DNA of 64,000 nt from Thermodesulfobacteriota bacterium. Lineage in GTDB: Bacteria; Desulfobacterota_D; UBA1144; Nemesobacterales; UBA2774. Shown here one piece after another: positions 1 through 64,000 of the stretch. Location: positions 1,696,001 to 1,760,000 of the forward strand of contig OY729416.1 of the NCBI GenBank assembly GCA_963422265.1. Reading direction: 5' to 3'. The position numbers were made by a program, and so were the translations under genes. How positions within the stretch are numbered: position 1 is the stretch's first letter; each line of letters begins with the position of its first letter. The notes under the pieces are model-generated. The model did not search any database and was not told where the DNA came from. It was given only the letters and a program-made list of their open reading frames with translations.

Positions 1-1732
1 GCGAGAGCTACATCAGTTCTTAAATTAACTAGTCCCACTAAATCATTGTGCGTGGAGACATCTAGATCGTCAGAGGCATCTACATCTCTGTTTGGTACGG
101 ACTGTTTCTCAGGAGCAGCAGAAACCGACACATCACTTAGATCGTCAGAGGCATCTATATCCCTGTTTGGTACGGACTGTTTCTCAGGAGCAGTAAAAAC
201 CGACACATCACTTAGATCATCAGGGGCATCTACATCCCTGTTTGGTACGGACTGTTTCTCAGGAGCAGCAGAAACCGACACATCACTTAGATCATCAGGG
301 GCATCTACATCCCTGTTTGGGACGGGCTGTTTCTCAGGAGCAGCAGAAACCGATATATCACTTAGATCGTTAGGGGCATCTACATCCCTGTTTGGGACGG
401 ACTGTTTCTCAGGAGCAGTAAAAACCGACACATCACTTAGATCATCAGGGGCATCTACATCCCTGTTTGGTACGGACTGTTTCTCAGGAGCAGCAGAAAC
501 CGACACATCACTTAGATCGTCAGAGGCATCTACATCCCTGTTTGGGACGGACTGTTTCTCAGGAGCAGTAAAAACCGACACATCACTTAGATCGTCAGAG
601 GCATCTATATCCCTGTTTGGGATGGGCTGTTTCTCAGGAGCAGCAGAAACCGACATATCACTTAGATCATCAGGGGCATCTACATCCCTGTTTGGTACGG
701 ACTGTTTCTCAGGAGCAGCAGAAACCGACACATCACTTAGATCGTCAGAGGCATCTACATCCCTGTTTGGGATGGGCTGTTTCTCAGGAGCAGCAGAAAC
801 CGACACATCACTTAGATCGTCAGAGGCATCTATATCTCTGTTTGGGACGGGCTGTTTCTCAGGAGCAGTAAAAACCGATATATCACTTAGATCGTCAGAG
901 GCATCTACATCCCTGTTTGGTACGGACTGTTTCTCAGGAGCAGCAGAAACCGACACATCACTTAGATCGTCAGAGGCATCTACATCCCTGTTTGGGATGG
1001 GCTGTTTCTCAGGAGCAGCAGAAACCGACACATCACTTAGATCGTCAGAGGCATCTATATCTCTGTTTGGGACGGGCTGTTTCTCAGGAGCAGCAGAAAC
1101 CGACACATCACTTAGATCGTCAGAGGCATCTATATCTCTGTTTGGGACGGGCTGTTTCTCAGGAGCAGCAGAAACCGACACATCACTTAGATCGTTAGGG
1201 GCATCTACATCCCTGTTTGGGACGGGCTGTTTCTCAGGAGCAGTAAAAACCGATATATCACTTAGATCGTCAGAGGCATCTACATCCCTGTTTGGGACGG
1301 ACTGTTTCTCAGGAGCAGCAGAAACCGATATATCACTTAGATCGTTAGGGGCATCTACATCCCTGTTTGGGACGGACTGTTTCTCAGGAGCAGTAAAAAC
1401 CGATATATCACTTAGATCGTCAGAGGCATCTACATCAGTAAATGTGTCCTGTTTGGGACGGACTGTTTCTCAGGAGCAGTAAAAACCGACACATCACTTA
1501 GATCGTTAGGGGCATCTACATCCCTGTTTGGGACGGACTGTTTCTCAGGAGCAGTAAAAACCGACACATCACTTAGATCGTCAGAGGCATCTATATCCCT
1601 GTTTGGGACGGGCTGTTTCTCAGGAGCAGCAGAAACCGACACATCACTTAGATCATCAGGGGCATCTACATCTCTGTTTGGGACGGGCTGTTTCTCAGGA
1701 GCAGCAAAAACCGACATATCACTTAGTTTCAT
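1..1732 (-). pseudogene. Repeat-rich protein (25-aa repeats like DVDASDDLSDVSVSAAPEKQSVPNR), frameshifted, 3' end beyond the window edge
   Basis: ATG at 1732 preceded by AGAGGAG. An 11-bp insertion (agtaaatgtgt, ~1437-1447) shifts the frame and gives a stop at 1430. The repeat frame resumes and stays open to position 1 (...DLDVSTHNDLVGLVNLRTDVAL). Confidence 0.7.
61..1726. repeat. Tandem repeat, 22 units of 75 bp
   Basis: Unit cttagatcgtcagaggcatctacatccctgtttgggacggactgtttctcaggagcagcagaaaccgacacatca recurs every 75 bp (61, 136, 211 ... 1411, then 1497, 1572, 1647). Confidence 0.97.
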
Positions 1733-1818
1733 GTTCTTGTAATCTCCTCTTTATTTTCTTCGTCGTTCGTAATATGGGTCGTTCGTAATATGGATTATAA
1801 AAAATTCCTTGCCGAACT

Positions 1819-2877
1819 TCAACCCTTAAAATAAGGTATGATCTCTTTAGCGTAGGTATCTAGTGCCTTATTGGGATCGGGGCTGAACCTATAGAAAAGC
1901 ACAAAATGCCTCACGCCCTTTTCAATGAACTTTTCAATCTTTTCTATGCAGTCCTTGGTAGAACCGGTAATAGTAAAATCCAGTATGGCTTCTCTAGGGA
2001 AAAACTGTCCAATCTGTCTGAATTTTTGTCGTCCCTCTTCATCCTGGGGGATAACGTTAAAGTAATTCAATCCATTATACTCTTCTGGAATATCTACGTC
2101 ATAACCTGCTTTTTTAAGCTGATCCTGCATAACGAGAACGTATTTGAACGGTTCCAAAGTCTCGTAAGCCTGATCGACGCTTTCCCCTAAAGAGGTAAAA
2201 ACCCAAAGGGCCGGATCTATCTCATCCATGCTCCGCCCTGCGTCCGTAGCGCCTTTTTCAATCTGCCCTAGATACTCGCCGTATAGATAAGGGTTTAAGT
2301 CAATCGGCATCCAGCCGTCACCTAGTTCACCCGTCAGCCTAAGGCCCTTTGGAGTGTGAGTAGCTATATACATCGGGATTCTGTTTCTCTTATAAGGCTT
2401 CACCTGTAAGAAGGCTTCTTTTAGATTAAAGAAGTCCCCTTCGTAATTGCAAGGACCCTCCGTCGCCCAGAGTTTCTGCATTACCATCATCGCCTCTCTC
2501 AACCTTCCGAGTGGTCTGTCCCAGTTTATCCCGTAGGCATCTAGATTCATAGACTCGCCAACTCCGAGAGTAAGGGTTACTCTACCTTTTGAAACATGGT
2601 CAATCGTGGCTAGTCTTTGCGCGAATACCGCAGGGTGCATTCTGTGCGGATCCGAGACCGTCCCCAAGCTAACGTTGCTTGTCCTCATAGCGGCCGCCGT
2701 AGCCACCGTCCACGCCTCGTGCGCCTCCGTAGGGGATACGAAAACGACGTGATCAGGAAACCAAACGGTATCAAAACCAAGCTCGTCCGCCTTTATGGAA
2801 AAGGCTATTAAACCATCTAAATCCGCCCCCGGCATAGGCGCTGATAACCCGAACCTTATATCTTTTCCCACTTTCAC
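1819..2877 (-). CDS. LLM-class (luciferase-like) flavin/F420-dependent oxidoreductase
   Basis: Motifs ADELGFDTVWFPDH, HPAVFAQRLATIDHVSKGR, LRLTGELGDGW. Confidence 0.9.
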   Translation of the reverse strand: MKVGKDIRFGLSAPMPGADLDGLIAFSIKADELGFDTVWFPDHVVFVSPTEAHEAWTVATAAAMRTSNVSLGTVSDPHRMHPAVFAQRLATIDHVSKGRVTLTLGVGESMNLDAYGINWDRPLGRLREAMMVMQKLWATEGPCNYEGDFFNLKEAFLQVKPYKRNRIPMYIATHTPKGLRLTGELGDGWMPIDLNPYLYGEYLGQIEKGATDAGRSMDEIDPALWVFTSLGESVDQAYETLEPFKYVLVMQDQLKKAGYDVDIPEEYNGLNYFNVIPQDEEGRQKFRQIGQFFPREAILDFTITGSTKDCIEKIEKFIEKGVRHFVLFYRFSPDPNKALDTYAKEIIPYFKG

Positions 2878-2990
2878 ACCTCACAGTTAGTTTGTGTCCC
2901 TGATTATAAACGCAATGATTGGAAAGCGCAAACCATAATTTTACAAGATGGACGTCTATACGTTATATTAAAATCTATATATTAAAATCT

Positions 2991-3761
2991 ATGAAAAAAA
3001 CGTTCCGAGACCTTGTAAATCTCGCAATGCACCTAAGAGGCCCCAATGGCTGTCCATGGGATAAGGAGCAGACGCTTGATACCCTCAAGTCTTACATAAT
3101 TGAAGAAGCGCATGAAGTAGTCCAAGCTATAGAGACTGAGGACAAAGATGAGATTATTGAAGAGCTAGGAGACCTTTTCTATGAAGTTCTCTTTGCGGCT
3201 CAGATTGCGGATGAGAATAAAGACTTCAGCATAGAAGACGTTATAGATAGGCTTTACAATAAATTGATCAGGCGACACCCGCACGTGTTCGGCGACGAGA
3301 GAGCGAAAGACGCGGAGGACGCCGTCCAGACGTGGCATCGGCAAAAACTAAAAGAAAAGTCGAGAAAAAGGAGCCTTCTCCGAATCCCGCGCACTATGCC
3401 TTCCTTGCTGCGTGCCGAGCGCGTGGGAGAGAAGGCTTCTCAGGTGGGTTTTGATTGGGATGGCATAGATGAGGTTATATCTAAAGTCAAGGAAGAGCTT
3501 TTTGAGTTGGAAGAAGAGATAACCCGCGCCGATTCTAAAGGAATAGAGAAGGAATGGGGAGACCTAGTTTTTTCTCTAGTAAATCTGGGCAGGCATCTAA
3601 AGATAGACGCCGAAGGTGCTACGCACAAGGCAATTGATGGCTTCATAAACAGATTCAGCAAAATTGAGGATCGAGCGGCGGAGCAAGGCAAACAATTATC
3701 CGATCTGTCGCTTGAAGATATGGATACGCTTTGGAATGAAGTTAAAAAAGAGAGTGCATAA
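2991..3761 (+). CDS. mazG: Nucleoside triphosphate pyrophosphohydrolase MazG
   Basis: LRGPNGCPWDKEQT, EELGDL, KLIRRHPHVF and a second domain EWGDLVF. ATG 2991 chosen as the start. Confidence 0.95.
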   Translation: MKKTFRDLVNLAMHLRGPNGCPWDKEQTLDTLKSYIIEEAHEVVQAIETEDKDEIIEELGDLFYEVLFAAQIADENKDFSIEDVIDRLYNKLIRRHPHVFGDERAKDAEDAVQTWHRQKLKEKSRKRSLLRIPRTMPSLLRAERVGEKASQVGFDWDGIDEVISKVKEELFELEEEITRADSKGIEKEWGDLVFSLVNLGRHLKIDAEGATHKAIDGFINRFSKIEDRAAEQGKQLSDLSLEDMDTLWNEVKKESA

Positions 3762-3824
3762 ACCCGTAGTTTATACACTCTCGGAAACAGGGGCATATTA
3801 TAAAAAGAAGCTCACGCCATTCTA

Positions 3825-5720
3825 CTAAAGCCTTATTGATAGCCCGCTTATAAAATTAAGTCCAGGGCTTGAGTATCCAAAGACTTCTTCATAATCGCTA
3901 TTGAAAAGATTGTCGACCCTCGCAAACGCCCTTGCATCTTTTAGATATGGAAACCTTAAATTTAGCTTATAGCTCGTGGCTAAATCAGCCTTAAAATACC
4001 CGTCGTTTTTCACCCTTGTGAACGTCTTAAAATTCGTATCTTGGCGGTCTCCAACGTAGATTCCCGCCAAGTTCAAATTGAAATCGCCAAGCGAATAGTT
4101 CGCCGTAAAAGATGATGAATGCTTAACCCTTCTTATTAGCTTCGCTCTATTGAAATCTAGATAAGTGTAGTTAGCTCCCAGCGTTACACCCTTACCGAGA
4201 TTAAAATCTCCGCCGATCTCTAAGCCCTTTGTTTTAACCTTGTCTATATTGTCATAATTAGTTCCATTGGCAAAATTGCCATATTCTATCAAATTCTCAA
4301 ACCTGTTCCAAAAATAGGTAAAGCGAAGCTCCAGGGCATCATTAAACAAGACCTGATCTATGCCGACTTCGGCACTCAACGACTCTTCGGGTTTAAGCTT
4401 AGGATTGCCTTTAGACCACATACTATCAAAGTTCTCAAGAAACATCGGCTGTCTGATACCCTTTCCTACCGCCGCTCTCAGCCTCGTCCCATAGTCTTTA
4501 AGTAAATAAGACAGTGAAGCGGTCGGGCTGATCTCCTCTCCATACTTTTCATTATCATCAAGCCTTGCACCCGCCGTAATAAAAAATCTTTCGTAAAAGC
4601 CAAACTGCACTTGAAAGTAATACGCGCGGTTTCGTCTTGACTTGTCAATTCGGTTGCTGCCATCATAATCTTCGTTCTCATATTCAAAGCCTATGGTAGT
4701 AACAGCCGAAACTTCCTCTGCTAAGTCAAAGAAGAGGTTTGATCTGTAATCAATCGTCCATCTTTTTTGCTTAGTCTTAGAATTATAAGGCCAGTCTCCC
4801 TCGTAACTCTTCGGATTTTCTATATTTAACTTTTCTCTCGCAAATCCAAGAGCGAATACGTTTTCCCACCAACTAGCTAAATTATATGATGTGTTAGCCC
4901 CCAAAGCTAAAGTCTTATTTCTTGTAAACTGCTCGGGATCAAGCTTGTTATCCAACCTATCCCCCGATCCCTTCGTAGGAAATTCAAACTCAGAGTCGCG
5001 ATAGACGGCAGTAAAATCAAGCTTCAGGTCCTCATCAGGGCTTAAGTTGAAGGAACCTGTGTAACCATTGTTTGTATAATCGTTATTAAAATCTAGAATT
5101 CCCCCGTCGCTCACCCTCGCATAGGACAGAAAGTAGCCGTATCGCTTGTCCCCACCCGAAAAACTGGCTTCGTATTCTTGCACTAGGCTCCCTTCTTCTC
5201 TTGCTCCAAGTGCTCCTGACAAGTAAACGCTAGGCTCACCACTGCCCTTCTTGGTAATTACATTAACTACCGAAGTTATAGCGTCCGACCCATAAATGGC
5301 GGAGTGAGGACCCTTTATTATCTCCACCCTATCTACGTTTTCCTTAGTAAGGCTAGAGAAGTTAAAAGCCCCTTCGGGATTGCTTACCTGAATACCATCT
5401 ATCAAAACAAGATTGTAATCGCTCTCCCCACCCCTTGTAAATAAAGCATTAGTATTCGACCCGCGACTTCCAGTCTGCACTACGTTCAGCCCCGCAACCC
5501 TTTCTAACACGTCTATCAAGTCCGTTGAACCGCTTCTTTCAATCTCTTCTGCAGTGATAACCTCTACCGACATACCCAAACGTTCTGACTCCATCGGAAC
5601 CTTAGTAGCGGTAACTACTACTTCCTTGAGCATCTCTATCTCTTTGGATAAAGAAGTTACTGAAAGGAACAAAAGTAATAATGGAAAAACAGAGAGTAAA
5701 CTCCCGTTGAAAAGCCACAT
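3825..5720 (-). CDS. btuB: TonB-dependent receptor, probably for cobalamin (BtuB-like)
   Basis: TonB box EVVVTAT, plug motifs LVLIDG and VEIIKGPHSAIYGSDA, C-terminal DNLFN; cobalamin riboswitch directly upstream. Confidence 0.85.
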   Translation of the reverse strand: MWLFNGSLLSVFPLLLLFLSVTSLSKEIEMLKEVVVTATKVPMESERLGMSVEVITAEEIERSGSTDLIDVLERVAGLNVVQTGSRGSNTNALFTRGGESDYNLVLIDGIQVSNPEGAFNFSSLTKENVDRVEIIKGPHSAIYGSDAITSVVNVITKKGSGEPSVYLSGALGAREEGSLVQEYEASFSGGDKRYGYFLSYARVSDGGILDFNNDYTNNGYTGSFNLSPDEDLKLDFTAVYRDSEFEFPTKGSGDRLDNKLDPEQFTRNKTLALGANTSYNLASWWENVFALGFAREKLNIENPKSYEGDWPYNSKTKQKRWTIDYRSNLFFDLAEEVSAVTTIGFEYENEDYDGSNRIDKSRRNRAYYFQVQFGFYERFFITAGARLDDNEKYGEEISPTASLSYLLKDYGTRLRAAVGKGIRQPMFLENFDSMWSKGNPKLKPEESLSAEVGIDQVLFNDALELRFTYFWNRFENLIEYGNFANGTNYDNIDKVKTKGLEIGGDFNLGKGVTLGANYTYLDFNRAKLIRRVKHSSSFTANYSLGDFNLNLAGIYVGDRQDTNFKTFTRVKNDGYFKADLATSYKLNLRFPYLKDARAFARVDNLFNSDYEEVFGYSSPGLNFISGLSIRL

Positions 5721-5787
5721 AACCCTACCTCCCGAGGTGATAATTTGGCTTACTATATGGGCTTACTATATGGGCTTACTACTTATG

Positions 5788-6022
5788 TAGGTAGGTCTTC
5801 CGACTTAAAGGACATAAATCTTTGAACAAGCCTTCCCGGTTATTAACCAGTGACCTGAAGTTAAATGAATTAACCTCACTTAAGGTTCAAAGATTCGCCT
5901 AACTAAGGCAATTCTTTATTACAACAATTCCTCAGATTATAGCGACCCTCATTACGGCTGCGGGTACAGTTCAGGCTTCTCACCTGATTCCCTTAACCTA
6001 TAAGTAGAGATTCAACCTACTT
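5788..6022 (-). promoter_or_regulatory. Cobalamin (B12) riboswitch
   Basis: Minus strand reads AAGGGAAtcaGGTGagAAgCCtgaACtGtaCCCGCAgCcGTAA ... gtCACTGgt..ccGGGAAGgc ... AAGTCgGAAGACCTaCC, the conserved B12-element boxes in order, upstream of a TonB receptor. Confidence 0.92.
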
Positions 6023-6049
6023 GCTAAAGTCGCGGTTGTCAAATCTATA

Positions 6050-6360
6050 CCTTTAGGCAGTGGATAAGTTCACAGGGGTCGCCCCTACAAATAAACAAGC
6101 AAATCCACCCTAACCCTCCTTTACAAAAGGAGGGGAATATCCTTTCTAACTCCTGAACCTGTCGAAGGGTGAGGCGCAACCGAGAAATCTTGTCTTTTCC
6201 CCCTCTCCCCCGGTTGCGGTATCCCTGAGCCTGTCGAACCAGGGAGAGGGATACAGGGGGATTTGATAGGGCATCGGGGAACAAAAGCCATTCCCTGCCA
6301 CCGGCCCGCCCCCGTAGTCTTTTGAGCGGGGAACTGGAAATCCGGTCTCTTCACTTCCCC
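6050..6360. repeat. Intergenic mosaic of palindromic REP-like modules
   Basis: Contains gggtcgcccctac, ccctccttttacaaaaggaggg, cctgaacctgtcgaagg and gggggatttgatag, all repeated elsewhere in the window. Confidence 0.85.
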
Positions 6361-6497
6361 TTTAGTATCGCAATAGAATAATAGGAATGTAAAATATACG
6401 TTAAAATACCGGGCTAACCCATGCCAATGGTGAAGGCGCGTTCCTACATAAATGGGCGCATGGAGGCAAATAGCGTTTGCGAACGTAATTAAGAACT

Positions 6498-7913
6498 ATG
6501 AAAAAGATTATTAAGCTCAAACCTATGCGGAGCAAGATTTTCGATGCGGCGAAAGAAGTAGTCGTCAAACTAAGGCAAGCAGGACACAGGGCGTTCTGCG
6601 TCGGTGGATGCGCCAGGGATATGATTATAGGAGTAGCTCCCGCTGAATACGACGTAACAACAAGCGCAACGCCCAAAGAAATCTCTCAAATATTTCCGAA
6701 CACCTTTCCAATTGGGGTTAGTTTCGGGGTCGTTTTAGTAATTTTAGACGATCCTTCGGCAAGCTCAGGACACCGTTATAAATTCGAGGTCGCCACGTTT
6801 AGAAGAGACCACGGCTATTCAGACGGAAGACGCCCCGACTTAGTCACTTACAGCGATAATGAAAAAGAGGACGTTTTGAGAAGAGATTTTACGATAAATG
6901 GAATGCTTTACGATCCAGTAAAAGAAGAGCTGATTGACTACGTAAACGGGATTGAGGACGTTGGGAATAGAGTGCTTAGGACGATAGGAGACCCGAACGA
7001 GCGTTTCACGGAAGACAAGCTTCGCATGATGCGAGCGGTAAGGTTCGGAGCTAGATACAAATTCTCAATAGAAAAGGACGCTTTTGAGGCTATCAAAGAG
7101 CTTGCCCCCCAGATACGACAGGTTAGCAAGGAAAGGGTAAGGGACGAACTGGTAAAAATCGTTACGCAAGCAAATCCGGGCTTTGGACTCGAACTTCTCA
7201 GGCAAAGTGGCATCTTGGCATACATACTGCCGGAGGCAAACAAAATGAGCGGAGTCGAGCAACCGCCGGAATTTCATCCCGAGGGGGACGTATTCGTCCA
7301 CACCTGCCTTGTCCTTGATAAACTACATGAAAACGCGGGAGGCGATGTATCCCCAGAACTCGCGGTTGGAGGTCTTCTTCACGACGTGGGCAAGCCCCCT
7401 ACTTTTTCCGTTTCCGACCGTATCAGGTTTAACGGACACGACAGAGTAGGCGCCGAGATGTCTAAACGAATAATGAGGGAGCTTAAATTCCCGAACAAGC
7501 AGATAGACGTTGTCCATTCCCTTGTCCGTGAGCATCTTAAATTCAAAGACGTATTCAAGATGCGCAAGAGCACTCTTAAGCGCTTCATAGGTATGCCACA
7601 TTTTGAAGACCATATGGCGCTTCATCTGGCGGATTGCCTTGCGAGTCATGGCATAACCGACGCGCACAGCTTCGCCTTAAAAGCCCTTTCAGAGCTGAAA
7701 GAGGACGAAATCAAACCCAAGCCTCTGCTTAGCGGGAAAGACTTGATAAACATGGGATACTCACCGGGACCCATATTTTCGGATATTCTCAGCTTAGTAG
7801 AAGAGGGTCAACTAGAGGGAGAGATCAAGAGCAAATCGGAAGCCGAGCGTATAGTAGTGGAAACGCATCCGTTGGGAAAAAGTGAGAAAGGAGAAGAGGC
7901 GCTACCGGAATAG
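6498..7913 (+). CDS. cca: CCA tRNA nucleotidyltransferase with HD domain
   Basis: VGGCARD, EYDVTT, RRDFTING, EDKLRMMRAVRF, HPEGDVFVHT, LLHDVGKP. Confidence 0.93.
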   Translation: MKKIIKLKPMRSKIFDAAKEVVVKLRQAGHRAFCVGGCARDMIIGVAPAEYDVTTSATPKEISQIFPNTFPIGVSFGVVLVILDDPSASSGHRYKFEVATFRRDHGYSDGRRPDLVTYSDNEKEDVLRRDFTINGMLYDPVKEELIDYVNGIEDVGNRVLRTIGDPNERFTEDKLRMMRAVRFGARYKFSIEKDAFEAIKELAPQIRQVSKERVRDELVKIVTQANPGFGLELLRQSGILAYILPEANKMSGVEQPPEFHPEGDVFVHTCLVLDKLHENAGGDVSPELAVGGLLHDVGKPPTFSVSDRIRFNGHDRVGAEMSKRIMRELKFPNKQIDVVHSLVREHLKFKDVFKMRKSTLKRFIGMPHFEDHMALHLADCLASHGITDAHSFALKALSELKEDEIKPKPLLSGKDLINMGYSPGPIFSDILSLVEEGQLEGEIKSKSEAERIVVETHPLGKSEKGEEALPE

Positions 7914-7938
7914 CAAGAGCTCTCTTGGCGTAATTCGC

Positions 7939-8937
7939 TTATATAACCTCTTCTCTCTTTGCCTTAACCATCAGCCATAAGAAGAAAACCCCGCCAAGCA
8001 AAGCCGTTATTATTCCAACAGGGATTTCTACGGGCGCTATGACGGTTCTCGCCACCGTATCTGCCGCCGTTAAAAATGATGCGCCCAAGAGAAACGAGCA
8101 AGGAACGACAAACCTGTTATCAGACCCCAATACCATCCTAATTAGGTGTGGTATAATCAGTCCTATGAAAGCGATTGGTCCTGTTACTGATATAATCGCG
8201 CTTGCGGCGAGCGAGGTTGCAAAATAGATTTTTTTCTCCACCCTTTGGACCGAGACGCCAAGCGAAGAGGCTACGTCTTCTCCCAGTCCAAGCAAGTTCA
8301 TGTCCCTCGTAACCGAAATAATTATAAAACAGCCAGGAATTACTAATATTAGCGCTTTCCAGACTGACTCAAAGCCTACGACGTCAAGGCTCCCCATCAC
8401 CCACCTCATGGATTGAATCGACTCGGAGAAGCTTGAGAAAAACTGTATAAACAGCACAAGTGCCGAAAAAAGGAAGTTCACCACTACTCCCGCTAAAAGC
8501 AACCTTCCCGTCACTACTACGCCGCCTACCCTTGACATCGAATATATGAACATCATGGTGATCAACGAAAAAGCGAAGGCAGTTATAGAAACCATGGAAA
8601 ATCCGAGATACCCGGCTCCAAGACCTAGCCTTACGGCAATTAGCGCCCCCGCCGAAGCGCCGCCGGATATTCCAAGGGTAAAAGGCGAAGCGAGGGGATT
8701 TCTAAAGAGTGCCTGAAGCGCGGCGCCCGTTAGGGCCAGCGTTCCTCCGGCCAGCGTAGCCATAAGAACTCTTGGAAGCCTGATCTGGAATAAAACTGTC
8801 TTAGCAAACTCATCTTTTAGGATGGATTCAATTGAACCTAAATCGTAAGCACCTGTAAAAACGCCGATAGCCGCTACGATAAGCCAAATAACAAAAAGAA
8901 GGCTAATTGAGATTACGTATTTTTTTCTTGCGTTCAA
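7939..8937 (-). CDS. FecCD/BtuC family ABC transporter permease
   Basis: IRLPR, QALFRNPLASP, LGEDVASSLG, GPIAFIGLIIPH, EIPVGIITALLG. Confidence 0.9.
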   Translation of the reverse strand: MNARKKYVISISLLFVIWLIVAAIGVFTGAYDLGSIESILKDEFAKTVLFQIRLPRVLMATLAGGTLALTGAALQALFRNPLASPFTLGISGGASAGALIAVRLGLGAGYLGFSMVSITAFAFSLITMMFIYSMSRVGGVVVTGRLLLAGVVVNFLFSALVLFIQFFSSFSESIQSMRWVMGSLDVVGFESVWKALILVIPGCFIIISVTRDMNLLGLGEDVASSLGVSVQRVEKKIYFATSLAASAIISVTGPIAFIGLIIPHLIRMVLGSDNRFVVPCSFLLGASFLTAADTVARTVIAPVEIPVGIITALLGGVFFLWLMVKAKREEVI

Positions 8938-9030
8938 AGCTACCCTTTACTTTACTAGACAATCTAGTTTGTTAAAATATACGCGCCTGTGCAAACAGGT
9001 AAACGCAACTTTTATTTGAGGAGACGGAAA

Positions 9031-9690
9031 ATGAAAATAGCTTTATTAGGTGGAACTGGCGATATTGCGGAAGGACTTGTTCTAAGATGGTCTAAAGCCG
9101 GGCACGAGATTTTTATAGGATCAAGAAGTGATGAAAAGGCAAAGTCCATAGCCTCTGAATATATTGAGAAGCTTTCTGATCTAGGAATAGAATCCAAGAT
9201 CAGCGGAATGCCTAACGCCGATGCAGCGAGGGCGGCGGAGGTGGTAATAATAAGCATCCCTCCAGAATATGCAGCTTCTACGGTTAGTCAGATCAAGGAT
9301 AGCTTTACAGACCAAATCGTAGTAACCCCAGTGGTTTCTATGGAAAGACAGAAGGATAAGAGTTTCATATTCAATCCACCTCCTCAGGGATCCTCGGCGT
9401 TAGAGATTAAAGAGGTGCTTCCTGAAACGGCAAGGCTAGTTTCCGCTTATCACAACCTTCCAGCTAAGGAACTAAGCAAGGTAGAGGAGAACCTTGATTA
9501 CGACGTTGTAATATGCGGGGACGATGATGAGGCGAAGCAAGTAGTGAAAAGGCTGACCGAAGATATGCCCACCATGAGGGTTTTGGACGCCGGGCCACTT
9601 AAGCTGTCTTCAATGATAGAGGCTATTACACCCCTTATCGTCAACCTAAACGTCCGATACAAAAGCCATTTTTCAGTTAAATTTACCTAG
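9031..9690 (+). CDS. npdG: NADPH-dependent F420 reductase (F420H2:NADP+ oxidoreductase)
   Basis: MKIALLGGTG, IGSRSDEKA, VSAYHNLPA, DVVICGDD, DAGPL; GAGGAG upstream of ATG 9031. Confidence 0.88.
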   Translation: MKIALLGGTGDIAEGLVLRWSKAGHEIFIGSRSDEKAKSIASEYIEKLSDLGIESKISGMPNADAARAAEVVIISIPPEYAASTVSQIKDSFTDQIVVTPVVSMERQKDKSFIFNPPPQGSSALEIKEVLPETARLVSAYHNLPAKELSKVEENLDYDVVICGDDDEAKQVVKRLTEDMPTMRVLDAGPLKLSSMIEAITPLIVNLNVRYKSHFSVKFT

Positions 9691-9726
9691 TAGCTACAAC
9701 GGAGTTTGCGCTGAATTTGTTTCAGG

Positions 9727-12636
9727 ATGGTCGGCAAACTTAACTGCGCGTTGAAATCTATAAAAATAACTGGGGCGAGAGAGCACAACCTAAAAGATAT
9801 TTCCCTTGAGCTTCCCAGGGGTAAATTAGTCGTGATAACTGGGGTCAGTGGTTCCGGCAAATCTTCCCTGGCGTTTGATACTATATTCTCCGAGGGTCAG
9901 AGAAGGTATATGGAATCCCTTTCTGCCTATGCGAGGCAGTTCGTAGAGAAAACGGATAAGCCTGACCTAGATGCTATAGAGGGGCTTTCCCCATCTATAG
10001 CGGTTGATCAAAAGACCTTTCAGAGAAACCCTCGCTCGACCGTAGGCACTACAACTGAGATATACGATTTTCTAAGGCTCTTATTCGCCCGAATTGGCAA
10101 GCCCTACTGTTATGGCTGCGGGGCGGATATACACGTCCCTGCGTCTCCACAGGGATCAGCTCAGGGAATAGAAAAAATGGCGTCACGCGTGGTTGCTGCG
10201 CTTGGAAGGAACGAGAAGGCTTATATATTCTCGCCCATTGTTCAGGGCAGGAAGGGCGAGTATAGGAAAGAGCTGGAAGAGCTTAGAAAGGATGGGTTCG
10301 TAAAGGTTAGAATAGACGGCGAGCTTCGGGATTTAGACGAAGATATAAAGCTCAGTAGGCATAAAAAGCACACTATAGAAATCTTAATAGACGTCATACT
10401 AATTCGCGACTCTGGAAAAGACGTTATGGGCAGGATAGTCGAATCGTTGAGGATGGCGCTAAAACGCTCCGGCGGGACGGTGATCGTAGAGAGCGGGAAA
10501 CGTATAGACGCCCCCGAGCAGGGAGGCGAAGTATTGAATTTTAGCGAGAAACTCAATTGTCCAAAGTGCGAAATAAGCTATAGGGAAATCTCCCCTCGAC
10601 TCTTTTCCTTTAACAGCCCTTATGGCTCGTGTTCTGACTGTCACGGCATAGGAGAGACATCTTATTGTGAGCCTGAGCTTTGCATAGACGAGGAGGCGTC
10701 AATTGCCAACGGGGCTATAATCCCATGGGCGAATTCTGATTATTTTAATAAGTTGATAAAAAACCTAGCTGAGACCTTCGAAATTAGTCTGAATACACCG
10801 TTCAAAGACCTTTCGGCTAAGGCAAAAAAGTTGATAATACACGGCTCTAGTGGCAAGAACGTAACCTTTCACAGAAAAGGCAATAGTAAGATTTTAGGGT
10901 ATCAAGGCAATTATGTGGGGGTCGTAGGAATTATCTCGCACTGGTATCGCGAGACCGAATCCTCTCACGTGAGGGAAAAGCTATCTCAGTATATGAGAGT
11001 TACTAGCTGCAACTCGTGTCAAGGCTCAAGGCTCAACAAGCAGGCTCTATCGGTATTGATAGAAGACCGGTCTATACACAACGTAAACAAAATGTCAGTT
11101 GACGAGTGCTTAGAGTTTTTTCAGAACGTCGGTTTTACCAAAAGACAGCGTGAGATAGCCGACAGAATAGTCAGAGAGATACATTCAAGGCTGACCTTTC
11201 TAGTTGACGTTGGTCTTGGATACCTAACGCTCAACCGCTCGGCGCCCACGCTGTCGGGGGGCGAGGCTCAAAGGATAAGGCTAGCTACACAGGTAGGCTC
11301 AAAGCTCACCGGGATAACCTACGTGTTAGACGAGCCGACGGTAGGGCTTCACGCAAGGGACAACCTACGACTTATCAAAACGCTCAAATCGCTGAGAGAC
11401 GCGGGGAACACGGTAATAGTGGTAGAGCATGACGAAGAAACGATTAGGAGCGCCGATTACATAATTGATGTAGGACCTGGGGCAGGAGAGAAGGGCGGAA
11501 AAATCGTTGCGGAGGGGGGCGTAAAGGAATTAGCTAGACGGCGAGAGTCACTTACCGGAAGCTATTTGTCTCGCAATCTAAGCATCCCTGCGCCTCTGGA
11601 ACGAAGAAAACCTAAGGGATTTATATCCATAAAGGGAGCGTCAGAGCACAACCTAAAGAATGTGGACGTAGCCTTTCCGATAGGAGTGTTCACCTGCGTT
11701 ACGGGGGTTTCTGGCTCAGGGAAAAGCACGTTAGTTTTAGAGACGCTTTTTAACGTGCTTAACAACAAACTTTATCACGGTAAGAAAACGGTGGGAGCTT
11801 ATAAGGCTATTAGCGGGGAAGATAATATAAACAAAGTCGCCCACGTAGAGCAGACCCCCATTGGTAGAACTCCAAGGTCTAACCCCGCAACCTACACGGG
11901 TATCTTCTCGCCAATACGCGAGCTTTTTTCGATGCTCCCCCAGGCGAACGCAAAGGGATACGAACCGGGCAGGTTTAGCTTTAACGTCAAGGACGGCAGG
12001 TGCGCGGCTTGCTTAGGGCACGGGGTCGTTAAGATAGAGATGCACTTTCTACCAGACGTTTACGTTACCTGCGAGCGCTGTGGCGGGAGCAGATACAATT
12101 CCGAGACGCTCAAGGTAAAGTATAAGGGTAAAAGTATTGCGGAAGTACTGAATATGACGGTCAGAGAGGCTAGCGAGTTTTTTCAGAACGTTCCTCATAT
12201 CAAGTCCAAGCTAGAAGTCCTAGAAGCTGTTGGACTAGAATACATAAGGCTTGGGCAGCCAGCGACCACCCTATCCGGTGGAGAATCTCAAAGGATTAAG
12301 CTGTCAAAAGAACTCGCCAGACGCCAGACGGGAAAGACGCTTTATATAATTGACGAGCCGACGATAGGACTTCATTTCGAGGACGTAAAAAAGCTTCTTC
12401 TAATAATTCAGCAATTAGTCAAAGCAGGCAACAGCGTAATAGTAATAGAACATAACCTTGACGTGATCAAGTGCGCCGATTATGTAATTGACATGGGACC
12501 CGAAGGTGGTGAGGCAGGAGGAATGATTATAGCTAGTGGAACTCCAGAAGAGGTAGCCGAGGTAGGCAAGTCCTATACTGGGAGATTCCTAAAGGAAATC
12601 CTGAATAAAGAAGTCGTTGACAAGAGGATTCATTAG
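9727..12636 (+). CDS. uvrA: Excinuclease ABC subunit A
   Basis: GAREHNLK, two GVSGSGKS Walker A motifs, LSGGE signatures, zinc fingers. The start could be TTG 9751. Confidence 0.98.
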   Translation: MVGKLNCALKSIKITGAREHNLKDISLELPRGKLVVITGVSGSGKSSLAFDTIFSEGQRRYMESLSAYARQFVEKTDKPDLDAIEGLSPSIAVDQKTFQRNPRSTVGTTTEIYDFLRLLFARIGKPYCYGCGADIHVPASPQGSAQGIEKMASRVVAALGRNEKAYIFSPIVQGRKGEYRKELEELRKDGFVKVRIDGELRDLDEDIKLSRHKKHTIEILIDVILIRDSGKDVMGRIVESLRMALKRSGGTVIVESGKRIDAPEQGGEVLNFSEKLNCPKCEISYREISPRLFSFNSPYGSCSDCHGIGETSYCEPELCIDEEASIANGAIIPWANSDYFNKLIKNLAETFEISLNTPFKDLSAKAKKLIIHGSSGKNVTFHRKGNSKILGYQGNYVGVVGIISHWYRETESSHVREKLSQYMRVTSCNSCQGSRLNKQALSVLIEDRSIHNVNKMSVDECLEFFQNVGFTKRQREIADRIVREIHSRLTFLVDVGLGYLTLNRSAPTLSGGEAQRIRLATQVGSKLTGITYVLDEPTVGLHARDNLRLIKTLKSLRDAGNTVIVVEHDEETIRSADYIIDVGPGAGEKGGKIVAEGGVKELARRRESLTGSYLSRNLSIPAPLERRKPKGFISIKGASEHNLKNVDVAFPIGVFTCVTGVSGSGKSTLVLETLFNVLNNKLYHGKKTVGAYKAISGEDNINKVAHVEQTPIGRTPRSNPATYTGIFSPIRELFSMLPQANAKGYEPGRFSFNVKDGRCAACLGHGVVKIEMHFLPDVYVTCERCGGSRYNSETLKVKYKGKSIAEVLNMTVREASEFFQNVPHIKSKLEVLEAVGLEYIRLGQPATTLSGGESQRIKLSKELARRQTGKTLYIIDEPTIGLHFEDVKKLLLIIQQLVKAGNSVIVIEHNLDVIKCADYVIDMGPEGGEAGGMIIASGTPEEVAEVGKSYTGRFLKEILNKEVVDKRIH

Positions 12637-13437
12637 TTGAGCCTACTTGAGTCTATCATCTTAGGTGCTATACAAGGGATCACCGAATTTTTCCCCGTAA
12701 GCAGCACGGCACATCTCGCGCTTTTACCATGGTTCTTCTCATGGAAAGATCAGGGGTTGCCTTTTAACGTGGCGCTACACGTTGGAAGCTTTATGGCGAT
12801 AATCTATTACTTCTGGCGGGACTGGGTTAATATAGTAGTCGAGTTCGTTCAGGGAGTTTTCAAGAGAAGCTTTGTCGGACTTCCTAACGGTAGGATCGGT
12901 TTATTTATAATTATATCGACCGCGCCTGGAGTCGGAGCTGGACTCTTATTTGAGGAGCAGGCGGCGGGGCTTTTAAGACACCCGCTGTCAATTGCGCTTG
13001 CCCTTTCATTCTTCGGAATTCTGCTTTATATCTCGGATAAAATTTCAAGGCACCACAAATCCTTGCAAGATATGAATCTGACTGACTGCTTACTGATAGG
13101 ACTCTGTCAGGCTTTCGCCATCATACCCGGCGTGTCTCGCTCTGGGGTTACTATAACAGGCGCTATGCTAAGAAACCTTAGCAGGGAGGAAGCGGCAAAA
13201 TTTTCCTTTTTGCTAGGTGCTCCCCTTATAGCGGGTGCGGGTATATTTCAGTCAAGTTACCTTGAACGCTCGACCGTATTAAGCCTTCCCTTTATCGCGG
13301 GCGTTCTCGCATCCGCCGTATTCGCCTTTCTTGCCATTAAATACCTTATCAAGTTCGTCAGGAAGAGAAGCTACGCCCCCTTTGTCGTCTATCGTTTGGT
13401 CCTAGCTGTGGTAATTTCCGTTTTATATCTAAGTTAG
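12637..13437 (+). CDS. uppP: Undecaprenyl-diphosphate phosphatase
   Basis: QGITEFFPVSSTAH, PGVSRSG, REEAAKFSFLL. Confidence 0.95.
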   Translation: MSLLESIILGAIQGITEFFPVSSTAHLALLPWFFSWKDQGLPFNVALHVGSFMAIIYYFWRDWVNIVVEFVQGVFKRSFVGLPNGRIGLFIIISTAPGVGAGLLFEEQAAGLLRHPLSIALALSFFGILLYISDKISRHHKSLQDMNLTDCLLIGLCQAFAIIPGVSRSGVTITGAMLRNLSREEAAKFSFLLGAPLIAGAGIFQSSYLERSTVLSLPFIAGVLASAVFAFLAIKYLIKFVRKRSYAPFVVYRLVLAVVISVLYLS

Positions 13438-13464
13438 TAGTTTCACGTAGAGGTGAGAGCGCTT

Positions 13465-14470
13465 CTGTCATTCCCGCCCCCACCTGTCCCCGTAGTTTCC
13501 TGCTTAATACATGCAGGAACACGCTTTTGAGCGGGGAACTGGGAATCCAGAAATGGGTTCGGCAGTCCCACTAAACAGGGAGTAGGGAAACATGATCCCT
13601 TCCTCACACATTCCCCCCTTTAGATAAAAGGGGGATACAGGAGGATTTGATAGAACATCGGGGAAGATCAATCCTCCCTTATCTCCCACATCACCCCCTG
13701 TCATTTCGTAGGTGTAACCCTTGTGGTTACCCTCGCCTTCACGCCTTAGGGCGACTACAAGGGTCGCCCCTACACCACACCCCCAGTTATTCCCAATTCT
13801 ATCGGGAATCCAGAAATGGGTCCGGCAGACCCTCCAACCAGGGAGTAGGGAAACGTGAAACCTTACTCACACATTCCCCCTTTAGAAAAGGGGGATACAG
13901 GGGGATTTGATAGAACATCAGGGAAGATCAATCCTCCCTTATCTCCCACATCACCCCCTGTCATTTCGTAGGTGTAACCCTTGTGGTTACCCTCGCCTTC
14001 ACGCCTTAGGGCGACTACAAGGGTCGCCCCTACACCACACCCCCAGTTATTCCCAATTCTATCGGGAATCCAGAAATGGGTCCGGCAGACCCACCAACCA
14101 GGGAGTAGGGAAACGTGAAACCTTACTCACACATTCCCCCTTTAGAAAAGGGGGATACAGGGGGATTTGATAGAACATCAGGGAAGATCAATCATTCCTT
14201 ATCTCCCACATCACCCACACCATCATTTCGTAGAGGTAATCCCCTTGTGGTTACCCTCGCCTTCACGCCTTAGGGCGACTACAAGGGTCGCCCCTACACC
14301 ACACCCCCAGTTATTCCCAATTCTATCGGGAATCCAGAAATGGGTCCGGCAGGCTCACCAACCAGGGAGTCAGGGAAACGTGATCCCTTACTCACACATT
14401 CCCCCTTTAGAAAAGGGGGATACAGGGGGATTTGATAAGGCGTTGGGGAACGAAAATTCTTCCTTTCCTT
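13465..14470. repeat. REP mosaic including ~3 tandem copies of a ~260-bp composite unit
   Basis: Near-identical blocks start at ~13647, 13907 and 14167. The same unit occurs reverse-complemented near 56130-56360 and 59010-59290. Confidence 0.92.
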
Positions 14471-14713
14471 AACTCTAAGGATATTGTAAAGAAAGTAGCT
14501 TGTGATAATGGACTACCTATTTCTGAGATGTTCACAATGTTTTCGATTTTATTGAGGGACGTCATAATGAAGGAAAAAGGGTTCATCCACTGGGATGAAG
14601 AGTAAGGTTGCACTGATAATACTTATCATCAAGGGTTCGTTCGAGTTAGACTAGAACTGGTCCAAATGTTCAGGCATATTATTATTATCTCAGTGTAGTA
14701 GTGAGGGGGAGAG

Positions 14714-15112
14714 ATGCAGCAATTACAACATGAAGAAGAGAATGCCCTTCAAGGGTTTCGAGCTTATCAACCGGACAAGAGGGAGGAACCCCAGATAGAG
14801 GAGAAGGAGATGGGTGAATCATTGAGAATAGAAATAAAAAAAGACTTTCAAAGGATAGAAGATAAGTTTGAGAAGAGGTTTGAGAAAGTTGACGCTGAGT
14901 TTAAAGAAGTCAGAAAGGAGATGTCGGCGGGATTCACTGAAGTCAGAAAAGAGACAGCAGCAGGATTTAGTGAAATAAATACCAAGATAGCGGCAGTAGA
15001 TAAAACCGTTAGTGAGAAATTTGGGGAACTGTATAAGTGGCAAGTTGGGATTTTGCTTAGCATTCTTATTAGTATGATTCTTTTGATATTTAGGGACGTG
15101 ATAATAAGATAA
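14714..15112 (+). CDS. Coiled-coil membrane-anchored protein (DUF1640/CCDC90-like)
   Basis: 11-residue periodicity (AEFKEVRKEMS AGFTEVRKETA AGFSEINTKIA), KW followed by a C-terminal hydrophobic helix; G-rich RBS. Confidence 0.7.
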   Translation: MQQLQHEEENALQGFRAYQPDKREEPQIEEKEMGESLRIEIKKDFQRIEDKFEKRFEKVDAEFKEVRKEMSAGFTEVRKETAAGFSEINTKIAAVDKTVSEKFGELYKWQVGILLSILISMILLIFRDVIIR

Positions 15113-15480
15113 TTACCTCTCCTCGCTCTGCGACTCTCTCCCTGTTTCTAAAGGTTCGCCACAACCAAGGATAAGAAGAATAGGAAAATTCTCGTTCCCC
15201 GACCCACTCGGTTGGTGAGCCTGCCAAACCATTTCTGGATTTCCGCTTTCACGGGAATGACGTCTCTTGACCTACCGCATATTACACTGATCCGCCGAGT
15301 TTTCGCATACGGAATGGGGATCGGGGAGTAGAAACCTTCCTATGCAATCCCCCTTTAGATAAAAGGGGGAAAACAGGGGGATTTGAAAAGCTACGCTCGA
15401 TTATGTTCAAATAGGGTCTAAAAGAATGCTGCAATGTTCTTGGATTTGATATAAGGAAAAAATATAGGGAGAGAACTTTC

Positions 15481-17130
15481 ATGATAGGGCATCTTAGTAG
15501 TGAATCAAAAAAGATCCTAACAAAACACGTGATGAGAATATGCCTCTGTTGCGCTTTGTTAGTGTCGTTTTATTTGGCGGGGTGCGCTGCGATCGAGGCT
15601 GAACAACCCTTGGATAAGTTCAGGATAATGCCTTACCAGCTCTCTAAAAATGCAGTTACGAATTCTTCCGGCTATCTTCAGCCTTCATTAGAAGGAGTCA
15701 AAATTGTTCCTATTATCTCCGCAGGAGAAAAAGCTCGCAATGGGTATCGTATGGCTGGCATACCTGATGGACTTGGGATACTAGATAATGGAGATGATAC
15801 GATGACCGTTTACATGCACCATGAACTTTATGGTAACCAAGGCGTTAAGCGCACTCATGGCGGCAAGGGAGCTTTTATTTCCAAGTGGGTCATTACGAAG
15901 CCTCAGCATATAAAAGGGGGCTTTAAGGTTCTCAGCGGTGAGGACGCCATTAAGGAACTTTATCTATGGGATACCAAAGATCGGCGACACAAACTTTCCA
16001 AACAAGAAGCCCTTTATAGACTTTGTTCAGCGGACCTGCCTAAACAGGATGCCCTTCTTGATGGAAAGCTTGGGACACGCGAGAGGATTTTGTTGGGAGG
16101 AGAAGAAAGGAACGCATTTTATAAAGGGGACGGCATGTATGGGAGAGCCTTAGCCACTGTTCTCACGGGTGCGCATGCGGGGGAAACTTATGAACTGCCA
16201 GATTTTGGGAATATGTCTTTTGAAAATATCGTCGCCTCACCTTATCCGCAAGCCAAAACAATCGCCATTGCGCTTGATGACGCGGCAGGTAGAAGTCTGG
16301 ATACCTTAGGGGAGGTTTACGTCTATGTTGGTGAGAAACGATTTAAGGGTAATCCTGTTAAGCGAGCGGGGTTAATCGGTGGAAGACTTTATGGTGTTGC
16401 CGTTGAGGGTCTTCCGCTTGAGGATAAGTCTTTGGGGATTACGCAGAGCGCAGGACGGTTTAATCTGAAACTCATTGATCAGAAGGCTATCAAGCGGGAC
16501 AAAGGTAAGTCTTTGTTTGAACTCACTAAGGTAAACAATAATCTTGGGATTACTAAATTCTTTAGGCCAGAGGATGGCGACTGGCATCAAAATAAAGTCA
16601 ATACGTTTTATTTTGTAACAACGGGCAGTTACGGAGCTCCCGGTCGGCTTTGGGCGCTTCATTTTGAAGATATTAGAAATCCGGAGAAAGGTGGGGCAAT
16701 TGAGTTGCTCCTCAATGGTAAAGAGGGCGTGGTTAATCCGGATAATATCACAACCTCGTATGATGGCACTGTTCTCATTCAAGAAGATAGAGGAAAAAGT
16801 CCAGAGCTGTCTAAAATTTGGCGGTTTAATCCCAAGACCAAGAGATTGTCGGAAATCGCAGTATTTGATGAGAAGTTGTTTGGGAAAGATGGGAAGAGAA
16901 GATATGGACACATTACCAACAACGAAGAGTCTTCGGGGATCATTGACGCCAGCGGGGTTTTAGGGAGAGGTTGGTTTCTGGCGACTGTCCAGTCTCACGT
17001 TTGGTTAGACCGAGAAGAAGACAGTTATCATCGTTTGAGGCTTGGTTTGGATTTGAAAGCGGGTAAAGAAGTTGTGGAGGATGGGCAATTGATTGCTATT
17101 TATATCCCGCCGCTGGATGTCTGCGAATGA
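15481..17130 (+). CDS. PhoX/DUF839-like secreted phosphatase, predicted lipoprotein
   Basis: Lipobox LAGC; MAGIPDGLG, MHHEL, FENIVA, FFRPEDG, NPDNIT, LIQED, ESSGIID, TVQSH. Confidence 0.75.
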   Translation: MIGHLSSESKKILTKHVMRICLCCALLVSFYLAGCAAIEAEQPLDKFRIMPYQLSKNAVTNSSGYLQPSLEGVKIVPIISAGEKARNGYRMAGIPDGLGILDNGDDTMTVYMHHELYGNQGVKRTHGGKGAFISKWVITKPQHIKGGFKVLSGEDAIKELYLWDTKDRRHKLSKQEALYRLCSADLPKQDALLDGKLGTRERILLGGEERNAFYKGDGMYGRALATVLTGAHAGETYELPDFGNMSFENIVASPYPQAKTIAIALDDAAGRSLDTLGEVYVYVGEKRFKGNPVKRAGLIGGRLYGVAVEGLPLEDKSLGITQSAGRFNLKLIDQKAIKRDKGKSLFELTKVNNNLGITKFFRPEDGDWHQNKVNTFYFVTTGSYGAPGRLWALHFEDIRNPEKGGAIELLLNGKEGVVNPDNITTSYDGTVLIQEDRGKSPELSKIWRFNPKTKRLSEIAVFDEKLFGKDGKRRYGHITNNEESSGIIDASGVLGRGWFLATVQSHVWLDREEDSYHRLRLGLDLKAGKEVVEDGQLIAIYIPPLDVCE

Positions 17131-17169
17131 GATGGATTAGGTGTGGTTGCCATGCCAAGCAAGCAGGTC

Positions 17170-18778
17170 AAAGGTTCTATTCCCCTGTCCGTCATTCCTG
17201 CGGAATCATCTTCCTGTGTGTATTAAGCCATGTCCTCAACTTTCGATTAGGGATGGAGGATAAGGAAGGGACTCTCATTTCTCTACGTCCTATCAAATCC
17301 CCCCGTATCCCCCTTTTCTAAAGGGGGAGTATGTGAGGAATGTTTTCGTTCCTCGACCCTCTTACTGTATTCCTGCTCGGGGGTAGGAATGGCGGAAATG
17401 CCATCCTCTACCCAGGGAGAGAAAGTCTGAACTGTGATTTGTAGGGTGGAATGATGAGCCATGATTAAAAGAACAAATCCCCCTGTATCCCCCTTTTCTA
17501 AAGGGGGAGAAGGAGATATTCCCCTCCTTTTGTAAAGGAGGGTTAGGGTGGATTTTCTTTTTGTTTGTACGAGGGGGACGACCCTAGCGATGTCCTGAGT
17601 GGTCAGTGTATCATCCTGAGTTTACCGAAGGTAGCATAGCCGAACTGCCTGCCGAAGGACGATGTGCTGAGCTTGTTGAAGGATGGTTGTTCCAAGTCGT
17701 GAAGGTGATGGGTAACCACAAGGGTTACCCCTACGAAAAGATGGGAGGGATGGGAATAGCTTTTGTTTCCCGACGCTTATCAAATCCCCCTATATCCCCC
17801 TTTTCTAAAGGGGGAGTATGTGAGGAATGTTTTCGTTCCTAGACCCTCTACTGTATTCCTGCTCGGAGACAAGAATGACAGAAACACCCTCACTCTGTGT
17901 CCCTCTTCCAGAGGGAGAGGGAGAAAAGACAAGATTTCTCGGTTGTGCTTTGTCATTAGGCAAGATCAGGAGTTAGAAAGGATATTCCCCTCCTTTTGTA
18001 AAGGCAAAGAAAAGGTAACCACAAGGGTTACCCCTACAAGTTAAGGAATCCAAAGGGGGTGGGGGTAGGTAGGCAAGGAAGGAATTCGTGTTCCTCGACG
18101 CTTATCAAATCCCCCCGTATCCCCCTTTTCTAAAGGGGGAGAAGGAGATATTACCCTCCTTTTGTAAAGGAGGGTTAGGGTGGATTTTCTTTTTGTTTGT
18201 AGGGGCGACTCTTGTAGTCGCCCTGAGTGGTCAGTGTATCATCCTGAGTTTACCGAAGGTAGCATAGCCGAACTGCCTGCCGAAGGGGCAATGTCCTGAA
18301 CCTGTTGGAGGATTGTTACCCTAAGGCGCGCAAGGATTGGGTAACCACAAGGGTTACCTCTACGAAAAGATGGGAGGGATGGGAATAGCTTTTGTTTCCC
18401 GACGCTTATCAAATCCCCCTATATCCCCCTTTTCTAAAGGGGGAGTATGTGAGGAATGTTTTCGTTCCTCGACCCTCTTACTGTATTCCCACTCGGGGGT
18501 AGGAATGGCGGAAATGCCATCCTCTACCCAGGGAGAGAAAGTCTGAACTGTGATTTGTAGGGTGGAATGATGAGCCATGATTAAAAGAACAAATCCCCCT
18601 ATATCCCCCTTTTCTAAAGGGGGAGAAGGAGAAATTCCCCTCCTTTTGTAAAGGAGGGATAGGGTGGATTTTCTTTGTGTTTGTAGGAGGGGGACCCTAG
18701 CGATGTCCTGACCTTGTTGAAGGATGGGTCTCGTTCTAAGGCAAAGGAAAGGGTAATCACAAGGGTTACCCCTACAAC
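17170..18778. repeat. Long REP mosaic with internal direct duplications
   Basis: Multiple AAATCCCCC..CCCCCTTTTCTAAAGGGGG, GGTAACCACAAGGGTTACCCCTAC and CCCTCCTTTTGTAAAGGAGG modules; ~17290-17550 matches ~18408-18670. Confidence 0.9.
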
Positions 18779-18814
18779 AAAAAAAGGGGATAGGCTATTT
18801 AACAACCTATCCCC
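18779..18814 (-). terminator. Intrinsic terminator
   Basis: GGGGATAGG-loop-CCTATCCCC followed by a T run on the minus strand, downstream of 18866-19771. Confidence 0.8.
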
Positions 18815-18865
18815 CTACTAATTGTTACTATTCGTAATTACTCTTAATTACTTGTTAGCTACTAC

Positions 18866-19771
18866 TTACTTCTCAAACCTTCTCCACAGCCTACCAACTA
18901 AGATAAAAGCCGGGATTAGAAGATATGCGACTGGGAAGGAAGAGCTAGAGCTTCCAGATGACGCCAAGGCGCATCCAGAATCACCTTTGGGCCCGGAACC
19001 CCCTGGTTCTCCATGCTCACCGTCAACTCCGTCAACTCCGTCAACTCCAGGACGTCCATCGCGCACTTTCACACTATTAGCGGCCGTTTGCACTGCAGAA
19101 ACATTATCATCTATAGCCGTTTCCGCTAATATTTCGTCGGTCTCCTTATTCCTAATGCAAACTGAATCATCACCACTACAAGCATCATCTATATCCCTGA
19201 GTGTCGTTACCGGTTTATCATTAACATCCTTCACATCATCACGAACAATTACGCTTCCGTCTTCAGCCTCAACCACTATTTGAATAACTTCACTACCAGG
19301 GGCTTCCGCGTTAGGCTCCGCATTCGCCGTAAGCTTTTTCAAATTTCCTAGAGGAACAAAGAAACCTTCAGGAAGCGGCAGGGAAGATACACTCTTCAAC
19401 CCCATACCCTCTTGGCTCGTCTCAGTCGCAGCATCACTTACCCGACTAGCCTTCGTATCTACCTCAAGTTCCGTTATAAAGTCTCCACCCCCGAGCGTAT
19501 CGCCATCTAGTGATTTCTTAAATGCTGTAACCTCTACTTTAACTTCACCATCCGCCTCACATATTTGGTCTCCCGTGACCATCGTACCATCGTCGGTGAC
19601 TTTAATGACAGATACACTGGCTGTTGGATCCCCATCAGTCTTCCATGCACCTGCCACAAACTTTCCATCATCATCACAAAGTACCGCTTCGGCTGTAGGT
19701 GCTAGAATGAACAAACTACACAATAAAAAGCTAAAAACCCCTATCCCCAACGCAATGCTACGTTTACGCAT
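18866..19771 (-). CDS. Variable surface protein family A, copy 1 (signal peptide, variable core, collagen-like stalk, GC-TM-RR tail)
   Basis: Signal ending AEA; Gly-X-Y run GRPGVDGVDGVDGEHGEPGGSGPKGD; tail SGCALASSGSSSSSFPVAYLLIPAFILVGRLWRR; GGAGG RBS. Confidence 0.85.
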   Translation of the reverse strand: MRKRSIALGIGVFSFLLCSLFILAPTAEAVLCDDDGKFVAGAWKTDGDPTASVSVIKVTDDGTMVTGDQICEADGEVKVEVTAFKKSLDGDTLGGGDFITELEVDTKASRVSDAATETSQEGMGLKSVSSLPLPEGFFVPLGNLKKLTANAEPNAEAPGSEVIQIVVEAEDGSVIVRDDVKDVNDKPVTTLRDIDDACSGDDSVCIRNKETDEILAETAIDDNVSAVQTAANSVKVRDGRPGVDGVDGVDGEHGEPGGSGPKGDSGCALASSGSSSSSFPVAYLLIPAFILVGRLWRRFEK

Positions 19772-19890
19772 TTTTTACTACCTCCTCCAAGAATGAATTA
19801 TGTTTTTTACCTCTCATTACCCTTGCTACTTGCTCTGAAACCGCCCTGTCCAATAATGCTTGCTAAATACGCTTATCAAGGATTAACGAG
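19772..19890 (-). repeat. Conserved ~120-bp 5' leader of family A (also at 21290-21420 on + and 34445-34560 on -)
   Basis: gttaatccttgataagcgtatttagcaagcatta ... gaggtaaaaaacataattcattctt.gaggaggtagtaaaa is shared by three loci. Confidence 0.9.
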
Positions 19891-19934
19891 GGAATAAGGA
19901 GGCATCTTAGGGAGCTATTAAGGTGTTGCGGGGG

Positions 19935-20155
19935 GATTTATGTAAGGAAGGGACTCTCGTTCCCTGATGCCTATCAAATCCCCCTGTATCCCCCTTTTCT
20001 AAAGGGGGAGTATATGAGGAATGTTTTCGTTCCCCGATATCCTATCAAATCCCCCTGTGTCCCTCTTTTCTAAAGGGGGAGTGTATGAGGAATGTTTTCG
20101 TTCCCCGACGCCTATCAAATCCCCCTGTGTCCCTCTTTTCTAAAGGGGGATACAT
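19935..20155. repeat. Three ~70-bp REP units
   Basis: TATCAAATCCCCCTGTRTCCCYCTTTTCTAAAGGGGGA three times. Confidence 0.88.
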
Positions 20156-20207
20156 AGAGATGAAGAAGTGGAATTATAATATAGACGAGGCGCAAGGAGT
20201 GAAGATT

Positions 20208-20362
20208 ATGAGCCCTGAATTTGAGAAAGTGTTAGATACCAGAGTTTCTAATCTTGAGGATAGGATGGTGAATATAGAGACCGACATCAAAGAAATTAAG
20301 GCTTAATAGTTTGGCTGATAAGATAGACAACAACTTCAAATGGCTAGTAGGCATAGGGAAAC
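20208..20362 (+). pseudogene. Remnant of a small coiled-coil membrane-anchored protein
   Basis: AAGGAG + ATG; MSPEFEKVLDTRVSNLEDRMVNIETDIKEIKA stop, then IDNNFKWLVGIG in another frame. Confidence 0.5.
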
Positions 20363-20661
20363 GATAAAATAAATCCTTGACAAGTTTTGATAACTGGCGT
20401 TACAATCAGAACTGTTAATAGGGTGGCTTAGGAGAGACGCCATGCCTAGTTATAGTATTTATTGGACTGATTAGGATGAACCAGTGTGCTTGCGAGAATT
20501 GCTGATAATAATCAAGTATCTAAAGAAGAAACTGTAGATAGGATTTTTACACTACTTGGCGTTGTGCCTTTAGCAACCCTATTGTTTTGCAAAAAACAGT
20601 AACTAATTAAAGAATTAATAGAAATATGTTATAATTTTTACAAGCGATAAGGGGGCAAGAG

Positions 20662-20904
20662 ATGTCAGATACTTTCAATATCGTTGCAAGTTGGGATATT
20701 GAGGCTTCAGTTTGGGTTGCTACCAGTGATGATGTTATTGGACTTGTAGCTGAAGCTCCTACAGTTGAAAAACTGTTGGAAAAACTCAAAATCCTTATTC
20801 CAGAATTACTTGAGCTCAATCATTCTATTCTAGAAGAGAAACGCTCCCAAATCTCTATGCTTTTATCAAGAGTCATTTCAATGCAAGAACTTCAAATAGC
20901 TTAA
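20662..20904 (+). CDS. HicB-like antitoxin (DUF1902)
   Basis: WDIEASVWVATSDDVIGLVAEAPTVEKL...IPELLELN; adjacent hicA-like gene. Confidence 0.85.
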   Translation: MSDTFNIVASWDIEASVWVATSDDVIGLVAEAPTVEKLLEKLKILIPELLELNHSILEEKRSQISMLLSRVISMQELQIA

Positions 20905-20909
20905 CTTTT

Positions 20910-21104
20910 GTGGCTAATTATACAGAAGATTTGAAAAGAATTCTTCGCAAGGAAGGGTGTTACTTTAAGCATCAGGGTAAAGGCGACCATGAAATCTGGT
21001 AAAGTCCCAAATCTGACCGATATTTTCCAGTTGACAATGCAATCAAATCTCGTCATACAGCAAATAAAATTCTAAAACAAGCAGGGCTAAAAAAAGCCTT
21101 TTAG
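20910..21104 (+). pseudogene. hicA: HicA-family toxin with an internal stop
   Basis: Manual translation MANYTEDLKRILRKEGCYFKHQGKGDHEIW*SPKSDRYFPVDNAIKSRHTANKILKQAGLKKAF; TAA at 21000-21002; GKGDHE motif. Confidence 0.85.
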
Positions 21105-21243
21105 CTGGCAATTTATCACTCATCTTACTTGATTGGTAGAAATATGTTATAATTTATAAGTAATCTAAGTAATAAGGAGGTGAAAAAAGGATTCCCCAGC
21201 TTTAATTAATGAGCATCCGTTGTAAATTATTTGTGTAAATCAC

Positions 21244-21272
21244 TTGACAAATGCACCATCCTTTATTAGTAT
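21244..21272 (+). promoter_or_regulatory. Sigma70-type promoter upstream of family A copy 2
   Basis: TTGACA-N17-TAGTAT, ending just before the shared leader. Confidence 0.7.
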
Positions 21273-21420
21273 GAGAGATAGGTAAGGAAGTTAATCCTTG
21301 ATAAGCGTATTTAGCAAGCATTAGTTTCAGGGTTAGTAGCGAAGGTAATAAGTTTCAGGGTTAGTAGCGAAGGTAATAAGAGGTAAAAAAACATAATTCA
21401 TTCTTAGAGGAGGTAGTAAA

Positions 21421-22467
21421 ATGGTTATTAGTAGCATCATCAGTTTTTGCAGTTCACTTCCCCGCATTACGTTGGGGATAGGGGTTATTGGCTTTTTGTT
21501 GTGTAGCTTGTTCGTTCTTACGCCACAAGCCGAAGCGGAGCTTTGTGAGATAGATTACGAGCAAAAGACGGACAACAAAGGTGCAAAGCTTACTAACATC
21601 ACTGGATCCCCGCTGATGTTAAAAGTAGTACTTTTGGATGCATCATCAGTCTTTTCGAAACTCGAAATTTTTGAGACGGGGACAACGGGGAAAGCTAAAG
21701 TTACTTCTTCTTTCTGCGGTGACAAGTTCACCGACAGTGCCTCGAGCCGGATGTTAGGTCAAGACTCTAAAGAAAATGATGGGAAAAAATATAGGGTAAT
21801 AGCGACAATAACAAAAGAAGCTCTAGAAGGAGGGAATCTAACAGCGTTTAAGACATTAGGTAGTAGTACTAGTGGTTCAATTACAAATCCTCTTGCACCA
21901 TCTGCACCATCTATAAAGGAGCTTCATCTTACTGTTGTTGATTCTGAAGGGAAGGAAGTTTCCCCACTGGGACTTAATCCCAACCTGTTTGGGTCTTTAA
22001 GTGGACTGGAAGTGCTTAGGGTAAATGCAGAAGCGTATAATCCTTCCGCCGCTGTTAGTAGTCCTATTATTATAGAAGTAACGCGCAAGGGTGGTGGAGC
22101 TCTTATTACTACAGGGAAAATGGAACCTAATGGCAACTTAATAGCAAAGATGGTTAATCCTAATGGGACGGTAGGGGTCGAGTTGAACATAGCGCGTGAC
22201 TTAAAGGCGGGAATGATTGTGAATGATGGTAGTTTCCCGCGTCCGGGAAGTCAGGGTAAGGATGGTAAGGATGGTAAGGATGGTAAGGATGGTAAGGATG
22301 GTAAGGATGGTGCATCGGGAGAACAGGGACCACGCGGACCTGAAGGAGATTCTGGATGCGCCTTAGCACCATCTGGAAGTTCTAGCTCTTCCTTTTCCCC
22401 AGTTGTTTATCTGTTAATCCCGGCGTTTATCTTAGTCGGTAGGCTGTGGAGAAGGTTACAAGCGTAA
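21421..22467 (+). CDS. Variable surface protein family A, copy 2
   Basis: First 35 aa identical to 33401-34444; (GKD)6 collagen-like run from a 9-bp repeat; tail SGCALAPSG...LLIPAFILVGRLWRR. Confidence 0.85.
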   Translation: MVISSIISFCSSLPRITLGIGVIGFLLCSLFVLTPQAEAELCEIDYEQKTDNKGAKLTNITGSPLMLKVVLLDASSVFSKLEIFETGTTGKAKVTSSFCGDKFTDSASSRMLGQDSKENDGKKYRVIATITKEALEGGNLTAFKTLGSSTSGSITNPLAPSAPSIKELHLTVVDSEGKEVSPLGLNPNLFGSLSGLEVLRVNAEAYNPSAAVSSPIIIEVTRKGGGALITTGKMEPNGNLIAKMVNPNGTVGVELNIARDLKAGMIVNDGSFPRPGSQGKDGKDGKDGKDGKDGKDGASGEQGPRGPEGDSGCALAPSGSSSSSFSPVVYLLIPAFILVGRLWRRLQA

Positions 22468-22541
22468 CAATAATTAAGCATGAGGGGAGGAGAGTTTTTT
22501 CTTTCCCTCTTTAATCCAATTGAGACGAAGGAGGATCTAAA

Positions 22542-23339
22542 ATGAGTAAGATAAGTTATTTCAGTTCATATTCCCAGGTTGTATTGAGTATAGGAGTTGT
22601 TAGCTTTTTGTTGTTTAGTTTGTTTGTTCTAGCGTCCCCAGCCAGGGCGGGGATTTGTGATGATGATGGTTCTGTAACGGTTTTTGAAGTTGAAATGGAT
22701 ACTAAGGCCAGTAGTGTCTTCGAAGAAGAAGGCAAAGAAGTGGGAGACACTAAAGAGGTATGCACCCCTTCTTCCTCTGACGGCTCACCACCAGATAAGT
22801 ATTATCGGATAAAAACGGAAGAGCCTATAAAGTCCGATACGCTTAAAGACGCTGGATCAGTAACGCACGTTGAGACAACAGAAGATTCGTTACCATTTGC
22901 TGCAGATACGTTTACGGATACACCAAATTTGAAGGAGATTAGGGTACCCGCAAAGCTTAATCCAGAAGGAGCAACAACATCTGTCGAGACAAATCAAGAT
23001 GAAGATAGTTCAACGAACAAAATCACAGTAAGTATTTATAGTGACGTTGGAACAATTGTAGATGAGAACGGTCATCTCAAAGAAATAGATAATGCAAGTT
23101 GTGACCGGGATGCTACCTACGCTTGTCTTGCTGAAGTGAATGAGGACGGTAGTAGAGGAAAAAAATTGAAGGAAAACGATTTGTCAACAGAGATTGGAGG
23201 ACGGCCATCAGAGACAGCGAAGAAAGATGGAGACGACGGCGGTTGCGCGCTAGCGTCATCTGGAAGTGCCAACTTCGCTTTCCCTCTGTTATTACTGTTT
23301 ATCCCGGCATTTATTCTTGCTAGAAGATTAGGCAAGTAA
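22542..23339 (+). CDS. Variable surface protein family A, copy 3 (diverged, no collagen stalk)
   Basis: Signal ending ARA-GICDDDG; EMDTKAS and LKEIDNASC motifs shared with copies 1 and 4; tail GGCALASSG...FIPAFILARR; AAGGAGG RBS. Confidence 0.82.
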   Translation: MSKISYFSSYSQVVLSIGVVSFLLFSLFVLASPARAGICDDDGSVTVFEVEMDTKASSVFEEEGKEVGDTKEVCTPSSSDGSPPDKYYRIKTEEPIKSDTLKDAGSVTHVETTEDSLPFAADTFTDTPNLKEIRVPAKLNPEGATTSVETNQDEDSSTNKITVSIYSDVGTIVDENGHLKEIDNASCDRDATYACLAEVNEDGSRGKKLKENDLSTEIGGRPSETAKKDGDDGGCALASSGSANFAFPLLLLFIPAFILARRLGK

Positions 23340-23360
23340 GCCTTATTCTCTCTATAACTA

Positions 23361-23401
23361 GGGCGGAAGGGATTTTATTATTCCTTCTGCCCTCCTCTTT
23401 T
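23361..23401 (+). terminator. Probable intrinsic terminator
   Basis: GGGCGGAAGGGA...TTCCTTCTGCCC hairpin followed by a pyrimidine/T tract. Confidence 0.6.
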
Positions 23402-23404
23402 CCC

Positions 23405-23650
23405 ATCCTACCCATTCCATCATTTTGTAGGGGTAGCTCTTCCCCAATCAAGCTGGAGACATGCGTGGTTGTCTTAACCCTCCTTTACGAAAGGAGGGGA
23501 ATATCTCCTTCTCCCCCTTTAGAAAAGGGGGATATAGGGGGATTTGATAGGGCATCGGGGAACGAGTCCCTTCCTTATCCGTCATTCCCAACTGTATTGG
23601 GAATCCAGAAGGAGAAAAGGGGAACGAGAGTCCCTTCCTCACATAATCCC
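23405..23650. repeat. REP mosaic
   Basis: GTAGGGGTA, CCCTCCTTT..AAAGGAGGG, CCCCCTTTAGAAAAGGGGG and GTCATTCCC modules. Confidence 0.8.
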
Positions 23651-23706
23651 CCATAACGCCTTTATCGCAGACAAAAAGACCAAAAGCAGATAAACTTTCA
23701 ACTAAC

Positions 23707-24876
23707 ATGAAGGAAGCGCGCTCTTTTCAAAATCTGCTTAAAGACAAGATTTACACTGTTTCAGAAATCACAGCCAGGATAAAGGAGACCCTAGAAAATA
23801 AAATTGGATTCGAGCAAGTGTGGGTCGCGGGAGAGATCTCAAATTTCAGGGGCAATTACTCAAGTGGACACTGGTATTTCTCGTTAAAGGACTCAGGGGC
23901 TCAGATATCAGCGGTATGCTTCAAATGGGCTAATCAGTACATAAAGTTCACGCCCGAAAACGGTATGGAAGCTATATGCTACGGTCGGCTGAGCGTTTAT
24001 GAAAAGCAGGGATCATATCAATTAAACGTCAGGCACATAGAGCCTAAAGGAGTAGGTGCTCAGGCGATTGCTCTTGAGCAGTTAAAAGAGAAACTCCAAG
24101 CAGAGGGATTATTTGACAAGGCGAGAAAGAGACCTCTTCCCTATCTTCCGCGTAAGATCGGCGTCGTAACCTCCCCTACGGGCGCGGCTATCAGAGACAT
24201 TCTAAAGGTATTAGATAGGCGATTTCCAAACTTGCGGATATTGATCTCACCCACGAGGGTTCAGGGCGGCGAAGCAGCGAAAGACATCGTAACCGCCATT
24301 AACAGGCTATATAAAATACAAGGGGTTGATTTAATCATTCTGGCGAGGGGCGGGGGTTCTAAAGAGGACCTTTGGTGCTTTAACGACGAGGCTCTTGCGC
24401 GGGAAATAGTAAAATCCCCTGTCCCTATAATCTCTGCAGTAGGGCATGAGATTGATGTTACAATAGCGGACATTGTAGCCGATGCGCGCGCCGCAACTCC
24501 TTCTATGGCGGCGGAGATAGCCGTTAAGGAAAAGGACGAGCTAATGCGAGAACTGACAGAGCTAAGAGCCAAGATGGCAGGCGCTCTTAAAAATCGGATT
24601 GAACTTCTCGCCAGGGAAATAGATCAAATCCAATCCGAGTTAGTCTCCCACGTTAAGGCAAGGATTGAAGCTGCCAACGCCGAATTGGGCAGGCTCTCGG
24701 GAAAGCTTGACGCCCTGAGCCCGCTCAAGGTGCTTGACAGGGGTTACAGCATCACCTACAAACTCCCCTCAATGAAAGTAGTTAGAGAATCCAGCCAGCT
24801 AGAAAAAGGGGATGAAGTCCTTATCAGCTTTAGCAAAGGCAGAGCGATTTGCTTGGTTAAAGAGACGGAGAATTAG
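23707..24876 (+). CDS. xseA: Exodeoxyribonuclease VII large subunit
   Basis: WVAGEISN, SGHWYFSLKD, TSPTGAAIRD, ARGGGSKEDL, SAVGHEID, LSPLKVLDRGYS. Confidence 0.96.
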   Translation: MKEARSFQNLLKDKIYTVSEITARIKETLENKIGFEQVWVAGEISNFRGNYSSGHWYFSLKDSGAQISAVCFKWANQYIKFTPENGMEAICYGRLSVYEKQGSYQLNVRHIEPKGVGAQAIALEQLKEKLQAEGLFDKARKRPLPYLPRKIGVVTSPTGAAIRDILKVLDRRFPNLRILISPTRVQGGEAAKDIVTAINRLYKIQGVDLIILARGGGSKEDLWCFNDEALAREIVKSPVPIISAVGHEIDVTIADIVADARAATPSMAAEIAVKEKDELMRELTELRAKMAGALKNRIELLAREIDQIQSELVSHVKARIEAANAELGRLSGKLDALSPLKVLDRGYSITYKLPSMKVVRESSQLEKGDEVLISFSKGRAICLVKETEN

Positions 24877-25943
24877 GAGACGAGGCTATTAAGCTCTTGC
24901 GCAACGTAGAACTCAATACCCGCGCCCCTGAAAACCTTTTGAACTTGCTCTGACGGGGGGTGATCCGTGAATACGTATTTCGCCCTGCCTCCGACGTCCT
25001 TTTTGAGTTTTTTCTTAGGCGACTGCCCATTTAAGCCCAACTGCACTCTTTCATAGATTCTTTCTATTCCTTCCCTAGTTTCAAATATGATAGACGGTTT
25101 AACTTCTAGTATATCTCTATAGAAATCCTTTCTTGACTCAGTCGTGCACGCCATACTACCCTTGTATAGAGTGAGGTAATTGATTAGAGTCGAAAACGGA
25201 CTTATGGAAGGCATGTATGAAAAAGCCTGATCTTCGGTAGTTATGGATAGAGGCGCTTGACAGATGCTGTCTAGTGCTTTAATTACATCGCCTTGCGACG
25301 CCCTTTTGATCCCGTTACGCATCGGAAAGACGAGGGCAGTCAAAGAGGCGTTCAGATTTTTCGGTATCTCCATCAACTCGTCCAGGATTTTCCTTTTTCT
25401 CATCATCCCATATTTCAGCACAGTCTGAAAATTCGTTATCCTCTCGTTTTTTACCCTCTCATTGTGAAAAAAGATTACCTTCTCTACCATAGGCAGATTA
25501 TCTAGCGAGCGGATGAATAGACCTGATGCATCCCACCCCCTGTTCTCATGGGGACGGGCAAGAGCGGGCAGGGATTCTCGCCCAACAAATACGAACTTAG
25601 CCTCTAAACGATTTGCCATCTCTACAATTTCCTCAACCATGTCTCTATCTCTGAACGGTAGGGGGCTACCGCCACCGCATAGTGGGACGATGATTCCACC
25701 TAGATGATAAACAGCTATCTCCGTTGAAATAGCCTCGAGCCTATTTGCCGATGCTATGATTACCGTATCACCTCTTGCCAGACCGAGATCCATAAGATAC
25801 GCGGCTATATTTTTGACCTGTCCATCAAAGTCTAGCCAAGTGATTTGTTTCCAACTCCAGCCATCTCTACGTTGAAACAGCAGCTTTGCGCCGTGCTCTT
25901 TCACGCGGTTCTCAATCAACCCTGGTATAGTATTTGCAGGCAT
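24873..25943 (-). CDS. Degenerate AMP-binding / acyl-CoA synthetase-like protein (N-terminal part only)
   Basis: N-terminus WKQITW...IAAYLMDLGLARGDTV...GGIIVPL resembles FadD15-type enzymes; no recognisable TSGTTGxPKG motif; 356 aa. Confidence 0.6.
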   Translation of the reverse strand: MPANTIPGLIENRVKEHGAKLLFQRRDGWSWKQITWLDFDGQVKNIAAYLMDLGLARGDTVIIASANRLEAISTEIAVYHLGGIIVPLCGGGSPLPFRDRDMVEEIVEMANRLEAKFVFVGRESLPALARPHENRGWDASGLFIRSLDNLPMVEKVIFFHNERVKNERITNFQTVLKYGMMRKRKILDELMEIPKNLNASLTALVFPMRNGIKRASQGDVIKALDSICQAPLSITTEDQAFSYMPSISPFSTLINYLTLYKGSMACTTESRKDFYRDILEVKPSIIFETREGIERIYERVQLGLNGQSPKKKLKKDVGGRAKYVFTDHPPSEQVQKVFRGAGIEFYVAQELNSLVS

Positions 25944-26019
25944 GTAGAATCCTCGGTGTTTTAGTTCAAACGCCTTATCATGCTTAGAGATAACAACTCG
26001 CAGCGTCTTGAACGTGCGC

Positions 26020-27000
26020 TGCCCTGAACGTATTGAAGGGTTGAACAGTGGCTTTACCCATCTTCATCTAAGCGGGGAAGGATAGCTACTACAAAAGGGG
26101 TTGGCAACTACAGTTCAGGACAGCGCTAGGGTCCCTCCCCTACAGGTAAACAAGAAAATCCACCCTATCCCTCCTTTACAAAAGGAGGGGAATATCTCCT
26201 TCTCCCCCTTTAGAAAAGGGGGATACAGGGGGATTTGATAGGGCATCGGGGAACGAACCCCTTCCTTATTCCCCATCTCCCTACTTAAATACACACAGGG
26301 AGATGCTTCCGCAGGAATGACGGACAGTGGTATGAATTCTCACCCCTCCCATCATTATTGTAGGGGTAACCCTTGTGGTTGCCCTTTTCTTTGCCTTTAT
26401 AAAAGGAGGGGAATATCTTCTCTAACTCCTGAACCTGTAGAAGGGCAAAGCACAACTGAGAAACCTAGTCTTTTCCCCCTCTCCCCCTGGAAGAGGGACA
26501 CAGGGTGAGGGTGTTTTCATCATTCCTGCCCCCGAGCGGGAATACAGTAAGAGGGGTGGGGAACGAAAACATTCCTCATATACTCCCCCTTTAGAAAAGG
26601 GGGATATAGGGGGATTTGATAGGGCATCGGGGAATGAACCCCTTCCTTATCCCCCATCTCCCTACTTAAATACACACAGGGAGATGCTTCCACAGGAATG
26701 ACGGACAGGGGTATGAATTCTCACCCCTCCCTTCCTTTCGTAGGGGTAACCCTTGTGGTTGCCCTTTTCTTTGCCTTTACCTCAGGGCGACTACAAGAGT
26801 CGCCCCTACAAACAAAAAGAAAATCCACCCTATCCCTCCTTTACCAAAGGAGGGGAATATCTCCTTCTCCCCCTTTAGAAAAGGGGGATATAGGGGGATT
26901 TGATAGGAGTCGGAGAACGAAGATTCTTCCTTTCCTTGTGTCTCCCTTCCCTACTAGATTCCTGCTTCCGCAGGAATGACGAGGAGGGGGTATTCCCGTG
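26020..27000. repeat. REP mosaic with internal duplication
   Basis: ~26200-26395 matches ~26582-26778; same modules as elsewhere. Confidence 0.88.
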
Positions 27001-27075
27001 TGGGTTAGGAGGACGGCGTCTGATAACGTAAATTGTAGTTAAGACAATTTATTAAGGTTATAATTCCCTACTAGG

Positions 27076-28368
27076 ATGTCGGTTGAAATAATTAAAGGAG
27101 GCTCTAGGCGACTCAGGGGTGAGGTGACACCTCCGGGGGACAAGTCTATATCGCACAGGTCTATTATCTTGAGCTCTCTTGCGCTGGGAAAATCAAGGGT
27201 AAGTGGATTTCTGAACTCTGACGATGCGACTTCTACCGCCAATGCGATGAGGGCGCTTGGAATCCGAGTAGAGACTAAAGGAGGGGGCGAAATCCAGATA
27301 GAGGGCAAGGGGCTTTACGGGTTGAGAGCGTCCAAGGGGGTTATAGATGCTGGCAACTCCGGAACTACTGCCAGATTGTTGATAGGATTACTAAGCGCTC
27401 AGCCCTTTGACTCTCGTATCACGGGGGATAAATATCTAAGGGCAAGACCTATGAGAAGGGTGGTAAATCCCCTGAGGCTTATGGGGGCTAGGATTGATGG
27501 AGTGGAAGATGGAGGCAGGCTTCCCCTTGCCATACGCGGGAGTAGGCTAACGGGAATATCATATCAATCGCCCGTAGCCAGCGCTCAAGTGAAATCGGGG
27601 CTTCTTTTAGCCGGGCTTTACGCTGATGGGAGGACTGAGGTGATAGAGCCTAATCCAACTAGAGACCACACAGAGAGAATGCTCTCTTATTTCGGGGTTA
27701 AACTTGTCGTGAATGACAACGTCATTGCTATAGAGAAGCCCGATGAATTTATGGGGACGAATATCTCGGTTCCGGGTGATATTTCTTCTGCGGCTTTTTT
27801 TATAGTCGCTGCATTGATAAACCCAAACTCAGAGATACTAATCAAAAACGTGGGCATAAACCCCCTTAGAACAGGGGTTTTGGAGATTCTAACGAAAATG
27901 GGTGGTAACATAGAGATTTTAGATAAACGGGAAGTAAGTGGGGAGCCAGTGGCGGACGTGCTTGTTAGGTCAAGCGATTTGCGCTCAACGGAAATAGGGG
28001 GCGACCTGATTCCCAAGGCGATTGATGAGCTTCCCGTGATATCAGTAGCGGCGTGTTTTGCAGAGGGGCGGACTATAATTAAAGACGCCGGCGAGCTAAG
28101 GGTTAAGGAGACTGATAGGATCAGGGCTATGACCTCTGAGCTTAATAAGCTAGGCGCGCACGTAGAGGAATTGAAGGATGGGATGTCAATTGAGGGAAAT
28201 GAATCGCTGAGGGGGGCAAGGTGCTCGAGCTGGGGCGATCACAGAATAGCTATGGCTATAGCGGTAGCCGGGACGAGAGCCCGAGGGGAGACTGAAATTG
28301 AGAACGCCGTCGCCGTCGCTATATCCTATCCAGGCTTTTTCGCGACGCTAAGCGGGTTGAGCGCGTGA
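27076..28368 (+). CDS. aroA: 3-phosphoshikimate 1-carboxyvinyltransferase
   Basis: PGDKSISHR, DAGNSGTTARL, SAQVKS, RDHTERML, RVKETDRI, DHRIAM. Confidence 0.97.
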   Translation: MSVEIIKGGSRRLRGEVTPPGDKSISHRSIILSSLALGKSRVSGFLNSDDATSTANAMRALGIRVETKGGGEIQIEGKGLYGLRASKGVIDAGNSGTTARLLIGLLSAQPFDSRITGDKYLRARPMRRVVNPLRLMGARIDGVEDGGRLPLAIRGSRLTGISYQSPVASAQVKSGLLLAGLYADGRTEVIEPNPTRDHTERMLSYFGVKLVVNDNVIAIEKPDEFMGTNISVPGDISSAAFFIVAALINPNSEILIKNVGINPLRTGVLEILTKMGGNIEILDKREVSGEPVADVLVRSSDLRSTEIGGDLIPKAIDELPVISVAACFAEGRTIIKDAGELRVKETDRIRAMTSELNKLGAHVEELKDGMSIEGNESLRGARCSSWGDHRIAMAIAVAGTRARGETEIENAVAVAISYPGFFATLSGLSA

Positions 28369-28378
28369 GGCGTTTCTA

Positions 28379-28750
28379 CTAAGGCGTGGAGAAAGGGGAG
28401 AAACTCGCGGTCTTCTCCCGATTTCCCTCTTTATTAACCCCCGGGTCCGCCGACTCTTTCTGAGACTGGGTCGTTTGTTTGAGCTCAGCTTCCAATTGCC
28501 GTATTCTGTTTTTTAGTGTGGATCTGTTGGAAACCGTTTGGAACACGCCCATAAGTAAAGCCAATAGCCCTCCGATAACAAACGAGCAGACAATAATAAC
28601 TATGTTCGTAGTTAAGTAGGGGCCTATAGAATAAGCCCTAAGGTCAAATCTAAGTTCAAACTTATGGGTGAATACTTCAAGATTCTGAGTGTAAAGTATG
28701 GCGAAAGAGGTTACCAGTAAAATTACTAATAGCGCTTTTACGAATCTCAT
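28379..28750 (-). CDS. LapA-family membrane protein
   Basis: Two hydrophobic helices with QN after the first and a C-terminal coiled coil; lies downstream of rpsA-sppA. Confidence 0.65.
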   Translation of the reverse strand: MRFVKALLVILLVTSFAILYTQNLEVFTHKFELRFDLRAYSIGPYLTTNIVIIVCSFVIGGLLALLMGVFQTVSNRSTLKNRIRQLEAELKQTTQSQKESADPGVNKEGNREKTASFSPFSTP

Positions 28751-28856
28751 CGCTTATCCCCCTTCAGGCGGTTTTTAATCTTTGTCAAGAGTCTAGTAAA
28801 TACCCTCTCCCCCTTATATATCCTATTAAACGCAAGCGCCCAAAGCGTTTTCACTC

Positions 28857-29726
28857 TCAGTTAATTATATCAGCTAGATAGAAGAGTCCAAAGCTGGCTT
28901 GTTTCGGAATGTCCGATAATGCTCCTAAGCCTACTTTAGATAATAGAAAATCTAGAAACTCGCGCTTTCTTTTCGGATAATAAACGGTTTCTGGCTCTCC
29001 CTGTATTCCGGCCAGATTTCCCGCCGCGCTTATAGCGTCGTTTATAGTCCCTAGCTCGTCTATTAGCTTAAGCGCCTTTGCCTGCTCACCGGTAAACACC
29101 CTTCCATCCGCGATTTGGCTTATTTGCTTTGGGTTGAGTTTTCTCTCCACCGCCACCGTGTTTTTGAACTGCTCGTAAACGTTGTTTATAAGCTCTTGAA
29201 TGTATTGCCTATCTGGATCGCTCATCTTCCTAAATGGCGTGCCAGCGTCTTTGTATTTTCCGCTTTTAATGATTTCCACGTCAACCTTAGCCCATTCCAG
29301 AAGCTTTCCGTAGTTGGCGAACTGGGCTATGACTCCGATGCTACCCGTGATAGCCCCGGGATTCGCATATATGCTTTCGGCGGCACAGGCTATGTAGTAG
29401 CCACCGGAGGCTCCTATCCCTCCAATACTCGCAACGACGGGCATCTGTGCTCTAAGGCGTTTGATTTCGCCGTATATTTCTTGAGATGGGCCAACGGCTC
29501 CTCCTGGAGAGTCGATTCTCACGACCAGGGCTTTGATGTGGGAAGCCTTTTTGATTTTCTTGAGGCTATCAAGATAGATTTGCGAATCCAGTATTACGTC
29601 TTGAACCTTGAGCACCGCGACCGTCCCGTCGCCCTTAAGCCCTTTCTTGCCCGACGTGAAGAGGATCACGCCTACCGCTATAACGCAAATGAGACCTGCG
29701 ATCATAGCTATCAGTAACAATCGCAT
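28857..29726 (-). CDS. sppA: Signal peptide peptidase SppA (36K type)
   Basis: RIDSPGG, ASGGYYIA, TGSIGVI, KSGKYKD, DGRVFTG. Confidence 0.95.
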   Translation of the reverse strand: MRLLLIAMIAGLICVIAVGVILFTSGKKGLKGDGTVAVLKVQDVILDSQIYLDSLKKIKKASHIKALVVRIDSPGGAVGPSQEIYGEIKRLRAQMPVVASIGGIGASGGYYIACAAESIYANPGAITGSIGVIAQFANYGKLLEWAKVDVEIIKSGKYKDAGTPFRKMSDPDRQYIQELINNVYEQFKNTVAVERKLNPKQISQIADGRVFTGEQAKALKLIDELGTINDAISAAGNLAGIQGEPETVYYPKRKREFLDFLLSKVGLGALSDIPKQASFGLFYLADIIN

Positions 29727-29732
29727 AACTAA

Positions 29733-31421
29733 CTATTCCGCCTTGTCATTGGTTATTGATTTTAGCCTTTCTCCAAGCACATCACCGAGTTTTAGGGTAT
29801 GCTCGTCCGTAGAAGAGACGAATTTAGATATTCTTTCTCTTTCAAGCTGCTCGTCATATTTGCTCTTGCTCAGGTTGACTTGACGCTTTCTTTTATCAAA
29901 GCCTATGAACTGCGCAGTTATCTCGTCGCCGACGTTAAAGTTTTTAGCTACATCTATCCTCTGTCCTTCCCGAGACAACTCGCTTTGGTGTATGTAGCCT
30001 TCTACTTTATTTTCGAGCTCAACTACTAAACCTCTATCTTTAACGTCCTTGATCTTTCCGGTAACTACGGTTCTTCCGGGCTTATATCTATCCTGAGCGT
30101 CTTTCCATGGATCCTTTGTGAGTTGTTTGACCCCAAGCCCCACTCTCTCTTTTTCCACTTCTATGTTTAATACGACCACTTCAATCTCATCACCTATTTT
30201 GAATAGCCCTTCGGGGTTGACCCTCTCTCCCCACGAGACATTATCGGGTCTCAACAAGCCTACGACGTCTTCGGCGACCTCGACAAATACTCCTATATCC
30301 GTTACGTTCCTGATCTTGCCCTTTACCCTTGAACCGGGCGGATTGTCTTCTTTGAAAACCTGCCATGGGCTAGGCATGATCCTTCTTAGGCTTAGAGACA
30401 TTTTTCTGCTTTCATAGTCAACGGTTAGCACTATAGCGTCCAGAACGTTTCCGATTTCAACGGCGTCCTTAGGATGACGGAGCTTTTTTGTCCAGGCGAT
30501 TTCAGAGATATGAATTAATCCTTCTATGCCGGGTTCAAGCTCGACGAAGACCCCGAAATTCATTATTGACACCGCTTTTGCCTTGACCCTGGTTCCCGTC
30601 TTGTATTTTTCCTTGGCTGATTTCCATGGGTCGGGAAGCATTTTTTTAAGACTGAGCGTGATCTTTTCCTCACCTTCTATCTTAAGAACGCTTACGTTTA
30701 TTTCATCGTCTATGGATATGACTTGGCTTGGATGTTTGATCCTCCCCCAGCAAAGCTCACTTATGGGAACGAAGCCCTCAATGCCCCCTATATCGACAAA
30801 AACGCCTTGATTGATAATGTTCACTACCTTTCCTGATATTACCTTTTCCTCTTCAATAGTGGAAAGGGTTTCCTTTTTTAGCTTATTGCGCTCCTCCTCA
30901 AGATAGACCCTGCGTGAAAGGACAATATCATCACCCACGAGCTTTATTATCCTCGCCTCCAGGATTTGCCCAACAAATCTGTCCAGATTCTTTTGCGGTC
31001 TCACGTCCAATTGTGATCCGGGAACAAAGGCTTTGATCTCTGTTTCGTTGCCAACGTCGGCGATAAGTCCACCTTTTACCTGCCTGATTACCTTAGCCTT
31101 TATCAGTTCGCCTTTCTCAAAGGCATTGCGAATTACTTCGTTTTCCCTGATCAACCGCGCCTTAGTCTTAGAGAGCCTAGGGGGTCCATCGCTTACCCAC
31201 CTGTCCAATACTACCTCAACCTCCTCTCCTACTTTTACGTCTAGCCCTCCGCTTGTATCGTAGAACTCGCTCTTGGGTACTACCCCTTCTGATTTTGATC
31301 CAAAGTCTATAAATACGTCGTCCCGATCAATCCCGACGACAACACCCTTAAATACATTTTCTCTGTCCGGAGGCTTCATGCTCTCATCTACTAACTCCGC
31401 AAAATCTCTCTCTTCTTCCAT
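29733..31421 (-). CDS. rpsA: 30S ribosomal protein S1
   Basis: Repeated S1 domains (GVFVELEPGIEGLIHISE); downstream of cmk. Confidence 0.95.
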   Translation of the reverse strand: MEEERDFAELVDESMKPPDRENVFKGVVVGIDRDDVFIDFGSKSEGVVPKSEFYDTSGGLDVKVGEEVEVVLDRWVSDGPPRLSKTKARLIRENEVIRNAFEKGELIKAKVIRQVKGGLIADVGNETEIKAFVPGSQLDVRPQKNLDRFVGQILEARIIKLVGDDIVLSRRVYLEEERNKLKKETLSTIEEEKVISGKVVNIINQGVFVDIGGIEGFVPISELCWGRIKHPSQVISIDDEINVSVLKIEGEEKITLSLKKMLPDPWKSAKEKYKTGTRVKAKAVSIMNFGVFVELEPGIEGLIHISEIAWTKKLRHPKDAVEIGNVLDAIVLTVDYESRKMSLSLRRIMPSPWQVFKEDNPPGSRVKGKIRNVTDIGVFVEVAEDVVGLLRPDNVSWGERVNPEGLFKIGDEIEVVVLNIEVEKERVGLGVKQLTKDPWKDAQDRYKPGRTVVTGKIKDVKDRGLVVELENKVEGYIHQSELSREGQRIDVAKNFNVGDEITAQFIGFDKRKRQVNLSKSKYDEQLERERISKFVSSTDEHTLKLGDVLGERLKSITNDKAE

Positions 31422-31547
31422 GTCTAAGCCTTTTTGCTAATATGGTTTTTAACGTATGCCCGACGCCACGTCCTTTGCTCCTGACGTATCAATCTGAAGT
31501 CTGAAGCATTCATTGTCCGAAACGCAATAAGATTACCCTCCTTGAGG

Positions 31548-32216
31548 TTAAGCCCTCGTCCGAACTTCCCTGATGATCTTATCCACGACCGCGTCAGCGT
31601 TAAAATTAGTAGTATCTATTATTACTGCATTACTAGCAGGATGCAAGGGAGACACCGAGCGTTCCACGTCTTGCTTATCTCTGAGTCGGATCTCCTCTCT
31701 TATATCGTCCACTTTTACCGCTGCTGATTCCAACTCTCTCCACCTTCTTGACGCGCGCTCGTCAAGAGTGGCGTCTAAATAAAACTTAAAATCCGCGTCT
31801 GGAAATACGTAAGTTCCCATGTCTCTCCCCTCAATCACTACGTCGCCGTTCTTTGCAATTTCTCTCTGTATAGAGACGAGTTTATTCCTTACTACCTTCT
31901 TAGTGGCTACGTCTGAGGACAGACGGGTTATTTCTCGCGTTCTGATCTGATCGGTTACGTCTTCGTCGTCTAGTCTAATAACCATACTGTTCGCGCCCTT
32001 GTTCTCAAAACTGATATTGACGTTAATCATAAGGGATTTAAGACTATCCTCATCGTTAATATCGACCGAATTTCTTTTTGCCTGTAGAGCCACCACCCTA
32101 TACATGGCTCCCGTGTCCAGATATGTAAATCCCAGCCTTCTCGCTACGGATTTAGCCGCCGTGCTTTTTCCGACCCCTGAAGGTCCATCTATCGTAATGA
32201 TTAAACCTCTTTTCAT
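31548..32216 (-). CDS. cmk: Cytidylate kinase
   Basis: IDGPSGVGKST, YLDTGAMYR, EGRDMGTYVFPDA. Confidence 0.96.
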   Translation of the reverse strand: MKRGLIITIDGPSGVGKSTAAKSVARRLGFTYLDTGAMYRVVALQAKRNSVDINDEDSLKSLMINVNISFENKGANSMVIRLDDEDVTDQIRTREITRLSSDVATKKVVRNKLVSIQREIAKNGDVVIEGRDMGTYVFPDADFKFYLDATLDERASRRWRELESAAVKVDDIREEIRLRDKQDVERSVSPLHPASNAVIIDTTNFNADAVVDKIIREVRTRA

Positions 32217-32294
32217 TTATGGTGCGTATCTCACGAAAGTCGTAGTAAGTAAAATACCTAAGAGCCAAGGCGGATGACAATAGATATAAGGAAC

Positions 32295-33290
32295 TGGATT
32301 CCTACTCGGAGGCGGGAATGATGAAAACACCCTCACCCTGTACCCCTCTCCCAGAGGAGGGAGAGGGGGAAAAGACTAGGTTTCTCAGTTGTGCTTTGTC
32401 GTTAGGCAAGCTCAGGAGTTAGAAAGGATATTCCCCTCCTTTTGTAAAGGCAAAGAAAAGGGTAACCACAAGGGTTACCCCTACAAGTTAAGGAATCCAA
32501 AGGGGGTGGGGGTAGGTAAGCAAGGAAGGAATTCGTGTTCCTCGACGCCTATCAAATCCCCCTGTATCCCCCTTTTCTAAAGGGGGAGAAGGAGATATTC
32601 CCCTCCTTTCGTAAAGGAGGGTTAGGGTGGATTTGCTTTGTGTTTGTAGGGGCGCGCCGCCTAGCGATGTCCTGATCGTGCTGAAGGATGGTTGTTCCAA
32701 GTCGTGAAGGTGATGGGTAACCACAAGGGTTACCTCTACGAAAGGAAGGGTGGGGTGAGAATTCATACCGCTCTGTCCGTCATTCCTGCGGAAACATCTC
32801 TCTGTGTATATTGCTAAGTAGGGAGATGGGGGATAAGGAATGTTTTCGTTCCCCGATGCCTATCAAATCCCCCTGTATCCCCCTTTTCTAAAGGGGGAGA
32901 AGGAGAAATTCCCCTCCTTTTGTAAAGGAGGGATAGGGTGGATTTTCTTTGTGTCTGTAGGGGCGCGCCGCCTAGCGATGTCCTGAGTGGTCAGTGTGTC
33001 ATCCTGAGTTTACCGAAGGTAGCATAGCCGAACTGCCTGCCGAAGGACGATGTGCTGAGCTTGTTGAAGGGTGGTCGCCCTAAGGTAAAGATAAGGGTAA
33101 TCATGCATATCCCCAACTTGATTGAGGAACTGTATTCCCGCTCGGGGGCGGGAATGATGAAAACTCCCTCACCCTGTGTCCCTATCCCAGGGGGAGAGGG
33201 GGCAAACGAGATTTCTCGGTTGCGCTTTGCTCTTCTTCGGTAGGCTCAGGATATCCTTGCTCCCCTTTCTGGATTACGGAGAATACGCAC
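32295..33290. repeat. REP mosaic
   Basis: ~32325-32650 closely matches ~17885-18205; ~32970-33070 matches ~17583-17683. Confidence 0.88.
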
Positions 33291-33311
33291 GGCTTTCTAC
33301 ACTAGTAAAAT

Positions 33312-33350
33312 AAAAAAAGGGGATAGGATGATGACTAACAACCTATCCCC
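33312..33350 (-). terminator. Intrinsic terminator (paralog of 18779-18814)
   Basis: GGGGATAGG...CCTATCCCC plus a T run. Confidence 0.8.
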
Positions 33351-33400
33351 CTACTAATTGTTACTATTCGTAACTGCTCTTATTACTTGTTAGCTACTAC

Positions 33401-34444
33401 TTACTTCTCAAACCTTCTCCACAGCCTACCGACTAAGATAAAAGCCGGGATTAGAAGGTATGCGACTGGGAAGGAAGAGCTAGAGCTCCCAGATGACGCT
33501 AAGGCGCATCCATCAGATCCTTTAGGTCCGCGCTCCCCTTGCGGTCCATCAGATCCTGCAGGTCCTGTTTCTCCTTGTTCCCCTCTCATCACAAGGTCTT
33601 TTACAACTTTTTTAATATTTTCTTCTTTCTTATCTTCTTCTGCTTCTTCCTTCGCTTCCTCAGTTAAGAAGCCGCCGACTACTAATTCGCCTACCATTAC
33701 TCTCTTCTTGCTGTCTTCACCTTCAATACAAGCCTTACCTTCAACGCAACTAGCACTATCAGCATTGTCTATATCCAGCAACTTCCCATCTTTCACAATC
33801 TTACCACCGCCTTTTTCAGTAACAGTTAGTAGTTGGATTGACTTGTCCCCACCTGTCTGCGATGTCTCAGCAGCCTCAGCTTCTTTTAGTTTTACCCACA
33901 GTAATAACTTCTCTAAGCTGCCTAGATGACCAAACATACCTTTGGGAAGAGGTAGTTTTACTGGGCTAGCCTTTGCACCAAGCTCAAGCACCGTCACGCT
34001 ACCTGCACCCTGAAATAAATCTTCGCCGCCTTCAAGTTGAAATTCTCCTTTTTTAGAGAAGACAACTAGCTTAAAAGAATCCGCGTACTTTTTTACAAAC
34101 TCTTGGTCGCAGATGTAATCGATTCCTTTACTTTCATTTCCTCCTTCAATAATATCTTCTTTGACGTAATCAACAGGGTCTTCAGGTTTTCCCGTCAAAG
34201 GGTCTGCCTTGATTGTAGCCTTTTTATCTTCCCCCATAATAAATGTGGGACCCATAAATCTGAGGACGGGTTTGTCACTCTCATTCCAATTCGCCTCGAT
34301 ATACTTACCGTCTGAACCACAAATTGCTGCCTCGGCTGTAGGCGTAAGAACGAACAAGCTACACAACAAAAAGCCAATAACCCCTATCCCCAACGTAATG
34401 CGGGGAAGTGAACTGCAAAAACTGATGATGCTACTAATAACCAT
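33401..34444 (-). CDS. Variable surface protein family A, copy 4
   Basis: N-terminus identical to copy 2, C-terminal tail identical to copy 1, unique middle; collagen-like GEQGETGPAGSDGPQGERGPKG. Confidence 0.85.
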   Translation of the reverse strand: MVISSIISFCSSLPRITLGIGVIGFLLCSLFVLTPTAEAAICGSDGKYIEANWNESDKPVLRFMGPTFIMGEDKKATIKADPLTGKPEDPVDYVKEDIIEGGNESKGIDYICDQEFVKKYADSFKLVVFSKKGEFQLEGGEDLFQGAGSVTVLELGAKASPVKLPLPKGMFGHLGSLEKLLLWVKLKEAEAAETSQTGGDKSIQLLTVTEKGGGKIVKDGKLLDIDNADSASCVEGKACIEGEDSKKRVMVGELVVGGFLTEEAKEEAEEDKKEENIKKVVKDLVMRGEQGETGPAGSDGPQGERGPKGSDGCALASSGSSSSSFPVAYLLIPAFILVGRLWRRFEK

Positions 34445-35010
34445 TTTACTACCTCCTCTAAGAATGAATTATGTTTTTTTACCTCTTATTACCTTCGCTA
34501 CTAACCCTGAAACCACCCGTTTACTAATGCTTGCTAAATACGCTTATCAAGGATTAACGAGGGAATAAGGAGGCATCTTAGGGAGCTATTAAGGTGTTGC
34601 GGGGGGATTTATGTAAGGAAGGGACTCTCGTTCCCTGATGCCTATCAAATCCCCCTGTATCCCCCTTTTCTAAAGGGGGAGAAGAAGATATTTCCCTCCT
34701 TTTGTAAAGGAGGGATAGGGTGGATTTTCTTTTTGTTTGTAGGAGGGGGACCCTAGCGCTGTCCTGAGTGGTCAGTGCGACATTCTGAGTTTACTGAAGG
34801 GGGCATAACCGCATTGCGCGCCGGGGGGTTAGGGAACGAGAATATTGCCTTATCCTCCCCCATCCCATCTGGATTCCTGCTTTCGCTTTATCCTTCTAAA
34901 CCCGTTATATCAGCATTTCTGTAGCTATTTATAAAGCAACTTGCTTGTTTGTTTATATTAGTTCGTGTAAAAATTAACTATATAGCAAGTATATTAAGGA
35001 GATAACAATT

Positions 35011-35664
35011 ATCTATAAGCAAGCATCCATCTGTCTTATAGGAATTCTTTTACTCACAGTTAGCCTATCAACCTCCTCTAGGGCGCAAGGGGCGCCGCAA
35101 GGACTTGCGGCGACACCTGGAAACAAAAAGGTGGAGTTGGAATGGGAGTATCCTGATGACGACAACATCGTTAGTTACGAGTTAAAGTGGTGGACTGATC
35201 CCGATTCTACTAAGTATAGCCATTACCAAGTCTGGGAGGGCATTCCGGAAAGTAATAAGAACACGACCACGTACACGGTGAGGGATCTGTGGGACGACGG
35301 CGTGTGGTATGGATTCCGCATCCGTGCGGTGTATGGCGGCGATGTTAAGGGACATCCGTCCGAGATCGTCCGCGCGACGCCAACTTCGACGCCGGTTTTG
35401 CCACCAGATAAGACTAAGGAGCAGGATTCACCTCACCCCCCCCCCCCCCCCACAATGAACGATAGCGGAAGCAGCGGGGGCTGCGCTCTTATTGGTGTAG
35501 GTGTAGAAGGAGAGGGTGAAGAAGGCGCTGGATTTTTAGCTATTTTATTTTTATTAGCGCTAATCCCCTCAGTTCGTATTTATAGGTCGAGGGTAGGCGG
35601 CTCACAAGCAGCCCCTGTTGTAGGGGTAATTACCTGTATCCCTCTCCCAGGGGGGAGCATGTAA
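35011..35664 (+). pseudogene. FN3 surface protein family B, copy 1; start codon is ATC
   Basis: Same RBS and signal-peptide DNA as 39255 and 40394 but ATC TAT AAG in place of ATG TAT AAG; frame open; C16 tract at 35436-35451; altered extreme C-terminus. Confidence 0.7.
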
Positions 35665-35940
35665 GGAAGGGGTTACGTTCCCTGCTGTCTATCAAATCCC
35701 CCTATATCCCCCTTTTCTAAAGGGGGGAATATGTGAGGAAGGGGTTACGTTCCCTGCTGTCTATCAAATCCCCCTATATCCCCCTTTTCTAAAGGGGGAG
35801 TGTATGAGGAATGTTTTCGTTCCTCGATGTCTATCGAATCCCCCTGTATCCCCCTTTTCTAAAGGGGGAGTATATGAGGAATGTTTTCGCTCCTCGACCC
35901 TCTTACTGTATGCCCGCTCGGGGACAGGAGTGACGGTGGG
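35618..35940. repeat. REP mosaic with three ~70-bp units
   Basis: Three AATCCCCCTRTATCCCCCTTTTCTAAAGGGGG units. Confidence 0.85.
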
Positions 35941-36043
35941 AGGGTATTACGGGGAGGAGTGAACAACGGTGGGTGTATATCTACCTGACGTATTCTCTAA
36001 CGTAGCCTTGCACCCATGCTAAAATCGTCTATCCTTTTAGGCT

Positions 36044-37009
36044 ATGTATGACGCGCGGACGACGAGGGAAACTAAAAAGGAACCTAGAAGGAAACCTGAT
36101 TGGATTAAGGCTCAAATTCCATCGGGTCCTAACTACAAGCGTCTAAAAAATCTGACGAGAGCTCTCGGTCTCCACACGGTTTGTGAAGAGGCTAAGTGTC
36201 CCAATATAGGCGAGTGTTGGGGGGCGGGCACGCTGACGTTTATGATACTAGGTGATACCTGCACTAGAAGCTGCGGATTTTGTCACATTAAAACGGGTAG
36301 GGGGGGCGAGATTGACTGGGATGAGCCGTTAAGGGTTGCCCAAGCCGTTAGCAAGCTGGCTGAGTGTAACGCTAGCGTGAGCCACGTTGTAATAACGTCC
36401 GTGAATAGAGATGATAGGAACTACGAGAGCGCGTGCGTTTTTGCTGAAACGATAAGAAAGGTAAGGGAATATAACCGCGATGTGAGGATTGAGGTTTTGA
36501 TCCCCGATTTCAAGGGGGATGCAAAAGCCCTTAAGCAAATTGTGAACGCAGCCCCCGACGTTTTGAACCACAACGTGGAAACGGTGCCGAGATTATACCG
36601 TCTTCCGCAGGAGGCGACTTCGGGTAAAATCCGCTCTGTGCGCCCGCAGGCGAGGTATGAATGGTCGCTGTCGGTTCTTGAGTGTAGCAAGAAGCTAGGC
36701 GGTAGTAATATGCTCACAAAATCAGGAATTATGGTTGGACTCGGAGAGGAGATAGAAGAGGTGATGGAAACACTTAAAGACATGCGCGACGCGGGCTGCG
36801 ACATTGTAACGATAGGGCAGTATCTTCAGCCAACAAAGGATCACATTCCCGTTTCAAAATACTATCACCCTATGGAGTTTGATTCGCTCAGGACTTATGC
36901 GGAGGGCATTCTTGGGTTGCCTCACGTAGAGGCTGGACCACTCGTTCGAAGCTCTTACCATGCCCATAGGCAGGTAGTTAAGCTGGGGCAGGGCGCAGTG
37001 GCGTCTTGA
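36044..37009 (+). CDS. lipA: Lipoyl synthase
   Basis: TVCEEAKCPNIGECW, CTRSCGFC, HNVETVPRL, TKSGIMVGLGE, GQYLQP, PLVRSSYHA. Confidence 0.97.
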   Translation: MYDARTTRETKKEPRRKPDWIKAQIPSGPNYKRLKNLTRALGLHTVCEEAKCPNIGECWGAGTLTFMILGDTCTRSCGFCHIKTGRGGEIDWDEPLRVAQAVSKLAECNASVSHVVITSVNRDDRNYESACVFAETIRKVREYNRDVRIEVLIPDFKGDAKALKQIVNAAPDVLNHNVETVPRLYRLPQEATSGKIRSVRPQARYEWSLSVLECSKKLGGSNMLTKSGIMVGLGEEIEEVMETLKDMRDAGCDIVTIGQYLQPTKDHIPVSKYYHPMEFDSLRTYAEGILGLPHVEAGPLVRSSYHAHRQVVKLGQGAVAS

Positions 37010-37154
37010 TTTTGGGCTTGGGCATGACTGTAGTTATTTAAGCGCTTTAGATGATCCCTGGCTTTCCGCTTGACAACCCCTTTAGCCTCACACATACTAG
37101 GCTGCGCAAAAGGGTGACTACAAGGGTTGCCCATAAGACCTGAGGCGTCATCCT

Positions 37155-38615
37155 ATGGATCTAAGCCAGCTTTTAAGAAGCACTCTTCTCATAGCCCCTG
37201 AGATAACCGTTATTTTTACAGGCGTTTTGTTGATAGCGATTTGTCCGATAGCAAAGGGATTGCTAAATAAAAGCCTTTTCTGGCTCGCATTAGTTGGATT
37301 ATCAGTTGGATTTTGCCTTAACATTAGCAGGTTTGGTGGCGTAGAAGTCGCCTTTGGTGGGGCGCTTTCTCTTGATCAGTTCGCCGCCTTTTTTAACTCT
37401 ATCTTCCTATTTGCCGCAGCGCTTACCATAGTTTTTTCAAGGGATTATCTGTCTAATGCTGGGCGCCCAAACGAGTTTTACGCTTTAATATTGTTTTCCA
37501 CTTCGGGGATGATGATATTAGCCTCTGCCAAAGAGTTCATGTCTCTGTTCATGGGTTTTGAGATCATGTCTATCTCAGTTTATATATTATCGGCTTTTAA
37601 CAGAAGATCGGTGAGATCCACCGAGTCTGGCGTCAAGTATCTTATACTAGGTGGATTTTCATCCGCCATTCTTCTTTACGGAATAGCTCTTCTCTATGGG
37701 GCTTCTGGCTCCGTGTATTTAGACCATATATTCAAAGGCTTTGACTTGAGCAATCCTCTATACCTTGCCGGTGGGGCGCTTGTGCTCATTGGTTTGATCT
37801 TTAAGATCGGGGCGTTTCCCCTTCACCAATGGGTGCCAGACGTCTATGAAGGAGCGCCTATGACCGTAGCTGGTTTTATGTCCGTCGGGGTAAAAGCCGC
37901 AGCCTTCGCAGTCTTGCTCAGGGTTGTCTTCGAAGGTTTAGGTCAGATGCAGGCTGACATTACGCCGGTTCTTTGGATAATCGCCGTATTTACAATGACG
38001 GTTGGGAACTTAGCGGCGATTGCCCAAAGCAGCGTGAAGCGTATGCTTGCCTACTCGAGCATAGCTCACGCGGGTTACGCTCTTGTGGGGGTCGTGGCGG
38101 CAGCGAACGGCGGGAACGCTCTCGCCGTTGGGGGTGTTCTATACTATTTATTTGCTTATGCCTTTATGAACTTAGGAGCTTTTGGCATATTGAGCTATCT
38201 TTCAAAAGACGGCAAGGAGAGCGAGAGCTTTGAAGATATAGCTGGTATTTGGAGGCGAAGGCCTTACGTAGCCCTTGCTCTAGGCGTGTTTATATTTTCG
38301 CTTGCGGGGATTCCTCCCACAATTGGATTTTTCGCCAAATATAGGGTTTTTCTTTCCGCCGTCCAGTCGGATTTCTACTGGCTAGCGGTAATTGGTGCGC
38401 TGAACAGCGTCGTGTCGGTTTATTACTATTTGAAGGTTCTAGTCTATGCCTATATGAAGGAAGACAAAGCTGCTTTTCCCTCCTTCAGGCTGGGTTCATC
38501 AGCCGCTTTGACGATTCTTGTTTTTGGCTCTCTTTTTCTTGGGGTGTTTTCATTTGCTTCCTGGGATATGGCGATAAGGGCTGCGGGGAGCATCCTTGTA
38601 GCCATCGGCGGGTAA
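37155..38615 (+). CDS. nuoN: NADH-quinone oxidoreductase subunit N
   Basis: ESGVKYLILG, FKIGAFPLHQWVPDVYEGAP, KRMLAYSSIAHAGY, SLAGIPP. Confidence 0.95.
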   Translation: MDLSQLLRSTLLIAPEITVIFTGVLLIAICPIAKGLLNKSLFWLALVGLSVGFCLNISRFGGVEVAFGGALSLDQFAAFFNSIFLFAAALTIVFSRDYLSNAGRPNEFYALILFSTSGMMILASAKEFMSLFMGFEIMSISVYILSAFNRRSVRSTESGVKYLILGGFSSAILLYGIALLYGASGSVYLDHIFKGFDLSNPLYLAGGALVLIGLIFKIGAFPLHQWVPDVYEGAPMTVAGFMSVGVKAAAFAVLLRVVFEGLGQMQADITPVLWIIAVFTMTVGNLAAIAQSSVKRMLAYSSIAHAGYALVGVVAAANGGNALAVGGVLYYLFAYAFMNLGAFGILSYLSKDGKESESFEDIAGIWRRRPYVALALGVFIFSLAGIPPTIGFFAKYRVFLSAVQSDFYWLAVIGALNSVVSVYYYLKVLVYAYMKEDKAAFPSFRLGSSAALTILVFGSLFLGVFSFASWDMAIRAAGSILVAIGG

Positions 38616-38642
38616 ATAATAAATTTGTAAGGTGGGGAGAAA

Positions 38643-38993
38643 ATGACTGAATTGGATGACTCGCAATTAAGCGAAAAAGCTGAAGAGGTCTTTAATAATG
38701 TTGTTGCGCCCGCGTTTCGTAATTTGTTAAACGATTATAACGGAGGGGGTTACGGCGTTAAGCTTGTTCCCGATAGCCCCTTGATAACTGGAATTGATAA
38801 ATACGCCTCTATAATGATAAGGCATCCGAACGGTGTTGAAATGGTGATCTGCGTTTACTGGATTGCGGGAAGCGACAAGCTTGCGGCGGAGAATATGCGC
38901 ATGGTTACGCTTCGCAAGACCTTTGATCTGTTCACCGTTACGAAGGATGAGCTTGAGGGGCAGGTTAAGTTTTTAGGTGGTATGCGGCGCTAG
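38643..38993 (+). CDS. Hypothetical protein
   Basis: 116-aa ORF with GGGGAG RBS, co-oriented after nuoN. Confidence 0.7.
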   Translation: MTELDDSQLSEKAEEVFNNVVAPAFRNLLNDYNGGGYGVKLVPDSPLITGIDKYASIMIRHPNGVEMVICVYWIAGSDKLAAENMRMVTLRKTFDLFTVTKDELEGQVKFLGGMRR

Positions 38994-39254
38994 GGAGGAT
39001 TTCTTATTTGTGTGTGGGCGATTTGAGCGACATTCTGAGTTTACTGAAGGGCGCATAACCGAATTGCGCGCCGGGGGTTAGGGAACGAGAATATTGCCTT
39101 ATCCTCCCCTATCCCCTCTGGATTCTTGCTTTCGCTTTATCCTTCTAAACCCGTTATATCAGCATTGCTGTAGCTATTTATAAGGTAACTTGCTTGTTTA
39201 TATTATTCGTGTAAAAATTGATTATATAGCAAGTATATTAAGGAGATAACAATT

Positions 39255-39863
39255 ATGTATAAGCAAGCATCCGTCTGTCTTATAGGGATTCTTTTACTCA
39301 CAGTTAGCTTATCGACCTCCTCTAGGGCGCAGGCGCCGCAAGGACTTGAGGCGCATGCTGGAAACAAAAAGGTGAAGTTGGAATGGGATTATCCTAATGA
39401 CGACAACATCGTTAGTTACGCGTTCAGGTTTTGGAGTTATGACGAGGAAACTGGCAGGAACCATGACCAAGTCTATAAGGGCATTCCGGAAAGTGATAAG
39501 AACACAACCAAGTACACGGTGAGTGGGCTGTACAACGACCTAGAGTATGGATTCCGCATCTGTGCGGAGTATGAGGACGTGGTGTGTGATAAAGATGATC
39601 CGGGAGTTGTTGAGTCCAATCCCGCCACCGTGACGCCAACTTCGACGTCGGTTTTGCCACCGGATAAGGCTGAGGAGCAAGATTCACCCCTCCCAATGAA
39701 CGATAGCGGAAGCAGCGGGGGCTGCGCTCTTATTGGTGTAGGTGTAGAAGGAGAGGGTGAAGAAGGCGCTGGATTTTTAGCTATTTTATTTTTATTAGCG
39801 CTAATCCCCTCAGTTCGTATTTATAGGTCGAGGGTAGGCGGCTCAAGCAGCCCCTTGTTGTAG
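39255..39863 (+). CDS. FN3 surface protein family B, copy 2
   Basis: Signal peptide; FN3 pattern APQGLEA..GN.KVKLEW...Y...YTVSGLYNDLEYGFRI.A; tail GGCALIG...FLAILFLLALIPSVRIYR. Confidence 0.88.
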   Translation: MYKQASVCLIGILLLTVSLSTSSRAQAPQGLEAHAGNKKVKLEWDYPNDDNIVSYAFRFWSYDEETGRNHDQVYKGIPESDKNTTKYTVSGLYNDLEYGFRICAEYEDVVCDKDDPGVVESNPATVTPTSTSVLPPDKAEEQDSPLPMNDSGSSGGCALIGVGVEGEGEEGAGFLAILFLLALIPSVRIYRSRVGGSSSPLL

Positions 39864-40292
39864 GGGTAATTACCTGTGTCCCTCTCCCAGGGGGAGAGGG
39901 GGAATATAGGGAATGTTTTCATTCCCCGCTGTCTATCAAATCCCCCTGTGTCCCCCTTTATCTAAAGGGGGAGAATATAGGGAATGTTTTTGTTCCTAGA
40001 CCCTCTTACTGTATTTCCGCTCGGGGGCAGGAATAATGGAAACACCCTCACCCTGTATCCCTCTCCCAGAGGGAGAGGGGGAAAAGACAAAATTTCTCGG
40101 TTGCGCTTTGTCGTTAGGCAAGCTCAGGAGTTAGAAAGGATATTCCCCTCCTTTTGTAAAGGAGGGATAGGGTGGATTTTCTTTGTGTCTGTAGGGGGGG
40201 GGGGAGGGGAGACCCTAGCAATGTCCTGATCGTGCTGAAGGATGGTTGTTCCAAGTCGTGAAGGTGATGGGCAACCACAAGGGTTACCCCTA
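39860..40292. repeat. REP mosaic
   Basis: Same modules as 17885-18000 and 32325-32730. Confidence 0.85.
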
Positions 40293-40393
40293 ATATCAGC
40301 ATTTCTGTAGCTATTTATAAAGTAACTTGCTTGTTTATATTATTTCGTTTAAAAATTAACTATATAGCAAGTATATTAAGGAGATAATAATTT

Positions 40394-41152
40394 ATGTATA
40401 AGCAAGCATCCGTCTGTCTTATAGGGATTCTTTTACTCACAGTTAGCTTATCGAACTCCTCTAGGGCGCAGGCGCCGCAAGGACTTGAGGCGAAACCTGG
40501 AAACGAAAAGGTGAAGTTGGAATGGGATTATCCTAATGACGACAACATCGTTAGTTACGCGTTCAGGTTTTGGAGTTATGACGAGGAAACTGGCAGGAAC
40601 CATGACCAAGTCTATAAGGGCATTCCGGAAAGTGATAAGAACACAACCACGTACACGGTGAGTAGGCTGTACAACGACCTAGAGTATGGATTCCGCATCT
40701 GTGCGGTGTATGAGAACGTGGTGTGTGATAAAGATGCTCCGGGATTTGTTGAGTCCGGTCCCGCCTACGCGACACCAACTTCGACGTCGGTTTTGCCACC
40801 GGATAAGGCTGAGGAGCAAGATTCACCACCAGATAGGGCTAATGAGCAGGATTCACCACCGGATAGGGCTAACGAGCAGGATTCACCACCGGATAGGGCT
40901 AACGAGCAGGATTCACCACCGGATAGGGCTAACGAGCAGGATTCACCACCGGATAGGGCTAACGAGCAGGATTCACCCCTCCCAATGAACGATAGCGGAA
41001 GCAGCGGGGGCTGCGCTCTTATTGGTGTAGGTGTAGGCGGAGAGGGTGAAGAAGGCGCTGGATTTTTAGCTATTTTATTTTTATTAGCGCTAATCCCCTC
41101 AGTTCGTATTTATAGGTCGAGGTTAGGCGGCTCAAGCAGCCCCTTGTTGTAG
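40394..41152 (+). CDS. FN3 surface protein family B, copy 3, with a 10-aa tandem-repeat stalk
   Basis: Near-identical to copy 2 plus five extra PPDRANEQDS units (30-bp repeat, ~40796-40977). Confidence 0.88.
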   Translation: MYKQASVCLIGILLLTVSLSNSSRAQAPQGLEAKPGNEKVKLEWDYPNDDNIVSYAFRFWSYDEETGRNHDQVYKGIPESDKNTTTYTVSRLYNDLEYGFRICAVYENVVCDKDAPGFVESGPAYATPTSTSVLPPDKAEEQDSPPDRANEQDSPPDRANEQDSPPDRANEQDSPPDRANEQDSPPDRANEQDSPLPMNDSGSSGGCALIGVGVGGEGEEGAGFLAILFLLALIPSVRIYRSRLGGSSSPLL

Positions 41153-41164
41153 GGGTAATTACCT

Positions 41165-42375
41165 GTATCCCTCTCCCAGGGGGGAGAATATGAGGAATGT
41201 TTTCGTTCCCTGATGCCCTATCAAATCCCCCTATATCCCCCTTTTCTAAAGGGGGAGTATGTGATGAATGTTTTCGTTCCCCGCTGTCTATCAAATCCCC
41301 CTGTATCTCCCTTTTCTAAAGGGGGGAGAATATGAGGAACGTTTTTCGTTCCCCGCTGTCTATCAAATCCCCCTATATCCCCCTTTTCTAAAGGGGGAGT
41401 GTATGAGGAATGTTTTCGTTCCCCGCTGTCTATCAAATCCCCCTATATCCCCCTTTTCTAAAGGGGGAGTGTATGAGGAATGTTTTCGTTCCCCGCTGTC
41501 TATCAAATCCCCCTATATCCCCCTTTTCTAAAGGGGGAGTGTATGAGGAATGTTTTCGTTCTCCGCTGTCTATCAAATCCCCCTGTATCCCCCTTTTCTA
41601 AAGGGGGAGTGTATGAGGAATGTTTTCGTTCCCCGCTGTCTATCAAATCCCCCTGTATCCCCCTTTTCTAAAGGGGGAGTGTATGAGGAATGTTTTCGTT
41701 CCCCGCTGTCTATCAAATCCCCCTATATCCCCCTTTTCTAAAGGGGGAGTATATAAGGAAGGGGTTCATTCCCCGCTGTCTATCAAATCCCCCTATATCC
41801 CCCTTTTCTAAAGGGGGAGTGTATGAGGAATGCTTTCGTTCTCCGCTGTCTATCAAATCCCCCTATATCCCCCTTTTCTAAAGGGGGAGTATGTGATGAA
41901 TGTTTTCGTTCCCCGCTGTCTATCAAATCCCCCTGTATCTCCCTTTTCTAAAGGGGGGAGAATATGAGGAACGTTTTTCGTTCCCCGCTGTCTATCAAAT
42001 CCCCCTATATCCCCCTTTTCTAAAGGGGGAGTGTATGAGGAATGTTTTCGTTCCCCGCTGTCTATCAAATCCCCCTGTATCCCCCTTTTCTAAAGGGGGA
42101 GAATATGAGGAAGGGGTTGCGTTCCCCGATGTCTATCAAATCCCCCTGTATCCCCCTTTTCTAAAAGGGGAGTATGTAAGGAAGGGGCTCATTCCCCGCT
42201 GCCCCGTCAAATCCCCCTGTATCCCCCTTTTCTAAAGGGGGAGAATATGAGGAAGGGGTTGCGTTCCCCGATGTTCTATCAAATCCCCCTGTATCCCCCT
42301 TTTCTAAAGGGGGAGTGTATGAGGAAGGGGTTCGTTCCCCGCCCCTCTTACTGTATTCCCGCTCGGGGGCAGGAA
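41165..42375. repeat. Tandem array of 16 x ~70-bp hairpin units
   Basis: Unit ccgctgtctatcaaatccccctatatcccccttttctaaagggggagtgtatgaggaatgttttcgttcc; cores at about 41220, 41290, 41361 ... 42277. Confidence 0.95.
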
Positions 42376-42528
42376 TGGTAGGGTGGCGCATCCATCTGGA
42401 AAGGTGACTGTTTCCTTTTATGATAATGGTTGATAGCGTATAGTATGATAAAATAGCCCTTATCTAATATAGGTTAGGGTCATTTGTCATGACCTAGTGG
42501 GGTGAGCTGGCTTGTTTGGTTACTAACT

Positions 42529-43323
42529 ATGGGAAAGGTTATATGCGTCGCAAATCAGAAGGGGGGGGTTGGAAAGACAACCACGGTGATAAATCTTGCC
42601 GCTTCGTTAGCCGTAGCCGAGAAGAAAACGATGTTTATAGACTTTGATCCTCAGGCTAATGCAACTAGCGGGGTCGGTCTGGATAAATCTAATCTAAGTC
42701 GTCAGACTATATATAATGCAATAATCGGTGCAGTAAGCCTAAGGAACATCGTATTAGAAGTAGAACCTGAGCTGCTTAAAGGCTATCTGTCCATAGCCCC
42801 CGCGAGCCCAGACCTTACAGGGGCGGAAATAGAGCTAATGCACTTTGACGATAGAGAGTGGAAGTTAAGGCAGGTGGTGGAAACGATTTCGGATGAATAC
42901 GATTATATCTTTATTGATTGTCCTCCATCGCTTAGCCTGCTGACGGTAAACGCCCTGGTGGCGGCGGATTCGGTTTTGGTTCCGGTGCAATGCGAGTATT
43001 ATGCGATGGAAGGGCTTGGACAATTAACGCAGACTCTCTCTCTTGTTAGGCAGAGGCTTAACTCTTCCCTAAGCGTGGAAGGCTATCTGCTAACTATGTT
43101 TGATTCCAGAAATAAAATCTGCCACACGGTGGTGAGCGAGCTGAGGAATTATTTCGGGAGTGAAGTATTTGACGTTATAATTAATAGAAACGTCCGGCTT
43201 GCTGAGTCTCCAAGCCATGGCAAGCCCGCGTTGCTTTACGACGTTAAATCAGTCGGGGCGCAAAACTATATTGCGCTGGCGCGTGAGATTGTGGCGAGAA
43301 ACGCGGGTGGGGTGGTGAATTGA
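42529..43323 (+). CDS. parA: Chromosome partitioning ATPase ParA/Soj
   Basis: ANQKGGVGKTTT, DFDPQANAT, IDCPPSL, PVQCEYYAMEG, RNVRLAESPSHG. Confidence 0.96.
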   Translation: MGKVICVANQKGGVGKTTTVINLAASLAVAEKKTMFIDFDPQANATSGVGLDKSNLSRQTIYNAIIGAVSLRNIVLEVEPELLKGYLSIAPASPDLTGAEIELMHFDDREWKLRQVVETISDEYDYIFIDCPPSLSLLTVNALVAADSVLVPVQCEYYAMEGLGQLTQTLSLVRQRLNSSLSVEGYLLTMFDSRNKICHTVVSELRNYFGSEVFDVIINRNVRLAESPSHGKPALLYDVKSVGAQNYIALAREIVARNAGGVVN

Positions 43324-44219
43324 AAAAAGCTACTTTGGGTAGAGGGCTTGATGCTTTAATCCCTAAGGAAAACCCGTTCTTGAAGGGGAGCAAGAATAAA
43401 ACGGATGGATACGTCTATGCTAAAATTACCGATATAAGACCCAATCCGAATCAACCTAGAAGAGATTTTGCGGATGAATCGCTTGTAGAGCTTGCTTTGT
43501 CTATCAAGGAGAAAGGGGTTCTACAGCCCTTGGTCGTAAAGCCTGTGGTCGAACCTGATGAAGAAAGAGCTATGGGTGGAGGCGGCGCAAGATATGAGAT
43601 TATAGCGGGCGAGAGAAGATGGAGGGCGGCGCAAAGGGCAGGGGTTGCGAAAGTTCCTATCGTAGTAAAGGAGATTCTCGATGGAGAGGTGCTGGAGCTT
43701 GCTTTGATTGAGAATCTTCAACGTGAAGACCTAAACCCGATGGAAGAGGCTATGGCTTATCAACAGTTGATAGAAGGTTTTGGATTGACCCATGATGAAG
43801 CCTCTAGACGAATAGGGAAACATAGATCGACGATAACCAATCAGCTAAGACTTCTAAAACTTCCGGACGAGGCAAGGCGCGCATTGATCAACGAAGAAAT
43901 AACGGCTGGTCACGCAAGGGCCATGTTGAGCCTTGACTCTCACGAAAAGATTAACGAGGCGCTAGAGATTATACGTAAGCGCGGTCTCTCGGTTAGGGAG
44001 ACAGAAAGCCTTGTCAGGAAAATGTCCAGAATCAAAAGAGGCCAAACCAACGACCCTCAAGAGGATAGGCTCATTAAGCGTATTGTAGATGATCTTAAGA
44101 AATCGCTTAGCACACAGGTAAAGATTCTAAATAAAAACGGCAAGGGCAGGATAGAGATAGAGTTTTATTCAGAAGACGAGCTTGAGAGACTTTGCGGGGT
44201 TTTATTGGGCAATTTATAA
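43320..44219 (+). CDS. parB: Chromosome partitioning protein ParB/Spo0J
   Basis: LGRGLDALI, PNPNQPR, IIAGERRWRAA, ENLQREDLNPMEEA. Confidence 0.96.
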   Translation: MKKATLGRGLDALIPKENPFLKGSKNKTDGYVYAKITDIRPNPNQPRRDFADESLVELALSIKEKGVLQPLVVKPVVEPDEERAMGGGGARYEIIAGERRWRAAQRAGVAKVPIVVKEILDGEVLELALIENLQREDLNPMEEAMAYQQLIEGFGLTHDEASRRIGKHRSTITNQLRLLKLPDEARRALINEEITAGHARAMLSLDSHEKINEALEIIRKRGLSVRETESLVRKMSRIKRGQTNDPQEDRLIKRIVDDLKKSLSTQVKILNKNGKGRIEIEFYSEDELERLCGVLLGNL

Positions 44220-44279
44220 AGAGTGTCTCAGTAAAATGCGCTCCTTAGAAAACACCCGATAGAAAACACTCAGCGAAAA

Positions 44280-44531
44280 GTGAAAGACTACAAGGTTAAG
44301 ATAGAGATAAAGCTAAAGCCAGTTGTTCTTGATCCACAGGGTAGGGCCGTGCTTACAGCTCTAAGGAACCTCGGCTACGATGAGCTTCAGGACGCCAGAA
44401 TCGGCAAGCTAATAGAGCTTAAGGTAAGGGATGATGACCCCAAGAACGTCCGGCTCCGCGTCAACGATATGTGCTCGAAACTGCTTGCTAATCCCGTAAT
44501 AGAAGATTTCACGGTAAGGGTAGAAGAGTAG
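44280..44531 (+). CDS. purS: FGAM synthase subunit PurS
   Basis: [18 protein letters not shown]. Confidence 0.95.
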
Positions 44532-44532
44532 A

Positions 44533-45240
44533 ATGCTTAAGTTTGGGATAGTATCGTTTCCGGGGTCCAACTGCGATCACGATTGCTACCACGTTATAAA
44601 ACGCGTATTGGGACAGAGCGCGGAGCTAGTATGGCACGGGCTGACCGACTTAGCCCCTTATGATTGCATAGTGATACCGGGAGGGTTTTCTTACGGTGAT
44701 TATCTGAGAACGGGCTCAATCGCAAGCCTATCGCCTGTAATGAAATCCGTCCTGAGCTACGCCTCTCGGGGTGGTCCAGTCATAGGCATATGCAACGGGT
44801 TTCAGATACTGGTGGAATCGGGGCTTTTGACTGGGTCGCTTATGAAAAACGCCTCTCTCAAATTCGTATGTAAACAGGTTAACGTTAGAGTGGAAAACAA
44901 TCAAACGCCGTTCACCAACCTTATGAAGGTCGGAGACGTTTTAAGAATCCCTATAGCTCACGCCGAAGGAAATTATTATTGCGGCGTCCAAGACTTAAAA
45001 TCTCTTGATGAAAACTCGCAGGTAGTTTTCAGATATTGCGATGATAGAGGTGAGACTACGCCGGAGGCTAATCCTAATGGGTCGATGGAAAACATAGCTG
45101 GAATATGCGATGAAAATGGTAACGTTCTCGGTATGATGCCCCATCCTGAAAGGAGCTCCGAAGAGCTTTTAGGTGGACGGGATGGAAGATTCATATTTGA
45201 GTCAGTAATATCGTGGCTCGAGGGAAAAAGCGCGTCGTGA
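44533..45240 (+). CDS. purQ: FGAM synthase subunit PurQ
   Basis: [34 protein letters not shown]. Confidence 0.96.
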
Positions 45241-45366
45241 GAGTTCTAATCCTGTTTTTGGTACGTTTTGTGTATTTTTCTATAAGGATATAGTAACACG
45301 TAACAGCTTTGGAGCGTTATAATAATTTAGAAAGAAGGGTTATGTATAAGCATAAGGGAGGAAGCA

Positions 45367-45859
45367 ATGCCTACAGTCGGAGTTCATGACGTAGCGAGGT
45401 ATATTCTAGAATGGTTCGATTCTAAGGGTGAGCAAATTAGTACATGGAAACTTCAAAAGTTGGTGTACTATTGCCAAGCATGGTCTCTAGTGTGGGATGA
45501 TAATATTTTATTTCCAGAAGAGATACAAGCCTGGACGGATGGTCCCGTTTGTCCCGCCCTTTATGCAATGCATAGGACTAAAGTACATGCTTACTCCAGA
45601 TGATATATCTGGTGATCCCACAAAATTCACAATGGATCAGAAAGAGACGATAGATGCAATCCTCAATGATTATGGAAAGAGAGATGGACGCTATTTAAGC
45701 GATCTCACTCACATGGAAAGACCGTGGCGAGAAGCTCGTAAAGGGTTAGAACCTTTAGAACGGGGCAGTTCTATCATTGATCCTAATACTATGGTTGATT
45801 ACTATGGTGGTTTAATTGAAGCGGAAGAACCAGCAGAACCAGAAAAGACGCAAACATAG
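45367..45859 (+). pseudogene. Panacea/SocA (DUF4065) antitoxin, frameshifted
   Basis: KLQKLVYYCQAW...IQAWTDGPV in frame 1 and LSDLTHMERPW in the overlapping frame; shift near 45575. Confidence 0.8.
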
Positions 45860-46285
45860 TAGCGATGATTCCCTAAAAAAGCGTTCTAAATCTTCGTCTA
45901 ATTCATCTTCTCAGAATATAAACAAAGAGAGATTTTCGTGGTCCTCTAAAAAAGTTGATTTAGATGGAATATGGGGTTGGAATGTTGGAATAGTGTAGAG
46001 ATAGAGGTGTTATTGAAGAATATCATTCCAAAACTCCAAAATTATGAGACCATGACGTGGGGCAAAATTATAGGAAAAGAAAGTCATTTTATTAAACCGA
46101 GTAAGTGCTCTAAAGAAGCTCAAAAACGCTTGAGTGATACTACGTTAGAGAACACTGAACAGCTATTTTCACTACGCATAGGTTCTGAAGCACGTATATT
46201 TGGAATAAAAGAATCGGGAATGCTTTACTTACTTTGGTGGGATCCTAAGCATCAAGTTTATCCTGTTGAGAAAGGGAATGCATGA
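45816..46285 (+). pseudogene. Putative cognate toxin (RelE-like pattern), frameshifted by an 8-bp duplication
   Basis: gttggaat duplicated at 45976-45991; removing one copy fuses 45816-45998 with 45971-46285 (WGWNSVE); LFSLRIG..RIFG...LLWWDPKHQV. Confidence 0.65.
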
Positions 46286-46384
46286 GACTTTTCGCCTCTT
46301 TTTCTTCCTTTCTTTCACCGCTTTAGAATACGTTTCCCTTATTAAGTCTAATAGGTTTGAAATAAAATCAAATACCCTTGCTTC

Positions 46385-46915
46385 TTTGTAGGGGTAACCT
46401 TTGTGGTTAGCCAATCCTTGCGCGCCTTAGGGCAACCATCCTTCAACAGGTTCAGGACAGTGCTAGGGTCGCCGCCCCCTACAGACAAACAAGAAAATCC
46501 ACCCTAACCCTCCTTTACAAAAGGAGGGGAATATCCTTTCTAACTCCTGAGCTTGCCTAATGATAAAGCGCAACCGAGAAATCTTGTCTTTTCCCCCTTT
46601 CCCTCTGGGAGAGGGACACAGGGTGAGGGAGTTTCCATCATTCCCGCCCCCGAGCAGGAATCCGGAAAGAGGGTCTAGGAACGAAAACATTCCTCATATT
46701 CTCCCCCTTTAGATAAAGGGGGCTATAGGGGGATTTGATAGGCGTCGGGGAACGAGAGTCCCTTCCTTATCCCCCATCTCCCTACTTAAGTAATATACAC
46801 AGGGAGATGCTTCCGCAGGAATGACGGACAGGGGAATATCTCTTTCTCCCCCTTTAGATAAAGGGGGCTATAGGGGAATTTGATAGGGCAGCGGGGAACG
46901 AACCCCTTCCTTGTT
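46385..46915. repeat. REP mosaic
   Basis: Largely the reverse complement of the mosaic at 39930-40230. Confidence 0.85.
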
Positions 46916-47115
46916 GTGGCTTATTTTGGCATAACTGCTTTTCCATAATTTTACACGCCGTAAAATTCTTGGTTACTTGGTTATATGATAAGGCTGAAAA
47001 ATCAGTTTTCTCGCCTTTGTGGTGCGATTTTTGGTGATTGTGTGTAGATAAATAGATAAATGAGCCATCTTAAGACCCATCTTTTCAATAAAATGTAGAA
47101 TTTACAGAAAGTTGC

Positions 47116-47144
47116 TTGACAGACTTCATACGGTTTTATATAGT
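47116..47144 (+). promoter_or_regulatory. Sigma70-type promoter of the dcw operon
   Basis: TTGACA-N17-TATAGT upstream of mraZ, followed by a GTGGTATAAAGTAG.. MraZ-box-like sequence. Confidence 0.7.
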
Positions 47145-47520
47145 GGTATAAAGTAGCGTAGAATGGTAGAAGGTAGAATAGTAGAGCATAGAATGGCTGG
47201 CGTAGAATAGTAGAGCATAGAATAAGGCATAGAATAAGGCATAGAATAAATTGTGAAGTGGGAAGTGGACGGAAGGCACATAGACTGACTGGCGTTTAGG
47301 GGAGGACTTCAAGTGCCCCCCGCTGTTACTATCTGTTTTTGAGGTGGAGTTTTAATACCCTGTTCATCGTTCGTCATTACTGCGTTCGTCATTACTGCGG
47401 GGGGGGCGGGAACGGCAAAAGCACCCTTACCCCTGCTCTCTCCCTGGTTCGACAAGCTCACCAACCGAGGGAGAGGGTGAAAAGACGAGGTAGAAGTAAC
47501 AGAAACTAAAGGGACGCTCC

Positions 47521-47967
47521 TTGTTTAGAGGTAGATACGATCATACGATGACGGATAAGGGGAGGCTGAGTATTCCCGCGAGGTTTAGGGACGTGTGTAG
47601 GGGAAAATACGGTGAGGACGCGTTCATCGTAACTAATTTCGACAGATGCCTGATCGCATATCCCCTAAAAGAGTGGCACGAGATGGAGAAAAAGGTATTG
47701 GAGCTTCCTCAATTCAAACAAGAGGTCATATCGTTTTCGCGATACTTGATAGGCAACGCCGTAGATTGTCCGCTGGATGGGCAGGGCAGGATATTAATTC
47801 CCCAGCCGCTGAGAAGCCACGCACGCATCAGTCGCAGCGTAACAATGATAGGAATGCTCAATAAAATAGAGATTTGGTCTAAGGAGATTTGGGACGAAGA
47901 GCAGTCGGAGAAGGATTACACAGAGTTTATGAATAGTAGAGAGCTGCTCACCGAACTGGGCTTATAA
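47521..47967 (+). CDS. mraZ: Transcriptional regulator MraZ
   Basis: DKGRLSIPARFR, DGQGRILIP, IEIW. Confidence 0.95.
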   Translation: MFRGRYDHTMTDKGRLSIPARFRDVCRGKYGEDAFIVTNFDRCLIAYPLKEWHEMEKKVLELPQFKQEVISFSRYLIGNAVDCPLDGQGRILIPQPLRSHARISRSVTMIGMLNKIEIWSKEIWDEEQSEKDYTEFMNSRELLTELGL

Positions 47968-47982
47968 AAGGTAGCGAAGGTC

Positions 47983-48942
47983 ATGGGCAACGCTGTTTTA
48001 GACGTGAGAGCACCGACGCATAAATCGGTTATGCGTAAGGAAACGATTGATTATTTGATAACCCGTCCAGATGGTTCTTACGTTGACGCTACCTTGGGGC
48101 TTGGTGGGCATTCCAGATCAATATTGGAATTTACTAACGATAGTTGCCGGGTTATCGGGCTTGACGTTGACGAGCGAGCCATTGAAATCTCGATGGAAGG
48201 GCTCTCTGGGTTCGGTGGCAGATTTATCGCGCGCAACGACAATTTTTCAAATATAGACGGGGTTCTTACGGATTTGGGGATAAGGAAGGTCGATGGAATA
48301 GTTGCGGATTTGGGTGTCTCTTCTTTTCAGATAGAGTCAAGCGGCAAGGGGTTTAGTTTTAATAGAAACGAACCTCTTGATATGAGAATGGATTCGAGGA
48401 TCAAGTTCACTGCCGCTGACCTTGTGAATGAAATGAGCAAGGATGCGATTTCTGATATTTTAAAGTCTTATGGAGAGGAAAAATGGGCGAGCAGGATAGC
48501 CAAGAGAATCGTGGCGCGTAGAAAGGACAACGTTATCAGAACGTCGGGCGAGCTCGCCAAATTGGTTTCTAGCTCAATTCCCATAAAGTTCCAACCCGCA
48601 AGAATTCATCCAGCGACCAAAACTTTTCAAGCCTTTAGGATCGCCGTTAATAACGAGCTTAGGAGCCTTGAGGAATTTATCGGAAAATCCATCTCTCTTC
48701 TTAGCTCGGGTGGGCGTTTGGTAATAATTTCTTTTCACTCTCTTGAGGATAGGCTGGTGAAAAGCCAATTCAGGCTATTAGCGTCTTCCTGCGTGTGCCC
48801 TCCCGCTATGCCAGAGTGTGGGTGCGCTAAGCGGAGCGTCCTGAGGACGCTGACCCGTTCGCCTATAACCCCCACTCCTCAGGAGTTGTCCGATAATCCA
48901 CGGGCGAGGAGCGCAAAAATGAGGGTAGGGGAAAAAATATGA
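47983..48942 (+). CDS. rsmH: 16S rRNA m4C1402 methyltransferase
   Basis: DATLGLGGHS, DLGVSSFQ, PLDMRMD, HPATKTFQA, FHSLEDR, NPRARSAK. Confidence 0.96.
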   Translation: MGNAVLDVRAPTHKSVMRKETIDYLITRPDGSYVDATLGLGGHSRSILEFTNDSCRVIGLDVDERAIEISMEGLSGFGGRFIARNDNFSNIDGVLTDLGIRKVDGIVADLGVSSFQIESSGKGFSFNRNEPLDMRMDSRIKFTAADLVNEMSKDAISDILKSYGEEKWASRIAKRIVARRKDNVIRTSGELAKLVSSSIPIKFQPARIHPATKTFQAFRIAVNNELRSLEEFIGKSISLLSSGGRLVIISFHSLEDRLVKSQFRLLASSCVCPPAMPECGCAKRSVLRTLTRSPITPTPQELSDNPRARSAKMRVGEKI

Positions 48943-49286
48943 TCATGTCGCGCGCTAACGCTATAAGAACCAAGGATAGGGGTAAGTCACAGGCGCTAGG
49001 GTTATTGACGCCATTTATAGCCCTTATCCTTTTTGTTTCAGCGCTTTTGCTTTGTTACATCGGAATAAAAGCCGAGTCTATAAGGCTCGGTTATGAAATA
49101 TCGCGAAATAATAAGAGGGTTGTAGAAATGCAGAAGGAAAATCAGATTCTTGAATCCGAGCTTATTAAACTAACCTCGCTGTCCGCCCTTGAGGCTTTGG
49201 GTATAAGGATGGGCTTTAAGTTTCCGACTCAGGGAGACGTTATATACTTAGAGCAAAGGACAGTTACGCGTATTGTAGGAAGATGA
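48939..49286 (+). CDS. ftsL: Cell division protein FtsL
   Basis: TM helix plus leucine-zipper segment; sits between rsmH and ftsI. Confidence 0.8.
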   Translation: MIMSRANAIRTKDRGKSQALGLLTPFIALILFVSALLLCYIGIKAESIRLGYEISRNNKRVVEMQKENQILESELIKLTSLSALEALGIRMGFKFPTQGDVIYLEQRTVTRIVGR

Positions 49287-51208
49287 AAAGAAAAAGAAGC
49301 TCAAACAGGGTGCTTACGGGTGAGAATGCTACTCCACCAAAATGGAGGTCGCTATTTATTGCAAGTTTCGTCCTACTGTTTTTCGCCGTTATTTCTTATA
49401 GAGCGCTTGACCTACAGGCGTTTAACAGGGATAGGGCGTTTGACGTTGGGAAGAGACAACACAACGGTGCTGTGACGCTTCCTGCACAAAGGGGTAGGAT
49501 ACTTGATAGGGACAAAAAGGAGCTTGCAGTGAGCGTTGACGTTAAATCCATTTACGCTCACCCGTCCGATGTGAGAGAGCCTGAGAAGGTCGCCCAGATA
49601 CTTTCAAAGAAGTTGAACGTATCACCCAAAAGGGTTCTTAACAGGGTTTCATCTAATAAGTCTTTCGTGTGGCTAAAGCGGCTCGCTGATCCTAAGGTTA
49701 TCGCCTCGCTCCAGAGCCTAAACCTAGAGGGGATAGGCTACCTGCAAGAGTCCAAGAGGGTATATCCGAATGGTCACCTTCTGGGGCAGGTGATAGGTTT
49801 TACCAATATAGATTCAAGGGGAATAGAGGGCATAGAGCATCTCTATGATAATTTTTTGACGGGCACTCCTCAGAAAATTACGCTTGTGAGAGACGCCAAG
49901 GGACGTGGCATAATGAGCGTTTCTGATAAAGCGTGGGAATTTGACAGGCGAAAGACCTCAGGAGCTGATGTCGTCCTTACCATTGATTCGCGCATACAAC
50001 ACATTGTAGAGAGGGAGTTGGAAAAGGGCGTTGAAGAAATGGCCGCCGAGAAGGGCATGGCGCTCTTGCTTAATCCCGAGACGGGAGAGGTCCTCGCTAT
50101 GGCGTCTTACCCATTCTTAGACCCCAACGATTTTATCGGACATCCTAAGGAGACCATGAGGAGCCTTCCAATATGGTATGCCTATGAGCCAGGATCGACA
50201 ATAAAGGTGTTTCTCGCTGCCGCCGCCCTTGAAGAAGGAAAGGTGAATTTAAATTCCGTTTTTGATTGCGAGAATGGAAGGAGAGTTATAGGCTCGGAGG
50301 TTATAAAAGATACGTCGTTGCATAATAATCTTACAGTTGCTGAAATCATAGAAGTCTCAAGCAATGTATGTGCTTCAAAGATCGGCGAGTTATTGGGCAA
50401 GGAGAAATACTACTATTATCTTGACAAGTTTGGTTTTGGAGAAAAGACGGGCATTGATCTGCCCGGGGAATCTAAGGGTATATTCACAAGCATGAACAAA
50501 TGGGGCGATATAGAGCTCGCTACCATATCATTCGGGCAGGGGATATCGGTTACCACCATTCAAATGGCTTCAGCTCTCTCCGCAATCGCTAACGGCGGGG
50601 ATCTTATGAAGCCTTATATAGTCAAGCGTATCGCTAGCGCTGATGGAGAAGTTTTGCAGGAGAACAAGCCTCGGATGATTAGCCGCATTATGTCTTATGA
50701 TACGGCGCGCGAGGTGACTGATATAATGAAGCGGGTAGTTGAGAATGGCACTGGGCAAAAGGCTGCTATCCCGGGCATTGCGGTTGCGGGAAAAACAGGA
50801 ACGGCTCAAATACCTGACCTGAGCAATGGGGGCTATCACTCCGGCAGTTATATTGCTTCTTTTATTGGTTTTGCCCCAGCGGACGCCCCACGCATGGCTC
50901 TTATAGTCGTTGTGAAGTCGCCCAAGAAAAAACTGCACGGGGGTGCAGTAGCAGCTCCTATTTTCCGAAGTATTGCTGAGAAGTCGTTGTTTGTTCTCGG
51001 CGTCACTCCAAGCCAAGAGACACTCAGCGTAAAAGCGATGCCCGACCTAAGAGGCATGGATGCGCGAGAGATACTAAAGTGGTCTGAAAAAGAAGGCGTG
51101 AGGGTCAAGGTGAAGGGCAACGGTTACGTAAAAAACCAGATGCCCCTACCGGGAGAACCAATCAAACGAGGGATGATATGCTCTGTAGAGATGGATCGCA
51201 AAACATGA
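49283..51208 (+). CDS. ftsI: Peptidoglycan transpeptidase FtsI with PASTA domain
   Basis: RGRILDR, EPGSTIK, SSN, KTGTAQ, C-terminal PASTA. Confidence 0.95.
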   Translation: MKRKRSSNRVLTGENATPPKWRSLFIASFVLLFFAVISYRALDLQAFNRDRAFDVGKRQHNGAVTLPAQRGRILDRDKKELAVSVDVKSIYAHPSDVREPEKVAQILSKKLNVSPKRVLNRVSSNKSFVWLKRLADPKVIASLQSLNLEGIGYLQESKRVYPNGHLLGQVIGFTNIDSRGIEGIEHLYDNFLTGTPQKITLVRDAKGRGIMSVSDKAWEFDRRKTSGADVVLTIDSRIQHIVERELEKGVEEMAAEKGMALLLNPETGEVLAMASYPFLDPNDFIGHPKETMRSLPIWYAYEPGSTIKVFLAAAALEEGKVNLNSVFDCENGRRVIGSEVIKDTSLHNNLTVAEIIEVSSNVCASKIGELLGKEKYYYYLDKFGFGEKTGIDLPGESKGIFTSMNKWGDIELATISFGQGISVTTIQMASALSAIANGGDLMKPYIVKRIASADGEVLQENKPRMISRIMSYDTAREVTDIMKRVVENGTGQKAAIPGIAVAGKTGTAQIPDLSNGGYHSGSYIASFIGFAPADAPRMALIVVVKSPKKKLHGGAVAAPIFRSIAEKSLFVLGVTPSQETLSVKAMPDLRGMDAREILKWSEKEGVRVKVKGNGYVKNQMPLPGEPIKRGMICSVEMDRKT

Positions 51209-52695
51209 TATTGAAAGACGTTATTAAATCCCTAGACGTAAAGAGCTTTGTGGGTGATGACAAATCGGATATTCTGGGCGTATCCTTTAATTCTAGCAAG
51301 GTTCGCAAAGGGTTTCTCTTCGTAGCCTTAAGTGGGGAAAAAACCGATGGGCATAAATACATAGCGGACGCCCTACGCAGGGGAGCAAAGGCCGTTCTCG
51401 TTGAGAAAAAGCCTCAGGACGCCCTAAGTGGCGTTTCCGTAATAGAGGTCCAAGATTCAAGGTCGTCCCTTGCCCGCGTTGCGGCGAATTTTTTTTCGCA
51501 TCCTACCAAAGACTTAGTACTCGTGGGGATCACGGGGACGAATGGAAAGACGACCATTACTTACCTTCTCGAATCAATCTGGGAAAAGGAAAACAGGCGT
51601 CCTGGCGTCATCGGTACCGTTAATTACAGATACCGAGGTAGGGTTGTCCCATCTGGCATGACCACGCCGGAGTCTTTGGATCTTATGGAGATGATTAGAG
51701 AAATGAAGGATTCAGGGGTTAAAAGCATAGCAATGGAGGTGTCCTCACATGCGTTGGAGAAAAAGAGGGCGCTTGAGTGCCATTTTGACGCTGCGGTATT
51801 TACGAATCTAACGCGCGATCACCTAGACTACCATAAAACGATGGATAGTTATCTTGACGCAAAGAAAAAGCTATTCACCGAGCTCCTTGCTAGCAGTGAA
51901 AAGGAGCTTAAGTATTCAATCGTCAACGTAGATGATCCTTACGGCACAAGAATTATAACAGAAGCACCCAAAGAGATTATAACGTATTCGGTTAACAACA
52001 AAGACGCTCCTATACACGCTAGGCGGAGCGAAGTTACGCGAAGTGGCATCTGGGCGGTGGTGCAGACGCCATCGGGCGAGCTTGAAATCAGCTCAAAGCT
52101 CTTTGGAGAGCATAATCTCTCGAATATACTGGCGTCGGTAGCCGTCGCGGTTTCCCTAGGCTCCTCGCCTCGCTCCATAGAAGAGGCTTTATATAGGCTA
52201 GATTCAATCCCTGGCAGGCTCGAATCCATAGAAAACCCCCTCGGTATTTGTGTGCTGGTTGATTATGCTCATACGCCGGATGCTTTGAAGAACGCCTTGC
52301 TGGCAGCCAGAGCCCTTACGGAGGGAAATCTAATACTCGTGTTTGGGTGCGGTGGTAATAGGGATAGGGCGAAAAGGGCGCAAATGGGAACGATAGGACA
52401 GATTCACTCGGACATATTAATCGTCACCTCAGACAATCCACGAACGGAATCCTCCGAGCTTATTATCGACGATATAGAGGCTGGCATTGCGGATGCTAAG
52501 AAAGTCGATGGTTCATACTACAGAATAACGGATAGAAGAGAGGCTATTACACATGCTATTCAGATTGTCTCCGCAGGTGATACGGTGCTTATTGCGGGTA
52601 AAGGACACGAAGACTATCAGATAGTAGGCAAGGTTAAACATCATTTTGACGATAGAGAAGTAGCAAGGGAGACAATAAGGAATATGATGAGTTGA
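51205..52695 (+). CDS. murE: UDP-MurNAc-tripeptide synthetase
   Basis: TGTNGKTT, MEVSSH, DHLDYH, DYAHTPD, DNPR, GKGHE. Confidence 0.96.
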   Translation: MILKDVIKSLDVKSFVGDDKSDILGVSFNSSKVRKGFLFVALSGEKTDGHKYIADALRRGAKAVLVEKKPQDALSGVSVIEVQDSRSSLARVAANFFSHPTKDLVLVGITGTNGKTTITYLLESIWEKENRRPGVIGTVNYRYRGRVVPSGMTTPESLDLMEMIREMKDSGVKSIAMEVSSHALEKKRALECHFDAAVFTNLTRDHLDYHKTMDSYLDAKKKLFTELLASSEKELKYSIVNVDDPYGTRIITEAPKEIITYSVNNKDAPIHARRSEVTRSGIWAVVQTPSGELEISSKLFGEHNLSNILASVAVAVSLGSSPRSIEEALYRLDSIPGRLESIENPLGICVLVDYAHTPDALKNALLAARALTEGNLILVFGCGGNRDRAKRAQMGTIGQIHSDILIVTSDNPRTESSELIIDDIEAGIADAKKVDGSYYRITDRREAITHAIQIVSAGDTVLIAGKGHEDYQIVGKVKHHFDDREVARETIRNMMS

Positions 52696-53014
52696 GGGAT
52701 GTGGGGGCGGGTGTATAAGGAAGGGATATTTGTCCCTCGACCCCATTTCTAGATTCCCAATCAAGTTGGGAATGACGGGGAGTGTTGGGGTGCCCTAAGA
52801 GGTGAGTGTGATGGGTGGGATGATGAAGCCATGATTAAAAGAACAAATCCCCCTTTATCTAAAGGGGGAGAAGTAGATATTTCCCTCCTTTTGTAAAGGA
52901 GGTTAGGGTGGATTTTCTTTTTGTTTGTAGGGTTATCCCTGCGAAAGATGGAAGGGATGAAGATGAAGAAGGGATGAAATGGTAGGACAGCCAAAAGAAA
53001 GGCGCAAAGCTATT

Positions 53015-54442
53015 ATGGACGTTGATTTTATTCTCAAATCTACGGGTGGGAGGCTTTTGGGCTTACCGAAGGCAAACTCACCAGCCAGCTCAAGACAACG
53101 ACTTGGGAACGCCGAGTTCACGGGAGTATCCACCGATTCAAGAACAATTAAGAGGGGCGAGGCATTCGTTGCGCTTAGAGGGGATAACTTTGACGGTCAT
53201 AAATTCGTTGATAAGGTGTTTGAAAGGGGAGCGTCAGCAGCGGTCATAGAAGACGCATCACACGTTCGGAGTCGGGACAAGGCGTTAATACAGGTTGATT
53301 CCACCCTCAAGGCGCTGGGAGACATGGCTTTAGCGTGGAGAAGGAGATTCTCTAACCTAAGGCTTGCGGCTATTACGGGGTCAAATGGCAAGACTACAAC
53401 GAAGGAAATGGCATGGAGTATGGTTTCGCTAAAACACGATAGTCTCAGAAACAGAGATAATTTGAACAACTTAATAGGTCTTCCTTTAACCCTTTTTAGA
53501 TTGAACGAGGGCTACGAATCAGCGGTTGTAGAGCTTGGAATGAGTGACTTTGGAGAGATTAGTAGGTTGTCTCAGATTGCGCGTCCGGACATTGGGACGA
53601 TTACTAACATAGGTAGGGCGCACCTTGAAAAACTTGGAGGGATAGAGGGAGTGGCGAAGGCGAAGGGAGAGCTGATAGAAGGGTTTGACGAGAGCTGCAC
53701 CCTTGTTGTTAACGCCGATGATCTGAGGGTTATGAACATCGCCAATAGTGCTCGGTGCCAGAAGATTTTCTTTGGCATTGAATCCAAAGCGGCGTCTCGT
53801 GGCTTAGAGCGCGGGGAGAGGTGGATTACAGCAAAAAACATACAGCCTGAAGGTTTATCTGGCGTCAATTTTGTTATGAGCTTCAAGGGACAAGAGGTTC
53901 CTTTGCGTTTAAGAGCTATTGGCGTTCATAACGTAATGAATGCCCTTTGCGCCGCAGGGCTCGCTCTTGCCCTGGGATGTGGAGCGGATGATGTTAGCGC
54001 TGGTATTGAGAGGTTTTCTCCTAAGCTTATGAGGCTCGAGGTAATGACCTCTCCTCAGGGTTTTAAGTTGATAAACGACTCCTACAATGCTAATCCAGAC
54101 TCAATGCGGTGTGCGATAGACGAGCTTTTAAGGTTAAAGGGTGATGGTAGAACTATTGCCGTTTTGGGAGATATGCTGGAGCTAGGCGTGACGAGCGAGA
54201 GTGAGCATAGGGCGATTGGCGAATACATGTCGTCTTCTGGGGTAGATTTGTTAATTGCTTACGGTGAGTTCGCGGACGCGGTTATAGGAGGGTTGAACAA
54301 CGGTGCTAATGGCTTTCGCGCCCAGACTCGTGAAGAGGCGCGTGAGATGCTAATAAGCCAAGCCGTTCCGGACGACCTCGTTTTGGTTAAGGGCTCGCGC
54401 GGCATGAGGATGGAAGAGGTGATTAAAGGATTATTTAATTAG
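53015..54442 (+). CDS. murF: UDP-MurNAc-pentapeptide synthetase
   Basis: STDSR, TGSNGKTTTKE, NNLIGLP, NDSYNANP, LGDMLELG, KGSRG. Confidence 0.96.
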   Translation: MDVDFILKSTGGRLLGLPKANSPASSRQRLGNAEFTGVSTDSRTIKRGEAFVALRGDNFDGHKFVDKVFERGASAAVIEDASHVRSRDKALIQVDSTLKALGDMALAWRRRFSNLRLAAITGSNGKTTTKEMAWSMVSLKHDSLRNRDNLNNLIGLPLTLFRLNEGYESAVVELGMSDFGEISRLSQIARPDIGTITNIGRAHLEKLGGIEGVAKAKGELIEGFDESCTLVVNADDLRVMNIANSARCQKIFFGIESKAASRGLERGERWITAKNIQPEGLSGVNFVMSFKGQEVPLRLRAIGVHNVMNALCAAGLALALGCGADDVSAGIERFSPKLMRLEVMTSPQGFKLINDSYNANPDSMRCAIDELLRLKGDGRTIAVLGDMLELGVTSESEHRAIGEYMSSSGVDLLIAYGEFADAVIGGLNNGANGFRAQTREEAREMLISQAVPDDLVLVKGSRGMRMEEVIKGLFN

Positions 54443-54457
54443 GGAGCCCGGCTGAGC

Positions 54458-55567
54458 ATGTTATATCTTCTCTATTCATTTGGAGGAGAGTTTGTTCTCT
54501 TAAACGTTTTTAAGTACATAACGTTCCGCTCGTTTGGAGCGGGAGTTACAGCTTTTTTGATCAGTCTTATATTTGGCTCGTGGCTTATTAGGTTTCTCAC
54601 CGACAGGCAACTAGGCGAGAACGTCAGAGAAGACGGCCCCACAGACCACCAGTCCAAAGCTGGAACGCCCACTATGGGCGGGGCATTTATAGTTATCGCC
54701 GCAGCCATATCATCGCTCCTGTGGGTGAATCTGTCAAGTTCCGTCTTTTGGATTGTCTTTTTGCTTACCATTAGCTATGGGGCTATAGGTTTTGCGGATG
54801 ATTGGCTTAAATTCTCTAAGGGCAAGGGCATGAGGGCGAGGACTAAGTTCTCGCTTCAGCTATTATTCGGGGCGTTCTTCATCCTGCTTTTGCTTGCCGA
54901 CATAGGCAAGTTTCAGATGGCATTGGGTGCTGCTCAGACTGTGGACTACTCCTTTACTTCTATTATATTTCCGTTCTTTAAGAGGGCGGTCGTTGATCTC
55001 GGATGGTTTTACTTGCCCTTTGCCCTAATAGTGCTTGCCGGGACGTCTAACAGCGTCAATTTGACCGATGGTCTCGATGGACTTGCAATAGGGTCTATAT
55101 GCGTGGCGACTGCTACATACATAATATTCGCTTATTTGTCGGGGCACGTTGTGTTCTCAAGCTATCTTCAGATACCGCATATTGCCGAAAGTGGGGAGCT
55201 TGCGGTTTTTCTCGCTTCCATTGGTGGAGCGTGCCTTGGTTTTCTCTGGTACAACTCGCATCCGGCTCAGGTTTTTATGGGTGACGTAGGCTCGCTCGCC
55301 CTCGGAGCCGCAATTGGCGCGGTAGCGTTAGTGATAAAGCAGGAGATACTACTTATAATAGTGGGTGGGCTATTTGTGGCGGAGGTTATGTCCGTAGTAA
55401 TTCAGGTCGCCTCGTTTAAGCTGACTGGCAAGAGGGTGTTTAGGATGGCGCCGCTCCACCATCACTTTGAGCTTAGCGGTTGGTCCGAACCCAAAATCGT
55501 TATTAGGTTCTGGATCATATCTTTGACGTTTGCCCTTTTGGCTTTATCTACTCTTAAGCTGAGGTGA
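54458..55567 (+). CDS. mraY: Phospho-MurNAc-pentapeptide transferase
   Basis: KAGTPTMGG, NLTDGLDGL, FMGDVGS, MAPLHHHFE. Confidence 0.97.
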   Translation: MLYLLYSFGGEFVLLNVFKYITFRSFGAGVTAFLISLIFGSWLIRFLTDRQLGENVREDGPTDHQSKAGTPTMGGAFIVIAAAISSLLWVNLSSSVFWIVFLLTISYGAIGFADDWLKFSKGKGMRARTKFSLQLLFGAFFILLLLADIGKFQMALGAAQTVDYSFTSIIFPFFKRAVVDLGWFYLPFALIVLAGTSNSVNLTDGLDGLAIGSICVATATYIIFAYLSGHVVFSSYLQIPHIAESGELAVFLASIGGACLGFLWYNSHPAQVFMGDVGSLALGAAIGAVALVIKQEILLIIVGGLFVAEVMSVVIQVASFKLTGKRVFRMAPLHHHFELSGWSEPKIVIRFWIISLTFALLALSTLKLR

Positions 55568-55574
55568 GATTTTA

Positions 55575-56470
55575 CGCGTAGGGGCGAGAGTAATGTTTGA
55601 GGAATGACGGATATAGTAGAGGATGTGTGGGAATCGCCATTCCTGCAAAAGCAGGAATCCAGAGGGTATGCAATGTCTGAACTGTGATTTTTAGGATTAA
55701 ATGACGGGCTATGATTAAAAGGATAAAGGACAAGTCCTCCTTATCCCCCCTTCTACAGGCTCAGGGTGGCGCTTTTTTTCTAAAGGGGGAGAAGGAGAAA
55801 TTCCCCTCCTTTTGTAAAGGAGGGAAAGGGTGGATTTACTTGTTTGTTTTTAGGGGCGACTCTTGTAGTCGCCCAAAGGCGTGAAGGCAAGAGTAAACAC
55901 AAGGGTTACCTCTACGAAATGATGGAGAGGGTGGGAATGACGAGGGTATGTGGGAGTATAAGGGATGATTGATCTTCCCCGACGCCTATCAAATCCCCCT
56001 GTATCCCCCTTTTCTAAAGGGGGAGAAGGAGAAATTCCCCTCCTTTTGTAAAGGAGGGATAGGGTGGATTTACTTGTTTGTAGGGGCGACTCTTGTAGTC
56101 GCCCGAAGGCGTGAAGGCAAGAGTAAACACAAGGGTTACCTCTACGAAATGATGGAGAGGGTGGGAATGACGAGGGTATGTGGGAGTATAAGGGATGATT
56201 GATCTTCCCTGATGTTCTATCAAATCCCCCTATATCCCCCTTTTCTAAAGGGGGAATGTATGAGTAAGGGTTCACGTTTACCATACTCCCTGGCTGGTGG
56301 GTCTGCCGGACCATTTCTGGATTCCCGATAGAATTGGGAATAACTGGGGGTGTGGTGTAGAGGTGACCCTAGCGACGTTCTGCGGTGCGCCGAGCCTGCC
56401 GAGTGGAACTTGTTGAAGGATGGTCGCCCGAATAATGAGGCCCGAATAATGAGGAAGGAATAATGAGGAA
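55575..56470. repeat. REP mosaic inside the dcw cluster, with a ~240-bp tandem duplication
   Basis: ~55775-56015 matches ~56015-56255; GTAGGGGCGACTCTTGTAGTCGCCC hairpins. Confidence 0.9.
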
Positions 56471-56476
56471 GGAAAT

Positions 56477-57838
56477 ATGAATCTAAAGGGAAAGAAGACA
56501 CTAGTCGTGGGGCTTGGAATAACCGGGATGGCGACGATTGACTTTCTGCTTAGCAAGGGTGCTTACGTGAGGGCAAGCGACTCTTCCTCAAGCGATGAAA
56601 TGGCTGAGCTGTTGAGGGGTAAGGGGGTTGAGATTGAGCTGGGCGGGCATACGGAGGGATTTTTTCTCTGGGCTGATGTCATAATCCTGAGTCCCGGCGT
56701 CCCATTTAGCCTCGCGGTGGTCAAAGAAGCGCTGAGAAACGGCAAGGAGGTGATAAGCGAGGTAGAGTTAGCCTCAAGGTTCATTACGCGTCGAGCCAAG
56801 ATGGTTCGTAAATCATCATCATCATCCCCTGTCCACCTTATCGCCGTTACGGGGTCGAATGGAAAGACTACTACTTCCACTCTTATCGCTCAGATACTGG
56901 AAAGGAGCGGCTGGAAGGTGTTTCTGGGCGGGAATATAGGTTCGCCCATGATCAGCATAGTGGATGACTACGAGCGCTACGATGCGCTAGTGATAGAGCT
57001 AAGCAGCTTTCAGCTTCAGGGCGTAAAGACCTTTTGTCCCGACGTTGCGGTAATCTTAAACGTCTCGCCTAACCACTTGGATCATCATAAGGACTTTGAT
57101 GAGTACGTTCAATCTAAAATGAACATTTGCGCTAATCAGAACGAAGCCGACTGGTTGGTTTACAACGGAGAGGATAAGATCGTAAAAGGCTGTTTGCAGG
57201 GGGTCAAGTCGCGCAAGATTCCTTTTGGGGTCTCGGATGGGGAAGACGGGGCTTGCCCGGACGGAACCGCCGTTAGATTCTGGGGTGAATTCTACGAGCT
57301 TAAAGATATGAGGCTCTTGGGAAGCCACAATATGGAGAACTCAATGGCGGCCATAGCCGTAGCCGCAGTTTTAGGATGCGATCCTGACGTCGTGCGGGAT
57401 ACGATTGTAGGATTCGAGCCACTTCCCCACAGGAGCGAATACGTAAGGGATTACAATGGCGCTAAATTCTATAACGACTCTAAGTCAACAAGCCCCGGTG
57501 CTACGCTTAGGGCGCTAGAGAGCTTCGATAGCCAAATAGTACTTATAGCTGGTGGAAAGGACAAGGGTGTCAGCTTTGGTTCTCTGAAGTATATTGTCAA
57601 AGAAAGAGTAAAGCTCCTGATCCTAATTGGAGAGTCTAGGCTTAGGATGCGAGAAGAGATGGGTGAGGCCGCCGAGACCGTATTAGCTGACACGTTAGAG
57701 GAAGCCATTGATAAATCCCTTAAGAGGGTGATTATGGGTGATACGGTTTTATTCTCGCCCGCGTGCTCAAGCTTCGATATGTTCAACTCTTACGAGGAAA
57801 GAGGGAATAGGTATAAGGAAATTGTTGCGAATCTTTAA
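56477..57838 (+). CDS. murD: UDP-MurNAc-L-Ala:D-Glu ligase
   Basis: SPGVP, TGSNGKTTT, GGNIG, ELSSFQL, NHLDHH, NDSKST, SPACSSFD. Confidence 0.96.
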   Translation: MNLKGKKTLVVGLGITGMATIDFLLSKGAYVRASDSSSSDEMAELLRGKGVEIELGGHTEGFFLWADVIILSPGVPFSLAVVKEALRNGKEVISEVELASRFITRRAKMVRKSSSSSPVHLIAVTGSNGKTTTSTLIAQILERSGWKVFLGGNIGSPMISIVDDYERYDALVIELSSFQLQGVKTFCPDVAVILNVSPNHLDHHKDFDEYVQSKMNICANQNEADWLVYNGEDKIVKGCLQGVKSRKIPFGVSDGEDGACPDGTAVRFWGEFYELKDMRLLGSHNMENSMAAIAVAAVLGCDPDVVRDTIVGFEPLPHRSEYVRDYNGAKFYNDSKSTSPGATLRALESFDSQIVLIAGGKDKGVSFGSLKYIVKERVKLLILIGESRLRMREEMGEAAETVLADTLEEAIDKSLKRVIMGDTVLFSPACSSFDMFNSYEERGNRYKEIVANL

Positions 57839-58934
57839 CTCTGGTGAAGAGAACAAATTAGATATAATCATTTTGCTGTCTGTTCTGTTTCTAGCGGCGA
57901 CGGGAGTGCTGATGGTTTACAGCGCAAGCTCGGTCTATTCCCTCGAGCATCACAGCACGACTAACTACTATCTGATACGTCACTCCATATACCTTGCAAT
58001 AGGGCTCGCCTTTATGCTGTTTCTGATGCGAGTGGACTATAGTGCATTAGGGAGGCTGGTCTATCCCGCTTATCTGTTGGGCTTGCTGATGCTTATAATC
58101 GTTCTCGTGCCAGGGATAGGAAAAGAAGTCAACGGAGCGAGAAGATGGATAGACCTTGGTTTCATAACCTTTCAGCCCTCGGAGATGGCAAAGTATGTTT
58201 TAATCCTTTACCTTGCTCACTCGCTCACTAAGAAAAAGGATAAGATCAATAATTTCGTTATGGGCTTCGCCTCTCATGTTTTAATTGCGGGCGTTTACAT
58301 CGGTTTGATCCTGCTACAGCCTGACTTTGGCTCTGCAGCCGTGCTAACCGTCATTGTTTTCGCAGTGCTTTTCGTTGGACGGGTAAGGCTCAGACACCTT
58401 ATTCTCATAGTAGTAGCATCAGTTGCCCTTATGTGCGTAGCGGTAGTTACCCAGTCATATAGGATGGAACGCATAAGCGCGTTCTTGGATCCTTGGCAGG
58501 ATTCACTCGGCTCTGGCTATCAAGTTGTGCAATCCTTTGTAGCTTTTGGGTCTGGTGGAATTTACGGAGTAGGCTTGGGTGAAAGTGCTCAGAAATTGTT
58601 CTTTTTACCCCATGCTCACACTGATTTTATATTTTCTATTATAGGTGAAGAGCTTGGCTTTATAGGCGTCGCAGTCATTATAACCGTATTTGCAGTTATG
58701 TTTATACAAAGCCTACGCGTATCGCTAAGGGCGCCTGATCTCTTTGGGTGTTATCTCGCGTTTGGATGCGCCCTGCTCATAACGCTTCAGGCGGCTGTGA
58801 ACATGTCGGTTACCGTAGGCATCGTACCCCCAACGGGGATTACGCTTCCTTTTGTCAGCTATGGCGGAACGTCTCTAGTAGCTAGTTTATCCGCAGTGGG
58901 AATGATACTGAGCGTCTCAAAGAGACAGAGATAA
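57822..58934 (+). CDS. ftsW: SEDS protein FtsW
   Basis: MVYSAS, GARRW, QPSEMAK, QPDFG, HTDFIFSIIGEELG, SYGGTS; start approximate. Confidence 0.95.
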   Translation: MLRIFNSGEENKLDIIILLSVLFLAATGVLMVYSASSVYSLEHHSTTNYYLIRHSIYLAIGLAFMLFLMRVDYSALGRLVYPAYLLGLLMLIIVLVPGIGKEVNGARRWIDLGFITFQPSEMAKYVLILYLAHSLTKKKDKINNFVMGFASHVLIAGVYIGLILLQPDFGSAAVLTVIVFAVLFVGRVRLRHLILIVVASVALMCVAVVTQSYRMERISAFLDPWQDSLGSGYQVVQSFVAFGSGGIYGVGLGESAQKLFFLPHAHTDFIFSIIGEELGFIGVAVIITVFAVMFIQSLRVSLRAPDLFGCYLAFGCALLITLQAAVNMSVTVGIVPPTGITLPFVSYGGTSLVASLSAVGMILSVSKRQR

Positions 58935-59345
58935 TAGGGTGGATTTACTTGTTTGTTTGTAGGGGCGACTCTTGTGGTCGCCCGAAGGCGTGAAGGCAAG
59001 AGTAAACACAAGGGTTACCTCTACGAAATGATGGAGAGGGTGGGAATGACGAGGGTATGTGGGAGTATAAGGGATGATTGATCTTCCCCGACGCCTATCA
59101 AATCCCCCTGTATCCCCCTTTTCTAAAGGGGGAATGTGTGAGGAAGGGTTCACGTTTACCATACTCTCTGGCTGGTGGGTCTGCCGGACCATTTCTGGAT
59201 TCCCGATAGAATTGGGAATAACTGGGGGTGTGGTGTAGGGGCGACTCTTGTAGTCGCCCAAAGGCGTGAAGGTAATGGGTAACCACAAGGGTTACCCCTA
59301 TGAAAAAAGGGAGTGGAAATGAAGGGGGGGGGGAAACAACTAGGG
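58935..59345. repeat. REP mosaic between ftsW and murG
   Basis: Near-copy of ~56060-56360. Confidence 0.9.
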
Positions 59346-59355
59346 TCAGAATGAA

Positions 59356-60486
59356 ATGAGGATTATTATAACGGGTGGAGGAACAGGGGGGCACGTATTT
59401 CCGGCGATTTCAATTGCCGAAGAGATAAAGAGAAGGAATAAGAGTAACAAGATATTATTCGTTGGTTCCAGAAGGGGGATAGAGAAGAATCTGGTGCCGA
59501 AGAATGGCTATGAGATCAAATACATAAACTCAATGGGGATCAGTAGGGTCGGGATAGCGAGGGGGGCATTAGGCGCCTTCGCCGCCTTTAGGGGTCTGCT
59601 CGAATCAGCTTTCTTAATAAGAAGTTTTAAGCCAGATGTGGTTCTCGGCGTTGGGGGATACGCATCGGGTCCCTCGGTGCTTGCAGCGGCTCTTCTGGGG
59701 GTTGCCACCGCTATATGCGAGCAAAATACCGTGCCCGGCGCTACTAATCGGATTTTGAGTAAATTCGTGAATAGAATTTTCGCCTCTTTTGAGGAAAGCA
59801 TCCGATATTTTCCTCCCAAGAAGGTAGTGATTACTGGTAATCCAATAAGGGGTGAGTTGTTGCTAAGCACGGGGGATTCTTCCTCTACCCTATTGACTAC
59901 CTCACCGAGTCCCATTGGTAAGCGGTCTGGGTTGGGATCAAAGGGTTTTTCTATCCTAGTTTTGGGTGGTAGTCAGGGGGCACGCAGGCTTAATCTTGCG
60001 GTTCCCAAAGCCATAGGCGAACTTGGCGGGGGGGATATTTCTGTCCTTCATCAAACGGGTAAGGATGGCGGTGCCGTCGCTCTTGACTATAAAAAATATA
60101 ACGTAAAGGCACGGACGCTCGCTTTCATAGATGATATGGCTAACGCTTACGCCAAGTCGGATTTAGTAATAGGCAGGGCGGGGGCAGGCACGATAGCTGA
60201 GATTACCGCTCTGGGCAAGCCGTCAATTCTCGTCCCATTCCCTCACGCCGCGGGTGATCATCAGACCGAAAACGCAAGGGTTCTCCGTGAGGCAGGGGCT
60301 TCGGTAACGTTGACGGATGAGGTCGCCACGCCGGAGAATCTGGCTAAGACGCTAAGGGAGTTGTTAGATAAAGATAAACTTGCGGAAATGGCGAGAGCGG
60401 CAAGTACCCTCGGCGTGCCAGAAGCCGCTAAACGTATCGTTGACGGTATTTATGAGCTTATGGATAAATCTGCAGGCGCGAGATAA
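59356..60486 (+). CDS. murG: Undecaprenyl-PP-MurNAc-pentapeptide GlcNAc transferase
   Basis: GGGTGGH, GGYAS, EQN, GNPIR, GGSQGA, RAGAGTIAE, HQTENA. Confidence 0.96.
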   Translation: MRIIITGGGTGGHVFPAISIAEEIKRRNKSNKILFVGSRRGIEKNLVPKNGYEIKYINSMGISRVGIARGALGAFAAFRGLLESAFLIRSFKPDVVLGVGGYASGPSVLAAALLGVATAICEQNTVPGATNRILSKFVNRIFASFEESIRYFPPKKVVITGNPIRGELLLSTGDSSSTLLTTSPSPIGKRSGLGSKGFSILVLGGSQGARRLNLAVPKAIGELGGGDISVLHQTGKDGGAVALDYKKYNVKARTLAFIDDMANAYAKSDLVIGRAGAGTIAEITALGKPSILVPFPHAAGDHQTENARVLREAGASVTLTDEVATPENLAKTLRELLDKDKLAEMARAASTLGVPEAAKRIVDGIYELMDKSAGAR

Positions 60487-60701
60487 AGAGGCGAAGAATG
60501 ACTGGGGGTGGAGTAGAGGCAACACTCGTGGTCGCCCTGAGTTGCGGAGGTGATAGGTAACAACCTTTTGACAGGATAAGGTAACTACAAGGGTTACCCC
60601 TACAGAAGGATGGAAGGGGTGGGAATGACGTTTGGGGTATTACGGGGATGGGTGAATGACGGCTTTAGACAGGAAGAAACATAGACTATAATATAGAGCG
60701 A

Positions 60702-62096
60702 ATGTACGGAAAAATTAAGAATATTCACTTTGTGGGAATTGGCGGAATCGGCATGAGCGGTATTGCTGAGGTGCTTCTTAACATGGGTTATTCAGTGACG
60801 GGCTCGGATATCGGGCGATCGGCCACGGTTAACAGGCTTGAGGCTCTGGGTGCAAAGATAAATATCGGTCACAAGGTAGAGAATGTCAATGGAGCGGATG
60901 TGGTTGTTACCTCTTCAGCGATTAAGGCTGATAATTCTGAGGTTGAGCAAGCTAATAACCTGGGCGTTCCCGTTATTCCAAGGGCTGAGATGCTGGCGGA
61001 GTTAATGAGGATCAGGTATGGCGTAGCCGTTGCGGGAAGCCATGGCAAAACAACGGTGACGTCTATGATAGGGATTGTACTTTCACACGGGGGGCTGGAC
61101 CCTACGATAGTAGTCGGTGGCAGGGTGCGGACTATGGGAACCAACGCGCGTTTGGGCAAGGGTGATTTCATGGTAGTCGAGGCTGACGAGAGCGATGGTT
61201 CGTTTCTGCTTCTCTCTCCTGTTATATCTGTGCTTACAAACGTAGATCAAGAGCATATGGATCACTACGAAAGTATGAGCCGACTGGAGGATGCGTTTTA
61301 CCGCTTCGTGGGAAAGATACCTTTTTACGGGCTCGCGGTTCTGTGTGCTGATTGTCCACGCGTAAAGGATATGGCGAGCAGGTTTAGTAAAAGGGGCTTA
61401 ACTTATGGTTTTGACCAAGACGCCGATCTGTGCGCTCGCGACGTCGTAGCATCAGGTTTTCAGATAGCCTCTGAGCAGTTTTATAAGGGCGCCGAGTTCA
61501 ACGTTGTCTATAAAGGCTCTTTGCTTGGCAGGTTGTTTCTTAGGGTGCCAGGTAGGCATAATGCCCAAAACGCGCTTGCGGCGGTCGCCGTGGGCATGGA
61601 GCTTGGGATGAGCTTTGAATCCGTAAAACAGGGACTGATGGAGTTTAGAGGAATAGACAGAAGGCTGCAGGTAAAAGGAGCCCTAAGAAACGTGCTCGTT
61701 ATGGATGATTATGCCCATCACCCGCAGGAAATAAGGGTTACTATCAATACCCTGAAGGAGTCTCAAGCGGGCAGGATCGTAGCGATATTCCAACCACACC
61801 GCTATAGCAGGACAAAACTTCTATTTGATGAATTCAAAGAAGTGCTTATCAATACAGACGTCCTTTTCTTGATGGATATATACCCAGCGGGAGAAGAACC
61901 CGTAAGCGGCGTGTCGTCTGAAAAGCTGTGCGGTGCTATTAGAAGGGCAGGTCATAAAAACGTCTTTTACTTAGATGACGAGGGGAAAGGGACAGACGCG
62001 GTAATTGAAGCTCTGGAGCCTGGCGACGTGGTGATTACACTCGGAGCGGGCAATGTATGGGCGTTTGGGGAAAGAATAGTAAAGGAGCTTGAGTGA
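60702..62096 (+). CDS. murC: UDP-MurNAc:L-Ala ligase
   Basis: GIGGIGMSG, GSHGKTT, EADESDGSF, DDYAHHP, FQPHRYSR. Confidence 0.97.
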   Translation: MYGKIKNIHFVGIGGIGMSGIAEVLLNMGYSVTGSDIGRSATVNRLEALGAKINIGHKVENVNGADVVVTSSAIKADNSEVEQANNLGVPVIPRAEMLAELMRIRYGVAVAGSHGKTTVTSMIGIVLSHGGLDPTIVVGGRVRTMGTNARLGKGDFMVVEADESDGSFLLLSPVISVLTNVDQEHMDHYESMSRLEDAFYRFVGKIPFYGLAVLCADCPRVKDMASRFSKRGLTYGFDQDADLCARDVVASGFQIASEQFYKGAEFNVVYKGSLLGRLFLRVPGRHNAQNALAAVAVGMELGMSFESVKQGLMEFRGIDRRLQVKGALRNVLVMDDYAHHPQEIRVTINTLKESQAGRIVAIFQPHRYSRTKLLFDEFKEVLINTDVLFLMDIYPAGEEPVSGVSSEKLCGAIRRAGHKNVFYLDDEGKGTDAVIEALEPGDVVITLGAGNVWAFGERIVKELE

Positions 62097-63007
62097 AGAA
62101 TCTGGTTGAGCGAATAGAAAAAGTTGGGTGCGAGGTAGAGCACCGCTATCCTATGAGTAAATACACATGGCTTCGCGTTGGGGGCGAAGCCTCGCTGTTG
62201 GCACGTCCGGGTAGTTGCGGTGAGCTAAAGCAAACGCTCGGGCTACTATGTGAATATGGCGTTCCCTGGGTTGTGCTAGGCGAGGGGTCTAACACCATCG
62301 TTTATGACAAGGGGTTTACGGGGGTCGTGGTTTCTACCAAGAGGCTTAAAGGAATTGAGATAAGGCGGGGCGGCAAGGTGCTTGCCGAATGTGGGGTGAT
62401 ACTTGGAACCGTGCTGAACAAAACGATTAGAGCTGGACTTGTTGGGTTTGAATTTGCAGCGGGCATACCGGGAACCGTGGGCGGCGGGATTTTTATGAAC
62501 GCGGGCGCCAATGGAGGAGAGATTAAAGACGTGGTTGATATGGTGTGGATATGGAGCTCTGGTAAGGAGGTCGCTCTCTCTAGGGAAGACATAAGGTTTG
62601 AGTATCGCAAAAGCAATTTACCTAGTGGGAGCGTCGTAACCAAAGCCCTGTTTAGGTTGGTGAAGGGCGACGTTGCCCAAAGCGCGAGAATCGTTAAGAG
62701 CTATATGGACAGAAGGAATCGGACGCAGCCTATTAGAACGTCTAACACGGGGTCTATATTTAAGAACCCCCTCGACGTAGCTGCCGGAAGGCTCATAGAA
62801 GAGCTTGGACTCAAGGGCTTCGCCCTGGGGGGAGCGAAATTTTCTGAGGTTCACGCGAATTTTATAGTCAATTACGACCACGCCTCCGCGCAGGACGTGC
62901 TAAGGCTTATAGATAAGGCAAAGAACGAGGCTTTGTTAAAGAGAGGAATCAGGCTTGAGACCGAAGTCGTAGTTATTGGGGATGGGGAGGTGATGTCTGA
63001 ACTGTGA
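62093..63007 (+). CDS. murB: UDP-N-acetylenolpyruvoylglucosamine reductase
   Basis: LGEGSN, GIPGTVGG..MNAGA, GSIFKNP, HANFIVN, LETEV. Confidence 0.96.
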   Translation: MKNLVERIEKVGCEVEHRYPMSKYTWLRVGGEASLLARPGSCGELKQTLGLLCEYGVPWVVLGEGSNTIVYDKGFTGVVVSTKRLKGIEIRRGGKVLAECGVILGTVLNKTIRAGLVGFEFAAGIPGTVGGGIFMNAGANGGEIKDVVDMVWIWSSGKEVALSREDIRFEYRKSNLPSGSVVTKALFRLVKGDVAQSARIVKSYMDRRNRTQPIRTSNTGSIFKNPLDVAAGRLIEELGLKGFALGGAKFSEVHANFIVNYDHASAQDVLRLIDKAKNEALLKRGIRLETEVVVIGDGEVMSEL

Positions 63008-63305
63008 TTTTTGGGATTAAATGATGAGCTATGATTAAAAGGATAAAGGACAAATCCCTGTATCCCTCCTTCGACAGGCTCAGGGCGGCGCTTTTTTTCT
63101 AAAGGGGGAGTATATGAGGAGGGGGTTCGTTCCCCGACGCCTATCAAATCCCCCTATATCCCCCTTTTCTAAAGGGGGAGAAGAAGAAATTCCCCTCCTT
63201 TTGTAAAGGAGGGAAAGGGTGGATTTTCTTGTTTGTCTGTAGGGGCGACCCTTGTGGTCGCCCAAAGGTGCAAGGATAGGGTAACCACAAGGGTTACCCC
63301 TACAA
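62993..63305. repeat. REP mosaic between murB and ftsQ
   Basis: 62993-63105 matches 55672-55790; standard modules follow. Confidence 0.88.
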
Positions 63306-63309
63306 AATT

Positions 63310-64000
63310 ATGAACAATAAGAGGCGTAGTTACGCCAGAAACCTGATAAATTACGCTCTAACCCTTCTTATATTACCTGCGGCGGTGGGATACATCCTCT
63401 TTCATCTCGGGGTTTTTACGGTTCGTGAAGTATTAGTAGAGGGAAACTTTCATCTCGGAGAAAGAGAAATTCTAAAGAGATCGGGACTCAGAGTTGAGGA
63501 AAGTGACATCTTATTTTTCAAAAGCAGCGTAGAGAAATCCATATTACAAAACCCCTTTATAAAAAGCGTTGTGATAGAAAAGGATATTCCCAGCAGGGTG
63601 GTTCGTATAAAGATAGAAGAAGAGAAGCCTTACTGCGTAGCTTTAGATGATGAGGGAGAGCTTCATTACCTAAACCATAGGGGCAAGCGGATCGGGCATG
63701 GGAGGTTGAAATTGGGTCTTGATTTTCCCGTCCTAACAGGGAATGGTATAAAAGACCCAAAGATGCTAAGCGACGCCTTGCGAATATTGGATTTATCCTC
63801 AAAAAGCAATATCCTGACTTGGAATGAAATATCCCAAGTTGAGGTGGACGCGTTATATGGCCTTAGAGTGTGGATGACGGGTAAGAGGCATATAGATTTT
63901 GGGCTTATAGAACTTAACGGGGGCGATATCGTTAAGAAGTGGCGGAGGATAGAAAAGATAATAGATCACGCCAGGGACCTGGGCATTAGGGAGTCTTACA
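63310..64000 (+). CDS. ftsQ: Cell division protein FtsQ (partial, runs off the window)
   Basis: Manual translation MNNKRRSYARNLINYALTLLILPAAVGYILFHLGVFTVREVLVEGNFHLGEREIL...NPFIKSVVIEKDIPSRVVRIKIEEEKP: TM helix plus POTRA pattern, in the dcw position. Confidence 0.85.
   Translation, partial: MNNKRRSYARNLINYALTLLILPAAVGYILFHLGVFTVREVLVEGNFHLGEREILKRSGLRVEESDILFFKSSVEKSILQNPFIKSVVIEKDIPSRVVRIKIEEEKPYCVALDDEGELHYLNHRGKRIGHGRLKLGLDFPVLTGNGIKDPKMLSDALRILDLSSKSNILTWNEISQVEVDALYGLRVWMTGKRHIDFGLIELNGGDIVKKWRRIEKIIDHARDLGIRESY

Follow-up and report, generated by a model that had tools for sequence, protein, structure and literature searches.

Predicted surface-protein genes with collagen-like stalks and shared, inverted 5' leaders in a Dadabacteria-like bacterium

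Four open frames (c1 to c4 in Table 1) in the window -- the whole 64,000-nucleotide stretch analysed here, which lies at 1.696-1.760 Mb of a 1.784-Mb genome and supplies the position numbers used below -- are best read from their sequences as coding for four secreted proteins of the cell surface, which form a lineage-restricted family. The premises on which the locus attracts attention hold: a shared leader stands in inverted orientation, one consensus-like promoter lies just outside the homology, and the genes are of a surface-protein type. The account we favour, at about an even chance, is that these are ordinary co-regulated paralogs whose ends have been homogenised by recombination; they would then make a clean case of export and anchoring ends kept uniform by recombination, with an exposed head whose divergence between strains is about 27 times that of the neighbouring DNA. 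An inversion switch of any kind, which the initial annotation had proposed, is rather unlikely.

The four proteins and their tail

All four proteins follow one plan: after a cleavable signal peptide comes a variable head of orphan sequence, then a short stalk of collagen-like Gly-X-Y triplets and, at the C-terminus, the Gly-Cys/membrane/basic tail. The last residues of the signal peptides are AEA or ARA, and inspection by eye showed no Cys preceded by a lipobox. The Pfam Collagen model PF01391 gives c2 30.1 bits, which exceeds its gathering cut-off of 27.2, with c1 (19.0 bits) and c4 (20.8 bits) under it and c3 giving no match; in c2 a perfect 9-nt repeat of 6.3 units at 22255-22311 codes for GKD triplets. 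The c3 gene is probably co-transcribed with c2. A profile of the heads run against 1.84 billion representatives gave five matches, three of them family members and two marginal, while whole-protein searches matched only c1, c4 and one allele of another assembly, and a locus for comparison was found in no relative or metagenome searched. Against the whole genome, the family profile made five matches, every one within c1-c4, and no partial cassettes were detected. Between strains, c1 shows 61 or more differences over 938 aligned bases, as against 26 in 10,973 in the flanking pieces (run X5), a divergence some 27-fold greater; its strain alleles are distinguished by 59 alignment columns, none of which falls outside residues 33-244.

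The tail, in which an invariant Gly-Cys motif is followed by a membrane helix and then by a basic Arg/Lys end, is found by itself on unrelated proteins in 37 of the 119 other genomes of the phylum. None of the four tails matched an NCBIfam sorting-signal model at E <= 10, and neither an exosortase nor a rhomboid was found in the genome. A single CPBP protease gene is present at 1.328 Mb; its best matches are MrtP, Mrt_core and MrtC, at 60-72 bits, which is under every curated myxosortase cut-off (100-250; for the core domain, 67 bits against 100). The family tail is probably processed, we infer, by this one myxosortase-like protease.

Table 1. Features of the locus, in window coordinates
Feature	Position	Strand	Remarks
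c1	18866-19771	-	open frame, 301 aa; signal peptide, variable head, GVD x3 collagen-like triplets, Gly-Cys/TM/basic tail
c1 leader	19772-19887	-	116 nt
c1 leader downstream of invariant block	19772-19853	-	87% to c4, 82.5% to c2
Invariant 34-nt block, c1 copy	19854-19887	-	
U1, c1 copy	19888-20030	-	41 nt plus one MITE-like unit
TTGACA-18-TACAAT promoter-like site, upstream of hicB	20377-20406	+	11/12
hicB-like antitoxin gene (DUF1902)	20662-20904	+	
hicA toxin gene	20910-21104	+	broken by in-frame TAA; PF07927 37.5 bits, stop read as X
TTGACA-17-TAGTAT promoter-like site	21244-21272	+	10/12; ends 17 nt before homology starts
c2 leader	21290-21420	+	131 nt
Invariant 34-nt block, c2 copy	21290-21323	+	arms 21292-21304 and 21311-21323; spacer 21305-21310; contains TTGATA
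Perfect 28-nt tandem duplication, c2 leader	21323-21380	+	
Left arm, c2/c4 inverted repeat	21352-21547	+	c2 leader and signal-peptide codons
c2	21421-22467	+	open frame, 348 aa
c3	22542-23339	+	open frame, 265 aa; without leader; starts 74 nt past c2
Terminator-like hairpin 3' of c3	23360-23393	+	
lapA-sppA-rpsA-cmk block	28379-32216	-	inverted relative to order in 5/5 relatives
c4	33401-34444	-	open frame, 347 aa
Right arm, c2/c4 inverted repeat	34318-34513	-	c4
c4 leader	34445-34558	-	114 nt
c4 leader downstream of invariant block	34445-34524	-	97.5% to c2
Invariant 34-nt block, c4 copy	34525-34558	-	
U1, c4 copy	34559-34701	-	95.7% to c1 copy

The shared leader and the 5' ends

The initial annotation held that c1, c2 and c4 have a leader of ~120 bp in common, that the leaders form inverted repeats, that c2 and c4 also share near-identical signal-peptide DNA, that the homology ends sharply at 21290, and that c1 and c4 have a separate upstream sequence in common; all of this is borne out, very nearly to the nucleotide. 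The leaders, 114-131 nt long, occur at exactly three places in the 1.78-Mb genome (a whole-genome search with the 131-nt leader of c2 returned c2 at 100%, c4 at 83% and c1 at 79%), and that of c2 is longer than the others because of its 28-nt tandem duplication. The arms of the c2/c4 inverted repeat are 196 nt long and 96% identical, and the repeats stand far above chance (E 5e-95 and 8e-32). In the signal-peptide DNA, 119 of 127 positions are identical between c2 and c4 (93.7%, as against 81% for c1 and c4). Further upstream than 21290, the alignment shows c2 to be unrelated to c1 and c4, which there share the segment U1, with 133 of 139 aligned bases identical (95.7%); its MITE-like unit is an abundant, hairpin-rich repeat (families D1 and D13).

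Over its first 34 nt the leader is 100% identical across c1, c2 and c4; this stretch contains a 13-6-13 dyad, whose arms are complementary at 11 of 13 positions, and the homology of c2 to c1 and c4 starts 2 nt outside the dyad. This block has only three genome copies at 7 or fewer substitutions, and no further copies of the dyad site or paired half-sites were found anywhere in the genome. Among the middles of the genes there is no DNA similarity at all. The 5' end of c4 is a mosaic, c1-like upstream and c2-like in its leader and signal peptide, and from this and the c2-c4 identity it follows that these repeats have recombined at least once. On the segmental identities and the unalignable middles, the ends of c1, c2 and c4 evolve in concert.

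If c1, c2 and c4 are ordinary paralogs, their 5' cassette (the 34-nt dyad block, leader and signal peptide) and their 3' tail would be kept alike by gene conversion and selection, with heads that diverge fast while the ends stay uniform, a combination seen in the mosaic identities and the strain alleles. The same material lends itself to another account, in which c1 and c4 act mainly as donors: gene conversion, anchored on the conserved ends, would copy their heads into an expressed c2, with no inversion taking place. It would agree with unalignable middles between conserved ends, with the conversion tracts at the 5' end, and with the restriction of c1 allele replacement to one span of the protein; but c1 and c4 are complete genes, each equipped with a ribosome-binding site, a start codon and a signal peptide of its own, they would be the only two donors in a genome without partial cassettes, and contigs of run X7 (its kind guessed to be RNA, though it may be DNA) cover both. 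We regard it as extremely unlikely.

Promoters, orientation and recombinases

Two further claims of the initial annotation stand: that the TTGACA-17-TAGTAT promoter is limited to c2, where alone the 10/12 site is present, and that the window holds no recombinase, the nearest being about 500 kb off. Promoter-like sites are not in excess over 18700-23500 (8, against 8.7 +/- 2.9 in shuffles); those scoring at least 10/12 are found in intergenic DNA at 4.3 times their density in coding DNA, so that the c2 site is probably real. Such a site lies within about 150 nt upstream of 152 of the 1345 genes, and the other 1193 (89%) do without, so its absence is no sign that c1 and c4 are silent. All three leaders conserve a TTGATA-18-TAnTnn element (8/12) with a poor -10. 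Under the paralog account each unit would be transcribed separately, c2-c3 from the sigma-70-like site and c1 and c4 from a weaker promoter inside the shared leader or close by, such as this element, and the invariant dyad would be a common operator or a -35 region. Counting against that account are the weakness of the in-leader promoter, the lack of any regulator gene near the locus, a terminator-like hairpin between c4 and the nearest upstream promoter-like sites, and the past recombination of the c2 and c4 repeats. The homology, moreover, ends exactly at the outer edge of the dyad, 17 nt after a good promoter, an arrangement one would look for in a promoter-swap system.

Such a system might work by RecA-type recombination, which would flip the promoter-bearing 1.4-kb (c1/c2) segment or the 12.8-kb (c2/c4) segment so that the one strong promoter, at 21244-21272, drives a different head variant and the other copies are silent. 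The genome has one recA match (443.8 bits), the inverted repeats span 116-258 nt with their identical 34-nt core, and the probably real promoter lies just outside them; both candidate silent copies are preceded by one and the same hairpin-rich sequence, the mosaic end of c4 records a past c2-c4 exchange, and the products are predicted surface proteins, c1 being hypervariable between strains. However, the c1 and c2 leaders are only 82.5% identical outside the core, which is poor for RecA, just three copies could be switched, and parts of all four genes are covered by contigs of run X7, which is possibly RNA but may be DNA. The 12.8-kb segment, besides, carries rpsA, cmk, aroA and xseA. Third-position skew is of the lagging type in rpsA and sppA and of the leading type in aroA and c2, and aroA, inside the segment, has the same orientation relative to lipA, outside it, as in 5/5 relatives; one unrelated inversion (cmk..lapA) is enough to derive the gene order from that of the relatives. 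Codon-position skew and gene order together fit a segment whose orientation has long been stable, and we judge RecA-driven switching distinctly unlikely. The region as a whole is a patchwork, its ancestral neighbours scattered to at least seven places and with MITE-like arrays at nearly every junction. For ordinary paralogs, the inverted orientation would permit rare RecA-dependent inversion, as a side effect of a region full of repeats and rearrangements, with no programmed switch involved.

The dyad could instead be the core site for a distant tyrosine recombinase (XerC, XerD or a divergent enzyme of 384 aa encoded at 0.62 Mb), and inversion at this site would swap the upstream regions. Three PF00589 matches were found in the genome, at 0.49, 0.62 and 1.17 Mb, and no invertase family, PF00239 and PF01548 both giving 0 matches. 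Besides this supply of enzymes, the geometry and complementarity of the dyad, its full identity in three copies among variable flanks and the start of the c2 homology just outside it speak for such a site, as does the precedent of Mycoplasma agalactiae, with sites in the conserved 5' UTR of each vpma gene and a single promoter for the locus (PMC2268961). Yet two of the three recombinases resemble the housekeeping enzymes XerD (386 bits, which exceeds its cut-off) and XerC (327 bits); the present locus, unlike those of xer1, mbr and hvsR, has no recombinase gene next to it; the site has no other copy or paired half-sites in the genome; and an operator for a repressor or activator would account equally well for a dyad that overlaps TTGATA. 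The c1 and c4 copies of the site, moreover, lie in direct orientation on either side of essential genes, and an enzyme that recombined them would risk deletions lethal to the cell. This version is very improbable. Short-word contigs from four runs all stop inside the repeated leader: among the pieces listed, breaks fall at 19883 and 21319, sequence resumes at 21495 and a further stretch covers 33413-34370, none of those listed joins a promoter side to a gene side, and no joint touches a leader among the 15 listed of 51.

Comparison with known systems

In Campylobacter fetus, inversion moves the single sapA promoter between S-layer gene homologs; the conserved 5' region there is several hundred bp long, and the S-layer proteins are secreted by a type I system. 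The present locus is similar in its opposed surface-protein homologs that share a leader and N-terminal coding DNA, in a promoter placed outside the homology between two divergent copies, in its small and large candidate invertible segments, and in the presence of recA. It differs in that the conserved 5' region is 116-258 nt, there are three copies only, the large segment includes housekeeping genes that are essential, inversion is putative, and the proteins are unrelated, with a collagen-like stalk and a sorting tail where C. fetus has an S-layer. The C. fetus sap system is mentioned in PMC5634654.

According to PMC2268961, the vpma genes of M. agalactiae, vsp of M. bovis and vsa of M. pulmonis use a single promoter, and an adjacent tyrosine recombinase inverts at conserved 5' UTR sites. 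Set beside that description, the family here likewise has a conserved 5' UTR and signal peptide with divergent mature parts, one consensus-like promoter, and an invariant leader dyad as candidate recombination site; unlike the mycoplasma systems as described there, its nearest recombinase gene is about 500 kb off, its products are not lipoproteins, and switching is putative. That a sap- or vpma-style switch passes one strong promoter among three collagen-stalk proteins by inversion at the dyad, through RecA or a distant recombinase, is unlikely in this Dadabacteria-like bacterium. If it did so, it would be the first such switch outside classical pathogens and host-restricted mycoplasmas, and in a new protein family with a myxosortase-type anchor; promoter-swap antigenic variation would reach an uncultured reduced-genome lineage in which surface variation is undescribed, and three genes with a 34-nt site already defined would make the locus a compact model.

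The streptococcal collagen-like surface proteins Scl1/SclA and Scl2/SclB (NF038330 and NF038329) have the same order of signal peptide, variable head, Gly-X-Y stalk and C-terminal anchor, with a hypervariable head and a varying number of stalk repeats, and they are the best NCBIfam matches of c1, c2 and c4. The triplets alone, however, account for the scores here, 15-28 bits where the cut-offs are 325-400, the head is without relatives, and the anchor is Gly-Cys/TM/basic; Scl-type adhesins were rejected as an assignment for c1, c2 and c4, with scores far under the cut-offs and no LPXTG anchor. MYXO-CTERM sorting by myxosortase (NF040914, NF040674 and NF040594) is resembled in the Gly-Cys, hydrophobic helix and Arg/Lys tail, in the presence of that tail on many unrelated proteins across the phylum, and in a lone CPBP protease whose best matches are myxosortase models; the differences are that the tails match no curated sorting-signal model and that the protease scores below the cut-offs. 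The locus points to a phylum-wide C-terminal sorting tail of the Gly-Cys kind, for which this analysis found no matching curated model.

Architecture and distribution of the surface-protein family

The window covers bases 1,696,001-1,760,000 of a genome assembled as one contig of 1.78 Mb. Four paralogous genes for putative surface proteins, c1 to c4, have been identified, all within 18.8-34.6 kb of the window (see the table). Their products resemble one another at the ends only. Each starts with a signal peptide whose last residues are AEA or ARA; x-x-Cys comes next, and then a variable head of approximately 190-245 residues, over which identity from paralog to paralog is 27-34%. Beyond the head lie a few Gly-X-Y triplets (against Pfam Collagen, c2 scores 30.1 bits, c1 19.0 and c4 20.8, with no match for c3; c2 alone is above the cut-off of 27.2 bits), and then a tail that consists of GCALASSGSSSSSF, a hydrophobic helix and RLWRR. 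A perfect 9-nt repeat of 6.3 units in c2 encodes GKD triplets, and one of 3.2 units in c1 encodes GVD triplets. The order of variable head, collagen stalk and anchor is like that of the streptococcal Scl proteins; the Scl models are the best NCBIfam matches of the family, yet lie far under their cut-offs, and the parallel is thus one of analogy rather than membership.

Positions of the features discussed, in window coordinates except where marked as genome
Feature	Position	Strand	Remark
c1	18866-19771	minus	paralogous gene
c2	21421-22467	plus	paralogous gene
c3	22542-23339	plus	paralogous gene
c4	33401-34444	minus	paralogous gene
Leader of c1	19772-19887
Leader of c2	21290-21420
Leader of c4	34445-34558
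Invariant block, c2 copy	21290-21323
Probable c2 promoter	21244-21272		TTGACA-17-TAGTAT
DNA upstream of c2	20150-21289		1,140 nt
hicB/hicA pair region	20619-21155
MITE-like arrays	17250-18800, 19931-20150, 23458-23665, 26149-26940
MITE-like arrays	32289-33200, 34527-34865, 35649-35936, 39893-40000
aroA to lipA region	27076-36044
Related-tail set	35131-35664, 39255-39863, 40394-41152; genome 38387-45939
Direct duplication	34824-35604, 39073-39845
Divergent tyrosine recombinase	genome 623903-625057		384 aa
CPBP protease	genome 1328496-1328786		218 aa

Whole-protein searches of 5.8 billion proteins returned only c1, c4 and P0003, a 298-aa allele of the c1 type that a different public assembly carries on a 390-kb contig. 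The remaining 76 among the 79 matches to c2 span no more than 27% of its length, almost all of them having the Pfam Collagen repeat (PF01391). The c2 protein has no 100% match in that collection, whereas c1 and c4 are present there; c3 was found solely in a 50%-identity representative library. A profile of the four heads, run against 1.84 billion representative proteins, gave five matches, namely family members and two marginal ones. One of the latter, P0081, is an RCC1-repeat protein and was rejected as spurious; the other, P0082, is a BspA-type LRR protein matched through an LPLPxGxF..LGNLxKL motif (E 1.8e-4), a weak hint that the heads may contain one LRR-like unit. The family was found in none of the GTDB species genomes or JGI metagenomes searched, and the locus in none of these nor in any relative searched. 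AlphaFold2, given c4 alone, produced an unusable model (pLDDT 37), and the ESM Atlas search gave no usable match.

As an isolated element, the tail also closes unrelated proteins, 50-1,900 aa in length, in 37 out of 119 further genomes from the phylum. None of the four tails matched the curated sorting-signal models, and the genome has no exosortase or rhomboid. The top NCBIfam matches of its sole CPBP (Rce1-like) protease are myxosortase models, under their cut-offs. We infer that the tail is a myxosortase-like sorting tail, with this protease as the candidate processing enzyme of the phylum-wide Gly-Cys tails. A second set of proteins, some with an fn3 domain, has a related tail made up of GGC(A/S)LIG, an acidic Gly-rich spacer, a helix and RIYRSR; a direct duplication with copies 4.24 kb apart and 85-99% alike lies in the same part of the window.

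Comparison between strains places most of the variation in c1. In a contig from the public sequencing run X5, at least 61 of 938 aligned c1 bases differ from the window and a further 80-nt stretch is unalignable; a further six X5 pieces from the locus have 26 differences in 10,973 bases, with 0 of 958 in c4. P0003 differs from c1 in 59 alignment columns, all within residues 33-244 of 301 and including one GVD triplet fewer. On these comparisons divergence or allele replacement is concentrated in the c1 head, in line with the exposure of a surface protein.

Leaders and their exchange between copies

The initial annotation had described a leader common to c1, c2 and c4, and all of the elements that it described were found, with coordinates off by a few bases at most. 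The 131-nt c2 leader occurs at exactly three places in the genome, and the homology edge is as sharp as had been claimed: similarity of c2 to c1 and c4 begins at 21290, and the promoter reported for c2 ends 17 nt before it. The near-identity of the c2 and c4 signal-peptide DNA runs from the start of the coding sequence over 127 bases, of which 119 are identical, the inverted repeat formed by the two genes is 196 nt long and 96% identical, with its arms 12.8 kb apart, and the different upstream stretch ascribed to c1 and c4 is identical at 133 of 139 positions. This last stretch has two parts, 41 nt and a single unit of an interspersed MITE-like repeat.

All three copies of the leader open with the same 34 nt, and this invariant block has no other copy in the genome even at 7 substitutions. 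It holds a dyad whose two 13-nt arms flank a 6-nt spacer and are complementary at 11 of their 13 positions, with TTGATA within the left arm; by eye, the right arm agrees at about 5 of 11 positions with a dif consensus. The c2 leader also contains a perfect 28-nt duplication. The leader is in none of 40 related genomes, save for one 35-nt match at chance level, and the dyad pattern is absent from the GTDB species genomes and JGI metagenomes searched. An RNA element was considered for the leader and rejected: Rfam gave nothing at E <= 1 across 17000-36500, and the consensus fold, at -6.9 kcal/mol, has covariation in none of its 19 pairs.

Upstream of the block c4 is like c1 (95.7%), while downstream of it c4 is like c2 (leader 97.5%, signal peptide 93.7%, as against 87% and 81% with c1). 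Over their 3'-terminal 226 nt c1 and c4 are 90% identical, and the gene middles have no DNA similarity. From these segmental identities it follows that the ends undergo concerted evolution and that copies have exchanged them, the inverted pair c2 and c4 among them. Conversion of an expressed copy from donor cassettes is an extremely unlikely account of the locus.

Gene order and orientation of the 12.8-kb segment

In five of five relatives, from four genera, aroA, cmk, rpsA, sppA, lapA and lipA follow one another in this order and are all co-directional. Here aroA and lipA keep their relative orientation and cmk-rpsA-sppA-lapA is inverted between them, with the aroA and lapA stop codons 10 nt apart; a single inversion without involvement of the family repeats would explain this order. 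Other ancestral neighbours are spread over at least seven places in the genome, including ~28, 62-65, 139, 1686-1688, 1699 and 1704 kb. Arrays of the MITE-like repeat, which is hairpin-rich with 72-nt units and a 21-nt core, lie at nearly every gene-block junction from 17 to 36 kb. The core has 147 genome copies (at most 2 substitutions); 1.70-1.78 Mb and 0-0.05 Mb together account for 112 of these, a cluster that straddles the contig ends ~100-230 kb beyond the minimum of the cumulative GC skew.

With the origin placed at that minimum (~1.6 Mb) and the terminus at the maximum (~0.5 Mb), third-position skews are GC3 +0.127 and AT3 -0.083 for leading-strand genes (n=812) and +0.002 and +0.039 for lagging-strand genes (n=533). 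The same extremes give unequal replichores of ~0.68 and 1.1 Mb. In GC3 and AT3, rpsA (-0.004, +0.222) and sppA (-0.092, +0.203) are of lagging type, and aroA (+0.245, -0.033) and c2 (+0.262, -0.142) of leading type, in agreement with their present strands. If the origin derived from the skew is correct, the inverted rpsA, a highly expressed gene, is oriented head-on to the replication fork. Since the standard deviations are 0.12-0.17, this evidence is weak; it points to an orientation of the segment between the c2 and c4 leaders that may be long-stable and not frequently flipped. The c1 gene has leading-type skew (+0.274, -0.217) despite its lagging-strand position, a hint that it may have recently changed strand or recently arrived.

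Transcription, inversion and known systems

The 1.4 kb between c1 and c2 contains three MITE-like units, a hicB-like gene (DUF1902) with its own 11/12 promoter-like site, and a hicA broken by an in-frame TAA. The hicBA pair is flanked on both sides by an exact 19-nt direct repeat containing TGTTATAAT, which resembles an extended -10 motif; its second copy precedes the c2 promoter by ~100 nt. The DNA from 20150 up to the leader occurs once in the genome, so this promoter lies outside any repeated element, and the idea that it belongs to one was rejected. A small local inverton was rejected as well, the sole pair of repeats being 11 nt long, AT-rich and not enclosing the promoter.

Whole-genome counts put sites matching at least 10 of 12 promoter positions at 1.00 per kb in intergenic and 0.23 in coding DNA, and given this 4.3-fold enrichment the c2 promoter is probably real. 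Together with the layout of the locus, the presence of recA and the past recombination of the c2 and c4 repeats, this favours a switch in which inversion between leaders swaps the promoter among copies. Against such a switch, a site of this quality within ~150 nt upstream is present for just 152 of 1345 genes, so its absence does not mark c1 and c4 as silent, and all three leaders carry an 8/12 candidate promoter, TTGATA-18-TAnTnn. Contigs from X7, a public run whose RNA kind is a guess, also lie over parts of all four genes, with little or no cover at 20332-21419 and depths that vary widely between genes, neither holes nor depths being interpretable. Taken jointly, the two forms of promoter-swap inversion appear unlikely.

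We give about an even chance to a family of surface proteins that is specific to the lineage and whose genes evolve in concert at their 5' and 3' ends; on this reading the c1, c2 and c4 units would each be transcribed separately and the dyad would serve as a shared regulatory site. The c3 gene has no leader and starts 74 nt 3' of c2, and for these reasons is probably co-transcribed with it.

The assembled contigs listed from four runs all end inside the repeated leader (at 19883 and 21319, with a restart at 21495, and at 33413-34370), as expected where a 31-letter word, presumably the length used for those contigs, is no longer unique. None of the 15 joints listed, of 51 in all, touches a leader; the seven "opposite strands" joints among those listed all fall within MITE-like arrays, and their sides are 32-54 letters long.

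The window had been said to contain no recombinase, and this holds: the three tyrosine recombinases of the genome, at 0.49, 0.62 and 1.17 Mb, are at least ~500 kb away, and two resemble XerD and XerC. The genome has no serine or DEDD invertase, which further weighs against a switch. The third tyrosine recombinase is divergent, adjoins a gene for 356 aa with no NCBIfam match, and has as its top match (56 bits, far under the cut-off) an archaeal XerA-type model.

The model for homologous promoter swapping is the sap system of Campylobacter fetus, and a sap-like inversion is distinctly improbable here. Inversion at the dyad by a site-specific, vpma-like mechanism is less probable again, to the point of being very unlikely. 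In the vpma system, as described in PMC2268961, the 5' UTR and signal peptide are conserved, recombination sites lie at -1 to -72, and a unique promoter is accompanied by an adjacent xer1 gene.
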